The notes under the pieces are model-generated. The model searched no databases. It saw only the letters and a list, made by a program, of their open reading frames with translations, and was not told the origin of the DNA. DNA of 64,000 nt. It comes from a virus. The stretch spans positions 1-64,000 of the IMG/VR virus record IMGVR_UViG_3300032523_001141, one strand, 5' to 3'. Position numbers and translations under genes: made by a program. Below, piece by piece: positions 1 through 64,000 of this stretch; the stretch's first letter is position 1; each line of letters opens with the position of its first letter.

Positions 1-124
1 GTAGGACTAGTCGCGCGACTATCGGCCACTCGTCCCTAGAGTTTCTCCACCAGTCTTTCATATCCGCAGGCATCTCCGACGATAGTTCCGCGTCGTACGC
101 TATCAGTCGGTCAGCGTCGGTCAT
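1..124 (-). CDS. hypothetical protein, 5' part only (MTDADRLIAYDAELSSEMPADMKDWWRN...), runs off window
   Basis: ATG at 124 overlaps the TGA of the upstream gene (ATGA coupling); frame is open to the window edge. Confidence 0.6.
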   Translation of the reverse strand, partial: MTDADRLIAYDAELSSEMPADMKDWWRNSRDEWPIVARLVL

Positions 125-399
125 TTTGTTCTCTCCAGCAGTCCGCGCAGCGTGGCGGCCCATGCCCACGCCCCGCGCCCGTGTTCGGCTGCAATCGCAC
201 CGGCAATCGCCTCCCGCTCCTCGTCGGTGAGCGTGGCATCCATCGTCACAATCACGTTGCCGTTGCACACCGAGAGCGTGGCGTCTTGGTCAGCGAGGCG
301 GCGGATGGCTTCCTTGAGCCGATCAATTTCGGCCCGTTGATCCTGCATAATATGATCGGCTTGCTTGAAGTCTCTTATTACTTTAATTGGATCGATCAT
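121..399 (-). CDS. phage hypothetical protein
   Basis: Coupled to both neighbours; ends in LTDEEREAI...AATLRGLLER, a motif recalled from small freshwater-phage proteins. Confidence 0.65.
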   Translation of the reverse strand: MIDPIKVIRDFKQADHIMQDQRAEIDRLKEAIRRLADQDATLSVCNGNVIVTMDATLTDEEREAIAGAIAAEHGRGAWAWAATLRGLLERTK

Positions 400-707
400 G
401 CTGTCTCCTTCACAAAAATACCTTCTGGGGTTAACGTGCCTTTTCTATCTTTGATCTCGTCGTACGCGCGGGCTAAACATCTTTTTATGCTCGTGCCCTG
501 CAATTCGCAGTACAGGATTAACGTAACGAGCACGTCGCCAACGCCATCCATAATGCCGTCGTCGTCGTTTTTAAGCGTGGCGTCGGCTAACTCGCCCAAC
601 TCCGACATTGTCTTCATGAGTTGCGCTGTCGGATTGCTGTTGGGGATGATCTTCCGGTCCATCGCCCACGTCAATACTTTTTCTTCCAGTTCGTGAAACT
701 TCATCAT
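396..707 (-). CDS. MazG-like nucleotide pyrophosphohydrolase
   Basis: QLMKTMSELGELADA...DGVGDVLVTL...AYDEIKDRKG, the typical phage MazG-like pattern. Confidence 0.88.
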   Translation of the reverse strand: MMKFHELEEKVLTWAMDRKIIPNSNPTAQLMKTMSELGELADATLKNDDDGIMDGVGDVLVTLILYCELQGTSIKRCLARAYDEIKDRKGTLTPEGIFVKETA

Positions 708-782
708 CGCTCCCTGCGGTTAGTGTTACTGCTAACGACACAACCTATTGTCGTGTTGCTATTTTTGATTTTTTGCGCCACA

Positions 783-1742
783 TTATCGGCCGGCGGGGCA
801 AAAAGATTCTCGGTAGTTAGCTACGCCACGCTCAACAGAGTTAAAATTTAGCGCGTATCCGGCTCGCCGAAGTCTCGTCAGATCAGCTTGCGTGAATGGC
901 TGGTATCCTGCGCGTAATTCGTCAGGAAATTTGCGAATAATGATATCCGACTCTTTAGCGCCTGCCAGCTCAGCGATCCGCCTAAACGTCGTGGCTTGCC
1001 CGGTACCTACATTGTAGATCCCGCTCTTCGCGGCAAACTGTGCAAAATGTAAGGTTACGTCAACTACGTTATTTACGTGCACGAAATCTCTTGCTGCGGC
1101 CTCGCCATCCTCAAAAATAGTGACCGGTTCGCCATTGGCCAAGCTGCGCAGGCACTGGTACGGGAAACTCGCCATACGCCCTTTCAGCTCTTCTCCGGGG
1201 CCGTAGACGTTGAAGTAGCGCAGACCCACTACTGGCGCCATTCGCCGAGACGTGCCCTCTGAGTCGTCGTACAGGCTTATGTTGGCCGTATGGCGGACGT
1301 AGTTGTCGAACATAAGCTTTGACGCCGCGTAAGGCGACTCAGGCTTCTCGAACTCGGGAGTTTCTTGAAAGCTGCATTTTGCTTGCCGGCCGTATACGCT
1401 GGCTGAACTAGCGTAGACCATTCGGCAGCCGTGTTCAATTGATAACTCGAGCATGTCTTTTGAGAAGGTGAAATTTTGCTCGGCAAGAATCCGGCCGTTT
1501 GTAAACAACGTGTCGGAAATAGCTCCAAGATGGATTATGTTAGTGATGCTTTTTAGCGCTCGGCCCTTACGCCCAAACTCGCGAAAGTCAAAATAGTCGG
1601 CAAAACGGTATTGCGCTAATTTGGGCAATTTCCGGCCGTCTGACAGGTCATCTACAACAATGATATTATAGAAGCCTTTGTAGTTCAGCCGCGCAAGAAC
1701 CTGCGAACCAATAAACCCAACTCCGCCTGTAAGAATTAACAT
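783..1742 (-). CDS. hldD: ADP-L-glycero-D-manno-heptose 6-epimerase-like NAD-dependent epimerase
   Basis: TGGVGFIGS Rossmann motif, VVDDLSDGRK, YASSASVYG, catalytic YAASK, LRYFNVYGP..KGRMAS and YQPFTQADLTRLRRAGY all follow HldD/RfaD. Confidence 0.85.
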   Translation of the reverse strand: MLILTGGVGFIGSQVLARLNYKGFYNIIVVDDLSDGRKLPKLAQYRFADYFDFREFGRKGRALKSITNIIHLGAISDTLFTNGRILAEQNFTFSKDMLELSIEHGCRMVYASSASVYGRQAKCSFQETPEFEKPESPYAASKLMFDNYVRHTANISLYDDSEGTSRRMAPVVGLRYFNVYGPGEELKGRMASFPYQCLRSLANGEPVTIFEDGEAAARDFVHVNNVVDVTLHFAQFAAKSGIYNVGTGQATTFRRIAELAGAKESDIIIRKFPDELRAGYQPFTQADLTRLRRAGYALNFNSVERGVANYRESFCPAGR

Positions 1743-1758
1743 TGCTATCCTTCTGTGT

Positions 1759-1804
1759 AAAAAGAAACCCGGGCGGCAGCATTATTACTACCGCCCGGGC
1801 TTTT
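1759..1804 (-). terminator. intrinsic terminator-like hairpin
   Basis: Stem CCCGGGCGG(T/C)AG at 1768-1799 followed by TTTCTTTTT on the minus strand. Confidence 0.7.
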
Positions 1805-1818
1805 AACTGGTCAACGAA

Positions 1819-3177
1819 TTAGCGCGTGATCGGCTTAATGTGCTGCTTTTGCCACGCTGAAAAACATGGTTTCTTAGCATCAGAAAGCTTGCGCTGGCGA
1901 TCAGCAATAAAATTGTTGCGTTTAGTGGCGTCTTCAATAAGTGGCGCAGCATGCATAAGTTCGCGCAGCTGTGCTGGGCACTTTGACCAGCACCCGCCCC
2001 GTGTCTTTGGCTCGGGTACGTGAAGCTTGTATATCCGAACCATAGCTGCGGCCATTGCCATAAACCGAAAATTTTCGTCTCTGCCTAACGAACCTGCGTC
2101 GGGTATGTACAGCGGAATTGTTTCTTTGCTTATAGTTTTAACGGCGGCTTCTAACGACGACATAAAAGTAACAAGCGACAGCATATGCCGGATACCAGCA
2201 TCATGCGCAAATCCTGGCGTTTCCATACGATCTATGAAAACGCATAACCCGCCAAGTACGGCTCCTTGTATTGCTTTTTTATTTTTATACACACCAGCAA
2301 GTTCTGAATCGCCCAACAAACTAAGGGCGCGACCCACAACCTCCAAGCCTACAAATTTGTAAATCAAATTTTCAATAGTGGCGCCATTGTGGATGTCATT
2401 CCAGCTTTTAGCGTTTGGCTCGCAATTAGCGTTAAAACCGTGTTTAGCTGCTAATTTAATTACTGTCTGCGCTCGCGGATCTAGCGCGCCGGCTACTGCT
2501 CGCGGCCGCCATTGGCAGCTGGACCTAACTACTTTTCGCAATTTTGGATCATTTTGTGAACTAAACATTTGCGCAACTTCCGCCATAGTGTTTACTGCAG
2601 TGACGCCGCACTGCAGTTTAAACACGTCAAATTTAACTTGTTTTAAAAGTTCTGGCTTGTCTCTGTAGTAAAGCTCTAGCTTAGCCGTGCGGCGATGCCA
2701 CGCGTCTGCAATAAGAAACCTTACGTCCACAATGTTGCCAAATTTATCCAACACCGGCAACGCCGCAACGCGAGGAATAGCGTACATATTGTCTCTAAAG
2801 TTACCAACAATATTAGCTACATTGTTAAGACTGCATCGCGGATTATCGCGCCCTACTTCCGGACAAAAATCGAGCATGTTCCATGGAATAGCCATACTAA
2901 TTGAACTGCAATCTTCGTTCGCTTTTTTGGCGGCCTGATGCGTCCGAACAAGCTCGTTGTAAAACTTAATTTTTGCTTGCGCTGTTGCACGCAAATTGTC
3001 GGGCACTTCTTCTAATACCTCTGGGTACAGCGCGTTAAACACTACCACTCTGCCCTCAAAATTTGGCGACCGCATTATGCCGCGTAGCGTTCTTGGTTTT
3101 GCCACAACTGGCGCTGCTACTTTTTCTGCTGCGCGTTTCTTTGCGCCCTTACCTTGCGGATGCTCCGAACGAGCCAT
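1819..3177 (-). CDS. hypothetical protein with ParB/DGQHR-like motif
   Basis: 452-aa ORF with AAGGA RBS; FLIADAWHRRTA resembles the IDGxHR motif; family assignment uncertain. Confidence 0.55.
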   Translation of the reverse strand: MARSEHPQGKGAKKRAAEKVAAPVVAKPRTLRGIMRSPNFEGRVVVFNALYPEVLEEVPDNLRATAQAKIKFYNELVRTHQAAKKANEDCSSISMAIPWNMLDFCPEVGRDNPRCSLNNVANIVGNFRDNMYAIPRVAALPVLDKFGNIVDVRFLIADAWHRRTAKLELYYRDKPELLKQVKFDVFKLQCGVTAVNTMAEVAQMFSSQNDPKLRKVVRSSCQWRPRAVAGALDPRAQTVIKLAAKHGFNANCEPNAKSWNDIHNGATIENLIYKFVGLEVVGRALSLLGDSELAGVYKNKKAIQGAVLGGLCVFIDRMETPGFAHDAGIRHMLSLVTFMSSLEAAVKTISKETIPLYIPDAGSLGRDENFRFMAMAAAMVRIYKLHVPEPKTRGGCWSKCPAQLRELMHAAPLIEDATKRNNFIADRQRKLSDAKKPCFSAWQKQHIKPITR

Positions 3178-3204
3178 AGTTCAGTCCTTTGTGAAAGAGT
3201 CAGT

Positions 3205-3243
3205 CAAACTAAAGGGGAGGGCGGCGCTGTTGCCGCCCTCCCC
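3205..3243 (-). terminator. intrinsic terminator-like hairpin
   Basis: GGGGAGGGCGGC/GCCGCCCTCCCC 12-bp perfect stem, then TTTAGTTT. Confidence 0.65.
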
Positions 3244-3249
3244 AACAAG

Positions 3250-3594
3250 TCAATTAGCTGAAAACTCAGGAATGCCGCTTTTTGTGTCTTGGGGCGACTC
3301 GCGGTCTGGGATTTCAACTTCGGGCAGTAAATCAAACATTCCCATTTCGACATCTACAAACACGTAGTCGAACGGGCCTGTTAGAGACTTTCCGACCATG
3401 ATCCGGCACCGCATATGCGGAGCAACGGGCTGGCCGGCTGCATGTTCGTGAATCATGCAAAACGTTACAGGGAATTTCATTTCGTCAGGCAGGCTGTCTA
3501 CGAAGTCTTCTTCAATTGCGCGATTGTAGTTATTACGCAACGCGCGTTTATTAATGGCCTTCAAGATAGCCTTGTCGCAGAACTTGACTTTCAT
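3250..3594 (-). CDS. hypothetical protein
   Basis: GAGG RBS; fits the minus-strand gene string. Confidence 0.7.
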   Translation of the reverse strand: MKVKFCDKAILKAINKRALRNNYNRAIEEDFVDSLPDEMKFPVTFCMIHEHAAGQPVAPHMRCRIMVGKSLTGPFDYVFVDVEMGMFDLLPEVEIPDRESPQDTKSGIPEFSAN

Positions 3595-3601
3595 CTAAAC
3601 C

Positions 3602-3928
3602 TCAATGGTACCGGACACACGCAAACCAGCCACGCGCGCCTCGAGCCACTCCGATCTCCCGGGGCTTACGCTGACCCCAGAAGCAGCAACTCCGAATAGC
3701 GGCGGCGGCACTTGCGGTGCTGTAGCCTACGCCTTCGTATCCGGAATTCCCGCCAAAATGCCGACACGAGCCACACTGGGCCTGTGTCTCCGCGACGCCC
3801 TGTGCGGACGCCGTATCGGCGCTCGTGGGTGCGCTTGAGGTGTAAGTGTATGAACGCCGAGGCCCGCGGGCTTCAGCAAACGAACCAACCACAAGCACAA
3901 GACCCAGAGCAAAAACAAAAGAACGCAT
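3602..3928 (-). CDS. secreted Cys-containing protein (signal peptide; Planctomycete-type, CAP-like)
   Basis: GGAGG RBS before ATG 3928; signal peptide MRSFVFALGLVLVVGSFAEA; EGVGYS...CCFWGQR...GVARGARGWFACVRY. Confidence 0.7.
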   Translation of the reverse strand: MRSFVFALGLVLVVGSFAEARGPRRSYTYTSSAPTSADTASAQGVAETQAQCGSCRHFGGNSGYEGVGYSTASAAAAIRSCCFWGQRKPREIGVARGARGWFACVRYH

Positions 3929-3957
3929 CGTATCCTCCGTGAAAAACAAAATATCCG

Positions 3958-4266
3958 TCAATCGAACACAGCGCGTAATAGACGATCTATTACGCGCAAC
4001 ACACCGTCCCGAACGTCGTCAGTGAGCGATAAACCGGGCACGATAAACGCCAATTTACCTTCAATGCTTTCGCGGTCGTTACCGCTATTTACGCAATTAA
4101 TAATTGCTTTATTTAGGCTGTCTACGGTTTCTGCCGGCGTGTCTGCTGGCAGCCCCCAATTGTCGTGGTCGAGTTCGCACCGAAATACCCACGGGCGTTT
4201 TTGTACTTCAAATTTGCGGTCAAATCGTTGCCTGCTAGCTCCGTTGCAGTACCCGCTTTTTGGCAT
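3958..4266 (-). CDS. hypothetical protein
   Basis: Fills the gene string and overlaps both neighbours. Confidence 0.55.
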   Translation of the reverse strand: MPKSGYCNGASRQRFDRKFEVQKRPWVFRCELDHDNWGLPADTPAETVDSLNKAIINCVNSGNDRESIEGKLAFIVPGLSLTDDVRDGVLRVIDRLLRAVFD

Positions 4267-4630
4267 GTTCTGCCTTTGTCTCTTTCGCTAGTTCCTTCTC
4301 GAGGTTTTTTTGACTGCCAAGCATCCAAGATTCCGGCCGAATATTCAAGAGCCAATCGGCCACTGTCGGTATTCTGCCGAGATCTTCGTTTACGTGCTGC
4401 TCGCCGACGTACCGAACCGGAACTACGCGGCCGGCCGAATTGGTTATGGTGCTGCCAAAAATCTTTTCAGCCATGAATATGCCTTCAGCGTGGTGCCGTA
4501 GCGCCCGGTGCCGAAAGTCAGCCACATGCGACTTAGACTCGTCAAACCAGTCGTGAATGGCTTGGTAGTCTTTGGGTTTGCCGCCCCATTTCTTGACGCT
4601 TGAAAGCGCGTGGTGGTAGGGGTGGGCCAT
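4235..4630 (-). CDS. DUF6915-like His-rich protein
   Basis: MAHPYHHALSSVKKWGG...IHDWFDESK...RHRALRHHAEGIF...GEQHVNEDLG (recalled family pattern). Confidence 0.8.
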   Translation of the reverse strand: MAHPYHHALSSVKKWGGKPKDYQAIHDWFDESKSHVADFRHRALRHHAEGIFMAEKIFGSTITNSAGRVVPVRYVGEQHVNEDLGRIPTVADWLLNIRPESWMLGSQKNLEKELAKETKAEHAKKRVLQRS

Positions 4631-4923
4631 TATCGTGTCTCTTGATCTGCTAACACGGGTTTATCGTTGTCAACAGTGTGCCAACAAATATTATCGACTA
4701 AAAGTCCGTGAATTTTTAAAAAATACTTTAGTTGATCTTCGACACCGTCTGCGCGCACAGGTTTTTTGGTTTCGTCACAAAAGTTGTCGGCAAAACACGT
4801 AACAGCAATATGATAATAACCGAGATGATTTTTTGACGGCGCTATTTCTATTGCAAAGTCTTCTCCATACGCTATCGCTACGCCGCGCAATATTTTTTTG
4901 CCGTCTAGTTCTGGTATTGGCAT
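4630..4923 (-). CDS. hypothetical protein
   Basis: TAATG coupling to the downstream gene. Confidence 0.6.
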   Translation of the reverse strand: MPIPELDGKKILRGVAIAYGEDFAIEIAPSKNHLGYYHIAVTCFADNFCDETKKPVRADGVEDQLKYFLKIHGLLVDNICWHTVDNDKPVLADQETR

Positions 4924-4924
4924 G

Positions 4925-5134
4925 TTACTCGCTCATGTAAAGGTTAAGAGTCATAGCAAGAGCTTCTTGCGTTGCCGACCAATCGTGCGCGTGCTCTACC
5001 GTGTCAGCAGCTTGCTCCCACGCTTCGTCGTCGGCACGGTCAAACATGTCGGCCTGCCACCACGCTACGATAATGCTTTTTACGCCAGCGGCTTTTTCTG
5101 CCTTCAACAGTTCGATGGCTTCGTCTACGGTCAT
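4925..5134 (-). CDS. hypothetical protein
   Basis: Protein-like composition; fits the gene string. Confidence 0.6.
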   Translation of the reverse strand: MTVDEAIELLKAEKAAGVKSIIVAWWQADMFDRADDEAWEQAADTVEHAHDWSATQEALAMTLNLYMSE

Positions 5135-5212
5135 TTGTAGTCAACCTTACGAGGATGGGATTGGTAATCTGTCTTCTAGCCTGCGTAGTTCTAAACCAGC
5201 ACGCATTTGCTA

Positions 5213-5704
5213 TTAAAGCTCATACTCGTATTCAGAATGTTCAGTGTCCACAATGTTCTGCTCGTGCTCAACCGTTATTTTTTTCTTTGGAATAACTATG
5301 CGCACGACGCCGTAACCGCCTTCGTTGGTTTCAAAGCCGCCGGGAAGCAAACGCCAGACAGAATTGTGTAGTGACTTGGTTAAATCGTCTGGTACAGTCC
5401 CGTCAAATCTTTCACCAAGCGCGGTTCTATAGTCAATGTCCTCAATGTCTCCCGAGTCGCCGCTGCCGCTATATTCTATTTGCACGCTGTACACGCCTAG
5501 CAAAAATAGCTCTGGGCATATTTTTGCAATTTCTTTTTTGGCGTTATCTGCTGCAATCTCTATTCGTTTTTTGTAGTTTTTGAAAACTTCGTCAATATCT
5601 AATGACACAACAGTGTGAACCGGCGCTACAAAAGCCTTTACTTTTTTAACGGCTTTCTTTGTCTTTTTCTTAGAAGCTTTTTTAGCTGTTTTCTTTTTTG
5701 CCAT
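5213..5704 (-). CDS. DUF6878-like protein with Lys-rich N-terminal tail
   Basis: IEYSGSGDSGDIEDI and GFETNEGGYG motifs; basic N-terminus MAKKKTAKKASKKK. Confidence 0.75.
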   Translation of the reverse strand: MAKKKTAKKASKKKTKKAVKKVKAFVAPVHTVVSLDIDEVFKNYKKRIEIAADNAKKEIAKICPELFLLGVYSVQIEYSGSGDSGDIEDIDYRTALGERFDGTVPDDLTKSLHNSVWRLLPGGFETNEGGYGVVRIVIPKKKITVEHEQNIVDTEHSEYEYEL

Positions 5705-5717
5705 AGTTATAGTCTTG

Positions 5718-6242
5718 TTAATAGGAAGCGTAGACAGTGCACGGTTTGCCGGTCTTAGCTTCTTTTAGTTCTGCTAACGTTACAAAATCACGAAAAGACT
5801 GAATGACAGCGTTCACATGTTCGTCGCCTCCTTCAGGATAGAGCCGTTCGCAGCGTTCTATCACAGCTTCTTCTACTGTCATTGGCGCAGTGCTGCCCGA
5901 CGCAATAAATTTTGGCGTAACTGCGTTTTGGCCTGTTTTTTCGCACATTTCTGTAAAAAGCGAGATTAACATCATTGACATGTTGTGCCCGCCGTCGCAG
6001 TTCATAGCCGGCTCTGTGACGTGTGTAAGCCGTTCTCGCATAAGGGCTGCTGGGATCTGCGCCTGACAGTCCTCAGCCTCGAACGCTTCCCGCACTAGAA
6101 TTTTGGTGGCGTAGGGCCCGCCGTGATACGCCTCGCGCAGATAGCCTGCGGCCCCGCTGGTCGTAGAAAACCCGCAGTCAGTTTGCTTCTTCTTGTCTTT
6201 TTTAGACTGTCTCTTCCACTTAAGATAGATATCAATTCCCAT
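5718..6242 (-). CDS. phage hypothetical protein
   Basis: Start moved to ATG 6242 (MGIDIYLKW) after the hairpin and AAGGG RBS; GYLREAYHG motif. Confidence 0.75.
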   Translation of the reverse strand: MGIDIYLKWKRQSKKDKKKQTDCGFSTTSGAAGYLREAYHGGPYATKILVREAFEAEDCQAQIPAALMRERLTHVTEPAMNCDGGHNMSMMLISLFTEMCEKTGQNAVTPKFIASGSTAPMTVEEAVIERCERLYPEGGDEHVNAVIQSFRDFVTLAELKEAKTGKPCTVYASY

Positions 6243-6258
6243 GATTCCCTTTCTGCGT

Positions 6259-6297
6259 AAAAAGAAAGAGGGCGCCGGGTACAAACCCAGCGCCCTC
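6259..6297 (-). terminator. intrinsic terminator-like hairpin
   Basis: GAGGGCGC(T/C)GGGT stem at 6268-6297 followed by TTTCTTTTT. Confidence 0.7.
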
Positions 6298-6331
6298 CGT
6301 GGCGTCATTTCTTGCCCGCGTTAAACGGCGC

Positions 6332-6598
6332 TTACCGACGAACCGGCTTCACGACCGTCCGCGTAGTCTTTCGCACCACCTTGCCGCCAAAAAGGCGGTT
6401 ACGGCAGCTCTCAGACGACTGCGAATTGGCACTGTACAGCCGCGAGTTGCCGCACTGATCGCCGACGCAAATCAGCTGCGGACCGCTGCACGGGGCGGCA
6501 GCTGCTTCCTTGTTGACCAGCACGCTCTGTGGCTCCGAACCACCGAACGAAACACCGGCCGTCAGAACCACGAACGCAAACGTAAAAACAGAACGCAT
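6332..6598 (-). CDS. small secreted Cys-containing protein
   Basis: GAGGA RBS; signal peptide MRSVFTFAFVVLTAGVSFG; 4 Cys; basic C-terminus. Confidence 0.7.
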   Translation of the reverse strand: MRSVFTFAFVVLTAGVSFGGSEPQSVLVNKEAAAAPCSGPQLICVGDQCGNSRLYSANSQSSESCRNRLFGGKVVRKTTRTVVKPVRR

Positions 6599-6657
6599 AG
6601 TAAAGTCCTCAAAAACCAAAAGAAACGTTGCTGACATATCCGTATGCCAGCAATTTG

Positions 6658-7050
6658 CTACTTAGCAGCGCTTTGGATAAAAGCTGTGCAAAATCCAAAG
6701 ATACCTTGTAGCTCCTCAACATAGGGCGCTCGGCCCCATTCTCTTTTGTACGTGCGCTCAATCTTTTGACGCGCTTGTTCCAGTAATTGCTTGTGAATTA
6801 GGTCTATCTCATCATCTAAGACAGGTTCGCCTAGGAACGCCCTGCGGACGGCGTCTTTATAGCTGGTGTCAGTGAGTCTATCAAGCAGTGTACTCACTAC
6901 CTTGTCCAGAATATCTGCAGGCTCATCGCCATTGTAGTAATTTTCTGGAGAATCTTTACCGGGCATGTGATTCTCTAGAACTGCGCCGTCACTACCGCGC
7001 GAAGACCAATTGATTCCGCCAGTTTCACCATCGATTCGCCACCAACCCAT
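6658..7050 (-). CDS. hypothetical protein
   Basis: GAGGGA RBS; 130 aa. Confidence 0.7.
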   Translation of the reverse strand: MGWWRIDGETGGINWSSRGSDGAVLENHMPGKDSPENYYNGDEPADILDKVVSTLLDRLTDTSYKDAVRRAFLGEPVLDDEIDLIHKQLLEQARQKIERTYKREWGRAPYVEELQGIFGFCTAFIQSAAK

Positions 7051-7100
7051 AATTCCCTCTGCTAGTTTGCGTGTTTAACGTAGTTTACTCCTTGTGCGCA

Positions 7101-7131
7101 GCTTGGGAGGGCCAGAGCGACCCTCCCAAGC
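7101..7131. other. intergenic hairpin (11-bp perfect stem)
   Basis: GCTTGGGAGGG/CCCTCCCAAGC just after the vWA gene stop; no U-tract on the minus strand. Confidence 0.6.
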
Positions 7132-7138
7132 GTTTGAA

Positions 7139-10100
7139 TTAGTCCGCTGTTACGTCAACAAGGTTCTTCTCTTTGTGTAGAGCGTTGCGCAAGAACCGCA
7201 CGATTTGCGGGAGGCACTGCTGAACTGTCGAGAGAAAAACTATGTTATCTTTGCCGTATTGTTCTTCGAATTCGTGGTAGTCGTATTCGTGAACGCCAAC
7301 AGCAAACGCATAAGTCGGTATTTTCAAACGATTGCGTACAAATGAACAAACGCTCGTTACGTGCTTTTTAGCTTCTGCACCGGCATAGCCGGTGCCATGA
7401 GGTAACCCGTCGGAAATGACAAATAGATATTTACGCTTAGCTGGATCTTTATTGAGCAACTTTGCCGTTTCTTTAATAGCGTAGCCGTCGTAATTGTTTG
7501 CGTGCGCGGAAATTGCCCCTAATCCGTCAAGATTAGCGCTAGCTGCCGGGCCGTAAGAACTGTAATGCTCGAACAATACAAGGTCTGCTTCGCCTTCCTG
7601 ATTTGCGGTATGCCCGTAAATATGCAGGTGCACGCCATCAATTTGTTTAACAGCTTCGGCTAACAGTACGCACATTTCGCGCGCTTGCTTAATCTTTGGG
7701 CCCGACATACTGCCCGACTGGTCAACGAGAATACCCACGGCCACGTCTGGCAACTTAGTGATCAGCTTCTGCGACCAGATATGCTCAGAGTCATACCTTA
7801 GTTTATGCAGACTGCCTTCGTCTAAGTCACCGGACAACATTCCGTGAACCTCGCCCGTACGCTTAGTCCCTTGAAAACGCAACGCGCTACGAATTTTCTC
7901 GATAGCTGCCTTGTTTTTGGTTTTTATTGCGTGCGTCGTCTCCCGCCATGAAGCCGTATTTTTGGGCGGTGGTTTAATCCGCAATTTTGGCTTTGTGGAT
8001 CCCGTGTCGTTCAAGTAAGCCACATATTCTTCTTCGGCAGCATTGCGCGCCTCATCGTTAACCTGCGAAAGCGCATCGCCGCTTAAGACGTTAGTTTTTC
8101 GATCAACTGTTTCCCCGAAGAGCTGGTCATCAACCGGGCTCAGCTCTGAGCTATTATCAAACTTTTCGCGCAACATTTTACCTAAATTTTTTGCGTCGGT
8201 TGCGTCAGCAGAGCTGTGCGACTTTGCTTTTTCTGCTGCGTTTAACTCATCCAACAACTCCTGCGAAGACAGCCCAAGCCCTGCTGCAATTGCGTCAAAC
8301 TGCGTTTTTACAGATTTATCTACGCGTGACGCAGACGTCGGCAGCCCGCTCGTTTCAAACATCTTTTGCAGGATTTTAAATAGTTCTGGATTTGCAGCCG
8401 CTTTTGTGGTGGCTTCAAATCCTGCATCTGACATAGATTCTTGCGCTATGAAATCTTCAATAGCGCTCTCATGCCACGCATCTATTTTTGGCTCGTCGCC
8501 TCTATTAAAACTATACTGCCCGGTTGCAGCGGACTGCATAAAATTATTAAAGTGCTTATTCGCGGAGTGCGATCGATGAGCGCGGTCTAATGTTGACCCG
8601 CACTCCCCGAGACCCTCAGCAAATTTTCGGCGCGAACCGGCACAGAAGGCCTGCAACCCAGAGGCTGTTTTGCCAATTGTCGTAGTTTTCTTTTGCAGCT
8701 CTTCTACGTTATTTTTAATTTGCTCTAAATTTGCTATTTTTGCTGTAGTAATTCCGGCAATTTGCTCTGCCGCGGCAGCTACCACGTCTGCCTGATTAAA
8801 CGCTTTAGCCATTTTTTGCAGTTTTTCGTTGCAATCTTGCGCTTGTTGTTTAATGGCTTCTAGTCGTTTTTGCGTATCCGGCAGTTCATCTGCAATTTTC
8901 TGCAACGCAGCTGCAGTACGCTCCCGAAGAGCGCGCATTTCATCTTTGAGCAGCTTGCTGGTTTCTTTGATAAAATTACGGAGATCTTTTGCCTGCTTTT
9001 CAAATCTTTCAGGAGCTGGTATTTCAGCATATTTTTGTTGAGAAATATCTTGTTCGACGCCTTGGCTGGCCAACTGTTTAATTTGCTCGTCAAAATGCGC
9101 TACGGTCTGCTCTAATGTTCTTTGCGGATAATACATATCGCGCTCTGGGGTGTTTTCTTCCGCAGCCTTCGCAAAACGTTTAGCAGCATCTCGTAAATTC
9201 TTAAGCAATTTTTCTTTGTACGTTGTGTCGTACAGTTCTTTTTCAATATTTTCTAGCTCGTTTTGCGCTGTTTTACTCGCAACAGCGCCCGCGCTATTTT
9301 TGTAAAGCTCGTCTAGCAGGTCAGCAAAATTTTCCATGTTTTCATGCATGGCTTTTTCGTCTTCTGCTGAACAGCTTTTTTCTTTTTTGTTCTTTTCAAG
9401 CATTTCTTCAAGGCCAGCAGCAAGCGCATTTTCGAACGACCCGCTTTCGGGCTCGCCCTTTGCTGCGAGATACATGCGTAAGTCAGCGATAAGCTGTTTG
9501 CACGCCGACAATATTTCATCATGTTCAAGCTTGTCGCCCAAGTGCTTATCTACGATATCGCTAATATCCGCCTCGATCGCGATTTCGTTTTCGTCAGCAA
9601 TCATGTTGTAGGAGATTCTGGCTGCGAGCGTCTCTATCGAAATTTCGTCTGCCTCCAGCTTTTCGCGATTTGTCGCAAATTGCTTGGCGTGGCGGACAAA
9701 ATACGGAGCAAAACCACCCCAGTCAGTTACTACCTCGCGGCGACAGAGTCTAGTCAGCAAGCTTTTTGCGAGCATGCCAGCCAAATAGCTGTCTACAAAT
9801 TCCGCTGAAATATTTTTTGCATCTTCGCTAGCAGGAGTTGCCGAGATAACCGCGGCACGAACTCTAGCTGCCAACGCTCCGGGCAATGTTTGGATCGACA
9901 GCTTGTTGATTTTAGTGATCACCTTCTGCTCAACAGACTGGGAAATCTGTACTCGTAAAAGTACAAACCCGGTCAACGCGTCGATTACGGCGTCTTCTTC
10001 GTCAACATTCTTAGTGTCCACTAACTTGTCAGGAGACACAAAAATTGCTCGTTTCTTACCAGCGAGCAAATCGGCTGCAACACCATTGCTGTCGGTGCCG

Positions 10101-10513
10101 CTGCTAAATTGCACGTCGTAGCTAATTTTCTTACCAGCATCTACCAGCGTATTTGCGTTGCGCGTTAGAACACGCAACGCCCGTATAGCTTTATTTTTAA
10201 CCTCGTTGTCACCGGAAGAGGCGTAACGCGCAAATCCGGTGAATGAGCTACGAAACAAACTACTCGGCGAATAATCGCTGTACTTGCTGTACTTAAAACT
10301 GCTTCGGCGGTACCAAGAATTGTCTGAGTCGTCAAAAGCGCTTTTGTAAGAAAAGCTTCCGGCGTCATACTTATCTCGATCAAAGCTTTTTTCGTCTTCG
10401 TTGTGAAACTGACCCCACCAACCAAGATTTGCACTAGACTTTTTATCGTCTTTGTCGTCATCTTGGTCTTTGATAGGCTCGTCCCACTCGGACCTAAAGG
10501 ATTCCCAGCCCAT
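7139..10513 (-). CDS. CobT-like vWA-domain protein (MoxR partner)
   Basis: C-terminal MIDAS ILVDQSGSM, GDLDEGSLHK, NYDGYAI, LFVISDGLP; long coiled-coil middle; adjacent to an AAA+ gene. Confidence 0.85.
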   Translation of the reverse strand: MGWESFRSEWDEPIKDQDDDKDDKKSSANLGWWGQFHNEDEKSFDRDKYDAGSFSYKSAFDDSDNSWYRRSSFKYSKYSDYSPSSLFRSSFTGFARYASSGDNEVKNKAIRALRVLTRNANTLVDAGKKISYDVQFSSGTDSNGVAADLLAGKKRAIFVSPDKLVDTKNVDEEDAVIDALTGFVLLRVQISQSVEQKVITKINKLSIQTLPGALAARVRAAVISATPASEDAKNISAEFVDSYLAGMLAKSLLTRLCRREVVTDWGGFAPYFVRHAKQFATNREKLEADEISIETLAARISYNMIADENEIAIEADISDIVDKHLGDKLEHDEILSACKQLIADLRMYLAAKGEPESGSFENALAAGLEEMLEKNKKEKSCSAEDEKAMHENMENFADLLDELYKNSAGAVASKTAQNELENIEKELYDTTYKEKLLKNLRDAAKRFAKAAEENTPERDMYYPQRTLEQTVAHFDEQIKQLASQGVEQDISQQKYAEIPAPERFEKQAKDLRNFIKETSKLLKDEMRALRERTAAALQKIADELPDTQKRLEAIKQQAQDCNEKLQKMAKAFNQADVVAAAAEQIAGITTAKIANLEQIKNNVEELQKKTTTIGKTASGLQAFCAGSRRKFAEGLGECGSTLDRAHRSHSANKHFNNFMQSAATGQYSFNRGDEPKIDAWHESAIEDFIAQESMSDAGFEATTKAAANPELFKILQKMFETSGLPTSASRVDKSVKTQFDAIAAGLGLSSQELLDELNAAEKAKSHSSADATDAKNLGKMLREKFDNSSELSPVDDQLFGETVDRKTNVLSGDALSQVNDEARNAAEEEYVAYLNDTGSTKPKLRIKPPPKNTASWRETTHAIKTKNKAAIEKIRSALRFQGTKRTGEVHGMLSGDLDEGSLHKLRYDSEHIWSQKLITKLPDVAVGILVDQSGSMSGPKIKQAREMCVLLAEAVKQIDGVHLHIYGHTANQEGEADLVLFEHYSSYGPAASANLDGLGAISAHANNYDGYAIKETAKLLNKDPAKRKYLFVISDGLPHGTGYAGAEAKKHVTSVCSFVRNRLKIPTYAFAVGVHEYDYHEFEEQYGKDNIVFLSTVQQCLPQIVRFLRNALHKEKNLVDVTAD

Positions 10514-10517
10514 TTAT

Positions 10518-12113
10518 TTAAGCTCCCTTCTTTGTTGCCTGCGCGGCTGCCTTAGCTGCAAGCAAGTCGCCGAACTTGCCCTGAATAATGTTCTGCACGC
10601 GAACACGCTCGCTATCGTCGTCGCCGTCTGACGAGAAATGATTGCTGATTGTGAACGTCAACGTGTCTAAGCCACCGATAGCGAAGTCGTGCGCGGCAGC
10701 GATAAGCTGACGAGTTGACATGCTCTCAGTAAGCGAGGCAGCCAACCCGCAAGCGTCCTGCCGAATCTTATTAGCCATACCCACAAGCCGGCTGGCAATA
10801 TCTTCATTGACCCCAACGCGCTTAACGAGAAGATTGATCTCGTCAGCCTCGCCCAGATACGTCAGCTCGACGACGCGCGGGAAGCGGTCGCGAATAGCGC
10901 GGTCGAGAGCCGAGGTGCCCGTGTAACCAGCGCCCTCGTTCATAGACGCAAAGAACACAGTACCCGGACCGACCATAATTTTATCGCCCTTCTCCTCAAG
11001 ATACGTGAAACGCCGAGCGTCGAGCAGCGGCATTAGCGTATTGAGCAGGTGCGGATTAGCGCGATTGAGCTCGTCGAGCAGGATAACGTGGTTACCAGCC
11101 TCGACCGCCTTCACGAACTGGCTCTCGTGCCAGTACACCGTACCGTCTCGCGCTGTCTTGTAGCCGAACCAGTCCCGGGCCTCGCGGAGATTGGCGCAGT
11201 CCATGATCAGCAGCGGCAGGTTGAGTCGAGCCGCAAACTGGATGGCTAGCTCCGTCTTACCGCAGCCGTGAGGGCCGATTAAGTTAATGTTCTGGGGGCA
11301 GTTCTTCCGGGAGATCTGCAGAATCTTGAAAAGTTGAGCGACCTGCTCGTTAATGATGTAGGTTTCGTCGGGTTTAGGAAGAAATACGCCGTTTGACTCG
11401 GCCTCGTCGCGAGTATCGGCAGTAACATCTTTAACCTTTAATTCAGGCTTTTCGGCAGTGCCAGAAAGCCGGCCAAAACCAAAACTTACTGTGGCTGTTG
11501 CCATGCTCTTGTCTTCTGTTTCCTCAAGTACTTCGGTTTTAGTGACACTCTCAATCTCCGGCCGCGGACCGTCGGCGTCGCGGGCCGACCAGCCAACGCC
11601 GGCCGGGGTTGCGCTTAACACACTATTAAGCAATTTTTTGTTGTTGTTGATAATTTCAGCAATTTGTTCGATATAGCTAAACCCTTCAGGCATTGCCCGC
11701 AAAAGAGCTAACGGCTTATTAAGGCCCTCAGCAATAGCGCGCAGCTGCACGCTCATGCTTTTAGGCAGGCTGTCAAAATATTCTCCGGGCAATGTGTTTA
11801 GAACTTCGTGGATGACTGCGCCAAGATGCCGAGTCATGGCGTAATCCTCATTTGGCGCGTTTGCTACCTCTGGTTCAATTTTTCCGTCTGCAATTGCAGC
11901 TTTCATATCGCTCGGGTCGCGAAGAAGATCGCGGTCGACATTAGCGTGCGGAATTGAGGCAACGTGGAACTCAAGCGCTCCGACGCAGCACTTTGCGTGA
12001 TTTTTTGCCGGGCGACCGCGAGTAGACGGTAGCAACGCCAGCGGCTCCCAATTCGAGTAATCGTTATCACCAGTCGTGTCGGGCTTTTTGTTGCTGGCTA
12101 CGTAAAGATACAT
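10518..12113 (-). CDS. MoxR/CobS/CbbQ-family AAA+ ATPase
   Basis: Walker A GPHGCGKT, Walker B ILLDELNRA, ASMNEGAGYTGT, LDRAIRDRF, STRQL. Confidence 0.9.
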   Translation of the reverse strand: MYLYVASNKKPDTTGDNDYSNWEPLALLPSTRGRPAKNHAKCCVGALEFHVASIPHANVDRDLLRDPSDMKAAIADGKIEPEVANAPNEDYAMTRHLGAVIHEVLNTLPGEYFDSLPKSMSVQLRAIAEGLNKPLALLRAMPEGFSYIEQIAEIINNNKKLLNSVLSATPAGVGWSARDADGPRPEIESVTKTEVLEETEDKSMATATVSFGFGRLSGTAEKPELKVKDVTADTRDEAESNGVFLPKPDETYIINEQVAQLFKILQISRKNCPQNINLIGPHGCGKTELAIQFAARLNLPLLIMDCANLREARDWFGYKTARDGTVYWHESQFVKAVEAGNHVILLDELNRANPHLLNTLMPLLDARRFTYLEEKGDKIMVGPGTVFFASMNEGAGYTGTSALDRAIRDRFPRVVELTYLGEADEINLLVKRVGVNEDIASRLVGMANKIRQDACGLAASLTESMSTRQLIAAAHDFAIGGLDTLTFTISNHFSSDGDDDSERVRVQNIIQGKFGDLLAAKAAAQATKKGA

Positions 12114-12222
12114 GTGCAGTCTCAGATGGGTTTAATGGATAGGTTTGCGCGTATCGTCTAATTTCTTTCTCGGTTTTCTAACGCGGCAAAGCCGGTGTCA
12201 AGCCGAGCCATTTTTGCGGCCT

Positions 12223-12273
12223 AAAAAAAGAACCCCAGCGCAGATTGCCCGGTATTCGGGGTCTGCGCTGGGG
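12223..12273 (-). terminator. intrinsic terminator
   Basis: CCCCAGCGCAGA/TCTGCGCTGGGG stem followed by TTCTTTTTTT. Confidence 0.75.
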
Positions 12274-12298
12274 CCTAGCAAATCTGTTTAGCAAAGCC

Positions 12299-13051
12299 TT
12301 AGCTGCGCTGGATTACCCTCTTGCAGATATCAAGCAGTTCGATTGCGTGATCATAACTGCCGGCTGCGCGCATAAACTCTGCCGCTGTCGCAAGCATGTC
12401 GCCAGATAAGGTTCCAGCGGCAGGCTCTGGCTTTTCAACAACCGCGCCAACACGAAACTTTGCCGTTGGGCGGCTTTCCTTGTGCTCGCCATTCGGCTCT
12501 GCAATTGCCGCGGTCGCCTTGCCCTTTGGCTTGGCCCCGCCACCTCGCTTTGCTGCCGGCACACCCATCGCGCGTAGCGTGATAGACACCTGCGAAGCGT
12601 TTACTTCGATACCTTTCTTCTTCAACGTTTCAATAATATCACGAGGTCGCAGCTCGGCCCCTCCTGCTTTCCGCGCTTCAATTACAGCCCGGATAGAATC
12701 AGCCTTTGTCGTCTTACCAACAGCCTTTGTTTTAGGCATTTTACTACCTTTAGGGTTAGCCTCTGAAGTTGCTTCAGCTTCTTCTTCGGCGGGTGCGTCT
12801 TCGTCGTCAGCCGCGGCTTCCGAATCTTCTTCTTCAAGATCTTCGTCAGCCTCGGCTACCATATCGGCATCTTCAGAGTCATTTTCTTCAACATCGTCGA
12901 CGGTTTCGGGTTCCTCTTCGTCGACGGCTTCTACATCATTCGCGATCACGGCCGCTTTTTGACGCTGTAGATATTTTTCGCAACCATCGTCGTCGCTAAA
13001 ACCATCTTCCCAGCAACTTTCAGCGTCTGTTACGTTTACTTGCCTAACCAT
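12299..13051 (-). CDS. putative DNA-binding protein with acidic N-terminus
   Basis: GAGGAGG RBS; KADSIRAVI...RPRDIIETLKKKGIEVNASQVS resembles a Planctomycete HTH-like family (recalled). Confidence 0.7.
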   Translation of the reverse strand: MVRQVNVTDAESCWEDGFSDDDGCEKYLQRQKAAVIANDVEAVDEEEPETVDDVEENDSEDADMVAEADEDLEEEDSEAAADDEDAPAEEEAEATSEANPKGSKMPKTKAVGKTTKADSIRAVIEARKAGGAELRPRDIIETLKKKGIEVNASQVSITLRAMGVPAAKRGGGAKPKGKATAAIAEPNGEHKESRPTAKFRVGAVVEKPEPAAGTLSGDMLATAAEFMRAAGSYDHAIELLDICKRVIQRS

Positions 13052-13108
13052 ATTGGCCTCCTCTTGAAGTCAGTCCTACCGCGCGGCAGAAAAACTGATG
13101 GTTAATGA

Positions 13109-13137
13109 ACCATACACCCGACGCAAGCCGGTTTCAA
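13109..13137 (-). promoter_or_regulatory. sigma70-type promoter
   Basis: TTGAAA-17 bp-TATGGT upstream of the 250-aa gene. Confidence 0.5.
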
Positions 13138-13168
13138 CTGCTTGCGTAAAAAATTGCCGCGCTGCGAC

Positions 13169-13564
13169 TTATTTTTGCTTTGCGGCTTTTTTGGCTGGTT
13201 TTTGCGGCAACTTTTTTGCGCCCTTTGGCACAGTTCCGTTAGGTCCGCGCAGCCTATCCTCATTCAACTCCGGCCACATCTTCAGCGAATGAATAGCGCC
13301 AACGATGTTCCAAACCGCGTGACCCAAATCATCTTCGTCACGTTTTCCAGCAAGGAATTCAAAAATATGCCGTAAGGCGTGGTTAATTAGATCCACTGCC
13401 GGCATACCGTTTTCCCAGTTAAACTCGCCAAACTTTTGCGCGCCTTCCGCATATGCGCGAGCTAACGCCTCGAGCCCAATTGGCGAAATCAAGTCGTAGC
13501 GGACAGCGTTGCAGTCTGTGCTGCGAACGGCGCCGGTTTCATACTTTTTGTACTTGTCGCTCAC
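13169..13564 (-). CDS. dATP/dGTP diphosphohydrolase-domain protein (DUF5664-like)
   Basis: YETGAVR...RYDLISP...EGAQKFGEFNWENG...HALRH...EDDLGHAVWN. Confidence 0.85.
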   Translation of the reverse strand: MSDKYKKYETGAVRSTDCNAVRYDLISPIGLEALARAYAEGAQKFGEFNWENGMPAVDLINHALRHIFEFLAGKRDEDDLGHAVWNIVGAIHSLKMWPELNEDRLRGPNGTVPKGAKKLPQKPAKKAAKQK

Positions 13565-13841
13565 GATGCTGGTCTTCTATTAGTTCGGGAATAAAGCAGA
13601 AATACAATCGAGGATTATGCAGATACGCAACAGTTCCTCGAACGCCATCAGCCCGCCGAATAACTCGCACTATCGGATTTTCAAATAAGTGCACGCCAAA
13701 CAAGTCGTTGAACTCAGCGTCATTCCAAACTTCTCCGCTGTACTTTTCTTGCAGATCAGCCAAAATATTTGCGGCAGGCATGTCAGCATAATAGCTGCGC
13801 AGCTTTTTGGCTATTAAATTGTTTTCACCGCCCTGGGTCAC
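13539..13841 (-). CDS. phage hypothetical protein
   Basis: VWNDAEF...VIRRADGVRGTVAYLHNPRLYF resembles a recurrent small phage family; coupled to neighbours. Confidence 0.7.
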   Translation of the reverse strand: MTQGGENNLIAKKLRSYYADMPAANILADLQEKYSGEVWNDAEFNDLFGVHLFENPIVRVIRRADGVRGTVAYLHNPRLYFCFIPELIEDQHRERQVQKV

Positions 13842-14275
13842 GAATGGAATTGGTTTAACTCCTCTTTGGTTTCTTCTACCTGTTTTTTCAATTCTGCAAG
13901 CTCGCTTACAGTAGCCTGCAATTGTTGCGCCATATTGTTGGCGTCGTTGTTAAACGCTTTAATCTGTGCGACAAGATCGCGATGCACGTCTACACCAAAA
14001 GCAGCCAACTTGCTCATCATTTGAAAAAGCTGGCCAGCGTATGACGGATTCTCGTTCCGCAAACGAATTCTGCCGCTGGGTACGCCTGTCATGTTGATAG
14101 ACCACAGCGGCACAATGGCGACAGCTTGTAGTTCCGGAATTTGTCCCATCATGTATTCTGAGAACTGATCCGCCTGCATATAAAAGTGAATGTCGCAGGG
14201 CGGTTTTTCTGACTGAATTGTTGTAGCAGTTGTTTGGGCTGGTTCAACCATCGGCTCCGACGCTGTTTCGCTCAT
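13838..14275 (-). CDS. hypothetical protein with C-terminal coiled coil
   Basis: ORF in the gene string; start uncertain (14275 or 14251). Confidence 0.6.
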   Translation of the reverse strand: MSETASEPMVEPAQTTATTIQSEKPPCDIHFYMQADQFSEYMMGQIPELQAVAIVPLWSINMTGVPSGRIRLRNENPSYAGQLFQMMSKLAAFGVDVHRDLVAQIKAFNNDANNMAQQLQATVSELAELKKQVEETKEELNQFHS

Positions 14276-14603
14276 ATCGCATCCGTTTGGGTAAAAGACC
14301 GTCAATTACGTTAGAGCCCCGTGTTGCCGCGAGGCCGTAAACGACCACTCGTACAAGGCCCGCCAAAATACCACCAAAGTAGTCGCCCGCCAAGAGGGCT
14401 AAGAACAAATAAATTGGGATATGATAGCTTTTGCAGAATGGGCACATAAAAAGCTCTGTCCACAGGGCCGTGACAGAGCCGTGTTCCGCAACGTCTTGCT
14501 TTGCTTGGACGATTGCCCGAGCTGTTGCAAAAACAGAACCGTTGTGCCAAACGTCGATAATCGCGCCGGTGGCAAGAATCACAGCAATTAGATCAATAAT
14601 CAC
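14244..14603 (-). CDS. membrane protein with CxxC (DUF1360-like)
   Basis: Hydrophobic segments; LFMCPFCKSYHI. Confidence 0.7.
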   Translation of the reverse strand: MIIDLIAVILATGAIIDVWHNGSVFATARAIVQAKQDVAEHGSVTALWTELFMCPFCKSYHIPIYLFLALLAGDYFGGILAGLVRVVVYGLAATRGSNVIDGLLPKRMRYERNSVGADG

Positions 14604-14604
14604 T

Positions 14605-14787
14605 TTAACGCCTTCGCTTATTGTGGCGTTTTGATGCGGAGTCCGCGCCGTTGGTCAAAACTAGACAGAAATAGATAGTGACAACGGCGGAAAAAATACC
14701 GCCCCAGCCAAGCGCTGGTGCGCATAAAACAGATGCTAAAAGAATTACACCAGCAAAACCAATAAAGGTTCCTCCAATGTCGTTCAT
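14605..14787 (-). CDS. small two-TM membrane protein
   Basis: Two hydrophobic helices and a basic C-tail; TAATG coupling. Confidence 0.6.
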   Translation of the reverse strand: MNDIGGTFIGFAGVILLASVLCAPALGWGGIFSAVVTIYFCLVLTNGADSASKRHNKRRR

Positions 14788-15020
14788 TACGTTGCGTACT
14801 CATCGCCGAATGGCCACACAACGGTGCGCCCGGCGTCAGGCGGTGGATTACCGTTGGTGGGTCTAACCGCTTCGGTCACTGGAAGCGGCGGTTGTAATTT
14901 AAGGGTGTTTGCGGGATTATCGTGTAAGTAGAGTTGCGGTCCGGGCCCGCGCATAGTTTTGCGGATTTCCGGCTGCCGACGTTCCTGATATAATTTGGCA
15001 CTTTTGCTGATGTTTGGCAT
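14787..15020 (-). CDS. hypothetical protein
   Basis: Follows the hairpin; coupled to the downstream gene. Confidence 0.6.
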   Translation of the reverse strand: MPNISKSAKLYQERRQPEIRKTMRGPGPQLYLHDNPANTLKLQPPLPVTEAVRPTNGNPPPDAGRTVVWPFGDEYAT

Positions 15021-15030
15021 TTGACGCTCG

Positions 15031-15077
15031 TAAAGATGGCTGGGGCGAGATACGCCTCAGTATACTCACCCCAGCCA
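15031..15077 (-). terminator. terminator-like hairpin
   Basis: TGGCTGGGG...CCCCAGCCA extended stem, then TCTTTA. Confidence 0.55.
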
Positions 15078-15086
15078 CGGCAACAA

Positions 15087-15269
15087 TTAACTTGCCCGGT
15101 CCGAGGTGACGAGCTTAAAAAGCCCGTAGGTCAATTGACAAATACCAACAGCAAGTGCGCAGACGCCATAAACAAACAGTTTCACGACTAGGCCAATGCC
15201 GTCCTCGAGCCACTGCAACTCTGCATCGTTTTCACCGCGGTAATAATTTCCGTTCTGGTAGTGACCCAT
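15087..15269 (-). CDS. small membrane protein
   Basis: MGHYQNG... followed by a hydrophobic helix; start chosen to avoid overlap with terminase. Confidence 0.45.
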   Translation of the reverse strand: MGHYQNGNYYRGENDAELQWLEDGIGLVVKLFVYGVCALAVGICQLTYGLFKLVTSDRAS

Positions 15270-17195
15270 ATGACACCCAATTTGTTGCAGGATAACGCTC
15301 TGCTGCGTGAACAAAATTTTGAAATACCGGACAAGGGTATTCGCCACCTTGTTCAAGAATTGATGAGTATGGACTGCACGGACGCGCATGCTATAAACGC
15401 GCGTGCAGGCATATTATCGGAACTCGCTAATAAACGCTTTTTCCCATCCTTGGAGCCGTTGCTTCCGTTAGTGCTTAATCTAAACGGTAAGCCGTATAAC
15501 CTATCTGGACATTACCCGTTTGCCCCACTTTTCAGGCTGCTTATGCCTAAAAATTTGGTGCTAAAAACAGGTCGGCAGGTTTCTAAAAGTACCTCACTAG
15601 CTGCGCACGGTGTCGTGCTGGCCAACTGCCTGCCGTTCTTTAAAACTCTGTACATCACGCCGCTGTACGAACAGATTCGACGTTTTAGTAACAACTACGT
15701 TCGTTCGTTTATCGATCAATCACCAATCAAAAGTCAGTGGTGCGGCACTGACACTGAAAACAACGTATTGCAACGTTCGTTCAAGAACAAAAGCATTATG
15801 TTGTTCAGCTTTGCGCTTCTTGATGCAGACCGGGTCCGCGGTATAAGTACTGACCGCGTGGTTATGGACGAGATTCAAGACATGGATCCCGACCACATTC
15901 CGATCATTCAAGAAACGATGTCGTATAGTCGATACGCGATGCTTCACATGGCTGGAACCCCAAAAAGTCTGGACAACCCGTTAGAAGGTGCCTACAAACG
16001 ATCAAGCGGCGCTGAGTGGTTTATCCCATGCGAGTCATGTCGTTATTGGAACATACCGTCTATCGATCACGACCTCGATAAAATGATCGGGCCGTACAAC
16101 ATTCACATCAGTGAAAAATATCCGGGAACTGTTTGCGCAAAATGTCAAAAACCAATTAATCCGCGTTACGGCCGTTGGGTTCACCGCAAAGAAAACCAGC
16201 GCTGGCAATTTGCGGGTTATCACGTACCGCAGCTTATTTTACCGCTGCATTTTGCTGACCCTGAGAAGTGGTCTGCGTTGCTTCTAAAGCGCGAAGGCTT
16301 TGGCAACATGACGCAGGCGCAATTCTACAACGAAGTTTTAGGCGAATCTGTTGACGCAGGTCAAAAACTTATTACAGAAACCGAGCTTAAAGCCGCTTGT
16401 TTGTTAGAGTGGCCTAACAAAAAAGAACCAGAACCAGAAATTTTCAACAATATCAAAAACTACAAGCACCGCGTCATGGCTATTGACTGGGGAGGCGGTG
16501 GCGAAGAAGGTATTTCTTTTACTGTCATTACAGTTCTTGGTTTTAGATACGACGGCTCAATTGACGTTCTTTGGGGCAAGCGCCTTTTACTCGGATCAGA
16601 GCACTTAGCCGAAGCAGCAGAGTGTATGAAGTGGGCGCAAAAATTTAAGATTGATTATGTAGCCCACGACTACACAGGCGCTGGAACTGTTCGCGAAACC
16701 GTAATGGTGCAAGCAGGCTTTAAACTTGATCGCGTCATGGCTATTCGCCTTGTCCGGGCGGCTAGTCAGGACGTCATGGTGTTTAAAGAAGCTACGCCAA
16801 TTAATCATCGGCAGCATTACTCACTCGACAAGACAAGGTCGTTGCTGTACACATGTCAGGCTATTAAGCTGAAACGTGTGCGTTTCTTTAAATACGATTG
16901 GGAATCGCAAGACGACCCTGGCCTTATTGCCGATTTTTTAGCGCTTGTAGAAAACAAAACAGAATCGCGCATGGGCGGTGACATTTACACAATTACGCGC
17001 AATACGTTGCTTAGCGACGATTTTGCACAAGCCGTTAATATAGGATGTGCCGCTATTTGGCACATTAACGATGCTTGGCCTAATTTTGCCGAAATAGCCG
17101 GTGTGGGCGCTATTAGTCAGCAACAAGCGCGGGGACAAAACCCAGAAGACTGGGCAGACGACGACATGGGCGGTCGCTTTTTTGGTCAGCCCTGA
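15270..17195 (+). CDS. terL: terminase large subunit (lambda GpA-like)
   Basis: LKTGRQVSKST (Walker A), VVMDEIQD (Walker B), GTPK coupling motif, CxxC...CxxC, FYNEVLGE, nuclease AIDWG and DDFAQA; start could be 15261. Confidence 0.9.
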   Translation: MTPNLLQDNALLREQNFEIPDKGIRHLVQELMSMDCTDAHAINARAGILSELANKRFFPSLEPLLPLVLNLNGKPYNLSGHYPFAPLFRLLMPKNLVLKTGRQVSKSTSLAAHGVVLANCLPFFKTLYITPLYEQIRRFSNNYVRSFIDQSPIKSQWCGTDTENNVLQRSFKNKSIMLFSFALLDADRVRGISTDRVVMDEIQDMDPDHIPIIQETMSYSRYAMLHMAGTPKSLDNPLEGAYKRSSGAEWFIPCESCRYWNIPSIDHDLDKMIGPYNIHISEKYPGTVCAKCQKPINPRYGRWVHRKENQRWQFAGYHVPQLILPLHFADPEKWSALLLKREGFGNMTQAQFYNEVLGESVDAGQKLITETELKAACLLEWPNKKEPEPEIFNNIKNYKHRVMAIDWGGGGEEGISFTVITVLGFRYDGSIDVLWGKRLLLGSEHLAEAAECMKWAQKFKIDYVAHDYTGAGTVRETVMVQAGFKLDRVMAIRLVRAASQDVMVFKEATPINHRQHYSLDKTRSLLYTCQAIKLKRVRFFKYDWESQDDPGLIADFLALVENKTESRMGGDIYTITRNTLLSDDFAQAVNIGCAAIWHINDAWPNFAEIAGVGAISQQQARGQNPEDWADDDMGGRFFGQP

Positions 17196-17461
17196 TTTTC
17201 TGCGGGTATCCGCTCAACGATGTCTGGCGGGCAGATGCAAGATAGCGATCGACCATTGTCCCATTTAACCAGCAATTGAGTTTGATTTTTTTCGCCGTGA
17301 AAATGTAGCAGCACAACTTTTAGTATTGTGCCCATGGTCCCAACGGGGACAGGATCAGGGTCATTTGGCATATGCACCAACTTGATCCTGTCTCCATTTT
17401 TTAAATCAAGAAGCACTTTCTGATTCCTCAGTTTCTTTTTGACCAGACTGCACCTGTTCAA
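17186..17461 (-). CDS. DUF4314-like protein
   Basis: GDRIKLVHMPNDPDPVPVGTMGT...VKWDNGRSL; start uncertain. Confidence 0.8.
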   Translation of the reverse strand: MNRCSLVKKKLRNQKVLLDLKNGDRIKLVHMPNDPDPVPVGTMGTILKVVLLHFHGEKNQTQLLVKWDNGRSLSCICPPDIVERIPAENQG

Positions 17462-17759
17462 GAGCAGCTTGCCCGGCAGGAGAAAGTTCGGCCTCCATTA
17501 CGCCATCGTCGGCGGCATTAGCAATTAAAAAACCACGCATGAACAATTGCAGCATTTCAAAATTTTGGCACATCATGCGTGCCCAATCGCTAATTGCTTG
17601 CATGTTCTCTTTCGTCGGCTCCCGCCCGTTTGCGGCATTAGCGCCAACTACAATTGAAACAAGCATTTGCCCAAAGGCGTCAAGCGCTGGCATTTTTCGC
17701 AGCCAGTCAAGAATCTCGCGGCCTAGTTCTGTATCGTCTTTGGTCTGGTCCATGTTCAC
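17406..17759 (-). CDS. hypothetical protein
   Basis: GTGA coupling and GGAG RBS. Confidence 0.65.
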   Translation of the reverse strand: MNMDQTKDDTELGREILDWLRKMPALDAFGQMLVSIVVGANAANGREPTKENMQAISDWARMMCQNFEMLQLFMRGFLIANAADDGVMEAELSPAGQAALEQVQSGQKETEESESAS

Positions 17760-18088
17760 TCCGTAGCGGCGGTCAGCCGAGATTCCGCAATTGCCGCGTC
17801 GTACTTGCCACGAGCAAGAATGCGGCGAACGGCTGCTTCGCGCAGCTTACCTAAATAATCAGCGTAATTTACGTCTGTGTTTACAACTGCTTCCGCGCTG
17901 CTGTACGAGTGCGGCTTGCTGGTCATTAGGTTGTCGCCGGCTCTCATAATTCGCTGAATGGCGGCTATTTTAACTATTGCGCGCTCATCTTCAAGCCGCA
18001 TTTCTGCTTCCACAGTTTTTGCATAATTTTCAGCGCAATCAGTAATGTTGTTGACGAGTTTCTGCACAAAAAGTTCTGCAACTGGCAT
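17756..18088 (-). CDS. hypothetical protein
   Basis: AGGA RBS before ATG 18088 (MPVAELF); helical. Confidence 0.7.
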   Translation of the reverse strand: MPVAELFVQKLVNNITDCAENYAKTVEAEMRLEDERAIVKIAAIQRIMRAGDNLMTSKPHSYSSAEAVVNTDVNYADYLGKLREAAVRRILARGKYDAAIAESRLTAATE

Positions 18089-18095
18089 GTTAGTC

Positions 18096-18368
18096 CTATG
18101 ATAGGCGGTGATCGATAAAGCGGATTCTGTTAATATGAGCGCCCTTTTCGCGATAACCAAGTTTTACAAACACAACCTTAATACGGCGATTCGTCTCATC
18201 ATTCGGATCGCCGACAACCAATTCAAATGTCATGTTCGGCTTATTTAATTTAAAAGCGCTTTGGTTCATGGGTACGCCCCACACATCATTATCTTTTAAA
18301 CCTTGCAACCAGCTCTCCTGCCAAGCAATATCAGCCGGAGTTGGCTCCCACGTTGTCGGCGGTATCAT
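18096..18368 (-). CDS. hypothetical protein
   Basis: Probable start MIPPTTWEPT at 18368; the longer upstream extension overlaps the next gene. Confidence 0.55.
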   Translation of the reverse strand: MIPPTTWEPTPADIAWQESWLQGLKDNDVWGVPMNQSAFKLNKPNMTFELVVGDPNDETNRRIKVVFVKLGYREKGAHINRIRFIDHRLS

Positions 18369-18606
18369 AAAACGCTTCGCGCTCGTCGCGCTTAGCTTGT
18401 AGCTCCTTTCTGGTAAGAATTCGTTTGGGATATTTTTCGGGATGACACAGCTGGCAGCTTGAGCCGCCGCAGCCAGCGACGCGCAACGATTTTCTAAATC
18501 GACCAGTATCGGGCAAGTTGTCGTCGGTATAGAAAAATAGTTCAAGTTGCCGGCGTATTTTTGCTCGGCGCTTTAAAATGTGTGTTTCTGAGTGGTAGCG
18601 TTTCAT
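18331..18606 (-). CDS. small basic protein with C-x4-C-x2-C-H motif
   Basis: RFRKSLRVAGCGGSSCQLCHPEK. Confidence 0.6.
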   Translation of the reverse strand: MKRYHSETHILKRRAKIRRQLELFFYTDDNLPDTGRFRKSLRVAGCGGSSCQLCHPEKYPKRILTRKELQAKRDEREAFYDTADNVGANSG

Positions 18607-18608
18607 AG

Positions 18609-19052
18609 TTATGAGTCACAGTAGATGACGATCTTACAACCACAACGTCGTGCAAGCTTAATAACCGAGCTGGCGTATACAGATACAGGTAGCTCCCTAT
18701 TTATAAATCCGCCGGTGATTAACGCCTGCAGCCCTAACTGGGCATATCCGCGATTTCTAAGCTCAGGGTCGGTGAAACACTCGACTGTCTGCGCCATTAT
18801 TTTTTCGCCTTTGAATCGCTCTGGCCACAATCGCGTACCGACCCACGCTACTAAAAGGCTATTGTGTCGCACAATGGCAATGGCCATTTCCGGGTGCGGA
18901 CCGGGTGTCGGGTGCAGATAGCGCTTTTCTAGCTCTTTTTGAATAGAGCTGTCGCTACCAGAGTCAGGCCAAGATAGGCGCGTGTAGAGCGCTGTCACGT
19001 CGGTAACCGCGAGTTTGTTGATATCGCGAATACGAATTTCGAATTCGTTCAT
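18609..19052 (-). CDS. GNAT-family acetyltransferase-like protein
   Basis: CFTDPELRNRGYAQ acetyl-CoA-binding motif A; GGAG RBS before MNEF. Confidence 0.7.
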   Translation of the reverse strand: MNEFEIRIRDINKLAVTDVTALYTRLSWPDSGSDSSIQKELEKRYLHPTPGPHPEMAIAIVRHNSLLVAWVGTRLWPERFKGEKIMAQTVECFTDPELRNRGYAQLGLQALITGGFINRELPVSVYASSVIKLARRCGCKIVIYCDS

Positions 19053-19088
19053 GGTGGGCACTCCGTTGCCTACCACTGATTATACGAA

Positions 19089-19161
19089 AGCCGGCGGTCG
19101 GACTCGAACCGACGACCTGCTGATTACAAATCAGCAACTCTACCAACTGAGCTACACCGGC
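19089..19161 (-). tRNA. trnT: tRNA-Thr(TGT), CCA not encoded
   Basis: GCCGGTGTAGCTCAGTTGGTAGAG-TTGCTGA-TTTGTAA-TCAGCAG-GTCGTCGGTTCGAGTCCGAC-CGCCGGCT; full cloverleaf with anticodon TGT. Confidence 0.96.
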
Positions 19162-19165
19162 AGTT

Positions 19166-19477
19166 TTAATTTACGTCGTCTACGTCGTCTTCAAACTCTT
19201 CTTCGTAGATCTCGTCTTCGTCGTCGTCTTCGTCGTCGTCTTCGTCGGCGTCTGACCACTCAAGGTCATCGGCGTCATCGAGATCGTCGTCGGCATCTTC
19301 GTCGGCGTACCAGTCTACATTTACGCGCGGCGGACTAAAGTCAGAGTCGTCGTCATCGCTTTCTTCGGCGTCGTCTACAAACTGCCAATCTTCGTCAATA
19401 AAATCGTCGTCGTAGCTCTTGTCGCGTTGGGAGCTGACAGGTAAATTAACGGAAGGATCAAACCAGTTTGCAGACAT
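19166..19477 (-). CDS. extremely acidic protein
   Basis: AGGAG RBS; roughly half the residues are Asp/Glu. Confidence 0.75.
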   Translation of the reverse strand: MSANWFDPSVNLPVSSQRDKSYDDDFIDEDWQFVDDAEESDDDDSDFSPPRVNVDWYADEDADDDLDDADDLEWSDADEDDDEDDDEDEIYEEEFEDDVDDVN

Positions 19478-19487
19478 TTAAAACTCC

Positions 19488-22118
19488 TTAGCCGGCATTT
19501 TTTTCTTCTGTAGTTTTGTAGTCGCTCCAGAACATATCGCACCACTCGCGTTTAATTAAAAAACCCGGCGATTTGTGGACAGTTTCCTCTCCGCAAAATA
19601 CGCCTTGTTTTGTAAAACAGTGTAGCAAAGCTATCCAATTTGGAACAATGCCGGTTTTAATTAAATACGTATCAATTGCTTTGCGGCTTAACCACCAGTG
19701 ATCTTTCCCGCGAACAACGTAATTTTGCGACTGCGTTTTAAAGCGGGGCCGCGGCAAAATGTCTATTTTTCCAGTGCAGATAGCTTTGTTTAGCTCTAAC
19801 ATGAGCGCTTCATGCGCTGTGTCTGGCTGCATTATAATTTGCTCTGCAGCGCTAAGATTAAATGTCGTACCGTATGTTTCGTCTAGCCATTTGTGCGCAT
19901 CTCTAAGCACCGCGGGTAAAAGTTTTGCGCCGATAGCTCCGAAGCCCATACGTTGCCGCAAGACTCTTTGAATGTACGCCGGCACGATAAAGCGCAATGG
20001 CGTGAGATCTGCCGTAAAGCTAGGACAAGCTAACGGGGCTATTCCAGTCCAGCCATAAGTTAACGCGGCGGGCATGCCAGCAGCCGTAACTTTGAGCAGC
20101 ACAGGGCAATTGGGGTATTTGATTATGCTGCTAGAGATATAGGTGTCGGTTTCATGCGGCGAATAAATTAGGCTTGGACCTGCCGCGCTTTTTATTGCTG
20201 TTCCGATAGACGTGCGGCTAGCTTGATATATGGCGCCAATCTCGCTGATAGTGCAGTTAAGCGCTTTGCCGCAGTTAATCGCGCTGGTGTATGCGTCTGA
20301 TCGTATGGCGACGCTGGTGGGCGTAATATTTAGTATGGGAGCAATCATGTCAGTCAACACGGCTGCTGTGACCGCCCAAACAAATGCGTTCTCGTGCGAC
20401 GGCGTTAGTAGGTTGTGGATAGAAAGCGGCGCGGCGATGCTCGGCTCTGGGAAATCAAATTGCCGGTTGGTTTGCAGTTGCGAGCACACGGCTGGCGTAA
20501 TGGCGCCATCGTTGGTCAGCGAATAAGCCGCAAAATGGAACTCGCGTGTGTTATCGTCCCAGCCCGGTGTGTTCGAAACCGTGACTACCGGCGGCGGGTG
20601 AAGGCGCAGCGCAATCTCGGTTGCGCGACAGTCCCAGCGCGGTGCGGTAATTACTAACTCGCCGCGTGAAGCAAACAATTGCCCGGCGTACGCTAACAAT
20701 CCTACTCGTTCTATACGCGAGGCTGGGGAGAAAAACTCTACGATTTGGTCGGTCTTTTTTACGTAACCTTCGTAATACTTGTCACCTTTTTCGGTATAGA
20801 TAACGCGAGTAATTACTGGAACACAGTTTGTTACGCACAGGCCGCTTGCCGTAAACCAGCCGCCGTCGCGCTCGATCACCTCAAAGTTTAAATTTTTGTT
20901 TGGGGCAATTCCGTGATGCGGCTGTACTTGTTCAATAATTTTTATTACAGCTAATTCTGGCAAAGCTGTTTTATCTTTTAAGAATTGTTGTAATTTTTCT
21001 CGGGGAACATGCAACTTAGACGCAAACGCCACGGCCTCGGTTTGATTTAAGCTGTTCACATGCTGCTCAAGCGTCGTCTGCCACGTTGACGCTGATCTGT
21101 ATATTTGGCTGAGCTGGCGCATTGTTTGTACCGGCATGGTTGGCTGCGGCTCTGACACGACATCGGTAACGCAGACGTAGCCTCTTGAGTTGGCTGCTTG
21201 AGAAATGAGCTCTGGCGTGATGCTGCTGCCAGCAAACATTTTTTTAGTTTGCGGGAAATTGTGCAGTGTAGTCGCGTGGCTTATAGCCTCGTGCCCGACG
21301 TAACTGGCGCATACTGGCAACCGGGTAGTGTCGTGCCGTAATTGCGTGGTGTGCGTTTTTAAAGCCCAGCGCGGGTCGTCAGATATAAATAGCGCCTCGT
21401 TAAGCGGCAAGCCGGTCGGTAGGAGCGCGTTCTGTAGCAGAAAATAGCCTGAATCTACGCGGCGCAGTCGCGTTGCCATATTCGGCACATACGCCGTTTT
21501 GGTTTCTGTTTCTGTTCCGTGCTGCATAAACAGAAAACCAGTATGGTGATTAGGCAGATCATAATATGGAAATACAACAATTGGGTGCCGGGGCCGCATG
21601 TGGCGCGGAAAAGACCGACCAATGCTGGCGCAGAACTCAACGCCGCGGGTACCCGTAACAGTGCCAATTAGGCCAAGGCAGGGTATTTCCCGCGATATGC
21701 CGTATTCACGGTATTTTTGCAGAATGATATCATTTGCATTAACCCACAGGCTTTCGGCTGCTTCTGTCCAGAACTCATGCGCTGCCCTTTGCCGGTCGTT
21801 TAGGCGCAAAATATCGGACACGTCTTCGCTATTTGCCCGACCAGCAACCAGGCCGCTGTCAACTAGCCGGTCGATCGCGGCTGTTATGTCTATCTTCCAG
21901 ATTTGCGCCGCGAATGTTATGATATTTCCGTGGGCCGAGCAGGTATTGCAGTTTAACCAAATATCTTCCCGGACCGTATTATCAAAAGCGTAAAGTGTCG
22001 TCTCCCCACAGAACGGACAGCCGAGCACGGTAGGAAAAGACGAGTTTTCCACCGAAAGGCCAATAAAGGCTAGCGCGTTAGTGTGGTTGTGGCGGCGGAT
22101 TATGGAGCTAATTAGCAT
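19488..22118 (-). CDS. primase-like protein (N-terminal Zn finger, degenerate DnaG-like core, long C-terminal domain)
   Basis: CPFC...CNTC...GNIITFAAQIWKIDITAAI (CHC2-like); IVVFPYYD..HTGF; later TPGWDD (DUF927-like). Start uncertain. Confidence 0.55.
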   Translation of the reverse strand: MLISSIIRRHNHTNALAFIGLSVENSSFPTVLGCPFCGETTLYAFDNTVREDIWLNCNTCSAHGNIITFAAQIWKIDITAAIDRLVDSGLVAGRANSEDVSDILRLNDRQRAAHEFWTEAAESLWVNANDIILQKYREYGISREIPCLGLIGTVTGTRGVEFCASIGRSFPRHMRPRHPIVVFPYYDLPNHHTGFLFMQHGTETETKTAYVPNMATRLRRVDSGYFLLQNALLPTGLPLNEALFISDDPRWALKTHTTQLRHDTTRLPVCASYVGHEAISHATTLHNFPQTKKMFAGSSITPELISQAANSRGYVCVTDVVSEPQPTMPVQTMRQLSQIYRSASTWQTTLEQHVNSLNQTEAVAFASKLHVPREKLQQFLKDKTALPELAVIKIIEQVQPHHGIAPNKNLNFEVIERDGGWFTASGLCVTNCVPVITRVIYTEKGDKYYEGYVKKTDQIVEFFSPASRIERVGLLAYAGQLFASRGELVITAPRWDCRATEIALRLHPPPVVTVSNTPGWDDNTREFHFAAYSLTNDGAITPAVCSQLQTNRQFDFPEPSIAAPLSIHNLLTPSHENAFVWAVTAAVLTDMIAPILNITPTSVAIRSDAYTSAINCGKALNCTISEIGAIYQASRTSIGTAIKSAAGPSLIYSPHETDTYISSSIIKYPNCPVLLKVTAAGMPAALTYGWTGIAPLACPSFTADLTPLRFIVPAYIQRVLRQRMGFGAIGAKLLPAVLRDAHKWLDETYGTTFNLSAAEQIIMQPDTAHEALMLELNKAICTGKIDILPRPRFKTQSQNYVVRGKDHWWLSRKAIDTYLIKTGIVPNWIALLHCFTKQGVFCGEETVHKSPGFLIKREWCDMFWSDYKTTEEKNAG

Positions 22119-23298
22119 GAATATGTTAGACCACACGCAAGACATCAGCGGTCGTGAAACCCATCGTCTTCTGTCGCTCTACCCCGCGCCCGACTTTGTT
22201 AAAAACGCCAATCACGAGCGCCTGCATGGCGACCGTGAAAAACTGGCCCGGCATCTTTACGCCGAGCCCTTTAAGCAAATTTACCCGTGTCACACCGCTG
22301 CTGCAACATGGATGTCGTCTTTATGGTTTGCTGAGAAGCGGGCCGAGTTCGACGATAAGACAGCCGCAGCGGTCGCGGAGCGCCTGGACGCGTCTGCCAA
22401 GTACTTCGGTATTAGTGGGCTAGTTGCGGCCGTAACCGAGAAAGTAGCAGCTGACGCGGGCAACGAACTAACCAAGCTATCGAACGAGAATTTTGCCATT
22501 GTTTGGCGGGACGAGATTGGCGGGGTGGAACGGCACTGGCCCATGCGCAACGCGACCGAGGTCAAGTACGCCGCGGCCCACTTTAAGAAATACCGCGACG
22601 AGTTTGTCTTTGCTGACCGGCATAAAATTGCCAATAATATCTTAGACAAAGCGCTAGAATACGGCGCCGACGTTAGCCCGGCTGAAGGGACTCTTGAGAC
22701 GACGGCTGGTCGCGGGCTGTGCGCGACAAAAGTCGCCGCGCAGCTTCTACGCGGACGGGCCCAGTTGACGCGGCGGACGTACGCCAACCTTAGCGCAGAG
22801 ATGGAAAAACTGGCTACGCTTATTGAAGCCAATCCCGGTGAAACGCAAAACGAGGAATGCCGCTTAAAGTTAGCTTCCGTAGTTGACCAGTTTGACCGCG
22901 AGACGAAGCTCTATCGGCTTTACGACGACAAGGGCTTAGATCGCCCCGAAGACGTGCTGTTTGCGATCACTGAAAAGGTAGCCCGCGACTTCACGAGCGA
23001 AAACGTTGAGACAACTACCGGCAACGTATACGCGCTTGCCGATCTTGAGAAGCTGGCTGTCGAAGACATCCGGTCGTGGATGGGTGAAGATTTTGCTTCC
23101 GCTATTTCTGCGGGCGGCGTATTCACAGACCGTGACAAGCTTGCGGCTATTGTCCCCACCCTCGACCGCGGCATGGCTGCTATGCTGGATCGCCTAATGC
23201 AGGAAAAGAAGGCGTCTCCGGTAGCCACCAACGCCGCGGCCGAGTCCTTAATGCCGTTGGATCGGCTTTATGACTTAGCCGCCGAGTCCAACACTTGA
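22117..23298 (+). CDS. conserved hypothetical protein with duplicated motif
   Basis: Long plus-strand ORF with good codon pattern; start 22102, 22117 or 22123. Confidence 0.75.
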   Translation: MNMLDHTQDISGRETHRLLSLYPAPDFVKNANHERLHGDREKLARHLYAEPFKQIYPCHTAAATWMSSLWFAEKRAEFDDKTAAAVAERLDASAKYFGISGLVAAVTEKVAADAGNELTKLSNENFAIVWRDEIGGVERHWPMRNATEVKYAAAHFKKYRDEFVFADRHKIANNILDKALEYGADVSPAEGTLETTAGRGLCATKVAAQLLRGRAQLTRRTYANLSAEMEKLATLIEANPGETQNEECRLKLASVVDQFDRETKLYRLYDDKGLDRPEDVLFAITEKVARDFTSENVETTTGNVYALADLEKLAVEDIRSWMGEDFASAISAGGVFTDRDKLAAIVPTLDRGMAAMLDRLMQEKKASPVATNAAAESLMPLDRLYDLAAESNT

Positions 23299-23504
23299 GC
23301 GCACGTTTCAATTACGCTTTTTAGCTGCTTAATCTGCTCTCGCAGCGCAGTTGCAGTTGCTGCCTTATCCTCAAGATCATCAGCTCGGGTTTGTGCGATA
23401 GCCTTCTCGTACGAAACACCGAGGCGCAATCTATCGTTTTCTTCCTGAAGCTTTTTAATTCGAGTGCGATAGCCTTCGCTAAAAAAGTTACTCAGTAAAC
23501 CCAT
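23268..23504 (-). CDS. small coiled-coil protein
   Basis: AGGAG RBS; heptad pattern. Confidence 0.6.
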   Translation of the reverse strand: MGLLSNFFSEGYRTRIKKLQEENDRLRLGVSYEKAIAQTRADDLEDKAATATALREQIKQLKSVIETCAQVLDSAAKS

Positions 23505-23568
23505 CTGTGTGTTTTCTCCTAGGTGTTTTTTTAGTAAACTGCCAAAAACAATTTTAAAGCCAGCCGTT

Positions 23569-23790
23569 TTAAGTTGCCGGCTTTGACATCTTCATAGTCG
23601 GCGACAGAGCTGCGCGTTGCGCGCTGATGTCAAATTTAAATTTGTTGATTAGCTCTGTGCGCAGTATTGGCACGTCCCGTGCCGTCTCCATGCCGATCTT
23701 TACCGCGCCGTTTTTTAGCTCTACTACAGTTATCTTGACGTTATTGCCAATTTGAATCGACTCGTTTAACCGCCGCGACAAGACTAACAC
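23569..23790 (-). CDS. csrA: carbon storage regulator CsrA-like translational regulator
   Basis: MLVLSRRLNESIQIGNNVKITVV...VKIG...DVPILRTEL. Confidence 0.92.
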   Translation of the reverse strand: MLVLSRRLNESIQIGNNVKITVVELKNGAVKIGMETARDVPILRTELINKFKFDISAQRAALSPTMKMSKPAT

Positions 23791-23800
23791 GTTTAATTCC

Positions 23801-24481
23801 TTATTGTTTTAAAGATGCTGCAAGTGTTTTGGTGACATGTTCAGTTGTGCCGTTTACAAGCTGAACAGCTTGCAACTGCGCTATTAGCATTATCGCTTTT
23901 TGCTGCACTATTTTATTGATCTCCTCTGTCTTGCCGGCCTCTACGTCATAAATTGCAGCAAACATTTCTGGGTCGTCGGCAAACTGATTGGCGGCGTCAG
24001 AGACGTTGGCCCGACGCAGCGCTATACGTAATACATCTGGTGCGTTGATGATCCCTTCTTGATCCAGTACGGCGCCGATATATGCTCGGATCTCTTCGTT
24101 GAACGGCTCCGCATTGTCGTCGTCTGGCGGACAGATTAGCAGCCCCTCGGTCAAACCCCACGCGATTTCTGCGCTATCGGCCGGGTCAAACATGTCTGGC
24201 CGATAAGTGTCGCCGCTCAACACGTTGCACGCTATGATGAAGTCTGGCAGGCTTTGGTAGAACGTATCCGACGTCAGGATGTTGATCGCCATCATCAGTT
24301 TGTCGAATACCGCTTGCGTCAGGTCTACATCAAACTCCTCTTCGATCTCGAGCGTAATGGTTGCAGGATCCCACTGCAACCCCTCGACGCCAAACCGGTC
24401 AAGAAACACTGTCAGCAGGACAATCCCGAACGTCTGCGGGCTTTTCCACATCTCTTTCAGAATTTTGGCGTCTATCGGCAT
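23801..24481 (-). CDS. hypothetical protein
   Basis: 226 aa; GAGG RBS; acidic and helical. Confidence 0.75.
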   Translation of the reverse strand: MPIDAKILKEMWKSPQTFGIVLLTVFLDRFGVEGLQWDPATITLEIEEEFDVDLTQAVFDKLMMAINILTSDTFYQSLPDFIIACNVLSGDTYRPDMFDPADSAEIAWGLTEGLLICPPDDDNAEPFNEEIRAYIGAVLDQEGIINAPDVLRIALRRANVSDAANQFADDPEMFAAIYDVEAGKTEEINKIVQQKAIMLIAQLQAVQLVNGTTEHVTKTLAASLKQ

Positions 24482-24884
24482 GGTGTCCGTTCCTCTGACT
24501 AATTTTGCGTTTTCCGCGGTTGTAAAGCTCTAACAGATTATACGATATGGTCTCCAGGGGCGGCAGCACCGGCTCAACTACGATCTCGCCGGAGCTGAGG
24601 TCTAAAAACCCGTAGCAACCAGACCACACGCAATATAGACCGTCTACTAAACAGATTTGCGTAAATTGCGCGTCTGCTGCCCCGCGCCACGCCGCGGCTG
24701 ATTCAGTCAAAATTAAAGCGCGTTGCTCTGCCGTTAAATTAATACTTTCCAGCATTTCTGCCAGCAGCAGGGCCATCAATAAAACCGGCGCTGGCTCGGC
24801 GTCGTGCTCCGGAATTTGCTGGTTTACGGTCGCTAAAATATTGCGTATCTGCAGCTTGCTGAGTTTAATGACCTCAGTTACCAT
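24399..24884 (-). CDS. hypothetical protein
   Basis: Probable start MVTEVIK at 24884; the upstream extension is antisense to the plus-strand gene. Confidence 0.6.
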   Translation of the reverse strand: MVTEVIKLSKLQIRNILATVNQQIPEHDAEPAPVLLMALLLAEMLESINLTAEQRALILTESAAAWRGAADAQFTQICLVDGLYCVWSGCYGFLDLSSGEIVVEPVLPPLETISYNLLELYNRGKRKISQRNGHHADRRQNSERDVEKPADVRDCPADSVS

Positions 24885-24921
24885 ATGCCATGTGATCAGT
24901 TCTTCGTTACTGGAGGTTTCC

Positions 24922-25197
24922 ATGCTTTCGATCCTTGACGATTTAACTCGGCTATCCAACAACCGCGGCGACTTTGTAGTGCAGGGAGATGATATCGAAA
25001 CGATAATGGCAGCGTCAACGTCACACATCGTCTTGCAGAAAGCCGCTGAACAGGGCCTAAACCGCCCGGGTGTCTCTAACGCTAGCGGACCGTATCCTGT
25101 TGACGCGGACGGCAAGTGCGACGACGAACTGATGCTCCGAAAGCGCGGACCTGTGGTTGGCTACCGGCGCGACTTTGTCGTGCTCGCAGGCCTTTAA
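24922..25197 (+). CDS. hypothetical protein
   Basis: GGAGG RBS before ATG 24922; followed by a terminator. Confidence 0.75.
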   Translation: MLSILDDLTRLSNNRGDFVVQGDDIETIMAASTSHIVLQKAAEQGLNRPGVSNASGPYPVDADGKCDDELMLRKRGPVVGYRRDFVVLAGL

Positions 25198-25230
25198 TCA
25201 CTCGGCGGCGATCGTAGCTCCAGCTTTGAA

Positions 25231-25270
25231 TGCGACACACCCATGTGTTTTGGGTGTGTCGCAGCTTTTC
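25231..25270 (+). terminator. terminator between convergent genes
   Basis: TGCGACACACCCA/TGGGTGTGTCGCA 13-bp perfect stem, then GCTTTT. Confidence 0.7.
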
Positions 25271-25282
25271 GTACTTATTGCG

Positions 25283-25759
25283 CTACTCGTGCCCAAATTT
25301 CTTAATGTGCGCTAGTCGAGCAGCATAAAACTGCGCGATCATTAGCGAGACGTCTTCAAAGTTTTTTACGATGTCCGGCAAAATTTTAGAGTGAAAAATT
25401 TTATTGACAGTTTTTTGCAGCTCCTCGATTGCCGCTTGTGTGTAGCGCGCTTCGGCTGCCCGCATCGTAGCTTCTCGAATTTCTGGTGACTGATCGAGGA
25501 GTATCTGCAAATACTTTGGGCAAATAAACTGCGCATCATGCCCGTAACGCAGCATTGTTTTGGCCGTCTCCTGCGGCGCGCGAAACGCTGGCTGCCCGGC
25601 GTCTGGGTCTTTTTTGTTTTCAGACTTCGGATCTGGCGCCCGCAAACTGCGTAACTCCCAGTTATACGCTTCGGCGCTTTCATTTGGCGGCGGCATGAGA
25701 TAAGCAGCTTTCGGCGCTGCTTTTTTATCGGGGTCTTTCAATGAACGCTTTTTAGCCAT
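25283..25759 (-). CDS. hypothetical protein
   Basis: GAGG RBS; 158 aa. Confidence 0.7.
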   Translation of the reverse strand: MAKKRSLKDPDKKAAPKAAYLMPPPNESAEAYNWELRSLRAPDPKSENKKDPDAGQPAFRAPQETAKTMLRYGHDAQFICPKYLQILLDQSPEIREATMRAAEARYTQAAIEELQKTVNKIFHSKILPDIVKNFEDVSLMIAQFYAARLAHIKKFGHE

Positions 25760-25792
25760 AAAACCTCAATAGCTAAGGAAAATCGAGAATAG

Positions 25793-25876
25793 CTAAACCA
25801 ATGTCAAGGTCGTACCGGCGAGCATTTGCAAAAATATATTATTTGCAAATGTCGCGGTACAGACCTTGACATTTAG
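25793..25876. repeat. long imperfect inverted repeat (~35-bp arms)
   Basis: AATGTCAAGGTC-GTACC-GGCGA-GCATTTGCAAA / TTTGCAAATG-TCGC-GGTAC-A-GACCTTGACATT around an AT-only loop. Confidence 0.85.
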
Positions 25877-26122
25877 TTAGTAGGGCGTAATCGGCGCTTG
25901 CGAGTTGAGCCGCAAGCATAGCAAGTAGTGATCGCACTGCATGGCGACTACTGGCGCTTCAGACGGCGCGCAATCTTCAATCAACTTATTTCGCAACCAC
26001 CGATCCTGCTGGAGCGGCTCGTGCGGATATGCCTCGACGGCCTTGTCGTGAAGTTTCGCGACAAGGCTATCAATCCTTTTAATAAGCGGCCGATCAAGAG
26101 CCGCAGAGACACCAAGTTGCAT
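25877..26122 (-). CDS. hypothetical protein
   Basis: CACGGAGG RBS before ATG 26122 (MQLGVSAALD). Confidence 0.65.
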   Translation of the reverse strand: MQLGVSAALDRPLIKRIDSLVAKLHDKAVEAYPHEPLQQDRWLRNKLIEDCAPSEAPVVAMQCDHYLLCLRLNSQAPITPY

Positions 26123-26170
26123 TTGAACCTCCGTGACAAGCAGAGCGCGCCGTTGACAACAAACAATAGC

Positions 26171-26185
26171 GCATCTAATATGCCA
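26171..26185 (-). promoter_or_regulatory. possible sigma54 -24/-12 element
   Basis: TGGCATATTAGATGC has GG and GC at canonical spacing, ~50 nt before ATG 26122. Confidence 0.3.
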
Positions 26186-26208
26186 CGATTTTGCTAAAAA
26201 TTTAGCTG

Positions 26209-26511
26209 TTAAAAAGTGGTTGTTAAAGTTTGACCAGTAGCCGACACTGAGACGACTTTTACTTGCGCGGCGTCTAGTAGCTCCTTTAGCTTTATGCGAT
26301 TTTCTTGGCTCATGCCAGACAGGCACGTTTTAATTGCGCGTAGGGCTGCGCGTTGTTTATCCGCGCGGGCCTTAGCGCAAGAGCCGCAGCCGGTTGAGGC
26401 TGGCATTATCGCGTCTTTCTGTCCAGATAGGCACGGTAGCGCACTGGTGAACTTTTCATCTTGCACCATGCGGGCTATCGTGCTGTCTTCAATTACAACA
26501 ATTGGTTTCAT
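26209..26511 (-). CDS. hypothetical protein with CGSC motif
   Basis: Start MKPIVVIE at 26511, just after the upstream stop. Confidence 0.7.
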   Translation of the reverse strand: MKPIVVIEDSTIARMVQDEKFTSALPCLSGQKDAIMPASTGCGSCAKARADKQRAALRAIKTCLSGMSQENRIKLKELLDAAQVKVVSVSATGQTLTTTF

Positions 26512-26515
26512 AGTG

Positions 26516-27058
26516 TCACAAGCTTGAACCGCTGGATGAGCTGCTCGTGTTAGGCTCGCCCCCAAGCCAGATTTCTCCGGCGGGTTCAATACGATCCATC
26601 AATTCGAGTGTTTCTCGTAAGCTGTAAACATCAGCAGCAACATCGCGCACAAAAGCGTAAACTTCTGTCCGAGACCGCACTACGACGTCTACATAGTTTA
26701 ATCGAAACCACTCTGGCCGGTCGCCCGGAATTGGCTCGTCTTCTGGAAACTCTTCTAGGTCGGCGGGCGAGCACACATGATCGAAAGAGCCGACGCGCTC
26801 ATTCTCGCCCGGCTTTAGCGGTAACATAAGATAGGCGAATACTTTGTCCGGCATAAGCGCGGCGTCGTCTGCCTCTATGCGCACCCGGATTCCGTCAGTG
26901 CTGTGGTAGTTGTAACGGCTGACGTACCATGACAAATGTATACGCCGGCCTGACGCAGTGCTGTTTGCGACAGGCAGCTCCGGCTGCGCAAACTGCTGGC
27001 CTATAAAGCGGTCAAGCTCGACAAGATCAGCGTCTGTTAAAGGGTTGCATTGGCTCAT
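26516..27058 (-). CDS. putative virion/tail-associated protein with poly-Ser C-tail
   Basis: ATGA-like overlap with the upstream gene; ends TSSSSSGSSL. Confidence 0.7.
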   Translation of the reverse strand: MSQCNPLTDADLVELDRFIGQQFAQPELPVANSTASGRRIHLSWYVSRYNYHSTDGIRVRIEADDAALMPDKVFAYLMLPLKPGENERVGSFDHVCSPADLEEFPEDEPIPGDRPEWFRLNYVDVVVRSRTEVYAFVRDVAADVYSLRETLELMDRIEPAGEIWLGGEPNTSSSSSGSSL

Positions 27059-27552
27059 TTAGTTTCTTCTTTACTGGCTTCAACGGCTTGGGCGGCTTGA
27101 ACTCGTTTGGCCGCGGTAATAGCCCGCTGAATAAGGATTTTTGTAGGATACGCTAAGAACGGCAATTTACGTTTAGTTGCTTCTTCCTTCAACCAGCCCA
27201 CAATTTCGGTAATATTTTGTTCGCACCACTCTATGCCCATTTCGTCCATTTTCTTTGCGCGAGCGTTGCACGAGCAATTTGGCGTGGCTTTTATTCCAAC
27301 TTTAGATAGCAGCCTTTTTAATTGAGTACCGGGCCCAGCTAGATTTAACTGCGCAATAGGCGTTGGGGGCGGCACGACGGCGGTGGGCGTGGGCGCTGCT
27401 TTTTGGCCGCATTCTGGCATCTTTTCCGCAATAGCTTGAAACTGATCTTTTAAGACTTTTGGGATAGTTGTTTTTTTAGCGCAGTTCTTGCACTGAAAAC
27501 ACACAAATTTTTCAGGTACTTTTGCGGGTATCTCTACAAAGTCACAACGCAT
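27055..27552 (-). CDS. Cys-motif protein (CxxCxxC plus GPGT...CSC domain)
   Basis: GGAGG RBS; GPGTQLKRLLSKVGIKATPNCSCNARAKKMD...WLKEEA, a pattern recalled from freshwater Planctomycete-type phages. Confidence 0.75.
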   Translation of the reverse strand: MRCDFVEIPAKVPEKFVCFQCKNCAKKTTIPKVLKDQFQAIAEKMPECGQKAAPTPTAVVPPPTPIAQLNLAGPGTQLKRLLSKVGIKATPNCSCNARAKKMDEMGIEWCEQNITEIVGWLKEEATKRKLPFLAYPTKILIQRAITAAKRVQAAQAVEASKEETK

Positions 27553-27582
27553 CGCGTCCTCCTGCGGTTAAACAGCTTTCAA

Positions 27583-27610
27583 AGCATAATTTTAATTGGC
27601 AGTTTGTCAA
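27583..27610 (-). promoter_or_regulatory. sigma70-type promoter
   Basis: TTGACA-16 bp-TATGCT, 30 nt upstream of ATG 27552. Confidence 0.55.
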
Positions 27611-27633
27611 TCTAAAACGTCGCGGCTACGCTA

Positions 27634-29823
27634 CTAAGGGCAAACAATAGTCACTGGCGTATTATTGCACGGCCCGGCTACGGTGGGGTCGCAGGCGCCA
27701 GCTGTGTCGCATGTCACTGTGCCGTATATTGTGCCGCCTTGTCGTTTTGCTGCAATATTAAAGCTAGCGTTACAGCGTATAATTCCGCTAGCCAGCACGG
27801 CTGAATCGTTAAAGGAAGCGGCGCCATTAATTTCGCCGCTTTCATTAAATGAGTAGCCGTAAAAGCTCGCGGCACCATTTACAACGCCGTAATTGCCTGC
27901 AAAATTCGAAAAAATAGCGTTACCGTTTATCGTGCCTACGCGCGCCGGCGAAACAGTATTGTTTCTGTTTAATATCGCATTGCCGTTAAACCGAGCAGTG
28001 CCGAGCACGTTCACTGTAATTTCTAAAGCCAACACTGGGCCGGCTTCTTCGTGCCACAAATCTTTTACGCACGGCGTTGGGCCAGTGTTTTTGTCTATTT
28101 GATACAGCAGCTTAACGGTATCTACCGCTGTTGGTAGCGTTGTAGGCGTCGGGCCCGTCGGGGTCGATACGTGCCAGTTTGCTATTATGTTCCAGTCTGT
28201 GCTGTTGCTACCGCCGGCAGTTCCGGTGAAATACAGTGTGCGCGCTACGGGGGTGGGCGCGCCGCTGCTTTGGCTGAAGACACTACTGCTAGAACTACTA
28301 GAGCTACTTTGGCTAGAACTACTAGAGCTACTCTGGCTAGAGCTACTAGAGCTACTTTGGCTAGAGCTACTAGAGCTACTTTGGCTAGAACTACTAGAGC
28401 TACTTTGGCTAGAGCTACTAGAGCTACTTTGGCTAGAGCTACTAGAGCTACTTTGGCTAGAACTACTAGAGCTACTCTGGCTAGAACTACTAGAGCTACT
28501 CTGGTTAGCGCTAATAGAACTGCTAAAGCTATTGCTGCTAGAGCTGCTTGACCCCGTATTTTCGCCAATCGTTATCGTAACCGCACCGTTGCAGTTTGTG
28601 TCCGTTAATCCAGAGCAATTTATTGCTGTTGCGCACAGTGGAAATACGTATGTCCCGGGCGGCGCTGTTTCAAACGATATACCAAGCACAGCCAAAAATT
28701 GTTCAGCACTTACTGTAAAAGTTGCTGGATAATCGGCGGCAGTTATGACTCCAGAGTTTAACGTGTACTCTACGGGCGGGTCGAATTGCGTCGTAAAAAA
28801 TGTCCAAGAAGTTTGATTTGCTTCAGCTTCTGCGGCGTTGCTTACGATAATACTGACATTGATAAAGTCGCCGGGCCCAAAACTGTTCAGCGGCGTGCCA
28901 GTCCCGGTGCCGCCAGAAAAAGTAATCGGCGTGAACGTCGTTGTATTGCAACTGCTGCTAGAGCTCGACGAAACATCAGAGCTAGAGCTAGAGCTGGAGT
29001 TTGATGACGCGCACGGGCCGGGGCACGCCGGCGGAATAAATTCCGGAGGAAGCGGCGCCTGCTCAAAACCACAAGCTGTTTGATTAAATATGAAAAGTGC
29101 TTGTGCTTTTATTACAGGGCCGCCTGTACTGCAATCGCAGTCGTCGCACCATTCATACGTCATAAATGAGCCGGCGCAACCAACACCTGTAACGCGCATT
29201 GAATAAACTTGCTCACCACAAATTGTTTCTGTGGTATCGCTTAGCCCGTCGAATGCCGCGTCGCAGTCACAAGAAGAACTTGACGACCCCGAGGACGTTG
29301 TCCCGCCCGATGAGCTTGACCCGGGTCCGGGTCCGCCGCCACCGTCGTCGCACAATCTCCAAATTATCTCAATTGGAACGCAGTCGCAGCCTCCGGGATT
29401 AAAACCCGGCATGTACGTGATTAGGCCGTACTGCGTACCGTCAGGGCAGAATAACGGCTTGCCGGGCGGACAGGCTGGCACTGGAAAACATGGCGGCGGA
29501 GTACCGCCGCAGTTCATACCGCAATCCGCCCAATTTTGATAAGTTCCACCGTCCTCTACTGAAAAACAATTGCCAGTATTAGGATTACACGAATACCCAA
29601 TTGCTTTGCACACGCCGTTTTTTAAAGTTTTACCGACGGGGCATTTACAAATGCATTGGGGTTTTTTAATTGTTCCGCCGGTGCATTTTGTGTCTAAACA
29701 TTTACACTCGTCGCTATCTGGGTCAACGTCACTGCCCGGACAGCCGCACTGACACTTCTGCTCTGTGTCAAAGCAGGGGTAATCAGGATATTCGTCGCAA
29801 TTATCTACTTGTACGCAACCCAT
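27634..29823 (-). CDS. modular Cys-rich/poly-Ser protein (putative tail appendage or adhesin)
   Basis: Cys-rich EGF-like-looking N-terminus, several poly-Ser linkers, C-terminal DWNIIANW...LPTAVDTV with GNAxF beta-helix repeats. Confidence 0.8.
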   Translation of the reverse strand: MGCVQVDNCDEYPDYPCFDTEQKCQCGCPGSDVDPDSDECKCLDTKCTGGTIKKPQCICKCPVGKTLKNGVCKAIGYSCNPNTGNCFSVEDGGTYQNWADCGMNCGGTPPPCFPVPACPPGKPLFCPDGTQYGLITYMPGFNPGGCDCVPIEIIWRLCDDGGGGPGPGSSSSGGTTSSGSSSSSCDCDAAFDGLSDTTETICGEQVYSMRVTGVGCAGSFMTYEWCDDCDCSTGGPVIKAQALFIFNQTACGFEQAPLPPEFIPPACPGPCASSNSSSSSSSDVSSSSSSSCNTTTFTPITFSGGTGTGTPLNSFGPGDFINVSIIVSNAAEAEANQTSWTFFTTQFDPPVEYTLNSGVITAADYPATFTVSAEQFLAVLGISFETAPPGTYVFPLCATAINCSGLTDTNCNGAVTITIGENTGSSSSSSNSFSSSISANQSSSSSSSQSSSSSSSQSSSSSSSQSSSSSSSQSSSSSSSQSSSSSSSQSSSSSSSQSSSSSSSQSSSSSSSSSVFSQSSGAPTPVARTLYFTGTAGGSNSTDWNIIANWHVSTPTGPTPTTLPTAVDTVKLLYQIDKNTGPTPCVKDLWHEEAGPVLALEITVNVLGTARFNGNAILNRNNTVSPARVGTINGNAIFSNFAGNYGVVNGAASFYGYSFNESGEINGAASFNDSAVLASGIIRCNASFNIAAKRQGGTIYGTVTCDTAGACDPTVAGPCNNTPVTIVCP
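28282..28503. repeat. 24-nt tandem repeat, about 9 copies, encoding (QSSSSSSS)n
   Basis: Unit CT(T/C)TGGCTAGA(A/G)CTACTAGAGCTA repeated. Confidence 0.9.
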
Positions 29824-29826
29824 AAT

Positions 29827-30101
29827 TTAATTATCGCAAATATAGGGTAAACTATAAAAAGTATTTACCGGCATTAATTTTAACATTTCAGCGGCCGAAG
29901 TTGACGACATAAAATAGTTATTTCTTGAATGTGTCGGCGCTATGCGCATAGCTTGCGCTGGGCGTGCATGGGGGTATGCTGCGTGCGTCTCGTCAACGGT
30001 GATAGAGTCGCCATCCTCGCTGACGACGCACGGCCGCACCTCGTCGAGCGTGTAGCCACGTTCTTTGCAGCGAGCCAACAAGTGGTCTAGGCGGCACACA
30101 A

Positions 30102-30105
<4 letters not shown>
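29827..30105 (-). CDS. hypothetical protein, possibly truncated or chimeric
   Basis: ATGA coupling; N-half CRLDHLLARCKERGYTLDEVRPCVV..DGD.ITVDETHAAYP is GC-rich, C-half is AT-rich and poorly protein-like. Confidence 0.6.
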
Positions 30106-31226
<1,121 letters not shown>

Positions 31227-31275
31227 AACAACATATACGCTAGTTTAAAATTTAAATTTTACGGCGCCGTCAAAA

Positions 31276-33054
31276 TTAAATTGGTATTGGATTGCAATAC
31301 GTTCCAGGCGGGCAGCCCGGCGGGCATGGGTCCGCGCCGCAGTTTGCCGGAGGATCCGGATCGCTACTGGAGGACCCACCACCACCGCCGCCGCCTGTAG
31401 AGCACGCTGACGTGTTGAGCGTGATCGTAGCCGATAGTTGCGGCGAGCACGGGTCATCGTTATTAACGATAATGTGACCAGACCCGAAACTTCCCAGACT
31501 AATCGCGCCGCCGGCAACACGCGGATTTGTGGGCCAAATAATTTCTGCGTGTATTTCTTGATTTCCGTCGACGTCTTTGTCTGACACGATAAGTGTACAC
31601 TCCGGGTCGGCATCGCAAACAGTTCTTGTAATTGTGGTTTTGCCCGCAATTAATTTGCCGCCGGGCGGGGGCACTGTTACAAACAAGTAAATTTCAAATT
31701 CGCACGGGTTACGCCCGTTCGGCACAGCCGACACTGGCAATATTCGAATATCGTTTATCGCAAAATTGTTACCGACAGAGTAGACCGTGTTAGCGTATCT
31801 AAATATGGGGCACGGTATTTTTGGAATCGGTATAACTAAATCGAGTTTAATATCAAATTGGCACGTGTCAGGTGTGTCGAAATCGCCTGGCGTAATAACC
31901 GGCGTTGTGTACAGTCGTGATTGATACGGACGTGGCTCGTCTTCGTATACAACGGCTACGCTAACTGGTTGCTCTGGGAATGTCGGGCATACTGGCCGCG
32001 GTATAGGTAGATTTAGGTCTAACGTAAAATCAAACTGGCACGTGTCCGGCGTATTGCATCCATTGCCCGGAATTTCTGTCGTAGTTACGGTTAGTTTGTT
32101 TTGCCCAGTAATGAAATTTGCGTAACCAATGTTTACATTTACCGGTTGTTGATAATTAATCACCGGGCAACGAGGCGCCGGAATTGGGATGTTTAAATCA
32201 AGGTCAAAATCAAACTGGCATGTGTCAGGCGTATTGCATCCGTCGCCCGGCACGTCTGTCGTAGTTACGGTTAGTTTATTTTGGCCAGTAACGCAATTTG
32301 CATAACCAGTTTTTACAGTTACGGTTTGCTCTGTGTTGATCACCGGGCAACGAGGCGCTGGAATCGGGATGTTTAAATCGAGGTCAAAATCAAACTGGCA
32401 CGTGTCCGGCGTATTGCACCCATCGCCCAGGACTTCTACTGTAGTTACAGTCAACTTGTTTTGACCGGTAACGCAATTTGCATAACCAGTTTTTACAGTT
32501 ACGGTTTGCTCGTTGTTAATTATTGGGCAACGAGGCGCCGGAATTGGGATGTTTAAATCAAGGTCTATGTCAAAAGAACACGTGTCGTCATTTTCGCAAT
32601 CGCCCGCGGTTGCCGTGACCTCAAGTTTGTTTTTAGTAGTAAAGCAGCTTGATTTGTTGAATGCTGTCGTTACTGTTACTTTTGCCGGGTTGAACACAGG
32701 GCATGGTGGCGCTGGAATAGGAATATCCAGATCAAGCCCAATTAAAAATTCGCACCCAATTGTTTGCGTAACAACAATTCCTCCGCGAGCGCTTTCAGAG
32801 CTATTGCTACTGTCGCACCGCGTTTGTTGGCGCACAGAAACAGTTACGTTGCCGGGACTAATGTCTGGGCAAAACTCATCCGCCGGCGGTACAAATGGCG
32901 GGCAGGTTGGGAGGTCGCAGTCGTAGATCGGCGGGGGAGGCGGTGGGATCGTGCAGTCTGCAATAAATGTAAAATCAACTTTGCACGGAGAATTGATAAT
33001 GCAGCTATTATCAAACAGCGCGACCGGGCACGACGATGATGAGGAGCTGGGCAT
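31276..33054 (-). CDS. Cys/Pro-rich repeat protein (putative fibre shaft)
   Basis: Begins MPSSSSSSC; six C-x-F-x3-LDL-x-(I/L)PIP-x3-CP repeats. Confidence 0.8.
   Translation of the reverse strand: MPSSSSSSCPVALFDNSCIINSPCKVDFTFIADCTIPPPPPPIYDCDLPTCPPFVPPADEFCPDISPGNVTVSVRQQTRCDSSNSSESARGGIVVTQTIGCEFLIGLDLDIPIPAPPCPVFNPAKVTVTTAFNKSSCFTTKNKLEVTATAGDCENDDTCSFDIDLDLNIPIPAPRCPIINNEQTVTVKTGYANCVTGQNKLTVTTVEVLGDGCNTPDTCQFDFDLDLNIPIPAPRCPVINTEQTVTVKTGYANCVTGQNKLTVTTTDVPGDGCNTPDTCQFDFDLDLNIPIPAPRCPVINYQQPVNVNIGYANFITGQNKLTVTTTEIPGNGCNTPDTCQFDFTLDLNLPIPRPVCPTFPEQPVSVAVVYEDEPRPYQSRLYTTPVITPGDFDTPDTCQFDIKLDLVIPIPKIPCPIFRYANTVYSVGNNFAINDIRILPVSAVPNGRNPCEFEIYLFVTVPPPGGKLIAGKTTITRTVCDADPECTLIVSDKDVDGNQEIHAEIIWPTNPRVAGGAISLGSFGSGHIIVNNDDPCSPQLSATITLNTSACSTGGGGGGGSSSSDPDPPANCGADPCPPGCPPGTYCNPIPI
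32001..32580. repeat. 180-nt tandem repeat, about 3 near-identical copies (60-aa unit)
   Basis: Lines at 32041, 32221 and 32401 align at a 180-nt period. Confidence 0.9.
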
Positions 33055-33059
33055 GACGA

Positions 33060-34001
33060 TTAGCAATTCTTCGAAATGACATTGTCTGATACGGTTATGT
33101 TTAGTGTGCTTAGTTCAGGGTCTGTCACTATTTGAATACCAGTACCGGGGATCAGGTTTACGTTAGGCCCCGGTAGCCCGTTAATCGATGTAATAACCTC
33201 ATTGCAGGCCGGGCCGCCGCTTAAAAACTGACTGCGCGGGTCGCCGTTGTCGTCAACAGGCGGCAGCTCGTCGGCAAAAAATTTAAGCTCGCCATTATTT
33301 GCGCATAACTCGGCGGCGGCAGTGCCTGTCGTGTCAGCTCCAAGTAGCGGCGCTATTGTAATTGTGCGCAAATTGTCGTTTTGCATAATCTCACAGTTAA
33401 GTCCGGGAATAAATTTTATGTTGTCTTTTAGGCATTCTTGGTAACTAATGACTTCGCGGGGAGTAGAAGAAGAGCTGGAACTAGTCGCGCACGGCGGTAT
33501 TACCTCGCGCGCGTAATTACCAATATTTATTGACCGTAAATATCCGTTAACCAACGACTGCACTCGGCGCGGTTCGACAACGCGCTCTGTATTGAATACA
33601 AGTGTAGTTCCGTTAATTATTTCAGCGTTGCGAATGTCGCCTGAAACTACGAAACCCTCCCACGCTGGTTCCGTAGCGCAGAACGTGGTGTCGAGTACCG
33701 GGTCGCTATCTACGTGCTCTGTTGTCCACTCTTCTGCGGTATTTGCGCGTGTGAACGTAAGCGGCTTGTCGGAGGCGCCGGGCGCGTTAGTCCGAAACTC
33801 AAATCGATAAACGTCAGCTATTTTTGTAACGCTGTGCAGGTATACAAAGTGCAAAGCGGTGTCAAACCCGCTGTCTATGCCCATGATAAAACCACAGTCC
33901 ACGATAAGCCCTGTAGGCAATACCGCAGCGGCGTACGTCTTTTTATGGACGAACGGAAATTGGCGGTATTCGTTATCGTTATAGAATCCGTCGCGCGGCA
34001 T
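33060..34001 (-). CDS. tail-associated protein, paralogue 5 of the R-x-YPF / ING family
   Basis: FYNDNEYRQFPF ... ITSINGLPGPNVNL. Confidence 0.8.
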   Translation of the reverse strand: MPRDGFYNDNEYRQFPFVHKKTYAAAVLPTGLIVDCGFIMGIDSGFDTALHFVYLHSVTKIADVYRFEFRTNAPGASDKPLTFTRANTAEEWTTEHVDSDPVLDTTFCATEPAWEGFVVSGDIRNAEIINGTTLVFNTERVVEPRRVQSLVNGYLRSINIGNYAREVIPPCATSSSSSSTPREVISYQECLKDNIKFIPGLNCEIMQNDNLRTITIAPLLGADTTGTAAAELCANNGELKFFADELPPVDDNGDPRSQFLSGGPACNEVITSINGLPGPNVNLIPGTGIQIVTDPELSTLNITVSDNVISKNC

Positions 34002-34804
34002 TAAAACACCTTAGAGCCGACAGCAGCTATCTTTAACGTGTTATTTTCAGGATAAACTCTGAGTATAGCGGCTGTCTTAGCCGTACTTATGCCCGGAGCG
34101 TTAGTTGCAACAGTTATTGTAAAATTGCCATATTTATCAGGCTCGCAGCCGTTAATGGTCTTTAAAAAGGTTTTTGGCGTAAAGTCTCCGACGGGGTTTC
34201 CGGCGTCGTCTAGGCATTGAATTCGTTTAAAAAGCGGCTCGCCTACGATATCTACCCGAACCGTATTGTCGGCCTCTGCTCTTAAAACCACGCCCTTTTC
34301 ACCCACCAGCCACGCATCCCCCGTTAAAAGCTCGCCAGACGGCCCTAGAAGGCCGCGAACGCCCGGTTCTTGCGCGGGGATGACTGCGGACGCCACCAGC
34401 TCTGTGGCGGCCTGCGTGAAGGTGTGCACGCCTAGAGGCCACCCGCTCAGCAGGTTCAGGCCTTCCGTCAGGCCGATTATTACCCCGGCGGGCCGTCCGT
34501 ATTTGTCTATTAGCGGTAAGGTCGTGAAATCGCCGCTGGCGAGCTCTAGCGGGGCATACGTCGCCAAGCAGGTGTTTTGCCGGGCGCTGTCGGTGAACCT
34601 AATTGTCACTAAGTTATTATTCATCTCTATACTGGAGATAAATACACCGACCGCGCCGTTAATTGTGTACACACTGACGTCCACAAAACAGTCTTTTGGG
34701 ATATAAAAGCCATCTCGTGACTTTAACGTGGCGCTGTCGTTAAACGGGTACCGCGAGTCGCTCTGCTCATTGCGAAACTCCGGGAATACAATTCTGGCGC
34801 TCAT
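34001..34804 (-). CDS. tail-associated protein, paralogue 4
   Basis: FRNEQSDSRYPFND ... LKTINGCEPDKYGNFTI. Confidence 0.8.
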   Translation of the reverse strand: MSARIVFPEFRNEQSDSRYPFNDSATLKSRDGFYIPKDCFVDVSVYTINGAVGVFISSIEMNNNLVTIRFTDSARQNTCLATYAPLELASGDFTTLPLIDKYGRPAGVIIGLTEGLNLLSGWPLGVHTFTQAATELVASAVIPAQEPGVRGLLGPSGELLTGDAWLVGEKGVVLRAEADNTVRVDIVGEPLFKRIQCLDDAGNPVGDFTPKTFLKTINGCEPDKYGNFTITVATNAPGISTAKTAAILRVYPENNTLKIAAVGSKVF

Positions 34805-35689
34805 TTAAGCCCCTGCACTTGAACTGGATGTTTCGCACTGATCCACGCCCTCCCGCGGCGTCTCGTACGGGCGTTTGCCGCAAATCTCAGGCAGGTCAAT
34901 ATCGAGATACAGGCCAAAACCGCCGCAGTCAGCAAACGGAACAACCGTTAAATCTGCGGTGCCCGACAGAATATTTATGTTACCGTCGCAATCTGGGGTT
35001 ATGCCGTTTATGGATTCAATAGGGGTCTGCGGGCAGGTGCCGCTTTCCGGGCGCTGTGAGCATGGCCCTAAAAAGAATTTAAGGGGGTTGTAACCTATAA
35101 GGCCGACAGTGGCGTCTAAACCAAAAACTAGCGCTTGTGTTGTTTTGCCGTTTACTTGAATTTCGCGCAATTCTGTTACGAGTGGGGCGGCAGTCACAAT
35201 GTTTACTAATCCGGCAAGACTAGTGCCTACCCCGTATTTTCCGATAGACGTTACAGGAAGCGCCGAATAAGCGCGGGCGTTATTTTCAAGCAATAATGTC
35301 TGACGCGGCGAAGAATAGCGCGCGGTAAAATTCTCACTCACTCCGTCTCCAAATACGCACCAACCAGCAACGCCCGGTACTAGTGCTTGTACAGCGTAAT
35401 TTTTATTAAGCTGCAACGGCTTGGGCGCGCTAATTGCGGCGATAGGTGTGCTCGTTGTTGCGTTTTCATCGTCAGCGGCGCCAATCACGACCGTGACGAT
35501 TCCAGCAGAGACCGTAACGGCCTGCACAAAAGCTACTGGTCCGTATGTTTTTGGATAACGAATGTTGCAATCAACAAGGATGCTGTCGCGTATGCTGTTT
35601 CCGGCGTCGTCAATGCCCGTACTTCGATCGTTAAGCGGATAGCGCCGCCCGGCCTGCAAGTCATACCAGTTTTGATTACGGACAGGCAT
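34805..35689 (-). CDS. tail-associated protein, paralogue 3
   Basis: WYDLQAGRRYPLND ... IESINGITPDCDGNINI; poly-Ser tail. Confidence 0.8.
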   Translation of the reverse strand: MPVRNQNWYDLQAGRRYPLNDRSTGIDDAGNSIRDSILVDCNIRYPKTYGPVAFVQAVTVSAGIVTVVIGAADDENATTSTPIAAISAPKPLQLNKNYAVQALVPGVAGWCVFGDGVSENFTARYSSPRQTLLLENNARAYSALPVTSIGKYGVGTSLAGLVNIVTAAPLVTELREIQVNGKTTQALVFGLDATVGLIGYNPLKFFLGPCSQRPESGTCPQTPIESINGITPDCDGNINILSGTADLTVVPFADCGGFGLYLDIDLPEICGKRPYETPREGVDQCETSSSSAGA

Positions 35690-37318
35690 TTAAATACTGC
35701 TGCTTGAGGAAGCGGTGGTAGGGCCGCAAGTTATTGACGGTATTACCGTTGAGCCGTCGTCGCCGCAGTACAGAGATTTTACTATAATGAACTCTGCTGT
35801 GTCAGTTCCATCGCAACCGGCAATTATGTTTTCTACGGCGCCGTTCTCTTGTGTTATTTGTCCCGTTACAACTAGTTGCAAATCTGTAGGCGCAGATTGA
35901 TTAAAACGTAAACGGAACTGAACTTCAGCGGAATTGCCGATGTCTACTTTACCGATAGCGGCCTGAAATACAGGCCAAGAACCGCCAAGTGTTGCAAGGC
36001 CGCGGCGAGCATTTGATGTCGTTATAGACGTAAAGCCGCACACTGTTTCTGCCGTGTTGCCGTTACTCGTCGCAAACGACATAGACAACGTTACTGCTGG
36101 CGCGCATGCCGAGCATTTATTGCAGTACTGCACAAGCACGTCGATATACGGGCATCGTTGCGGTGTCATGCACGCGTGCAGCGGTTTTTGAAGTCGGCAT
36201 TCTTGTTGCCGTATCCAGCGATCTATGTTATCGCTGTGCTTTTCCACAACGCTGGACTCTTCACCGCGGACGATGCGACCAATAACGCGATACCTGTCGG
36301 CTTCGCTATTCATGTACAGCCCAAGGTTGACGTAGTCGTCACATGTGCAGCATGCCGGGCAGTTGCTGTTAATTTGCCACACTGGAGTGTTTGCGCCGGT
36401 CGGGCATACGCATCCAGCACGGGCTGTTGACGAAGATGCGCCATTAACAGTCAAAGCCGTACCCACGAGCGTCGTGGGACGATTAAGCCACAAGCAGTCT
36501 GAGGAGCCTAGTAAGATATTCGGCCCGGTTAAGCCATTTATTTCGTAGATGGGCGGTGTCGTTGTGTCACAGTCTGTGTATTTTCCTTTTCCGGACCCAG
36601 CGGCGGCGTTTAACGTAACTTGTCGTGTAGCGCGCACACCGCGAGTTTGTTGCTCGGAAACTGTGAGTGTCGTGTTATAGCCGTATTCAAAATCAATTTC
36701 GCCGGCTAATTTTATGGCTGCCGCGGAACCTAGTGCCGCTGTTTTGCCGTTTGACACATAAATAGCGTTCACGCGCTTTGGCATTTTGTAGATAGCGCGC
36801 TCGTCAATGGTGCCGTTGTTTGGTGTTATGTGTGTGGTGTAATTGCGCGCAACATCCTCGTCGTTGCCCAGCTCTGCCGCCACGGGCCATGTTTTGTAGG
36901 CGACGAGGCGGCAAACAGACGAGCCGGAAATCCATTCGTAGATGCGATAGTCGTAAGTGTTCGACGGAGACGCGCCGGCGTGACGAGCGCCCCAGTCCCA
37001 CGCATCAAATGAAACGTCGGCTGACGCAATAGACGAAAAGACAACGTTATTGTTTGCGTCGGTCACGACAATGTCGGCAGCGTGGGTAGGCGCGTACGCC
37101 CCGGCTGATGGCACGCACCCTAACCCATATAGCCAAGAAATTTTTAGTGGGTGACTTATTGCCTCGGCTAAATCTTCGTAGGCCAGATAAAAGTCAGCGA
37201 TAAGATAACGAATATCTTCAGACGGATTTACAAACGGATAATGCAATCCGCTCTGCGGTTGGTTAACACCAATGCCGCGACGCCCGGCCGAAGAATACTC
37301 GAATGCGGAGCACGTCAT
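35690..37318 (-). CDS. tail-associated protein, paralogue 2 (extended)
   Basis: NQPQSGLHYPF ... IYEINGLTGPNILL ... CPACCTCDD; poly-Ser tail. Confidence 0.8.
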   Translation of the reverse strand: MTCSAFEYSSAGRRGIGVNQPQSGLHYPFVNPSEDIRYLIADFYLAYEDLAEAISHPLKISWLYGLGCVPSAGAYAPTHAADIVVTDANNNVVFSSIASADVSFDAWDWGARHAGASPSNTYDYRIYEWISGSSVCRLVAYKTWPVAAELGNDEDVARNYTTHITPNNGTIDERAIYKMPKRVNAIYVSNGKTAALGSAAAIKLAGEIDFEYGYNTTLTVSEQQTRGVRATRQVTLNAAAGSGKGKYTDCDTTTPPIYEINGLTGPNILLGSSDCLWLNRPTTLVGTALTVNGASSSTARAGCVCPTGANTPVWQINSNCPACCTCDDYVNLGLYMNSEADRYRVIGRIVRGEESSVVEKHSDNIDRWIRQQECRLQKPLHACMTPQRCPYIDVLVQYCNKCSACAPAVTLSMSFATSNGNTAETVCGFTSITTSNARRGLATLGGSWPVFQAAIGKVDIGNSAEVQFRLRFNQSAPTDLQLVVTGQITQENGAVENIIAGCDGTDTAEFIIVKSLYCGDDGSTVIPSITCGPTTASSSSSI

Positions 37319-37321
37319 TTT

Positions 37322-38284
37322 TTACCCCGCGGGATCGGGGCATGTTTCGCAACCGGCGTCGCCCAACCGACTGCCAATCACTACCAAGCTCATTTGCGTA
37401 ACTTCAGAACTGAGCTTGGTTACAAAATTCTCGAGCGTGGCTACGCCGTCACTAAAGCGATCTATTTGCGTTTTTAGCGCGTCCAACTCTGCGCATCCAC
37501 AGCATGGCGATGCGCACGTGTCTATTAAGTTAATACCGTTATCACTTGCGTTAACAGAAATACAATCTGAACCAGCAATATTAAAATTGCCGTCATCTGA
37601 GCAAACACCATTAATGCAGCGGATGCATTCGCCGGTATTGTTTACTGAGCATTCGCACTCTGTGTTTAAATTTTCGCCAGAGATAGCGTTGAAAACTATT
37701 TTGGCTGTTGTGGTGCTTGTAGCCGGCTTGACTATGATCTGCATATTTGTGCCGGCAACAAACTCGACGTCCCCGTACAGCGTGGGGCTAATTTCATTAA
37801 GGCTCACGACACGAATACCGGACACGCCGCGAATCATTGGGCGTATAACGTCTGTCTCGAGCTCTCCGTCCGCGATTGCAAACTCGTACAAGCCCTGCGG
37901 CAATGCGGTTACGTCGTCAAGGCGCCCGATAACGACATGCCCGATAGAGTCAGCAAAATCAGCTATCCCGCCAACAGCGTACGTTGTATTTGGCGTATGC
38001 GTAACAATCGGTATATTAGCGCTTCCAGCTAAAACAGCCGTGCCGTTGTCGTTGTATGCAATGCTGATCGTGTACCCGACCGGCGACAGTAGAATGTTTT
38101 TGATGTAAAACTGATCTACTTGAACAGCTAACCCGGCGTGCACAGGAAAATACAGCGCTAAAATAAAGCCGTCCGGTACCCGAATTGTTCCGGTGACGTC
38201 CGTCTTAGTGGCGCGCTCTGTGAACGGGTACGAGCGCTGCGAGTTGTGGTTAAGCCACTGTAAATTCCAATTTCCGATAGGCAT
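37322..38284 (-). CDS. tail-associated protein, paralogue 1
   Basis: WLNHNSQRSYPF ... IRCINGVCSDDGNFNI ... CASPCCGC, then coiled coil. Confidence 0.8.
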   Translation of the reverse strand: MPIGNWNLQWLNHNSQRSYPFTERATKTDVTGTIRVPDGFILALYFPVHAGLAVQVDQFYIKNILLSPVGYTISIAYNDNGTAVLAGSANIPIVTHTPNTTYAVGGIADFADSIGHVVIGRLDDVTALPQGLYEFAIADGELETDVIRPMIRGVSGIRVVSLNEISPTLYGDVEFVAGTNMQIIVKPATSTTTAKIVFNAISGENLNTECECSVNNTGECIRCINGVCSDDGNFNIAGSDCISVNASDNGINLIDTCASPCCGCAELDALKTQIDRFSDGVATLENFVTKLSSEVTQMSLVVIGSRLGDAGCETCPDPAG

Positions 38285-38299
38285 AGCAATTCACCATTT

Positions 38300-40159
38300 C
38301 TACGAGCCGGATATGGTGATAATACCTGCCAGCCGCAGTAGCCCGACCTCAGACGTGTAAGTGTCCGTTGCTGTTCGTCGGAGCGTTACGAGTACTGTAT
38401 CGCCCTGCGCAACATTAAACTCTGCCGTCTGCACTTCAATTGCGTTATCTGCGTTCACCGCAACTGCAGACGCAAAAGTTAGCGGAGTAGTGTTGTCCGT
38501 AAGTATTAGCGGCTCTTGAGTAGTGCCGGCAGGTCGCGGCAGGATGCGATATTTAACTTCTAAGGCAGGCAACGTTCCTGCGCCGCGCCCAAAAAGCTGC
38601 GCCGAAATTTTCATTACTGGCGCGTTACTTAGCCCTGTGTTCGGTACGTTAAACCGCACACGCACAGACGACTCCTGCGATTCAGGAAAACCAAGATAGG
38701 GGATATCGCGGTACAGTCGTTCAACAACGTCGCTAAGGCGGATAATTTGAGGAGATATCTCGCGGTCAATTGCCGAGTCGTTAAACGACAAGCGCACGAT
38801 ACCTTGCTGCACGGTGACTGGTGTCGCCGGCAGCAAACCAAATGATGCTTTTTCAGCTGTTGTAAGTTCGCGCGTGTTTGTGCCATTTAATACAACTACG
38901 TCATTATCGCTAAATACGCCTTCTGTTAACCAACCAGTTCGAAACGTATTGCCGTTGTCAATTTGTTTGAGCGCTTTGCCGCCGTTTACGTCAGGCGTGC
39001 CGACAAGGAAGTCTAGATCAAGCGACAATTCAAGGTCACCGGTGCGGGCTGTTGCGCCGTCACAATTTGTGATCTTTATTGGGCTAGTGTCTGCGGCATG
39101 CAAGCTGGTAACAACACTACGGTCGTTACCAAACGTCATGCGTAAGAAAGCCACGATTACGCGCATACGTTCTTCGCGGGGGCACTCCGGGCCAGCAAGT
39201 GACGAGCTTGAGCTTGCCGGCGTAGCTGTCCACGGCACGTCTCCGGGGCAGTCGCTCATCCACCAAATACCGTTAGCGTCGCAGACTGCGAGCCCTGATG
39301 CGCCAAGCGGAATCTCAAAAGCGCCAGTTAGATCTTCGCCTTTATCCCAAAGAACGGCTACGGCAGATATAGGCGTCGGTGGCCAGACGCGTGAAATGGC
39401 CGGATGCCCCTTCAGGTTGTACCCGAACACCGCGCCCGCAGGCGCCTTACCGTTAAAGCTTGCGTGACTGGCAGGCAACCAACCCGGCGTAATTGTTAAA
39501 TCTGTTGCCGGATTAACTGTGATAGCGTAATGGCCGTTAGTAAGCGCGGCGACGCCAATAACTGCTGGCGTCAGCTCGAACCGATAGTGAATGTGGTCCT
39601 CGAGAAAGTCGCGAACCTGCGGCATCACCACGACCCACGGGTCAGCAGCGCAGTTCTCTTTAGCGCCTTGCACGTAGCAGACCGACACCGTGGCAGGTGG
39701 CCGTTGTTTTGTTAATTTACCCGGTTGCTCAGAAGACAAATAATATCTTCCAGCTTCTACTGTGCCGGTAATCGCGTTTGTGATGTTTGGCATCTTTACG
39801 ATGCCGCGCAAAACTACGTCGCCCAGTGTGTTGGCTTTCTTTTTGTGCAACAATCCAAGGCAGTCAGATGAAGCTTGCACAACTAACGTCTGCGTCACCT
39901 CGTCGTTTTCAACCGCGGCGAGGGCGCGCTCATATCGCTGTGTCTGGTAATTCCAGAATACCGGCTGCCCTTCAAGTACGTCGGGGGCGATTGTGGCGTC
40001 AGCATCAAACAACGCCTGCCCAAGGGCGGCGGCGTCGAGCCGATCCTTCAAATAATTTGTTCTTGACTCAAGCGCTGTGTCGGGCCTGCCGGCAATATTT
40101 GCTTGTACCGGCTCGCCTGCGACAATGTGCCGAATGTTGTAAAGCCACTTATTGGACAT
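38300..40159 (-). CDS. putative tail fibre / fibre attachment protein
   Basis: GEPVQANIAGRPDTALESRTNYLKDRL resembles the LxNRTxYLK fibre N-terminus; GRYYLS...PGKLT motif; position after the baseplate genes. Confidence 0.65.
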   Translation of the reverse strand: MSNKWLYNIRHIVAGEPVQANIAGRPDTALESRTNYLKDRLDAAALGQALFDADATIAPDVLEGQPVFWNYQTQRYERALAAVENDEVTQTLVVQASSDCLGLLHKKKANTLGDVVLRGIVKMPNITNAITGTVEAGRYYLSSEQPGKLTKQRPPATVSVCYVQGAKENCAADPWVVVMPQVRDFLEDHIHYRFELTPAVIGVAALTNGHYAITVNPATDLTITPGWLPASHASFNGKAPAGAVFGYNLKGHPAISRVWPPTPISAVAVLWDKGEDLTGAFEIPLGASGLAVCDANGIWWMSDCPGDVPWTATPASSSSSLAGPECPREERMRVIVAFLRMTFGNDRSVVTSLHAADTSPIKITNCDGATARTGDLELSLDLDFLVGTPDVNGGKALKQIDNGNTFRTGWLTEGVFSDNDVVVLNGTNTRELTTAEKASFGLLPATPVTVQQGIVRLSFNDSAIDREISPQIIRLSDVVERLYRDIPYLGFPESQESSVRVRFNVPNTGLSNAPVMKISAQLFGRGAGTLPALEVKYRILPRPAGTTQEPLILTDNTTPLTFASAVAVNADNAIEVQTAEFNVAQGDTVLVTLRRTATDTYTSEVGLLRLAGIITISGS

Positions 40160-40184
40160 CCTTGTCCTCCGGGGCGCTTAAAAG

Positions 40185-40811
40185 TTATTCAAAAGAGATG
40201 TCCCAAGTAATGCCGATCTGCGAAGAGGCTTCTTTGCTTGTCTGATCGCCGATATCAAAGTTTGTACGCGCAAAAATAACGTCGTGTGCTTTATCGTCAA
40301 AGCGCGGCATAGCCACTAGCGCGGCCGAGTAAACCTTGCTATTGGTTGTGTGGCTAAATGGGCACTCCTCGCCGTTGTTAACGCCAACTGCGCCGGATGT
40401 TTGCGCAAAAAACGTTAACTGATTTCCCTGCAGTGCGGACGTAAGTGCCGACGCTCCCTCGCTTCCAGCGGCGACACCAAGGGCCGGCTCTAGGCGCAGC
40501 GGGACGCGTAGGTAGTCTTTTGGCGCCGTTAGCTCTGAGTAGTAGTCAATGCCGAGTACGCGGCTAAAAGACGGGACGGCGATCGGGGCAGCTGGGTTTT
40601 CAAGGTTCTCATACTCGAAGTACATGCCCGATATGAAGTACTGATCTCGATCGGGCTGGTAACGATACCCCAGCTGTTTTGCGGCAATGTAACCCCAGCT
40701 AACTTGAATTTGATTAGGCTTAGAGATAATTGGCGTCCGGATGCCGGTTTTTTCGTCAATCCGCCAAAGCGTGACTTTACCGCGAACGTTAAATACGGAT
40801 TCTGCTGGCAT
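40185..40811 (-). CDS. putative baseplate/tail-collar protein
   Basis: C-terminal IFARTNF...K...ITWDISF pattern; GAGG RBS. Confidence 0.6.
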   Translation of the reverse strand: MPAESVFNVRGKVTLWRIDEKTGIRTPIISKPNQIQVSWGYIAAKQLGYRYQPDRDQYFISGMYFEYENLENPAAPIAVPSFSRVLGIDYYSELTAPKDYLRVPLRLEPALGVAAGSEGASALTSALQGNQLTFFAQTSGAVGVNNGEECPFSHTTNSKVYSAALVAMPRFDDKAHDVIFARTNFDIGDQTSKEASSQIGITWDISFE

Positions 40812-40956
40812 GTTTTTACCTCTCTGCCGCTTATTATACGCAATTTGGCCCGCCTGCCCGAATTTCTGAAGCTGTTTTATGCGGGCGCGTGACTAGGCCG
40901 CTAATAGCTTATCAAAGCGGTGTTTTAACGGGTAGTGCTGCAATGGCGGTTGTTTT

Positions 40957-43900
40957 TCATGCGCTGCTACTGCTACTGCCGAATCCTGGCAGGGTAATAA
41001 TATTTGGCGTATGCACGGTATGTCCGCAAAATCCGGGAGAGTCGCCGGCAGCCATAAACTGCGCACCAGTAACGGGCGCAGGATCTGCCTCTGGTGTGCC
41101 GATTAACTCAAAGCCGATATCTACCAACGCTTGAAGTGTTAAACGCGATAAAACCATGCTTCCCGGGTTCTGCAGAATGGCGCCGACCATGAGCTCGTTT
41201 TGTACGCCATAAAAACTTACAGCTAAGTTCGGATCTGTTTCACCCGGAGCGGCCGGCCGGTAACTATTTTCCCAGTGGCCGGAGGCTGTGCCGCTACCGC
41301 CGGTGTTCTCGAGCGGTGTGTAATATCGCGTAAGCGTTGTGATGCCGTTGTACGCTGTTTGTGTGTTTGTGTAGACGCTGCCGTTTAACGCAAAATTTGC
41401 TGCAGACCACAGGGAGCCAATACCCAGCGCGTGGCCGAGCTCGTGTGCAATCACTGTTTGCCAGAATGTTGCGGACTCAACAAATGCTTCGTTAATCGTC
41501 AGGTCAAAATATGTCGGAACGTATGTGTCTGGCCCGCCGGTTGAAAAATCAAGCACATCAGTAAGCGAGCACGACGCAATTGTGTCACTTGCCGGGTTGT
41601 TAAAGTATGTAATGCTATTTAACGCAATGCCAGCCCATACGGTATTTGCTGAATAGTAGTTTACGATAGTCGCGTATTTTTGAGCGTTTATCTGCAGCTT
41701 ACTGGACCAACGCGCGTTCGCAACGTTTAAATACGCCTTATACGGCTCCGCGACCGCGGCCCACGAGGTAGCATCAAATAGATTTTGCGCGGTTTGGCTG
41801 CTGTTTAACGAGCTTGACGATATACCGCTACTACTAGAGCTGCTGCTACTAATACTGCTGCTACTAGAAATGCAATCTGGATAAAAGTAAAAATCGATAA
41901 CTGTGTTGTTGTTACCGGTATCTGAGTAAATAATTGTTGAATTATCGGGCGCAAGTAACGTTACCGTTATAACAATATTATCGCAATTTAATGACTCAGG
42001 CCCTTCGCTGCTAATTCCAAATACGTACGCCACACTCGGCGGCCGCGTGCCGGGGGCGGAGAAAGGCGATAATCCTGCCGGTAATACAATATTTGCGCTG
42101 CCCGTTAATTTTGGATTAGACGGCGTGCTGTCGCTTGCCTCGCTCAGTGTCATCGTTCCGACAAGCGTGTCTTGCGCAGATATCGTAATTGGCCATGTTG
42201 AATTTGTACATGTGCCCTCCGTATTTACACTTACATTAAGCACATACGACTCCAGATCCGCTAATACCGCGCAACTGCTGGAGCTGCTGGAGCTGCTAGA
42301 GCTAGAGCTTGAGCTGTCGCTGCTGCTACTGCTGGAGCATATTTGCGCCGCGATAACTTGGTCGTTTGGTACGCATGTGTCAATGATTGGCGTGCCGCCG
42401 CGGCCAAGCGGGTCGCTGGCGCTCCAAACACGTAGCCACGCAATACCGACGTGGCAGCGATAGTTGCCTTCGGCGTCTTGCGACGCGCACCGAAGTTCTA
42501 AATCGTATTCGTTGTTGGCGTTTGGAGGAATGGTAGTCAAATTTAAGGCCATGTCAGCCGAGCGATCGCCGCCGCCGTGCTGGCCGCCGTTGTTTAAATC
42601 AGCAGTTCCAATAAATACGTTATTTACGTAAAAATCGAAAATAGCGGCGTTGCAGGAGTGGTTGCCGGGGCATGGACCTTCTGTGCCGCTGTACTTGATC
42701 GTGACTAGGTAATCCTCGTTTACTACACACGGCAACACCGGCAGGTCGATCGTGGGACAGGTAATCGGCACGCAGACTGGATCAGACTCGCAATCTGTTG
42801 TTGCGAATGCTTTAAAACAAATGTCACTGCCGACACTTGTTGCAATAATATCAACAACTGCATTGCTGCAATCAACGCAATCGCAATTAAAACGAAGCGG
42901 GTTAAACGTGTTATTATCCATGCAGCGTATTACGCTTATTTGATCGTCGGCCGTTAAAGAGCAGGCGTCAACTATAAGTTTATTTTGTAGTTGATCTGCC
43001 GCGGTAGGCCCGTCAGCGCTGTAAGCGTAATCCCAGTAACCCGCGTTTGTGTTCCCGCCTTTGTAAAAAGCTGCTTTAAACCATTCGTCGGCATTTGGAA
43101 TAAAGTAATGCGCGCCAGCCTTACGAGTAATTAACGGAATGCGATCGCCGTCGCCGTTTAATACAAAACCATTTTTAGGTTCGCCCGGCGCGTATACGGG
43201 CAATAGCGTCAGGTCGTATGCGCCGTCATCTGTATATGTGCTGTTTAGATTTGTTACGCGATTGTGTAGCCAGTTGCAAAATCGTAGCGACATTTCTAAA
43301 GACATTATGGCGGGTAGTTCTTCGTAATCGGCCGAATTACCGCTTTGGCCGCCGCCCTGATGGCCAACCGCCGCTAGCGTATACGTGTAATTTCCGTTTA
43401 CACCATTGCGCAGGATACCGGCGCATGCCCACGGATCTACACTATTCGGACACGACGCCGTGTACGCTAAATTATTCGCATCAGACGTAAAACATGTGTT
43501 TAAAAACTCTACATACTGACGCCGGGTAAGTTCAAATTTGTGCAGCTTGTATGTGTAGTTTACTTGACCGATAGTTCTTCCGACTGCGTACGGATAGGTA
43601 CTACCCATTAAGTCCGTTGCGTCTCGCGTAGCTACCGTATGCGCTGAGTTTCCGCTATCCGCAACAGTCACGAAGCAGCCGTAAGCTAGCGGATCCGTTA
43701 TAGACGCTAATCTAATTCCGCCAAAAGGGCCGTCTAGCTTAATATTTGTATCTGTCGGCGTTAGCAGCTCTGTCGCCGTGGCGTCTTTAACTGGCGGGTA
43801 CGGCATAAATGTCGCCAGTGAGCCAAAACCTTGTCGCCCCTCAGACGGGTTTAGCGACAAAGCCGGCCCGTGTCCTAGTATGCAACTTTCTGTTAATTCT

Positions 43901-46332
43901 CTAGCATTATCTGCCATGTTGTAACAGCCGTAATATGTTTTAATGCCGGTTAATCCGACATTTGTATAGCCGGCATACGAGTAACTCCAATTGCCGTCTG
44001 CCGTCAACCAGTCGTACCGGTCTGATAGCGTTATATTTTTTGAGTACGTTCGGGTCATCACGGCGTTGAACCACGTGCCGCCGTCCACGCTATAGCGAAT
44101 ATTTTCATAGCAATTTTTATTTGCGCCAAACGTCACGCGGTAACTTGCGGTATTGTTGGTGTAGCACTCTAAAAGCGCCACAGACGCAATAACAGCTCTG
44201 GGCTCGCATTCATCAACAACGCATGATAAAGCTGGTAAGCCAGACGTGTTAGATACGCTTGACGCGCTACTTAATGAGCTAGAGCTGTTTACTGCGCTAG
44301 CGCTAGAGCTTGATACAAGGCTAGAGCTAGAGCTTGATACATCGCTGGAGCTTGATACAAGGCTAGAGCTAGAGCTTGATACGTCGCTGGAGCTTGATAC
44401 AAGGCTAGAGCTAGAGCTTGATACGTCGCTGGAGCTTGATACAAGGCTAGAGCTTGATACAAGGCTAGAGCTTGATACAAGGCTAGAGCTGGAGCTTGAT
44501 ACAAGGCTAGAGTTTGATACGTCGCTGGAGCTTGATACAAGGCTAGAGCTTGATACAAGGCTAGAGGTGGAGCTTGATACAAGGCTGGAGCTTGATACAA
44601 GGCTAGAGCTAGACACCAAGCTAGAGCTGGAGCTTGATACAAGGCTGGAGCTGGATACCAGACTAGAGCTTGAAACCAAGCTGGAGCTTGAGCTTGATAC
44701 AGCGCTGGAACCGCCGCTATGCCCAACGCATGTTTCATCGCCGTTGGGCGTCTGGCAAGTGCCGTTGATTACCCGAACGGTGACACCGCGGTCGTGCACC
44801 ATAGAAACCAAAATGCTGTCACTTAAAGGTTCAACAGCCTTAAATTTTGTGGGCCATTCTGTGATGCTGTCAGGGCCTGCGATTTTGTCGCCCCGTGCGT
44901 CAAGACTGTATATGAAAAACAGCGCTGAATACGGCGGTACAAGTTGCCGCAGGTGTCGAATGTTGTACAAGCCGAGATTATTTTCACCCAACTCGGATAC
45001 GCGAATAAGCACAATTGCAGCATTATTGCGTAACACATTTTCAACAAGGAACTGCAGCGGGTTGATAGTAGCTGGCAGGTTCGCTGCGGCGGGCTCATCA
45101 GGCGCGTTTGGCCGCTTATCCAGCAAGTGCGCAAGCGTACCTTTGCGGATGTTTGTCGGGTCGCAGGGATTCGATACCGCGTCCAGCCGCGACTCAATCC
45201 CGCGGGCATGCATCTCGTCAAAGAAGCGTTTTAAATCATGCTGAAAACCGCCGAGCCTAAACGATACGTATGTGTAGCCGCTTTCGTGATTAGCGTCCAC
45301 AACCAGTGGCACGTCGATGTTTTCAAATATTAGGTCGCTGTAGTAGCAGTACGCAGTAAAACCGCGATCAAGCGCAAGCGCCTTAATCTCGTGCGGCACT
45401 TCAGCGCGATTTAACTCTACAAAACTAAAAGCGTTTGTTAAGCGGGCGCCGGCATGTACTGTGTCGCCAACGGAGACTATTGGCGTTGCGTCTGTCGCAA
45501 AACGATAAGCGTTTTTATCGGTAACAATGAGCAGGCCGCGGTTATCGCGCGTTATTAGCTCAACCACCTCAGTCGTTACCGCGAGCGGCACGTCAAGGAT
45601 CGCGGATAGCGCGTCTTCTATAACCGCCGCAGTTGCACCGCCGCCGATGAGGCCGTTTGTTATAGCGTTAACTAATTTTTTAGCGTTTTCTGAACTTGGA
45701 AGGTTAATGTTTACCGCGTACGCAAATTGATTGAACAAATATTTGTAGTCGAACTTTGCTTTGAACACCCACAGCGTAATTTCTTCGTCTACAAGCGTGT
45801 CGCCGTCGTATATGGGTTTGCGCAGTACGGTTTCAATCTCAAACGGATTTACGTTGAAAAGTATTACCGCTTTAATGCCGTCAACAATAAAATCCATGCC
45901 GGCTGTCAGCGCTACACTAGGGAACAGTAACCGGTCGTAGATCTGTCCGCCCGTCACAAGTTCGCTATTTATTGAAAACGCAAAGAAATCGCGACTGGCG
46001 GCGCTGTTAAAGTTTATAGGTACTCCCGCGCCGTAATAAATTTCTGGCTCGTCGAACGTGTAGTAGTTTGCCGCGGCTGCGTTCATTTGGCTTTTACGCA
46101 AAATGAGCGGGTACCAGTTTTCTGTGTGAAACAGCGGCATGCTGTAACGGCTAAGCGCGGCCACAGTCTCGAGTAGATTTAACTGAGTCTGGGCAACAGT
46201 GCGCGCTACTGCTTGTCCGTATGACTTTAACTGGTCTTTAGCTTCGTACGTGCGCGACCAGAAACTGCCCAAAGAGCTGAGTAGTTTGTCTGTATCGTCT
46301 AAGTCAGATGTTGGATATTTAAAATTTTGCAT
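40957..46332 (-). CDS. giant baseplate-associated multidomain protein (wedge-like N-terminus, Ser linkers, FGE/SUMF1-like domain, zinc metalloprotease)
   Basis: Directly after baseplate J; RFCNWLHN and EWFKAAFYKG...GYWDYA; HELGHALGIG plus PLENTGGSGTASGHWE and NELM. Confidence 0.8.
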   Translation of the reverse strand: MQNFKYPTSDLDDTDKLLSSLGSFWSRTYEAKDQLKSYGQAVARTVAQTQLNLLETVAALSRYSMPLFHTENWYPLILRKSQMNAAAANYYTFDEPEIYYGAGVPINFNSAASRDFFAFSINSELVTGGQIYDRLLFPSVALTAGMDFIVDGIKAVILFNVNPFEIETVLRKPIYDGDTLVDEEITLWVFKAKFDYKYLFNQFAYAVNINLPSSENAKKLVNAITNGLIGGGATAAVIEDALSAILDVPLAVTTEVVELITRDNRGLLIVTDKNAYRFATDATPIVSVGDTVHAGARLTNAFSFVELNRAEVPHEIKALALDRGFTAYCYYSDLIFENIDVPLVVDANHESGYTYVSFRLGGFQHDLKRFFDEMHARGIESRLDAVSNPCDPTNIRKGTLAHLLDKRPNAPDEPAAANLPATINPLQFLVENVLRNNAAIVLIRVSELGENNLGLYNIRHLRQLVPPYSALFFIYSLDARGDKIAGPDSITEWPTKFKAVEPLSDSILVSMVHDRGVTVRVINGTCQTPNGDETCVGHSGGSSAVSSSSSSLVSSSSLVSSSSLVSSSSSSLVSSSSLVSSSSLVSSSTSSLVSSSSLVSSSSDVSNSSLVSSSSSSLVSSSSLVSSSSLVSSSSDVSSSSSSLVSSSSDVSSSSSSLVSSSSDVSSSSSSLVSSSSASAVNSSSSLSSASSVSNTSGLPALSCVVDECEPRAVIASVALLECYTNNTASYRVTFGANKNCYENIRYSVDGGTWFNAVMTRTYSKNITLSDRYDWLTADGNWSYSYAGYTNVGLTGIKTYYGCYNMADNARELTESCILGHGPALSLNPSEGRQGFGSLATFMPYPPVKDATATELLTPTDTNIKLDGPFGGIRLASITDPLAYGCFVTVADSGNSAHTVATRDATDLMGSTYPYAVGRTIGQVNYTYKLHKFELTRRQYVEFLNTCFTSDANNLAYTASCPNSVDPWACAGILRNGVNGNYTYTLAAVGHQGGGQSGNSADYEELPAIMSLEMSLRFCNWLHNRVTNLNSTYTDDGAYDLTLLPVYAPGEPKNGFVLNGDGDRIPLITRKAGAHYFIPNADEWFKAAFYKGGNTNAGYWDYAYSADGPTAADQLQNKLIVDACSLTADDQISVIRCMDNNTFNPLRFNCDCVDCSNAVVDIIATSVGSDICFKAFATTDCESDPVCVPITCPTIDLPVLPCVVNEDYLVTIKYSGTEGPCPGNHSCNAAIFDFYVNNVFIGTADLNNGGQHGGGDRSADMALNLTTIPPNANNEYDLELRCASQDAEGNYRCHVGIAWLRVWSASDPLGRGGTPIIDTCVPNDQVIAAQICSSSSSSDSSSSSSSSSSSSSSCAVLADLESYVLNVSVNTEGTCTNSTWPITISAQDTLVGTMTLSEASDSTPSNPKLTGSANIVLPAGLSPFSAPGTRPPSVAYVFGISSEGPESLNCDNIVITVTLLAPDNSTIIYSDTGNNNTVIDFYFYPDCISSSSSISSSSSSSSGISSSSLNSSQTAQNLFDATSWAAVAEPYKAYLNVANARWSSKLQINAQKYATIVNYYSANTVWAGIALNSITYFNNPASDTIASCSLTDVLDFSTGGPDTYVPTYFDLTINEAFVESATFWQTVIAHELGHALGIGSLWSAANFALNGSVYTNTQTAYNGITTLTRYYTPLENTGGSGTASGHWENSYRPAAPGETDPNLAVSFYGVQNELMVGAILQNPGSMVLSRLTLQALVDIGFELIGTPEADPAPVTGAQFMAAGDSPGFCGHTVHTPNIITLPGFGSSSSSA
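44270..44705. repeat. 18/27-nt degenerate tandem repeats encoding (LVSSSS[SS])n and (DVSSSS)n
   Basis: GAGCTTGATACAAGGCTA units repeated many times. Confidence 0.9.
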
Positions 46333-46337
46333 TTGGT

Positions 46338-48008
46338 TTAGTCGCTAAAACCCGATGTTATATCCACCGCTATTTCGATATCCTCTTCAGCAGCGTAAAA
46401 CACAGTGGTTCTGGAGCTAATCATATTTTCTGGGTCGTTCGGGATATCTATACGGGCGGGGTCGCGCAGGAATATGACCCGCCCGTCGGGACGAACTAAA
46501 CGCCCAAAAATATCAATGTCTGTAACGGATTGCTGCCCGCTTAAATACTGATGCGCGGCGCTGCTGATCACAGACGCCGACAACTGGCCTGCAAACCCTA
46601 CTTTGGCCACGGCCGCGGCGACCGCTTTTTTAATTGCGGCAAAATCCGGCAACGTGTCATTTGCGGCGCGCCTAATCTTGAACGCTATCGTTGTGAAGCA
46701 GGGAATAGCGGCCCGAACCAGCACGTCCGCAGCACGGCACCGTACGTCGCGACCAGATAGAAAATCTTGCAGCTCGCCGATAAGCGGTAAACCGGTTGTA
46801 GTCACCGCGTATACCTCGGTTTGGCCGGTGGTTACTGTGTTCGGCTGCACCATCGTGTCAATAAAATCTATTGTGAGCGTTTTGAATCGCGTGTATGCGC
46901 TTTCGCTAACCGAGGCAATATCCGGCTTGTAGTTCATGTCACGAAAGCTATAGCCGGGAACTGTGTTAACAATCTCGTAGCCGGTGCTGCTTTTGTCATT
47001 GATGCGCGCAACTCGTGTTATGGCGTAAAAGCCCGGCGCTGTTTTGTGGTTAACAAAAATACGCCAAACAGTCCCGGCCGTGTTGTCGCCAACAGTGACG
47101 GGCCGGACGTAATTGGCTGTAAGCAGGTGATCTACACGTTGAGAGGTGTCATTTGTTTGTACGTAGATATCTACGCGACCGCCGCCAGAAATAGGAAATA
47201 AGCCGCGCTGATCTCGTTTTTGCTCAGAGTCCCCGAACCCGACTACAGATACGTGCCTGATATTTTGAAATTCAGGTTGCGATTTTATTAGCGCTAAGAA
47301 CGACTTCCTGCCGCCAATTGTTTTTGCGGCTAATCCTTCTGGCAGCCTAGCGATATATTCTGCGTTCGTGGGCGGGTCTGTGCCATCAGTAAAGTCAGAC
47401 GCCGCGTAAATTGCTTTAACGTTACTGGGCGCAATGCTAGGAACAAACGCTGTACCGGTTGTAATGTTTCCCGAAATGCCGAGCGTTGTCGCGTAAACTG
47501 CAATTTTAAACGCGTAGGAGCCGTCGCCTACCGGCACCATTGATCGCGTTCCTTCTGCCGCGGTACTCTCGCCGGGCGGAACACCGATATATGTGCGCGC
47601 TGGTAAGAATGTTAAACCGTTGGCGGTGAACTGGATTAAACTACTGATCTGCGTATTTACGGCTTGGTTCACTACAACAACGGCCTCACCGACAGCTGCG
47701 GCCCCGGCCCCGCGCGATAAGTTGTAGTTGGACAGCACCTGATCTACTATCGTGTCGTCCGCCAGCGCTGGATTTTGTGTAATAGCTAGCAGGCTATTGC
47801 TTTGACGTACGCGCTCAATGTTTTCGCGCACGGCGGCGTTTAGCACGCTATTAAAGTACAGCACTAAGTCGTGAAATGCGCCGCGAGACAGCTCCACTTC
47901 TGGATGCCGCTCTTGCATAAGTTGCTTAAAAAATTCAAGCGTTTCAGTTACGCGCGCTGTGTCAAGCTCGTCAATGCTGGTTACTGTAAGTGCCATAATG
48001 TTAGCCAA
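46338..48008 (-). CDS. baseplate J/gp47-like wedge protein
   Basis: GISGNI, FTDGTDPPTNAEYIARL and GGRVDIYV motifs; follows the gp25-like gene. Confidence 0.8.
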   Translation of the reverse strand: MANIMALTVTSIDELDTARVTETLEFFKQLMQERHPEVELSRGAFHDLVLYFNSVLNAAVRENIERVRQSNSLLAITQNPALADDTIVDQVLSNYNLSRGAGAAAVGEAVVVVNQAVNTQISSLIQFTANGLTFLPARTYIGVPPGESTAAEGTRSMVPVGDGSYAFKIAVYATTLGISGNITTGTAFVPSIAPSNVKAIYAASDFTDGTDPPTNAEYIARLPEGLAAKTIGGRKSFLALIKSQPEFQNIRHVSVVGFGDSEQKRDQRGLFPISGGGRVDIYVQTNDTSQRVDHLLTANYVRPVTVGDNTAGTVWRIFVNHKTAPGFYAITRVARINDKSSTGYEIVNTVPGYSFRDMNYKPDIASVSESAYTRFKTLTIDFIDTMVQPNTVTTGQTEVYAVTTTGLPLIGELQDFLSGRDVRCRAADVLVRAAIPCFTTIAFKIRRAANDTLPDFAAIKKAVAAAVAKVGFAGQLSASVISSAAHQYLSGQQSVTDIDIFGRLVRPDGRVIFLRDPARIDIPNDPENMISSRTTVFYAAEEDIEIAVDITSGFSD

Positions 48009-48480
48009 TGCTTTGGGGTAATGTTGATATAGGCAAAATTATATCGCGGGCTGTGCCTGCACGGCTTAATATTACCACACGGATATTTGCATATCCGGGC
48101 AAAAAAGCCACCGAAGATAACAATGCCACGCCAATACGCTCGTCGTCGGGCCATGTATCGTCTTCTTCCCGGCTTAAATTCGTGCGGGCTGTGAAGGAGG
48201 CAAAGCTAAATGCCGCTTGCACGTCCACCGACGATCGCAACCGCCCGGAGCGTACGTCGGCCATAAAATCAGTGCCTCGGGCGGGCAGCGCGGGCATTGA
48301 GCCCCGCTCTGTTAAAAACTCCAGCAACCAGCGCTGGGTCAGTTTTTGCACGCCAACCGCTATTTGCCCCGCCGCTTCTGCGGAAAACAAGGCAAATCCC
48401 AACTGACTGTCGCCAGTGGGTTTTACGTCGCGCAGCGCCAGGAAATCGTATTTGCGATTTGCGTAGTCGGCAATACTCAT
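48001..48480 (-). CDS. gp25/GpW-like baseplate (sheath initiator) protein
   Basis: GVQKLTQRWLLEFLTERGS.P..P.RGT; size and synteny. Confidence 0.7.
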   Translation of the reverse strand: MSIADYANRKYDFLALRDVKPTGDSQLGFALFSAEAAGQIAVGVQKLTQRWLLEFLTERGSMPALPARGTDFMADVRSGRLRSSVDVQAAFSFASFTARTNLSREEDDTWPDDERIGVALLSSVAFLPGYANIRVVILSRAGTARDIILPISTLPQSIG

Positions 48481-48503
48481 TTTATTACTCCGGAAGCTCA
48501 GCT

Positions 48504-48971
48504 TTATTCGCCTGAGACGGCTCCCTCGTTTAGCCGATTCTCAATATCGTTTTTTATCATTGAAAACACGCCTTCATTTGTTTTCCCGTGCCCGTCTAGC
48601 CGGCCGTGGGCCATAGCCGCACATCGTGTGCTAGACGCGTGCCGCAGCCTCCACGCGCGCTCCTCCACAGCCATAAAATCAATTTGTCGCTTGCACGCAA
48701 TAAGGTCGCCTACTACGCCACTATTTTTTTGCTCTACCGCTACAACCTCGTCGGAGTACAGCCTGTTAAGCGCGTCCCGATTCCACACGGGCTCGTGCAG
48801 ATTGGGCACATCGAGCAGATCTTTGGTTTTCATGTCTTCTGGCGTATGCCACGGCCGCAAGCCGCTCTGCGACTTAAACTGATCGCTTTGCTGCTGCGCT
48901 TTTTTTTCTAGCTCGGCAATGCGGGCTTTGAATTTATCTTCCAGCCTGCCTTTTGGTTTTCCGTGCGCCAT
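48504..48971 (-). CDS. hypothetical protein
   Basis: Coupled to the sigma gene stop. Confidence 0.7.
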   Translation of the reverse strand: MAHGKPKGRLEDKFKARIAELEKKAQQQSDQFKSQSGLRPWHTPEDMKTKDLLDVPNLHEPVWNRDALNRLYSDEVVAVEQKNSGVVGDLIACKRQIDFMAVEERAWRLRHASSTRCAAMAHGRLDGHGKTNEGVFSMIKNDIENRLNEGAVSGE

Positions 48972-49778
48972 TTAAAATCCTCGCTTATCTAGCATTTCTT
49001 GAATCTTTGCTGCGCGCTGACTTACCGCGCCGGGAGTAATATTTAACTTTTGCGCAATCTCTTGCACGCTGGCGCGGCTGCGTCCATTGCGCCCAAGTGC
49101 CATGTCCATGATCAGTTTATTAGGCGGGCTTAAGTCGCCGTATACAAAATCGGCCCACGCGTCCTGCTCTTTATTCTGCCCGGGTATTTTGCTGGCAACT
49201 CCGCCGCTATCTGCGTAATCGTCTGCTGTCTCAATCACAGTCGAGCCCTCGGCGATCGGTTTGTGGAACTGCCGAATTTTCTTTATCCTCCGCACCGATA
49301 AGCCGATATCGTCTGCGATTTCGTCGTCGCTGGGGTCACGACTAAGCCGATCACGCAGCGAGTTTTCTGCCTCTGTTAACTTTTGAAAATCTAGGCCGAC
49401 TTGTTCTGGTATTCCTATAATGTTTTGTTCTTGCGCTGCTAGCCGGCGCAGACTTTGCATTTGCGATAACAAATGCGTTTTTACGTTTCCGCGAACCGGA
49501 TCAAATGTTTGCAGCGCTTTAAGCGCCATCAACCGCGCCCGGCTGCGCATTGCTGGTGACGGGTTAGCTCCGGCATAGCTAGACACAGCCGTATCCACAA
49601 TCGGTTGAATTTCAGCTAATATGTTTGTGTTTTGCTCAGGTGTTTGATTTTTAAACCAGTTAGCGTGCATGCTGCCAAAATCCACGCCAGCAGCAGGTGG
49701 CTTTTGCTCAGAGAACGGTTTGGGGATATCGCCTAGTATGGACGGCATTCCGGCGTTTTGCGGTGATTGAATATTCAT
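48972..49778 (-). CDS. sigma-70 family RNA polymerase sigma factor
   Basis: Region 2 LKALQTFDPVRG; IGIPE; region 3 LSRDPSDDEIADDIGLS; region 4 SVQEIAQKLNITPGAVSQ. Confidence 0.85.
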   Translation of the reverse strand: MNIQSPQNAGMPSILGDIPKPFSEQKPPAAGVDFGSMHANWFKNQTPEQNTNILAEIQPIVDTAVSSYAGANPSPAMRSRARLMALKALQTFDPVRGNVKTHLLSQMQSLRRLAAQEQNIIGIPEQVGLDFQKLTEAENSLRDRLSRDPSDDEIADDIGLSVRRIKKIRQFHKPIAEGSTVIETADDYADSGGVASKIPGQNKEQDAWADFVYGDLSPPNKLIMDMALGRNGRSRASVQEIAQKLNITPGAVSQRAAKIQEMLDKRGF

Positions 49779-49783
49779 TGTTG

Positions 49784-51457
49784 TTATTCCGGAATTGCTA
49801 ACGGGCCGTCGTGCCATGGGTCGCCGTCTGCGTATAGCGGGGGCTTTTCCACGGAGTACACTTCCGACGTACTTTCTGTTTCTGTTTTTGTGTGGGCAAT
49901 AGCAAACGATGTGCCGGCTGTGCTGCGCTCTGCGTTTATCACGTAAGACGCCGACATAACGGACGCGATTACAAACTCCTCCGGGTTTTCAGCAGCTTTT
50001 TCTCTGTTTTCGTCGCGTTTGGGTAAAACAATTTTAACGATACTGCCGGGCGCTATATCAAAACGAAGCGGACCAGATAACTCACCATAGCGCTGCTGTA
50101 GCACCTCACTCACAAACCAGTGCTGTGCAAACGCGTCTAACGTCGATATATTTGATTCGTAAGCCTCGCCCGCGGGCGCTGGTACGTCCGGCCCGGTGCC
50201 AGCTTTTGTGCCAGCAGCAGGGGCAGCCGCAGTTCGAGAGCCGACGACGGCTTGAGACGCAGAAACGGCCGCAGCGCCAAGGTTAGCAAACCACGCTGGC
50301 GGAGCTTTAAAAAGTTTTAAGCCGCGTTTAGTTTCCGGCGTTGTGCTTGTTGGGTATGTCGCAAAAGCGCGGTAATAGCCGATTGGTTTTGGCGCGGAGG
50401 CTGGCGAGTCCACACGACCACCGCCAACTTTTGAATCTAGCGGATAGCAGATAACAACTGACTCTAAAATTTGCGACATATTTGCGTTGAAGTTACCGTA
50501 ACTGTATTCAGCTGCGGTTATTTTCTTGCCGCCATCTTTCCACCGCAGGCCCGCGCAAAAAGGAATTGGCAGCGCCCAATCAACCGCCGGAGACACAGCA
50601 AACAAAAATTGCGCTGCATATTCTGTAATCAGTTTTGACCAAAAACTATTTTGCGCGTACGAGTCGCCGATTGTTTTTGTGAAATACTCAGACAGCGAAA
50701 TTGTCAGTCCTGTGTTAGAGCCAGCTGCGCTCACATAAAACTGCAGCGGTTTATAGTACGCCGCGCCAGTTCCGGGCATCCGCTCTAACGCTTTTTTCGC
50801 TGCGTTATTTAATTCTAATTCCTTACCGCTGTCGGGAACTACACCCGGTTGTTGCACTGTAGACGCAAACCCCGCAATTTTTTCAAACAGCGGCTTAATA
50901 GCTTTTTGCCATAAATCACCGCGTATGTTTGCAACACTAAAGAAACCGCTAGCAAAACCTGGGGTACCGCCAGCAGACGGCGTTTGAGCATATCGCTCCT
51001 GCACGGCCGCCTGCGCGTAATCCATCGGCGCCCCGGGGAACCAGTTGCCGTTAATAGCCGAAGAGTTGTTTAAGTCGTCGAGCCAGTGAACCAGATTGAT
51101 CACGTAGTTGGCTTGATTAATCGAGCGCTGATAGCCTATCCCGGCCAAAAACCCGTCAAATATTTTAAACGTGCCTTCTTGTACTTTTGTGGTGTCTCCT
51201 CCGCCCGTTGTTATTTTTAACCTAACCTCAACCTTCTGCCGCGGTTTTAATTTGCTTTTTAGGTCGTGAATTGAGGCGGCTTTGCCGGTTATCGGGTTGT
51301 AGCCGGTTGCAAGTATTAACGAGGCCGTCGGTATCGTATTAAGCGCGAATGACGCAGACGCCGACACGATATCCGGAATTTCCGCGACGAGGCTGCCGTC
51401 ATCTTCATAGACGGTAGCCCACACCTTAAATTTTGCGGAGACGTACTTGTCAGCCAT
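49784..51457 (-). CDS. putative baseplate hub (gp27/GpD-like)
   Basis: IFDGFLAG, GELSGPLRFDIAPGSIVKI and V.SASYVI pattern; synteny. Confidence 0.65.
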   Translation of the reverse strand: MADKYVSAKFKVWATVYEDDGSLVAEIPDIVSASASFALNTIPTASLILATGYNPITGKAASIHDLKSKLKPRQKVEVRLKITTGGGDTTKVQEGTFKIFDGFLAGIGYQRSINQANYVINLVHWLDDLNNSSAINGNWFPGAPMDYAQAAVQERYAQTPSAGGTPGFASGFFSVANIRGDLWQKAIKPLFEKIAGFASTVQQPGVVPDSGKELELNNAAKKALERMPGTGAAYYKPLQFYVSAAGSNTGLTISLSEYFTKTIGDSYAQNSFWSKLITEYAAQFLFAVSPAVDWALPIPFCAGLRWKDGGKKITAAEYSYGNFNANMSQILESVVICYPLDSKVGGGRVDSPASAPKPIGYYRAFATYPTSTTPETKRGLKLFKAPPAWFANLGAAAVSASQAVVGSRTAAAPAAGTKAGTGPDVPAPAGEAYESNISTLDAFAQHWFVSEVLQQRYGELSGPLRFDIAPGSIVKIVLPKRDENREKAAENPEEFVIASVMSASYVINAERSTAGTSFAIAHTKTETESTSEVYSVEKPPLYADGDPWHDGPLAIPE

Positions 51458-52454
51458 TTTTTAACTCGTTTGTGCGGTAAATCATGGCTAGGGTAAACGC
51501 GGCTAGGCGGTATCCCGGGTCAGAGTTATCAAACCAGATATTTTTAAACGTGGCGTATGGCTCTATGTTATTTTGCACGCCAAACAGCTCGAGATATGTC
51601 GGCTCGCCCAAAAACTCTAGCTGTGGCAGGCATGTCGTAACTGCGCTACCGGGACGCGAGTAAACACGCACCGTCCAGCTCGACAGCAGTACGGGCGCCA
51701 ACACTATTTCCATTCTGCGCCGCATAGCGAGCACTTCTGGCGTTGTGTCTGTTTCAAGAATAACGCGGTCATCTGTTTCTTGCAGTAAAAACCAAAAAGG
51801 CGGTAGGTCGTCTGCGTCAAAATCTTCTAGCAACATCTGCGGAACGTCGCCGTATATGTCCGCCACGCGAAACTCAAGATCACTATCAAACAAAGGAATA
51901 GGCGCCGACAAGTCGCTAATTGGGATATCTCCGGCAGTAAGCGCGAGCGTGTTTTCGCCGTTACTCATCCACGGAACCAGCTCGTTTGTGGATTTTTTAG
52001 ACGCTTCGGCGGTTACTTTGATTTTCTGCTCAGTACCTTCACTGATAAGTTGGATGTAGTATTCGCGAAATGCGCGGCCTTGCATATTGTCAGGATTTAT
52101 TTGCCCGTTGAAGTAAATACGGGCGTTGTGCGCGCCGGCAGTGCGGTTGTACGTGAGTTGCTTTTGCGCCGTGTAAAACGGGCTAATGTTTTGCGGCCAG
52201 TATGTTACGCGGGGATCTAACGCGTAAATAAACTCAGCCAGCTCTGTCTGGTGAATTAGACTGAGTAGTTCGTGCGCCCGAAAGTTCATAAAAACTTTGT
52301 CCGGATTTGCGCCAAATAATATCTTGTGCGGTAAGGCCAAGTATGACGGCAAAACGACCGGTGCGTATGTCGGGATGTACTCTTCTCCTAGCATGCCGGG
52401 CAGATAAGCCGTGCTTGGAATATTGAGCAGTAACGTTCGTGCGTGATTGATCAT
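51450..52454 (-). CDS. tail/baseplate-region hypothetical protein
   Basis: Start MINHARTLL at 52454; synteny. Confidence 0.7.
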   Translation of the reverse strand: MINHARTLLLNIPSTAYLPGMLGEEYIPTYAPVVLPSYLALPHKILFGANPDKVFMNFRAHELLSLIHQTELAEFIYALDPRVTYWPQNISPFYTAQKQLTYNRTAGAHNARIYFNGQINPDNMQGRAFREYYIQLISEGTEQKIKVTAEASKKSTNELVPWMSNGENTLALTAGDIPISDLSAPIPLFDSDLEFRVADIYGDVPQMLLEDFDADDLPPFWFLLQETDDRVILETDTTPEVLAMRRRMEIVLAPVLLSSWTVRVYSRPGSAVTTCLPQLEFLGEPTYLELFGVQNNIEPYATFKNIWFDNSDPGYRLAAFTLAMIYRTNELKNG

Positions 52455-52474
52455 ATAGTTGCTGCGTCGTGAAA

Positions 52475-52993
52475 TTAGACTACTCCCCCGCCGGCGTCGC
52501 CAAGGTAAGTGTCTGTTAGCGGGGCCGTAAGTGGCGGAGCGTCGAGGATCACACTGTACTGCAGCGTCCACTGCATAATCGGAAACGCCGGATTTGGTAT
52601 GTCCATTCGAATACCAGTTAAAAATCCGAGTAACACGCCATAACCGGCGGCAGTAATAGTAGTTGGCGTTAACGTGCGCGCTAGCCGGTTATTCATGTAA
52701 TAACCGTATACGCCACTTGGGTTTCCGCCTGCTTGTGTCATGCATTCAGTAAAACCGATCCCAGATAACGTAAGCTGGCCAAGCCTGTCACCAAACGAGT
52801 ACACATAAATAAACTCATCTAGGGTGTGTAGGAACTGATGGTTTGTGCCAAGATCTAATGAAAACCCTGTGATCGGCACCGTGGCGCTGAAGTTTTCAAC
52901 TTTAATGGCGACAATTCGGTCTGTGCTTGTGCAATTATTGTTTTCGGCTTTAACGCGCAACACGCCGCCTTCACATGGTACAAATACTGACAT
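52475..52993 (-). CDS. tail tube-like initiator protein
   Basis: FIYVYSFGDRLGQLTLSG; follows the tape measure gene. Confidence 0.6.
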   Translation of the reverse strand: MSVFVPCEGGVLRVKAENNNCTSTDRIVAIKVENFSATVPITGFSLDLGTNHQFLHTLDEFIYVYSFGDRLGQLTLSGIGFTECMTQAGGNPSGVYGYYMNNRLARTLTPTTITAAGYGVLLGFLTGIRMDIPNPAFPIMQWTLQYSVILDAPPLTAPLTDTYLGDAGGGVV

Positions 52994-53015
52994 AATTTAA
53001 CTCGTTGTGCGGTGT

Positions 53016-56000
53016 TTATGCTGGCACTGCAACAGGCGGCGACCCGGGCGTAGTCGGCTCATGCGTCGTGTCGCTCATAAAATCAACCAATGCTGTGTCC
53101 ATGTCTTTAATTCTAATTGACCCTGTGATGGTTATCGGCTCTCTGCTTGGTTTTGTTCCGGCGCTCGCGGTGGTCGTGGCTACATCTTTTGTTCCACCCA
53201 ACCCGCCAGTTAGCAATTCGCTAATCGCGCTTACAGCGCCACTTGCCAGTTCTTTTCCAAAACCATCTGGTAATTTAAAGTTAGTGACCGTGATGTTTTC
53301 TATCTTTACGTCTTTAAATAAATTACCAACAGCGGCGGTGAGCCCAGCCGTTAGCTCGCCAAGAGCCCCGCTTGCGCCAGATAAACTGCCAGCTGCGCTA
53401 TTTATTTTTTGTTCTTCAGTAGCAGCATTTTTGGCAATGTCGGCGGCTGTATTTTCTCTACTTGTTACTCCCTTTTCTTCGTTTAAAACAACGTCTTTGG
53501 TGACATTTTCGGTAAACGCTTCAGGACTAGCTGTTGTTTCGTCTAATAATTGTTGTTGCTCTTTAGTTAACGTCTTGCCTTCTTTTTGCGCTGTTACTGC
53601 GGCGGCGAGATCGCCGCCAACTTTTCCCTCGTCAACAGCTCTGGTTAACGCAGTTAAACGTCCGGAGGAAGCGGCTTGAGAGGCAAAGCTGCCCGCGCCC
53701 ATTCGGCTAAATCCGCCCATGCTATTTACGTTGTGAGAAAATTGCGCCATAACTGCAATTTTCTCGGCTTGCGCTGCGTCAACGTTGTCGTCAGTAAGTG
53801 CGGCTTTAACTTCGTCAATATTACCGGAGTTGGTAATAAAGTTAGTTAAAGCTTCGGTAGACTTTGTTTTTCCAGCAAGATCAACGCCGTAACTCTCAAG
53901 TAATGTACTTGCGTTAATATTACCTTCGTCCATTTGGCGCCCGAGCTTGCCAATTGCGCCTATACGTTTTTTATCTTGATCGTCAATGCCGGCGTGCCAC
54001 GCGTCTGACCTATTAATCGCTTCGATAGCATTTGCGTTCGTAAGCTCGCCGGCTTGCACAATGCCCAAACCGCGCCTGTCGCTTTCACCTTGCAGGTCTT
54101 TGTGCGCAGCAAGCCGTTTAAATGCGGCTTGCGCTTCTTCGCTGTTTACATCTTGGAATACAGCAGCTGCCCCTGCCGCGCTGACGCCAGTTATGGTGCT
54201 ATACATCTGTTTGAACGCGTCGGTTGTTGTCCCATCTTTAGCAATAGTTGCCATACGCGTAACAAGCGCATCATCAGATACAAATTTATCTTTGCCTTCA
54301 AAGTTTTCCCCGGTGCCAGCAAAACGTTTTTTAAACTCGTCCATCCCGATTTTGCCTTCAGTCACTTCAGCTGCAAAATCAGCCTTTTCTTCTTCTGTGT
54401 TTATCGTGGCGCCGGCGTACTGTCCGCGGAGATCTGCAAACGCCGTTTCTAACCTCGGGTCATTTTCAGCTAAGCCGGTCATCACTTCTTTAGTTTGCTT
54501 TACAGAATCTATAGAACCCAAAACTTGCTCAAGCGCAGACGCCGAGCTGTCGCTGCCGAGCATGTCTGAAAAGCGCTGCAGCATATTGCTGCCGTCGTCG
54601 AGGTTGAACTCCAGCCCGGCGCGCGTTATGTTTCTGCGCCGTCGGCCCGAGCTAGCGGCCGCCGTGCGCGCATTAAGCCGCTGTTGCATTTCTGGCAGGC
54701 TTATATTGAACTCACCTTGCACAAAAGTGCCGGTCTCGGCGTATTGCTGCGCGGCATAATTTCGCGCTTCGGCCTCGTTTGCAAACATGCCCTCCCGCCC
54801 GATCAGCAATCTATTAGCCTCGGTCACGATGTCGGCCGGATCTGTAAGATCTTTGCGGTTTTCTTTTACGTAATCCATCATCGACGACCGCATAGCTGTG
54901 TACAGCGTATCTACACGTTCTTCGCCGGTCATGGTTGTATTTACGTCGTCAATAACGGCGCGAGAAAATCCGCTGCCCATAGTTTGCATTAAATTCAGCC
55001 GCTGCTCTTCGCTCATGTTCGGATCTTTTATCCGCTGCAGCAAATCAGCATTACCAGCAAAATTGTTCTCAATGTATTTCTTGTACTCAGCGCCTTGCGC
55101 GCCAGCTACAGCGCCCGCAAGAGGAATTAAATACTCTTGTGAATTTGGGTCACGCACCAGCGAGTCAAAATGCGAGGCTGATAACCCAGCTTGCTCGCGG
55201 AGCCTTCCAAAAAATTCACCCGGGCGGCGGGCGAACTCCTCCATAATGTTTACGGTGTCTGTGCCGTTGTTATACGTAGTTTCTCCGCGCTCTAACGCAG
55301 CTACCATTTCGGCAGCTTCGCTGTTTTTTAAATTTGGGTCTTCGGCGACGGCGCGGGCCATTGCGCCAAGATATTTTCCAGTCATAGACGCATCGCCGCG
55401 CATACCAGAATCCAGCGCTGCAAGAACGGCTTTATCAGCGTCGATGCGCCCGAAGCCCGGCGTAAACGCGCCGGTGTCTCGCATAGCCCGGCCCTGCTCC
55501 ATAGCGCTTATCGAGTTTTGGGCCGCCATTTCAGGCGTTAACCCGTATTGCTGCGCAAGCGCGCCGCCACGAGCAGACAGCCCCATGAGCGCCTCTAAAC
55601 TAACGCCGGAGTCGCGCGAAGCTAATTGTGTCCGGCGCATTAAATTTTCAATCTTGCCGGGGCTCATCGTCGTCATTGAGTTTTGCGTAAGCGCTTCCAT
55701 AGCCGCCATAAGCTGGCCCATCGGCGCGTTGCTAATACCGTTGTCGCCGAAGATTTGCCTAACGGAAGCGACAGCCTCGGTGTAACCCTTTAACGAGCTT
55801 GCCACCCGAGTAGCGTCTATTTTTCGGATGGCCTGTGAGCCGCCTGTTAATTTCTCTATGTCTTCAAGCGGCGAGTTATTTGCAATTGCATCTTGGATCT
55901 CTTTTGAAAACCCGCCAATAGTTTTACCGACGTCTGAGTCCGCCGCAGCGCCTGCCAGTTCTTTTTGGCGCGCGCTATCGCCCATCTTGCTAACACTTTG

Positions 56001-56678
56001 CGGTAGAAGCCCGCGGCGCGATAAGTCCGTCATCATGCCGCCAACGCGGCCAGCAGAAAAACCAGACACATCATTCAGGTCAGCGTCGGGGCCGTATAGA
56101 TTGCCATACAGCGCGTCTGAAAACTCAGTTAGCGACTCCCCGCTCATTGAGTCTGTCCCGTTAACACTGTCTGAACGGGAAAAGCCTACCTGATTTACAG
56201 CGCGCTGGAGTTGAACCGGATCTCCACGCCGCCCAAAAAATAAATCTTCGGAGGCCTGCGGCCCGATCAGCATTTCAGACATCATCATGCCGAACTGACT
56301 ATTTACAGTCCCAGCAAGATTGTTTAACTGCGCTGCGCCCATCTGACTTAACGGGCTGTTGTCAAACTTGTTACGGATGCCCTTAAACTGCTGGAACATG
56401 ATTCCGGTGCCGCGATCCCGCGCAGACTGCTCTGCCGTCCGGGACGCCTGCATGTACTTCGAGGACGCCATTTGGTCCATTACGCTTTGAGCCGGAAACT
56501 GCTCCGGAATAAAAGCGCCGCCCATAAACTGCTGCAGCATCGGCATGCCGAACTGCGCAAAAGCAAGATCTATTTGCGGGTTTCCGGTCCCGAGCGAGTT
56601 AAACATGGGCCGCGGAGTGCCCATTATCGGCTGCTGATTGCCGTAGCCTTGCATCGCTGGGTTAAACGGCTCAGCCAT
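53016..56678 (-). CDS. tape measure protein
   Basis: 1220 aa, Ala/Gly/Met-rich and helical; follows the frameshifting chaperone. Confidence 0.75.
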   Translation of the reverse strand: MAEPFNPAMQGYGNQQPIMGTPRPMFNSLGTGNPQIDLAFAQFGMPMLQQFMGGAFIPEQFPAQSVMDQMASSKYMQASRTAEQSARDRGTGIMFQQFKGIRNKFDNSPLSQMGAAQLNNLAGTVNSQFGMMMSEMLIGPQASEDLFFGRRGDPVQLQRAVNQVGFSRSDSVNGTDSMSGESLTEFSDALYGNLYGPDADLNDVSGFSAGRVGGMMTDLSRRGLLPQSVSKMGDSARQKELAGAAADSDVGKTIGGFSKEIQDAIANNSPLEDIEKLTGGSQAIRKIDATRVASSLKGYTEAVASVRQIFGDNGISNAPMGQLMAAMEALTQNSMTTMSPGKIENLMRRTQLASRDSGVSLEALMGLSARGGALAQQYGLTPEMAAQNSISAMEQGRAMRDTGAFTPGFGRIDADKAVLAALDSGMRGDASMTGKYLGAMARAVAEDPNLKNSEAAEMVAALERGETTYNNGTDTVNIMEEFARRPGEFFGRLREQAGLSASHFDSLVRDPNSQEYLIPLAGAVAGAQGAEYKKYIENNFAGNADLLQRIKDPNMSEEQRLNLMQTMGSGFSRAVIDDVNTTMTGEERVDTLYTAMRSSMMDYVKENRKDLTDPADIVTEANRLLIGREGMFANEAEARNYAAQQYAETGTFVQGEFNISLPEMQQRLNARTAAASSGRRRRNITRAGLEFNLDDGSNMLQRFSDMLGSDSSASALEQVLGSIDSVKQTKEVMTGLAENDPRLETAFADLRGQYAGATINTEEEKADFAAEVTEGKIGMDEFKKRFAGTGENFEGKDKFVSDDALVTRMATIAKDGTTTDAFKQMYSTITGVSAAGAAAVFQDVNSEEAQAAFKRLAAHKDLQGESDRRGLGIVQAGELTNANAIEAINRSDAWHAGIDDQDKKRIGAIGKLGRQMDEGNINASTLLESYGVDLAGKTKSTEALTNFITNSGNIDEVKAALTDDNVDAAQAEKIAVMAQFSHNVNSMGGFSRMGAGSFASQAASSGRLTALTRAVDEGKVGGDLAAAVTAQKEGKTLTKEQQQLLDETTASPEAFTENVTKDVVLNEEKGVTSRENTAADIAKNAATEEQKINSAAGSLSGASGALGELTAGLTAAVGNLFKDVKIENITVTNFKLPDGFGKELASGAVSAISELLTGGLGGTKDVATTTASAGTKPSREPITITGSIRIKDMDTALVDFMSDTTHEPTTPGSPPVAVPA

Positions 56679-56680
56679 AG

Positions 56681-57100
56681 TTAACTTCCCGCGTCTTTAA
56701 TTTCTTCTTCGGCCGGCGGTTGTTGGCTAGCGACCAGAGCCCGATATTGCGCTATTAAATGCCCGTATTTTCCGTCTATTGTATCGTTTTTACTCGACTT
56801 TTCCTCGACCTCAATCCACGGGAATATATTAGCCTGGATTTTCTCTAAGGCGGCTGCTGCCCGCGCTTTCATATTTTGCCAGCTATCCGCCTCCAAATTG
56901 CTGTGGCTAACGTAAGCTAGCCAGTGATTATGCGCCGCAGCAATTAACTTGCTGTCCTCTTGCCGCGCCATTTCACGAATAATTAAAACGTGCTTTACGC
57001 GCCACTTGCTGTCATAGGGATCGCATTTCGCGTAATCTATAGCGCCCGATGCAGCGGCCCGCACCATTAGCGCAGCGATTCGATCCCTCACCAAAAATTT
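56681..57100 (-). CDS. tail assembly chaperone -1 frameshift extension (gpGT-like)
   Basis: The -1 frame is open from the slippery site (KFLVRDRIAALMV...) to just before the tape measure gene. Confidence 0.65.
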   Translation of the reverse strand, partial: KFLVRDRIAALMVRAAASGAIDYAKCDPYDSKWRVKHVLIIREMARQEDSKLIAAAHNHWLAYVSHSNLEADSWQNMKARAAAALEKIQANIFPWIEVEEKSSKNDTIDGKYGHLIAQYRALVASQQPPAEEEIKDAGS

Positions 57101-58083
57101 GGCTCTAGCGCCATGGCCTCCAGTGCTTCGTATAGCCGCTGAAACTGCCGAAACTGATTGCAAACTAATCTTCGTGTAACCTCTATTTTTAACACGTCCA
57201 AAACTACGTAATTCCGCAAACGGGTCAAAGGATCTAACTCTTTATTGTCGGTTTTGTTTGGAAGCTCCACGCTAGCAACGTTTTCCAGTTCAGGCACGAG
57301 CGCGATTACTTTGTCGTCAACTACCACCGCTTCTATTGAACAAGCGAGCCTATACTCGAAAAAGCGCAGGAACCATTCTGTGTCGCTGCCGAATCCGTCG
57401 CGTTTCTGATCCAACAGCATTTGATGGTGGATTTGTCTGTTCTCTTCTGCTAGCATTCCGCGAAACTTAACGTTGTAACGCCCGCCCATAATTGAGTAAT
57501 TTTTATGCATTCGTGCGCCGCCAAGAATGCTGGCCACAAATATCTCTTTATCGACCTCAGTTGGATTACTTTCATATTTTTGCCGCATATCCCAGCTGCA
57601 ACGCGGGCAGAACGGCTCAATAACAGGCGCCAGTAAATTTACGGGCGGCTCGGGTGGTTCAGTCACAATTGGCGGGACGGGCTCCTCTGTTGCGCTCGCT
57701 TTGGTTTCTGCGGCCGCTTCTTGCGTGTCGGCGGATGCTGTCGCGCGGTCGTCAACTATTGCCGGCCCCGCATCCATTTCCGATACTTTCTCGTATAACT
57801 CGCGCATATTCGGCGACATGCCCGCTGTCTTCTTCGCTTTCTCCGCGCGTTCTTGTTCTGCTATAGCTTGTACTTTTGCAGCCGCGAGTTTCTGCTTTAT
57901 TAGCTCTACGTCTTTTTCGCTCATGGCGCTGGCGTCTACGTATAGCCCGGGGACTTTACTAGCCGGCGTACGTTCGTGAATACTGGCAAGCAACTCGCCC
58001 ATGTTCTCTGGAACTGGATCGCCTAGCTGCCACCCAAATTGCTGCAGCGTCTTTTTCGTCAGTTCCGACATATACTCGGCCAT
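57088..58083 (-). CDS. tail assembly chaperone (gpG-like) with CxxC
   Basis: AGGAG RBS; ends EPNFW* over A-AAT-TTT; upstream of tape measure. Confidence 0.65.
   Translation of the reverse strand: MAEYMSELTKKTLQQFGWQLGDPVPENMGELLASIHERTPASKVPGLYVDASAMSEKDVELIKQKLAAAKVQAIAEQERAEKAKKTAGMSPNMRELYEKVSEMDAGPAIVDDRATASADTQEAAAETKASATEEPVPPIVTEPPEPPVNLLAPVIEPFCPRCSWDMRQKYESNPTEVDKEIFVASILGGARMHKNYSIMGGRYNVKFRGMLAEENRQIHHQMLLDQKRDGFGSDTEWFLRFFEYRLACSIEAVVVDDKVIALVPELENVASVELPNKTDNKELDPLTRLRNYVVLDVLKIEVTRRLVCNQFRQFQRLYEALEAMALEPNFW
57094..57100 (-). promoter_or_regulatory. -1 programmed ribosomal frameshift heptamer A_AAT_TTT
   Basis: In-frame X_XXY_YYZ, one codon before the TGA. Confidence 0.7.
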
Positions 58084-58094
58084 CTTGGCTCCTT

Positions 58095-60932
58095 TTATTC
58101 AATGATCATGTATCCGTCATTAATCGTCTTTGTTTCAGAGTTTTTAAATTTGGGTGTTTTGTAAACGTCTGCCAGGTCGCCGGAGCCTGAGTTCCTGTCT
58201 TTGTCTCTAAATCCAGCGCCAGTTGCCTCGACGATTGTGAACTCTTGTTGCCTAAAAATTGGCTCGTCAAATTTCTTTTTGCCTGGGAATGGCCACGACT
58301 CCACGCCGTTACCGTCCAGCACAGACTTTTCTTTCCACGTCCCTGTGTTCTGGCCGGCAATGCGCGCATACTGCTGCCAGCGATCCTCGAATAACTCAAA
58401 GTCAGAATCAACGCGATAATCTTTATCAGACCGAAACGAGAAGCCGGCAATATCGAGTACTGTGTCATTGCCGGCTTGTTTTTCGCCGTACCACCTGTTT
58501 TCAAGCTTGGACTCGTATTCTTTTCTCGCGTAGTCCGGCAGCTTATTGCGTACGTAATCTGTAATCTTATTTGCCGCTTCCTGCAGCGCTTGGTGGCACT
58601 CGTCCTTACACGGCGCGACGAACATATCGCGACCTGTTACGGTGCCGTACGAATACAAGAACTCAGGCGCCATTAGGCCGCCAGTAGCGTAAATATCGCC
58701 TTCCACATATGTCGTGCCGGCCAGAACGTTTTCCTTGCCCGTAAACAGATTTCCGATTTGCGGCTCGTCAATATCTGCGCGGCTAAAGAAGTGCGAAATT
58801 TGGCCGTCCTTACCAACGTAATGCCGAATGTTATTTGAAACTGTTATTATGTCCGTTTCGCCCTTACCGGCGTCGAGCGTAATTGTTCCGGGTTTAATCC
58901 GACTCTCACCGCCGCCAGACCGTAGGTACACGTTCTGCGATTGCGCTACGACGTTGGAGTCTGGCGCCCGCAATACGATACCGCCAAAAGAAACCTCGTC
59001 TCCAGTTTTCGGACTTGCGAAATCCATAGATTCCGTACTAGCGCGGCTTTCAATAAGCACACCGCCGTTTTTTGTCTGGTCATTACCGGCCAGAATCATC
59101 ACGTCTTTTTCGGCTTTTATACGTACGCTCTTCTCGGTGGTGGAGATATCAATTGCGCCGTGGGCTCGGTGTATGATGTCGCGACCGGCCCACACTTGCG
59201 CGTTTTTGCCGGGCTTAAGCCAGACATCGCCCGGGGCTGAGATAATAATGCTGCCGGCACACATGCGAATCTCGGCGCCATAGCCGTCGCCGATAACAAT
59301 AGCGCCGTCTTCCAGTAAAGAAATAAACGACTCAGATTGATAAAACTTTTGATTTTTGTACCGGTGATCAATGTCAATGTTTTGGTGCCCGGGCTCAATT
59401 AAATACATTGAGCCCTTAAGCTTTGTGTAATCTGGCACTTGGTGGTTGTACTGTGCGTGCTGAAGCTCGCTTTGCTCCCACGTTTTGTAGTCTTTGTAGT
59501 GCCAATGAAACGGATGCAACCCGACGTAGTTAAATAAGTAACCGTGCAAGTCTAAAATGCCTGCGGCGCGCTGCATGTTCGGTAGGGCGTCAGTGGCTTC
59601 AATATCGCCTGTGATTTTGTGTTCTGGCCCGTCGCCTTCTTTTCCGGCAAATTTATAGTTGTCCTTTGAGTCGCCGACGCCGTTTTCTGGGCGCCGCATA
59701 CGCGCGGGTACCGGCAGCAATAAACGCTTGGCCAACGTAATGCCCTTAGCCGACGCAATAAAACGCCGGCCGTCCATTGCCGTATTGTCTTCAGATAGCC
59801 CGATCGGCGGGGAGTCTTCTTGGAAGTCTTGTGTGGGCTTAGGACTTCCCGGATTAGCTGTAACTTTTTCCGTGATTTGCGCGTTAACTATTGTTGACTC
59901 GTACGGCGCCGGCGGCTCTCCGCCTTTTTCAAGCTTGTAGACCCACCACTCAAGATCTTTTGGCGGGGCTGAAACGACAGTTCGGCCGCCCTGTCCGTAA
60001 TAGCCGTAAAACTGCTGTGTTCTGTGAAAAGGCTGGAGATTTTCGTATTTGTTTTCCCAATGCGCGTAATACGGCCGGCCGCCTGAGACCGCAAACGTAT
60101 TGTGCTCATATTCCTGAATAATATCTTGTCCGGGATTCAGCGCGCCCATCGCCTCCCACGGATACGGCGAATAACCTTGCGTATCGTTATATTCTGCCTC
60201 GTCCATGAACGCGTCACGTTCGTGACCGGCAGTCCACGTTTGCATGTTGTAGCCGCTGACACGTAATAACTGATCGTGATAAAAACCAAACACCCCTGTA
60301 AACTCATTTACGGCCATCTGGACCATAAAATCGTCAAGTGTGACTTTCAGCCCGGTAGTCGTAATTGCGCCCCACTCGCCGGCCTGTGTACCGTCGAAAG
60401 GTTTCCAGCAGCTGTAATTAGCAAGCCCGCCGCTATCTACCATGTTAAGATAGCGTTTTTGAGCTTCGTCTACGCGGTTTCTGGAAGCTTGCGTAATCCA
60501 GTCGTGAACAGATTCTCGGCCGACTGTCGCTGGCTCGGGCACTACACCAAAAATAAGCCCGTGCGGTTGCGTATTGTGCCTGTAAGCCAGCACTAAGGTG
60601 CCGGGAACATAGGCTTTAATTTCTACAGCGCCGATAGACGTCTGACTGGTGCCGCCTATTTCAGTGCAGATAATCGGCATTGTCCCGCGCTCAAACTGCA
60701 CGCGGTAGCAATTAGCTAACGGTGTGCCGTCTACGATCTCGCCAATGAGCAGCTGGCCGTTGTTGCCAAAGCTTGTGGCGTACGAAGTGTAACGACTGCG
60801 CGGGTCGGCAGTTGGCGTTAAATTACTTTCGTGAGCTGTCGAGCCGCCTTTGCTGCCTGCTACAGTCTCTAAGCGGTGCTCGCGCTCACCAGAGCCCGGC
60901 AAAGGCTCTGCGCGATTTCGTCTATCGAGCAT
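58095..60932 (-). CDS. central spike protein (gp5/VgrG/GpV-like)
   Basis: N-terminal OB-fold-like region (GEIVDG...YVPGTLVL...IFGVVP); beta-helix stretch FISLLEDGAIVIGDGYGAEIRMCAGSIIISAPGDVWLKPG. Confidence 0.65.
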   Translation of the reverse strand: MLDRRNRAEPLPGSGEREHRLETVAGSKGGSTAHESNLTPTADPRSRYTSYATSFGNNGQLLIGEIVDGTPLANCYRVQFERGTMPIICTEIGGTSQTSIGAVEIKAYVPGTLVLAYRHNTQPHGLIFGVVPEPATVGRESVHDWITQASRNRVDEAQKRYLNMVDSGGLANYSCWKPFDGTQAGEWGAITTTGLKVTLDDFMVQMAVNEFTGVFGFYHDQLLRVSGYNMQTWTAGHERDAFMDEAEYNDTQGYSPYPWEAMGALNPGQDIIQEYEHNTFAVSGGRPYYAHWENKYENLQPFHRTQQFYGYYGQGGRTVVSAPPKDLEWWVYKLEKGGEPPAPYESTIVNAQITEKVTANPGSPKPTQDFQEDSPPIGLSEDNTAMDGRRFIASAKGITLAKRLLLPVPARMRRPENGVGDSKDNYKFAGKEGDGPEHKITGDIEATDALPNMQRAAGILDLHGYLFNYVGLHPFHWHYKDYKTWEQSELQHAQYNHQVPDYTKLKGSMYLIEPGHQNIDIDHRYKNQKFYQSESFISLLEDGAIVIGDGYGAEIRMCAGSIIISAPGDVWLKPGKNAQVWAGRDIIHRAHGAIDISTTEKSVRIKAEKDVMILAGNDQTKNGGVLIESRASTESMDFASPKTGDEVSFGGIVLRAPDSNVVAQSQNVYLRSGGGESRIKPGTITLDAGKGETDIITVSNNIRHYVGKDGQISHFFSRADIDEPQIGNLFTGKENVLAGTTYVEGDIYATGGLMAPEFLYSYGTVTGRDMFVAPCKDECHQALQEAANKITDYVRNKLPDYARKEYESKLENRWYGEKQAGNDTVLDIAGFSFRSDKDYRVDSDFELFEDRWQQYARIAGQNTGTWKEKSVLDGNGVESWPFPGKKKFDEPIFRQQEFTIVEATGAGFRDKDRNSGSGDLADVYKTPKFKNSETKTINDGYMIIE

Positions 60933-60952
60933 TTTACAACCACTAGGGTCAG

Positions 60953-61023
60953 GTTATGGGCCGAAGCCCCGGGCATTACTGCCCAATACCATAAGCGGCG
61001 GCTGCGTTTTAAGCAACCGCCGC
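60953..61023 (-). ncRNA. putative structured intergenic RNA (three stacked hairpins, GUAA and UUCG tetraloops)
   Basis: GCGGCGGTTGC-7-GCAGCCGCCGC, then GGGCA-GTAA-TGCCC, then GGGC-TTCG-GCCC. Confidence 0.5.
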
Positions 61024-61061
61024 TCTTGGTTTTATTAATTAACGCGTAATTGCTTTTGTAA

Positions 61062-61613
61062 TTAAATCGTCGCCCCGCCGCCGCCTCCAGCTGCAGTACC
61101 GGGGGTCATGCCTGCGGCTGTTTCTTCGTACTTCAGCTCAAGGAAGACCATCTGCACCGTCTCCATGATTATGATATCTTGTGCCGATACGCTACCGCCT
61201 AGCGCTGTGATCTTCGGGTATTTGAGGGTGTAGGTAATCGTTTTGCTGCCGGCGATCGCACCGCCACCGATAGCGCACCCGCCCTTAGCCTTAAGTATAA
61301 TATCTGCACCCGTCGCTGCGCACAAAGGCCCATAGTTATCGATAAACGCTTTAAACGTACCTGAGCCGCCTACGACGCGCTCAAACGTGGCCGTACCGCG
61401 GCGGCGGCCACCGATGTAATAGACGTTTTGTCCAGGGGAGTTCTCCGGGCTGATCTCATAAACAAAGTTGATCGGCCGCTCAATGTTAAATTGCACACGC
61501 TGTACAATGGCGCCGACAGTGCCGTTAAGGTCCAGCGTGCAATTTTCAGCGGTAAATGCGCCGCCAATTGTCTGGTCTTTGGTTTCAAAAATATTTGCTC
61601 TATGTGCTGGCAT
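61062..61613 (-). CDS. tail tube protein
   Basis: Follows the sheath; 183 aa; RPINFVYEIS...YYIGG..RGTATFERVVG...IIIMETVQMVF. Confidence 0.75.
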   Translation of the reverse strand: MPAHRANIFETKDQTIGGAFTAENCTLDLNGTVGAIVQRVQFNIERPINFVYEISPENSPGQNVYYIGGRRRGTATFERVVGGSGTFKAFIDNYGPLCAATGADIILKAKGGCAIGGGAIAGSKTITYTLKYPKITALGGSVSAQDIIIMETVQMVFLELKYEETAAGMTPGTAAGGGGGATI

Positions 61614-61653
61614 GTTCTAGCTCCGTTGCTTTGTTGTTTGATTCGCCGTTAAA

Positions 61654-64000
61654 TTATACGACCAAGTGAAGTTCAATATTGTTCAACGGCGCGGGCACGA
61701 CCAAATCAAGCACGACTTCGATCCGGTCTTTGAGCAGTGGGTGAATACGCAGCACGCGGATTTCGCCGCTTATTAGCTGCGCGCCAAGCTCTGCTGTGTA
61801 ACCGCTTGTCGCGAGAAAATCGAGGATTTCGTTAACACGATTCAGGATGTAGTCAACCATTCCTGGCGTGGCGTTTGTGCGGCCGATGTACGGGCGCAGA
61901 CGACGCAGGAACAAGTACGCCAGCGAATCGACGTTACGCCGAATCATCTCTTCTCGGCGGTTGAGGTCAAGGTTATCGGTCGTGAGGCCGTGCCGCGTGA
62001 ACGGCGTGCCGTCTCGATCCTCCGTTACGATCCACACGCCAGCTTCGGCCATACGGTTAAGCTGCGTCTCGTTAAACATCTTGTACGAGCGCGTGTAGTC
62101 GTCAAAACCCGCAACTTCAACGTTTGTCATGCCTTGATGCGGTACAACACCGGACACAAGACCCCCGAGCGCGGCCGCCAGATAATATCCGGGCTGCAGG
62201 CGACCGGCGGAACCAACCTGATCAGGCCATATCGCGCAGATACGCCGACTGCCCCAAGCACCAGCTTGCGAGGCAATGTCGTCAGCCATCTCTGTGCGAC
62301 TCAGGTTGTGCCAAACTTCAACGCGCTCAGCTTCAGTCACCGGGGCTCCGGTACCTGTGTAAAGCAGCAGCGAGTTTTCAGAGAGCACCTCGTCAACAAC
62401 GTATTCGCTGTACGTTGTCTCGCCAAAACCGTTAACAGCAAAACCGTATCGCACGATGTCGCCCGGAACCACGCCGTTTGTAATAAAGTAGCTGTTGTTC
62501 TCTTCTACGAGGAGCAGCGTGAACTGGTCGCCGCTAGCACTGTCGTTATCGCTGACAGTTGCAAGCACTACGTCAGACACATTGCCGGAAACGCCGTCGA
62601 TGGCCGCGCCCTCGCCGACTACGAGCCTTGTCGAATTTGACTGAATGCCGAAGAACCCGGCCTTCCAGTTATTTGCAATCTCGTTCGACTCGTTATTGAT
62701 GTGCGCTGCGTATAACGACTGTACCTGCTTGTTGAACGTCATCGGCACGAGGTTATACAGATCGTCGCGACCCTTGAGCCGCTCAAGTACCTCGCCCCAG
62801 CTGTCCAGATCGTCAGGCTCGCATACGCCCGTGTACTTAACGGCTGTTCCGTTTGAGTTTGAGAGCGCCTTGAAAACGCCCCACTTTAGCGGGTTATCAG
62901 GGTCAAGCTGGCCGGGGATGACGTTAAGGTCGCCGACACTTGAAATAGACTCTACTGTGTCGCACAGATCAGCGACCCATTCGCGGTACTCAAGGTATAG
63001 CTGCCCGCGCGAAACAGGCAACGGCAGCGCTGTGCCGGCGTCCGTCCACTCGGGGTGGAACGCGGTCACGCCAGACTTAACAACAATCTGAGTAGCTTCC
63101 AGCTCGTAATTAACGCCCGAAGTCGTATTTAGCCGGTTCTCGGAAATTTGAATATCGTCTTTGATGAATAGGCTCATGTCCAGACTGGAAAGCTCCAGCA
63201 TATCGGCCGGGAGATTGTCGCGAAGGATAAGTTTGTTTACAGCGCCGGCCGTGCTGGCCACGACCGAAACGTACCACTTATCTCCCTTGACCATAGTCGT
63301 AACCGGCGATGTTCCGTCGATGTCGGCTACGAAAGCAACGCTTACGCCGTACTGACCTACCGGGAAGTAATTACCGGCAGCTGTGCCGGAGCTCGTTACC
63401 TCAAACGGGGCCGCGTAGTCGAGGCCCTTGGTCGTGCGGACGCTCACCTGCGGCGGCGTGTCGCCTTCGCCTGCGCCGGAGATGTAGCCGCCCTTTACGC
63501 ACTCTAAAATATACGTGTCGTTGTAATTGCCGGTGTAGTTACCACTGATGTTCGACTTTGCACGAACTTTCGTGAAGTCCTGCCGAATAGTGATGCTCCA
63601 CTTCTGCCCGATTACAAAGTTACTAGCAATGATGTCAGCGGCTGCGGCCGAGGCTATGCAACCAGGGCTCGATAGGGCGCTAAATGTAACTTTTAACCCA
63701 CGCGCGCCGATTACAATTTCGTCCCCGATGTTACCGGGGTTTAACTCGGCCACATCGTCAAGGCTGCTAGTCGAGCGCACGCGCATACGCGTACCTGTGC
63801 AACCAGCAACAGACGAATTAATTACTTCAATTGTGTACGTCTCGGTAAGAGCGCCGTCAACAAGGCCGTCATACTCGCTAACATCGATATCTAAAATGGC
63901 AACGCAATTAACTGGACCAGAGATTTGAGCGCTGTCCAGCACTTCGTTACCGCTCTCCGAATTAAAATCACTCTCGTTGCCGCTGTCCATTACTGCGGCG
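61654..64000 (-). CDS. contractile tail sheath protein (5' end probably outside the window)
   Basis: C-terminal GVWIV...TRHGLTTD...REEMIRRNVD...YIGR...IEVVLDLVVPAPLNNIEL; frame is open past 63990 to the edge. Confidence 0.85.
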   Translation of the reverse strand, partial: AAVMDSGNESDFNSESGNEVLDSAQISGPVNCVAILDIDVSEYDGLVDGALTETYTIEVINSSVAGCTGTRMRVRSTSSLDDVAELNPGNIGDEIVIGARGLKVTFSALSSPGCIASAAAADIIASNFVIGQKWSITIRQDFTKVRAKSNISGNYTGNYNDTYILECVKGGYISGAGEGDTPPQVSVRTTKGLDYAAPFEVTSSGTAAGNYFPVGQYGVSVAFVADIDGTSPVTTMVKGDKWYVSVVASTAGAVNKLILRDNLPADMLELSSLDMSLFIKDDIQISENRLNTTSGVNYELEATQIVVKSGVTAFHPEWTDAGTALPLPVSRGQLYLEYREWVADLCDTVESISSVGDLNVIPGQLDPDNPLKWGVFKALSNSNGTAVKYTGVCEPDDLDSWGEVLERLKGRDDLYNLVPMTFNKQVQSLYAAHINNESNEIANNWKAGFFGIQSNSTRLVVGEGAAIDGVSGNVSDVVLATVSDNDSASGDQFTLLLVEENNSYFITNGVVPGDIVRYGFAVNGFGETTYSEYVVDEVLSENSLLLYTGTGAPVTEAERVEVWHNLSRTEMADDIASQAGAWGSRRICAIWPDQVGSAGRLQPGYYLAAALGGLVSGVVPHQGMTNVEVAGFDDYTRSYKMFNETQLNRMAEAGVWIVTEDRDGTPFTRHGLTTDNLDLNRREEMIRRNVDSLAYLFLRRLRPYIGRTNATPGMVDYILNRVNEILDFLATSGYTAELGAQLISGEIRVLRIHPLLKDRIEVVLDLVVPAPLNNIELHLVV

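Follow-up and report, generated by a model that had tools for sequence, protein, structure and literature searches.

Poly-serine tracts and Cys-rich cassettes in a probable baseplate and tail-fibre module of an uncultured contractile-tail phage

The DNA analysed here (the window, 64,000 nucleotides) lies on a 119,990-bp contig from a genome estimated at ~205 kb, and the metagenomes holding the sequence are freshwater. A module of 14 genes occupies positions 26516-46332. Its upstream edge is marked by a baseplate J-like wedge protein that matches Pfam PF04865 (25.7 bits, cutoff 21.1) and PHROG 6 'baseplate wedge subunit' (2e-10), and that has 0.4% Cys and no Ser runs. The features, from this edge to the last gene of the module, are as follows.

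46338..48008 (-): baseplate J-like wedge protein, 556 amino acids (aa)
44698..46332 (-): 1791-aa protein, residues 1-545, conserved anchor
44275..44697 (-): linker 1, residues 546-686, array of LVSSSS/DVSSSSSS units
42337..44274 (-): residues 687-1332, Cys-rich cassette with a divergent FGE-sulfatase/C-type-lectin-like domain
42274..42336 (-): linker 2, residues 1333-1353, breakpoint
41869..42273 (-): residues 1354-1488, small cassette with 4 Cys
41809..41868 (-): linker 3, residues 1489-1508, breakpoint
40957..41808 (-): residues 1509-1791, metzincin-like domain with HELGH and end stub GSSSSSA
40185..40811 (-): 208-aa conserved protein, no Ser run
38300..40159 (-): 619-aa conserved protein, variable Ser loop at residues 316-320
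37322..38284 (-): 320-aa anchor-family paralogue, Cys cluster, no Ser run
35690..37318 (-): 542-aa protein, stub ASSSSSI at its end
34805..35689 (-): 294-aa anchor-only form, linker stub TSSSSAGA
34001..34804 (-): 267-aa anchor-family paralogue, no Ser run
33060..34001 (-): 313-aa protein, SSSSSS loop at residues 174-179
31276..33066 (-): 596-aa Cys/Pro-rich protein, ~60-aa repeats of 4 Cys
30102..31226 (-): 374-aa accessory protein, four Cys-rich segments and three Ser linkers
29827..30126 (-): 99-aa open reading frame (ORF), probably a remnant
27634..29823 (-): 729-aa accessory protein, four domains (23, 10, 4 and 6 Cys) and Ser linkers
27055..27552 (-): 165-aa protein, 8 Cys, no Ser run
26516..27058 (-): 180-aa protein, end TSSSSSGSSL, last gene of the module

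The original prediction placed poly-Ser in at least nine of the ~14 genes downstream of baseplate J. In a scan of the whole contig, based on a greedy longest-ORF call and not on a gene finder, Ser runs of at least four residues were found in 9 of the 14 module genes (52 runs) and in 3 of the 108 ORFs outside the module (4 runs; Fisher p=3.2e-8). Translation reproduced every quoted protein length and tag, including the ends of the 180-, 294-, 542- and 1791-aa proteins, the MPSSSSSSC start of the 596-aa protein (preceded upstream by TTG), the internal runs of the 313- and 619-aa proteins and the long tracts of the 729-, 374- and 1791-aa proteins. When residues were shuffled within each protein (300 shuffles) a mean of 1.38 module genes carried a run, with a maximum of 4, and for the six proteins with short runs only, 0.06 were expected to have a run and six were observed. 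AGY codons account for 198 of 328 Ser codons inside runs and 979 of 2387 outside. The module is also enriched in Cys (3.4% versus 1.2% elsewhere in the contig). Of the 38 tract boundaries, 18 have a Cys no more than 8 residues away, compared with 24.9% of random 8-residue windows from the same proteins (binomial p=0.002); the statement that the tracts usually abut a Cys-rich module is partly true. As predicted, the core tail genes from sheath to J are devoid of Ser runs within the window. The feature is not strictly limited to the module, because a 411-aa gene just past the sheath (contig 65489-66724) has a Ser tract at its C-terminus. Searches of Pfam, PHROG and PDB sequences gave no match for 13 of the 14 module proteins, among them the 208-aa protein (Pfam, PHROG), the 729-aa protein (Pfam) and the 165-aa protein, and only sub-threshold matches for the 596-aa protein (PHROG 20787 'virion structural protein', 9.9e-5); at family level the module is indeed undescribed.

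Several of the module proteins are related to one another. By hhalign the 267-aa family matches the 294 family at 94% probability (E 1.3e-7), and the 320-aa family matches each of these at 92%. The 542-aa protein contains the anchor family's central portion (92% against the 320 family over 107 columns), and the 313-aa protein is a marginal member (38% against the 320 family). The 294-aa protein is predicted by AF2 to be beta-rich (pLDDT 86.7) and has homologues in 807 clusters. The best 150 of these 807 have a median length of 540 aa; 33 of them carry a Ser run where the anchor meets the extension (residues 260-330), and of the 17 short forms five terminate in a Ser stub. The C-terminal CETSSSSAGA aligns with the starts of linkers in the related lineages L003 (907 aa) and L005 (1228 aa), where the linkers lead into extra domains. 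The 208-aa protein is present at 56-98% identity in L001, L002 and L004-L007. The loop of the 619-aa protein has 5 Ser in the window and L001, 7-8 in L002, 15 in L003 and 14 in L005, and there is no Ser run at this position in L004 and L006/L007 (a non-Ser loop in L004 and L006). Both the 313-aa run and the stub at the end of the 542-aa protein are lineage-specific and missing in each of the four distant lineages that were aligned (L003-L006), although the Cys columns of the 542-aa protein are kept in all six orthologues. The 596-aa N-terminal run is likewise missing at its position in these four; its L003 and L006 orthologues have Ser runs close to the C-terminus instead.

The 1791-aa protein combines an anchor with successive cassettes. 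Residues 1-545 correspond to a stand-alone protein of ~527-530 aa in most relatives (orthologues of 527-538 aa in L002 and L004-L007), and linker 1 starts at the point where these stand-alone orthologues end. Anchor homologues fall into 411 clusters; of the 120 listed, 117 lack a Ser run and the length is mostly 525-549 aa, and an extension after the core is found only in the three closest (61-62% identity), in all of which a Ser array directly follows the core. The AF2 model of the anchor (pLDDT 81) falls below 50 at residues 515-545, just before linker 1, and weakly resembles baseplate triplex chains and TssG in structure (Z 4.8-6.5); the anchor is probably a gp7/TssG/P2-gpI-like wedge subunit. 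The FGE-like cassette, a putative receptor-binding head, has 102 matches, nearly all annotated PF03781 (best E 9e-38), and aligns with the repeated PF03781 units of the protein P0003. In the window it is attached to the ~530-aa anchor, in L005 to a 294-family anchor, and in P0001 it is a free 525-aa protein ending ...SGSSSSSSSSSN, with a Ser stub at the position of linker 2 of the window. The small cassette at residues 1354-1488 (no Pfam match at E<=1) is kept between two Ser tracts in the close relative. In the metzincin-like domain HELGH is invariant and H177 and M206 are near-invariant across 24 aligned sequences, 15 of which match Peptidase_M8 weakly and under cutoff; PDB profile matches to matrilysin and leishmanolysin have E 0.03-0.3. 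In the close relative this domain is a separate 825-aa gene product.

In the 596-aa protein 32 Cys lie between the N-terminal run and a G7-S4 tract close to the C-terminus, and the gene contains a 180-bp x3 tandem repeat (32026-32565). The linkers of the 729-aa protein include nine SSSSSSSQ units, and the counterpart in the relative has 711 aa with different tract lengths. The 165-aa protein is 93% identical in L013 and 62% identical over 85 aa in L004, and may have a non-structural role. The 180-aa protein is 98% identical in L013, tag included; no orthologue more distant than this was recovered.

Positions 17001-48100 of the window were compared by blastn with a merged ~92%-identical relative. 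The two are colinear apart from three events in this one close relative, with four junctions at 42313-42334, 41860-41861, 30588 and 29962. Ser tracts occupy 1122 bp of the ~31,100 bp (3.6%), and they contain three of the four junctions (binomial P ~2e-4). The two insertions of the relative likewise begin and end in Ser tracts, four ends in all. At linker 2 the relative has an additional 540 bp bounded by Ser tracts (HSP ends 42313 and 42334), and contigs of the public run X2 have loose ends here at 42295 and 42322. At linker 3 it has an additional 2.84 kb that contain further Cys-rich cassettes together with a stop codon and the start of another gene (HSP ends 41860 and 41861). The last cassette of the 374-aa protein is swapped: homology to the relative's 457-aa protein ends at 30588, within the tract at 30579-30599 (loose end in run X4 at 30596), and restarts at 29962, close to a loose end common to runs X2 and X4 at 29972. 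The last 44 residues of the 99-aa ORF match the C-terminus of the same 457-aa protein (blastp 84% over 44 aa).

At the DNA level the long tracts consist of tandem repeats: 24 bp x9.2 at 95% identity in the 729-aa gene (28288-28508), periods of 18/42/60 bp in linker 1 (44301-44709), (AGC)n in the 374-aa gene (30962-31042 and 30648-30695) and (GCT)n, all with uncertain copy numbers because the window comes from a metagenome assembly and contigs built from the short reads of public runs end at every long Ser array. This same behaviour bears on the breakpoints, which could in part reflect alignment ambiguity or assembly of low-complexity DNA; the single skipped-repeat joint, at which the run X2 contig omits 144 bp, exactly six of the 24-bp units, could be a collapsed assembly. 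The coincidence of breakpoints and tracts is observed, and the repeats may cause recombination or merely tolerate it. Exact DNA identity between different tracts is at most 30 bp, and classical homologous recombination between them is therefore no more than a candidate mechanism.

The tracts may do more than space domains, since the lineage has an ADP-heptose pathway and GT9-type transferases. The search for glycosyltransferases suggested in the original prediction recovered the following sugar genes.

783..1742 (-): ADP-glyceromanno-heptose 6-epimerase (HldD)
contig 104034-105545: GT9-methyltransferase fusion
40783-42288 of the close relative G001: HldE-like

HldD (NCBIfam TIGR02197, 287.6 bits, cutoff 274.6; Pfam Epimerase, 1e-38) could be part of a sugar-nucleotide supply bearing on Ser glycosylation and, with the other two genes, makes O-heptosylation of the tracts a possible, surviving lead. 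The parallel search for thiol oxidases and Ser kinases was negative: Erv1/ALR, thioredoxin, DsbA and protein kinase gave nothing at E<=1e-3 in 123 + 66 proteins, or ~85% of the estimated genome. Even Cys counts in 15 of 19 non-redundant inter-linker domains favour disulfides, and there are few CxxC motifs and few His. From these compositions the cassettes would most likely be disulfide-stabilised domains of extracellular type that oxidise after lysis. The Cys richness named in the original prediction is confirmed and the even counts fit its disulfide part, but the disulfide reading is weak, as four of the 19 domains have an odd number of Cys and the search returned no thiol oxidase.

It was also proposed that poly-Ser serves as a common tag for modification or assembly. 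The stubs of 4-6 Ser with mixed codons were recovered again in an independent assembly and are kept in this relative at 93-98% protein identity, which would fit a function and a recent origin alike. The shared tag is not supported. Absence of tags in orthologues, which the original prediction named as grounds for refuting it, was observed: the short runs vary in length or are missing in syntenic relatives (55-96% identity), the 294-aa tag is the beginning of a longer linker elsewhere and the long tracts sit exactly at fusion points and recombination breakpoints.

Taken together, the data make it likely that positions 26516-46332 encode the distal part of the baseplate and the fibres of an uncultured contractile-tail phage and, with similar confidence, that poly-Ser linkers in this module connect accessory cassettes with conserved anchors and act as recombination seams. 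The conserved scaffold would consist of the J-like wedge, the ~530-aa protein after J, the 208- and 619-aa proteins and the related beta-rich anchors of 320, 294 and 267 aa, with the 542-aa protein partly and the 313-aa protein only marginally related to the anchor set. In this sub-lineage the scaffold appears to have gained FGE-sulfatase/C-type-lectin-like, metzincin-like and many small Cys-rich cassettes via poly-Ser tracts. As DNA the tracts would be length-changing tandem repeats of Ser codons at which cassettes may be inserted, deleted, fused or swapped. Short terminal 'tags' may be the remains or first residues of a linker when a protein ends within it, and short internal runs may be lineage-specific surface loops. 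If this reading is true, Cys-rich binding and enzyme domains are swappable on serine-only tethers at a phage baseplate. As protein, the tracts would be flexible, unstructured tethers between separately folding domains, as their composition suggests, and this proposed role resembles that of the poly-serine linkers described as joining the modules of multi-domain secreted carbohydrases in Saccharophagus, Teredinibacter and Cellvibrio (PMC2386152, PMC2699552).

Translation of the module confirmed every protein length and serine tag on which the original prediction was built, and a contig-wide count bore out its central observation. ORFs were defined simply as the longest possible; on this basis nine of the 14 module genes contain one or more runs of at least four Ser residues (52 runs), as against three of the 108 ORFs elsewhere on the contig (four runs; Fisher p=3e-8). 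When residues were shuffled within each protein, 1.4 module genes were expected to carry a run compared with the nine observed, and for the six proteins that have short runs only the expectation was 0.06 against six observed. The module is also rich in cysteine (3.4% of residues versus 1.2% elsewhere), and a Cys residue lies within eight residues of 18 of the 38 tract boundaries compared with 25% of random windows (p=0.002). The sole clear Ser tract outside the module belongs to a 411-aa protein whose gene adjoins the sheath gene (contig 65489-66724; L009:4489-5724); this tract is near the C-terminus and is followed by 13 residues ending KRKVNNFWEI.

The long tracts are located at fusion points. 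The 619-aa protein is encoded in seven IMG/VR loci at 55-96% identity with gene order kept, and further loci extend the closest relative; in five loci the 1791-aa protein has an orthologue of 527-538 aa. Homologues of the anchor of this protein (its first 545 residues) fall into 411 clusters, and 117 of the 120 listed have no Ser run and are mostly 525-549 aa in length; in the three closest longer homologues among these 120 a Ser array begins directly after the core. Behind the arrays of these three database proteins (P0253-P0255) are three copies of a short YACV(V/I)PKFK-like Cys motif in place of the large cassettes. The parts that flank the linkers are separable, with the ~530-aa anchor occurring alone, the FGE-like cassette occurring alone in the database protein P0001 and the zincin domain being a separate gene product in a relative. 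In the relative locus L005 the FGE-like (lectin-like) cassette sits on an anchor of the 294-aa family and not on the ~530-aa protein.

The scaffold consists of a J-like wedge, the ~530-aa protein, the conserved 208- and 619-aa proteins and a beta-rich anchor family. Baseplate J (window 46338-48008) scores 25.7 bits against PF04865 (gathering threshold 21.1) and matches PHROG 6 at 2e-10; a tblastn search with the J protein of 50,697 phage records gave no match. The ~530-aa anchor gene lies directly downstream of this J-like gene (46332 versus 46338), an order that is the same in all relatives. The AF2 model of the anchor has a pLDDT of 81, with low confidence at residues 515-545, which adjoin the first linker; this is the one sign from modelling that a tract may be flexible and disordered. 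The anchor is a putative wedge subunit of the gp7/TssG/P2 gpI type. A Foldseek search of the PDB with the 545-aa model returned nothing at E<=0.001, and the matches to baseplate triplex subunits and TssG obtained with VIA-align were weak, all being below the noise guide of Z 8: diffocin (8v3w_N, Z 6.5, 136 residues aligned, rmsd 12.3), phiCD508 and PhiTE (5.7-5.9), TssG (6n38_G, 5.3) and Mu (4.8).

Within the putative anchor family, profile comparison indicates that the 320-, 294- and 267-aa families are homologous (92-94% probability) and that the 542-aa family has ~107 columns in common with the 320-aa family (92% probability). The 313-aa family is marginal at 38%, and the 619- and 208-aa proteins, used as controls, gave less than 1%. 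Direct pairwise BLAST and phmmer comparison of the five putative paralogues gave a best E of 0.002. It is profile comparison, and not pairwise search, that points to homology in this family, and the 313-aa protein is not supported as a member. The AF2 model of the 294-aa protein (pLDDT 86.7) shows no clear fold: the best Foldseek match in the PDB had an E of 0.06, the best in BFVD (9e-3) was an uncharacterised Pseudomonas phage protein, and VIA-align gave at best Z 4.5, to a C2-like sandwich at residues 34-119. Searches of Pfam and PHROGs with whole module proteins returned nothing for 13 of the 14, and the ESM Atlas gave no usable feature match for the 374-aa protein. A 'Planctomycetota' label recurred in the Atlas for this last protein and was not taken as evidence, because the protein is poorly modelled there (pLDDT 0.48) and no structure row exceeds a TM of 0.33.

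The cassettes proved equally difficult to place. A Pfam search with 12 linker-free domain pieces at E<=1 gave weak zincin matches only, and a PDB sequence search with three large parts of the 1791-aa protein gave nothing. Residues ~790-1110 of this protein are nevertheless homologous to the FGE-sulfatase (PF03781) domains of bacterial surface proteins; 102 matches were obtained, nearly all of them with PF03781 (best bacterial E 9e-38), and the BLASTP alignments coincide with the repeated PF03781 units of the database protein P0003, although residues 690-1332 scanned alone against Pfam gave no PF03781 match at E<=1. The named matches come from Chthoniobacterales, Verrucomicrobiota and Pirellulales and also from Proteobacteria and Ignavibacteria, and offer only a hint as to the host. 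FGE-sulfatase/C-type-lectin-fold domains are found among the targets of diversity-generating retroelements. Such an element was rejected here: no reverse transcriptase family was found in 189 proteins, and neither a template repeat nor a second copy of the lectin-fold domain DNA was found in the contig (G000) plus the extra 52 kb of the related record G001 (~172 kb).

Residues 1509-1785 of the 1791-aa protein probably form a metzincin-like domain, judging from an alignment of 24 sequences in which the HELGH motif (H121, E122, H125) is invariant and H177 and M206 are present in at least 90%. Peptidase_M8 scores 14.7 bits on the domain of the window (cutoff 21) and matches 15 of the 24 family members weakly, with a best E of 8e-4 and all scores below the cutoff. 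In the big database 25 relatives of this domain were found (lengths of 155-494 aa were searched), mostly with no Pfam family. The other cassettes, namely those of the 729- and 374-aa proteins and the four-Cys repeats of the 596-aa protein, have no Pfam relatives. The 596-aa protein itself (window 31276-33066, minus strand) consists of ~60-aa repeats that each contain four Cys and a NIPIPAPRCP motif, and differs from its counterpart in a relative in repeat copy number (596 versus 662 aa); it also has a weak, sub-threshold match to the baseplate attachment barrel domain of lactococcal phages.

The proposal that the module encodes an undescribed, Cys-stabilised appendage system is supported by the absence of family matches in 13 of its 14 proteins, its high Cys content and its even Cys counts. 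The Cys residues of the scaffold paralogues are kept in every relative aligned and so are structural. Ser tracts delimit 19 non-redundant domains, and the Cys count is even in 15 of them; CxxC pairs are few in the same domains (0-1 in most) and His is scarce, and together these features mildly favour disulfide pairs over classical zinc sites. A thiol oxidase, for which the original prediction had advised a search, was not recovered, no Erv1/ALR, thioredoxin or DsbA homologue being detected at E<=1e-3 among 123 contig proteins and 66 of the 72 ORFs of the G001 region. This region adds ~52 kb to the left of the window, and the 189 proteins scanned in total represent ~85% of the estimated genome. 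The module thus presents dozens of Cys-rich domains of extracellular type that are made in the cytoplasm with no thiol oxidase found; the simplest way out would be for these domains to oxidise after lysis.

A different solution would be that the Cys-rich cassettes are metal-binding modules, for zinc or iron, and not disulfide-bonded. Metal binding would allow such cassettes to fold although the cytoplasm is reducing, and metal ions are known on the axes of phage fibres and spikes. The dense Cys-x-Cys of the N-terminal domain of the 729-aa protein (six CxC) and the CPxCCxC and CxxC-type motifs of the 542- and 320-aa proteins, which are kept in all relatives aligned, are in agreement with this, as is the lack of a thiol oxidase in the proteins scanned. 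The scarcity of CxxC pairs and of His is not, nor is the lack of a zinc-ribbon family match at threshold, and the predominance of even Cys counts is what paired disulfides predict. Metal binding is considered rather unlikely, and disulfide pairing of the Cys-rich domains remains mildly favoured.

Ser tracts are typical sites of O-glycosylation, and a search of the rest of the genome for sugar genes, as the original prediction had advised, gave a real result. The window, which forms the first 64 kb of one virus record of 119,990 bp (the contig), has a GC content of ~51% with almost all genes on the minus strand. The record encodes a contractile-tail set including a sheath (PHROG 2839/279) and baseplate J (PF04865). 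It also has genes for a terminase of the gpA type, a multisubunit RNA polymerase of cellular type with a sigma factor, PhoH, CsrA, an actin of the Volactin family and three tRNAs. The estimates given by CheckV for three related records of 100, 80 and 107 kb (49%, 39% and 52%, respectively) imply a genome of ~205 kb, of which the contig would be ~60%. At >=99% the sequence occurs in public runs that are freshwater metagenomes from a single study, and the runs with a small share of it, from sediment and runoff, are no guide to habitat; a profile search of genome contigs with the 619-aa family alignment found one 6.7-kb 'MAG: bacterium' contig, which is no basis for a host.

Several other genes of this record deserve mention in their own right. 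The sigma-70-like gene (window 48972-49817, minus strand; Sigma70_r3, 2e-9) lies inside the baseplate operon, two genes from J, and is kept at 65-97% identity in all relatives. The RNA polymerase is encoded at contig 82466-84346 and 85314-89762 (L010:3466-5346 and 6314-10762); a 1482-aa protein holds both Rpb2 (9e-48) and Rpb1 domains, and is thus a beta-beta' fusion, and a separate 626-aa protein holds Rpb1 domain 5. The Volactin-family actin (contig 100592-101596; L011:3592-4596; Pfam 4e-63) is 79% identical in the related record G003, and the volactin literature, among the matches listed, concerns haloarchaea or general cell mechanics and not phages. A CsrA homologue (7e-19) is encoded at window 23569-23790 (minus strand), and a MoxR-type AAA ATPase (531 aa) lies beside a 1124-aa VWA/CobT-like protein at window 7139-12113 (minus strand).

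Among the sugar genes, HldD (window 783-1742, minus strand) is an ADP-glyceromanno-heptose 6-epimerase that scores above the NCBIfam equivalog cutoff (TIGR02197, 287.6 versus 274.6). An HldE-like bifunctional kinase/adenylyltransferase is present only in the close relative (G001:40783-42288; E 3e-69, 233.9 bits versus a cutoff of 521), and GmhA and GmhB were not found among the proteins of the contig and the G001 region. A 503-aa fusion of a GT9 domain with a methyltransferase (contig 104034-105545; PF01075, 31.6 bits versus a cutoff of 22) adjoins a conserved 327-aa protein with a weak GT9 match; a search for relatives of the fusion found the close relative only. The fusion and its neighbour lie in a variable glycosylation island near PhoH (contig 103049-105545; L020:8415-11503 in G003), in which a conserved weak-GT9 protein of 327/335 aa is accompanied by a lineage-specific second transferase, here the GT9-methyltransferase and in G003 a 694-aa Mannosyl_trans3 plus GT8-like protein.

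The production of ADP-heptose by a phage raises the question of its acceptor. HldE and HldD of the phage would make ADP-heptose and a GT9-type transferase would add the sugar in the cytoplasm, so that the Ser tracts and stubs could be O-heptosylated and the tethers form stiff, protease-resistant glycan brushes, a role compatible with that of linkers. GT9 enzymes, however, are mostly LPS-core heptosyltransferases, and the LPS of the host is an equally good target. A precedent for Ser as the acceptor is provided by TibC/AAH, which are described as using ADP-heptose to modify many Ser residues, and not Thr, of repetitive autotransporter surface proteins (PMC4358343), and extensive glycosylation of mycobacteriophage virion proteins is reported in work cited by PMC12582341. 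The likeness lies in the GT9 domain and the ADP-heptose genes; the enzyme of the phage differs in being fused to a methyltransferase, and for neither GT9-like protein did any PDB chain, those of TibC among them, show sequence similarity at E<=1. There is no link between the transferases and the fibre proteins, which are encoded ~60 kb away, and the tags themselves are lacking in most orthologues. The glycosyltransferase locus could be compared with G003 only, since G001, G002 and G004 do not extend over it; this Ser-poor lineage has different glycosyltransferases there, which suggests that possession of glycosyltransferases does not track Ser tracts, and no correlation between GT9 and Ser tracts can be drawn from the comparison. 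Heptosylation of the tracts is thus regarded as unlikely. A more elaborate proposal, in which O-heptosylated (possibly methylated) tethers and stubs would form mucin-like brushes bearing disulfide-knotted heads, and Ser-codon repeats would in addition act as seams that shuffle the heads between baseplate anchors, appears a little less likely again.

The short Ser runs are not conserved. That of the 619-aa protein has 5, 7-8, 15 or 14 Ser in four lineages, and in the loci L004 and L006/L007 it is replaced by an unrelated hydrophilic loop. In L003-L006 the run of the 313-aa protein is missing, as are, at their positions, the GPTTASSSSSI tail of the 542-aa protein and the N-terminal PSSSSSS of the 596-aa protein; Ser runs are present in the 596-aa orthologues of L003 and L006, but near their C-terminal ends. 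The CETSSSSAGA terminus of the 294-aa protein aligns with the first residues of Ser linkers that precede extra domains in L003 (907 aa) and L005 (1228 aa). When 1.84 billion representatives were searched with HMMER, 807 clusters were assigned to this family; in the best 150 of the 807 the median length is 540 aa, a Ser run marks the junction of anchor and extension in 33, and 17 are short forms, five of which end in a Ser stub. Likewise P0001, the best homologue of the FGE-like cassette, occurs as a free protein of 525 aa with the C-terminus ...SGSSSSSSSSSN, exactly at the position of the second linker of the window. As judged from these alignments, the terminal tags are linker stubs.

This bears directly on the reading of poly-Ser, favoured in the original prediction, as a common tag for assembly. 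A chaperone or docking partner would recognise such a tag and so route the proteins into the appendage. Four of the proteins do end in a short Ser run and one starts with it, the tags are retained in the 93-98%-identical relative, and the stubs of the short forms in the 294-aa family might be taken for a signal of this kind. The orthologues of L003-L006 lack the tags although their genes are arranged in the same order, and presumably build this scaffold without them; tag length and flanking residues vary, the conserved 320-, 267- and 208-aa scaffold proteins have no run, and the stub of the 294-aa protein is demonstrably the start of a linker in relatives. A shared tag is accordingly not supported and is very improbable.

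Two overlapping loci of the closest relative were merged and compared by blastn with window 17001-48100. In this comparison with a single close relative the sequences are ~92% identical and colinear apart from three events.

Differences between the window and the merged relative (minus-strand genes)
Window 42313-42334: 540-bp insertion in the relative, within the tract for residues 1333-1353 of the 1791-aa protein
Window 41860-41861: 2.84-kb insertion in the relative, within the tract for residues 1489-1508 of the 1791-aa protein
Window 30588 to 29962: non-homologous replacement, 626 versus 594 bp; end at 30588 within the tract for residues 210-216 of the 374-aa protein, end at 29962 outside tracts

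Three of the four junctions fall in Ser-tract DNA, which makes up 1122 bp of the ~31.1 kb compared (binomial probability near 2e-4), and both insertions of the relative have Ser tracts on either side. Within the 2.84-kb insertion are additional Cys-rich cassettes, a stop codon following ...SNSSSSSSSSNSAASS and a further gene, the 825-aa product of which carries the zincin domain behind its own Ser linker. As the insertion is bounded by Ser tracts, the layout of the window is that expected from a deletion between two tracts of a relative-like ancestor, although the event may also have run in the opposite direction. The DNA of the long tracts is itself repetitive.

Tandem repeats of the long tracts
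24 bp x9.2, 95% identity: nine SSSSSSSQ units
Other long tracts: (GCT)n; 18/42/60-bp array

Tract lengths differ between the window and the close relative, and a contig from another sample omits exactly six 24-bp units, which is a weak point because short-read assembly can collapse repeats. Exact identity common to different tracts extends to 30 bp at most. Breakpoints coincide with Ser tracts; the repeats may drive recombination or may merely be tolerant of its scars. The four public sequencing runs consist of contigs only, so that their depth and holes carry no meaning, and although four of the 15 loose ends listed in these contigs are within Ser tracts, low-complexity repeats alone produce such ends. 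AGY codons account for 198 of the 328 Ser codons in runs and 979 of the 2387 outside. Three tRNA genes were found, for tRNA-Thr(UGU) (window 19089-19161), tRNA-Asn(GUU) (contig ~99732-99804) and tRNA-Ser(UGA) (contig ~105944-106031); the last was rejected as the tRNA that serves the tracts, since AGY codons predominate in the runs.

It is hardly credible that the whole pattern arose by chance, through mis-assembly of the metagenome where repeats are of low complexity, or from faulty ORF calls, for although all the sequence data are metagenome assemblies, long arrays break short-read contigs and the ORF calls follow a simple rule, the enrichment over the rest of the contig (p=3e-8) and over shuffled sequences (six against 0.06) is strong, the same genes and tags are found in an independent assembly from another record, and the same junction tracts occur in hundreds of database homologues.

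The reading of the tracts as flexible tethers and recombination seams has wider consequences. Distal fibre domains set the host range of phages, and the way in which new domains become attached to old anchors has usually been deduced only from the mosaicism of sequences. In this module the seams can be seen, with a repeat-encoded Ser tether at almost every site of domain gain, loss or move, and the pattern spans a large family (more than 400 anchor clusters, some of them on ~200-kb contigs, and more than 800 clusters of the paralogue family). If the tracts promote shuffling, they would provide a cheap and general means of diversifying receptor binding without a dedicated enzyme, and a practical cut-and-paste rule for the domains of engineered fibres.

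Two of the cassettes can be set beside known domains. Residues ~790-1110 of the 1791-aa protein can be aligned with PF03781 units of database proteins; FGE-sulfatase/C-type-lectin-fold ligand-binding domains of this family occur in surface proteins of Verrucomicrobiota and Planctomycetota. The domain of the window differs from these in giving no Pfam score at E<=1 and in having no reverse transcriptase or template repeat in the ~172 kb. The putative peptidase shares with leishmanolysin-type (M8) metzincins the HExxH motif, a third His ~52 residues later and a conserved Met, all in the same order; it differs in scoring below the Pfam cutoff and in being the terminal cassette of a putative fibre protein.

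The tracts themselves most closely resemble the poly-serine linkers (PSLs) described in the secreted carbohydrases of Saccharophagus degradans, Teredinibacter turnerae and Cellvibrio japonicus, for which average lengths of 39-44 residues and a Ser content of 80-83% are given (PMC2699552, PMC2386152). Both are near-pure Ser tracts between independently folding modules, those of the window being 16-141 residues long, and the window tracts separate a lectin-like domain, a peptidase-like domain and small Cys-rich domains much as PSLs, in these accounts, separate binding and catalytic modules. Tens of residues with at least ~80% Ser are found at residues 442-514 of the 729-aa protein (73 aa), 63-88 of the 374-aa protein and 1333-1353 and 1489-1508 of the 1791-aa protein; the array at 546-686 of the last is Ser-rich with L/V/D spacers, and the short runs of 4-6 Ser fall outside this length and composition. 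PSLs belong to secreted bacterial enzymes, whereas the tracts of the window are in predicted virion proteins that would be made in the cytoplasm and anchored to the baseplate. In a further difference from the PSLs described, the DNA of many window tracts is a perfect or near-perfect tandem repeat, and breakpoints of recombination fall in the tracts. No report linking PSLs to phage fibres was found in the literature searched, and linkers known so far from secreted carbohydrases would thus be extended to virion proteins.

In architecture the module resembles modular receptor-binding proteins, in which a conserved N-terminal part docks to the tail, the distal parts vary and low-complexity repeats lie between domains. 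Collagen-like repeats of phage antireceptors act as recombination sites. Such repeats are described as separating the domains of Streptococcus thermophilus phage antireceptors (PMC5601072, citing Duplessis and Moineau 2001), and the window differs from these in its use of poly-Ser in place of Gly-X-Y. It differs further from modular receptor-binding proteins in that several anchors in one operon carry cassettes and one cassette is found on different anchors. Three features are new here: poly-Ser as the repeat, the large set of anchors and cassettes within one operon, and breakpoints that coincide directly with the tracts.
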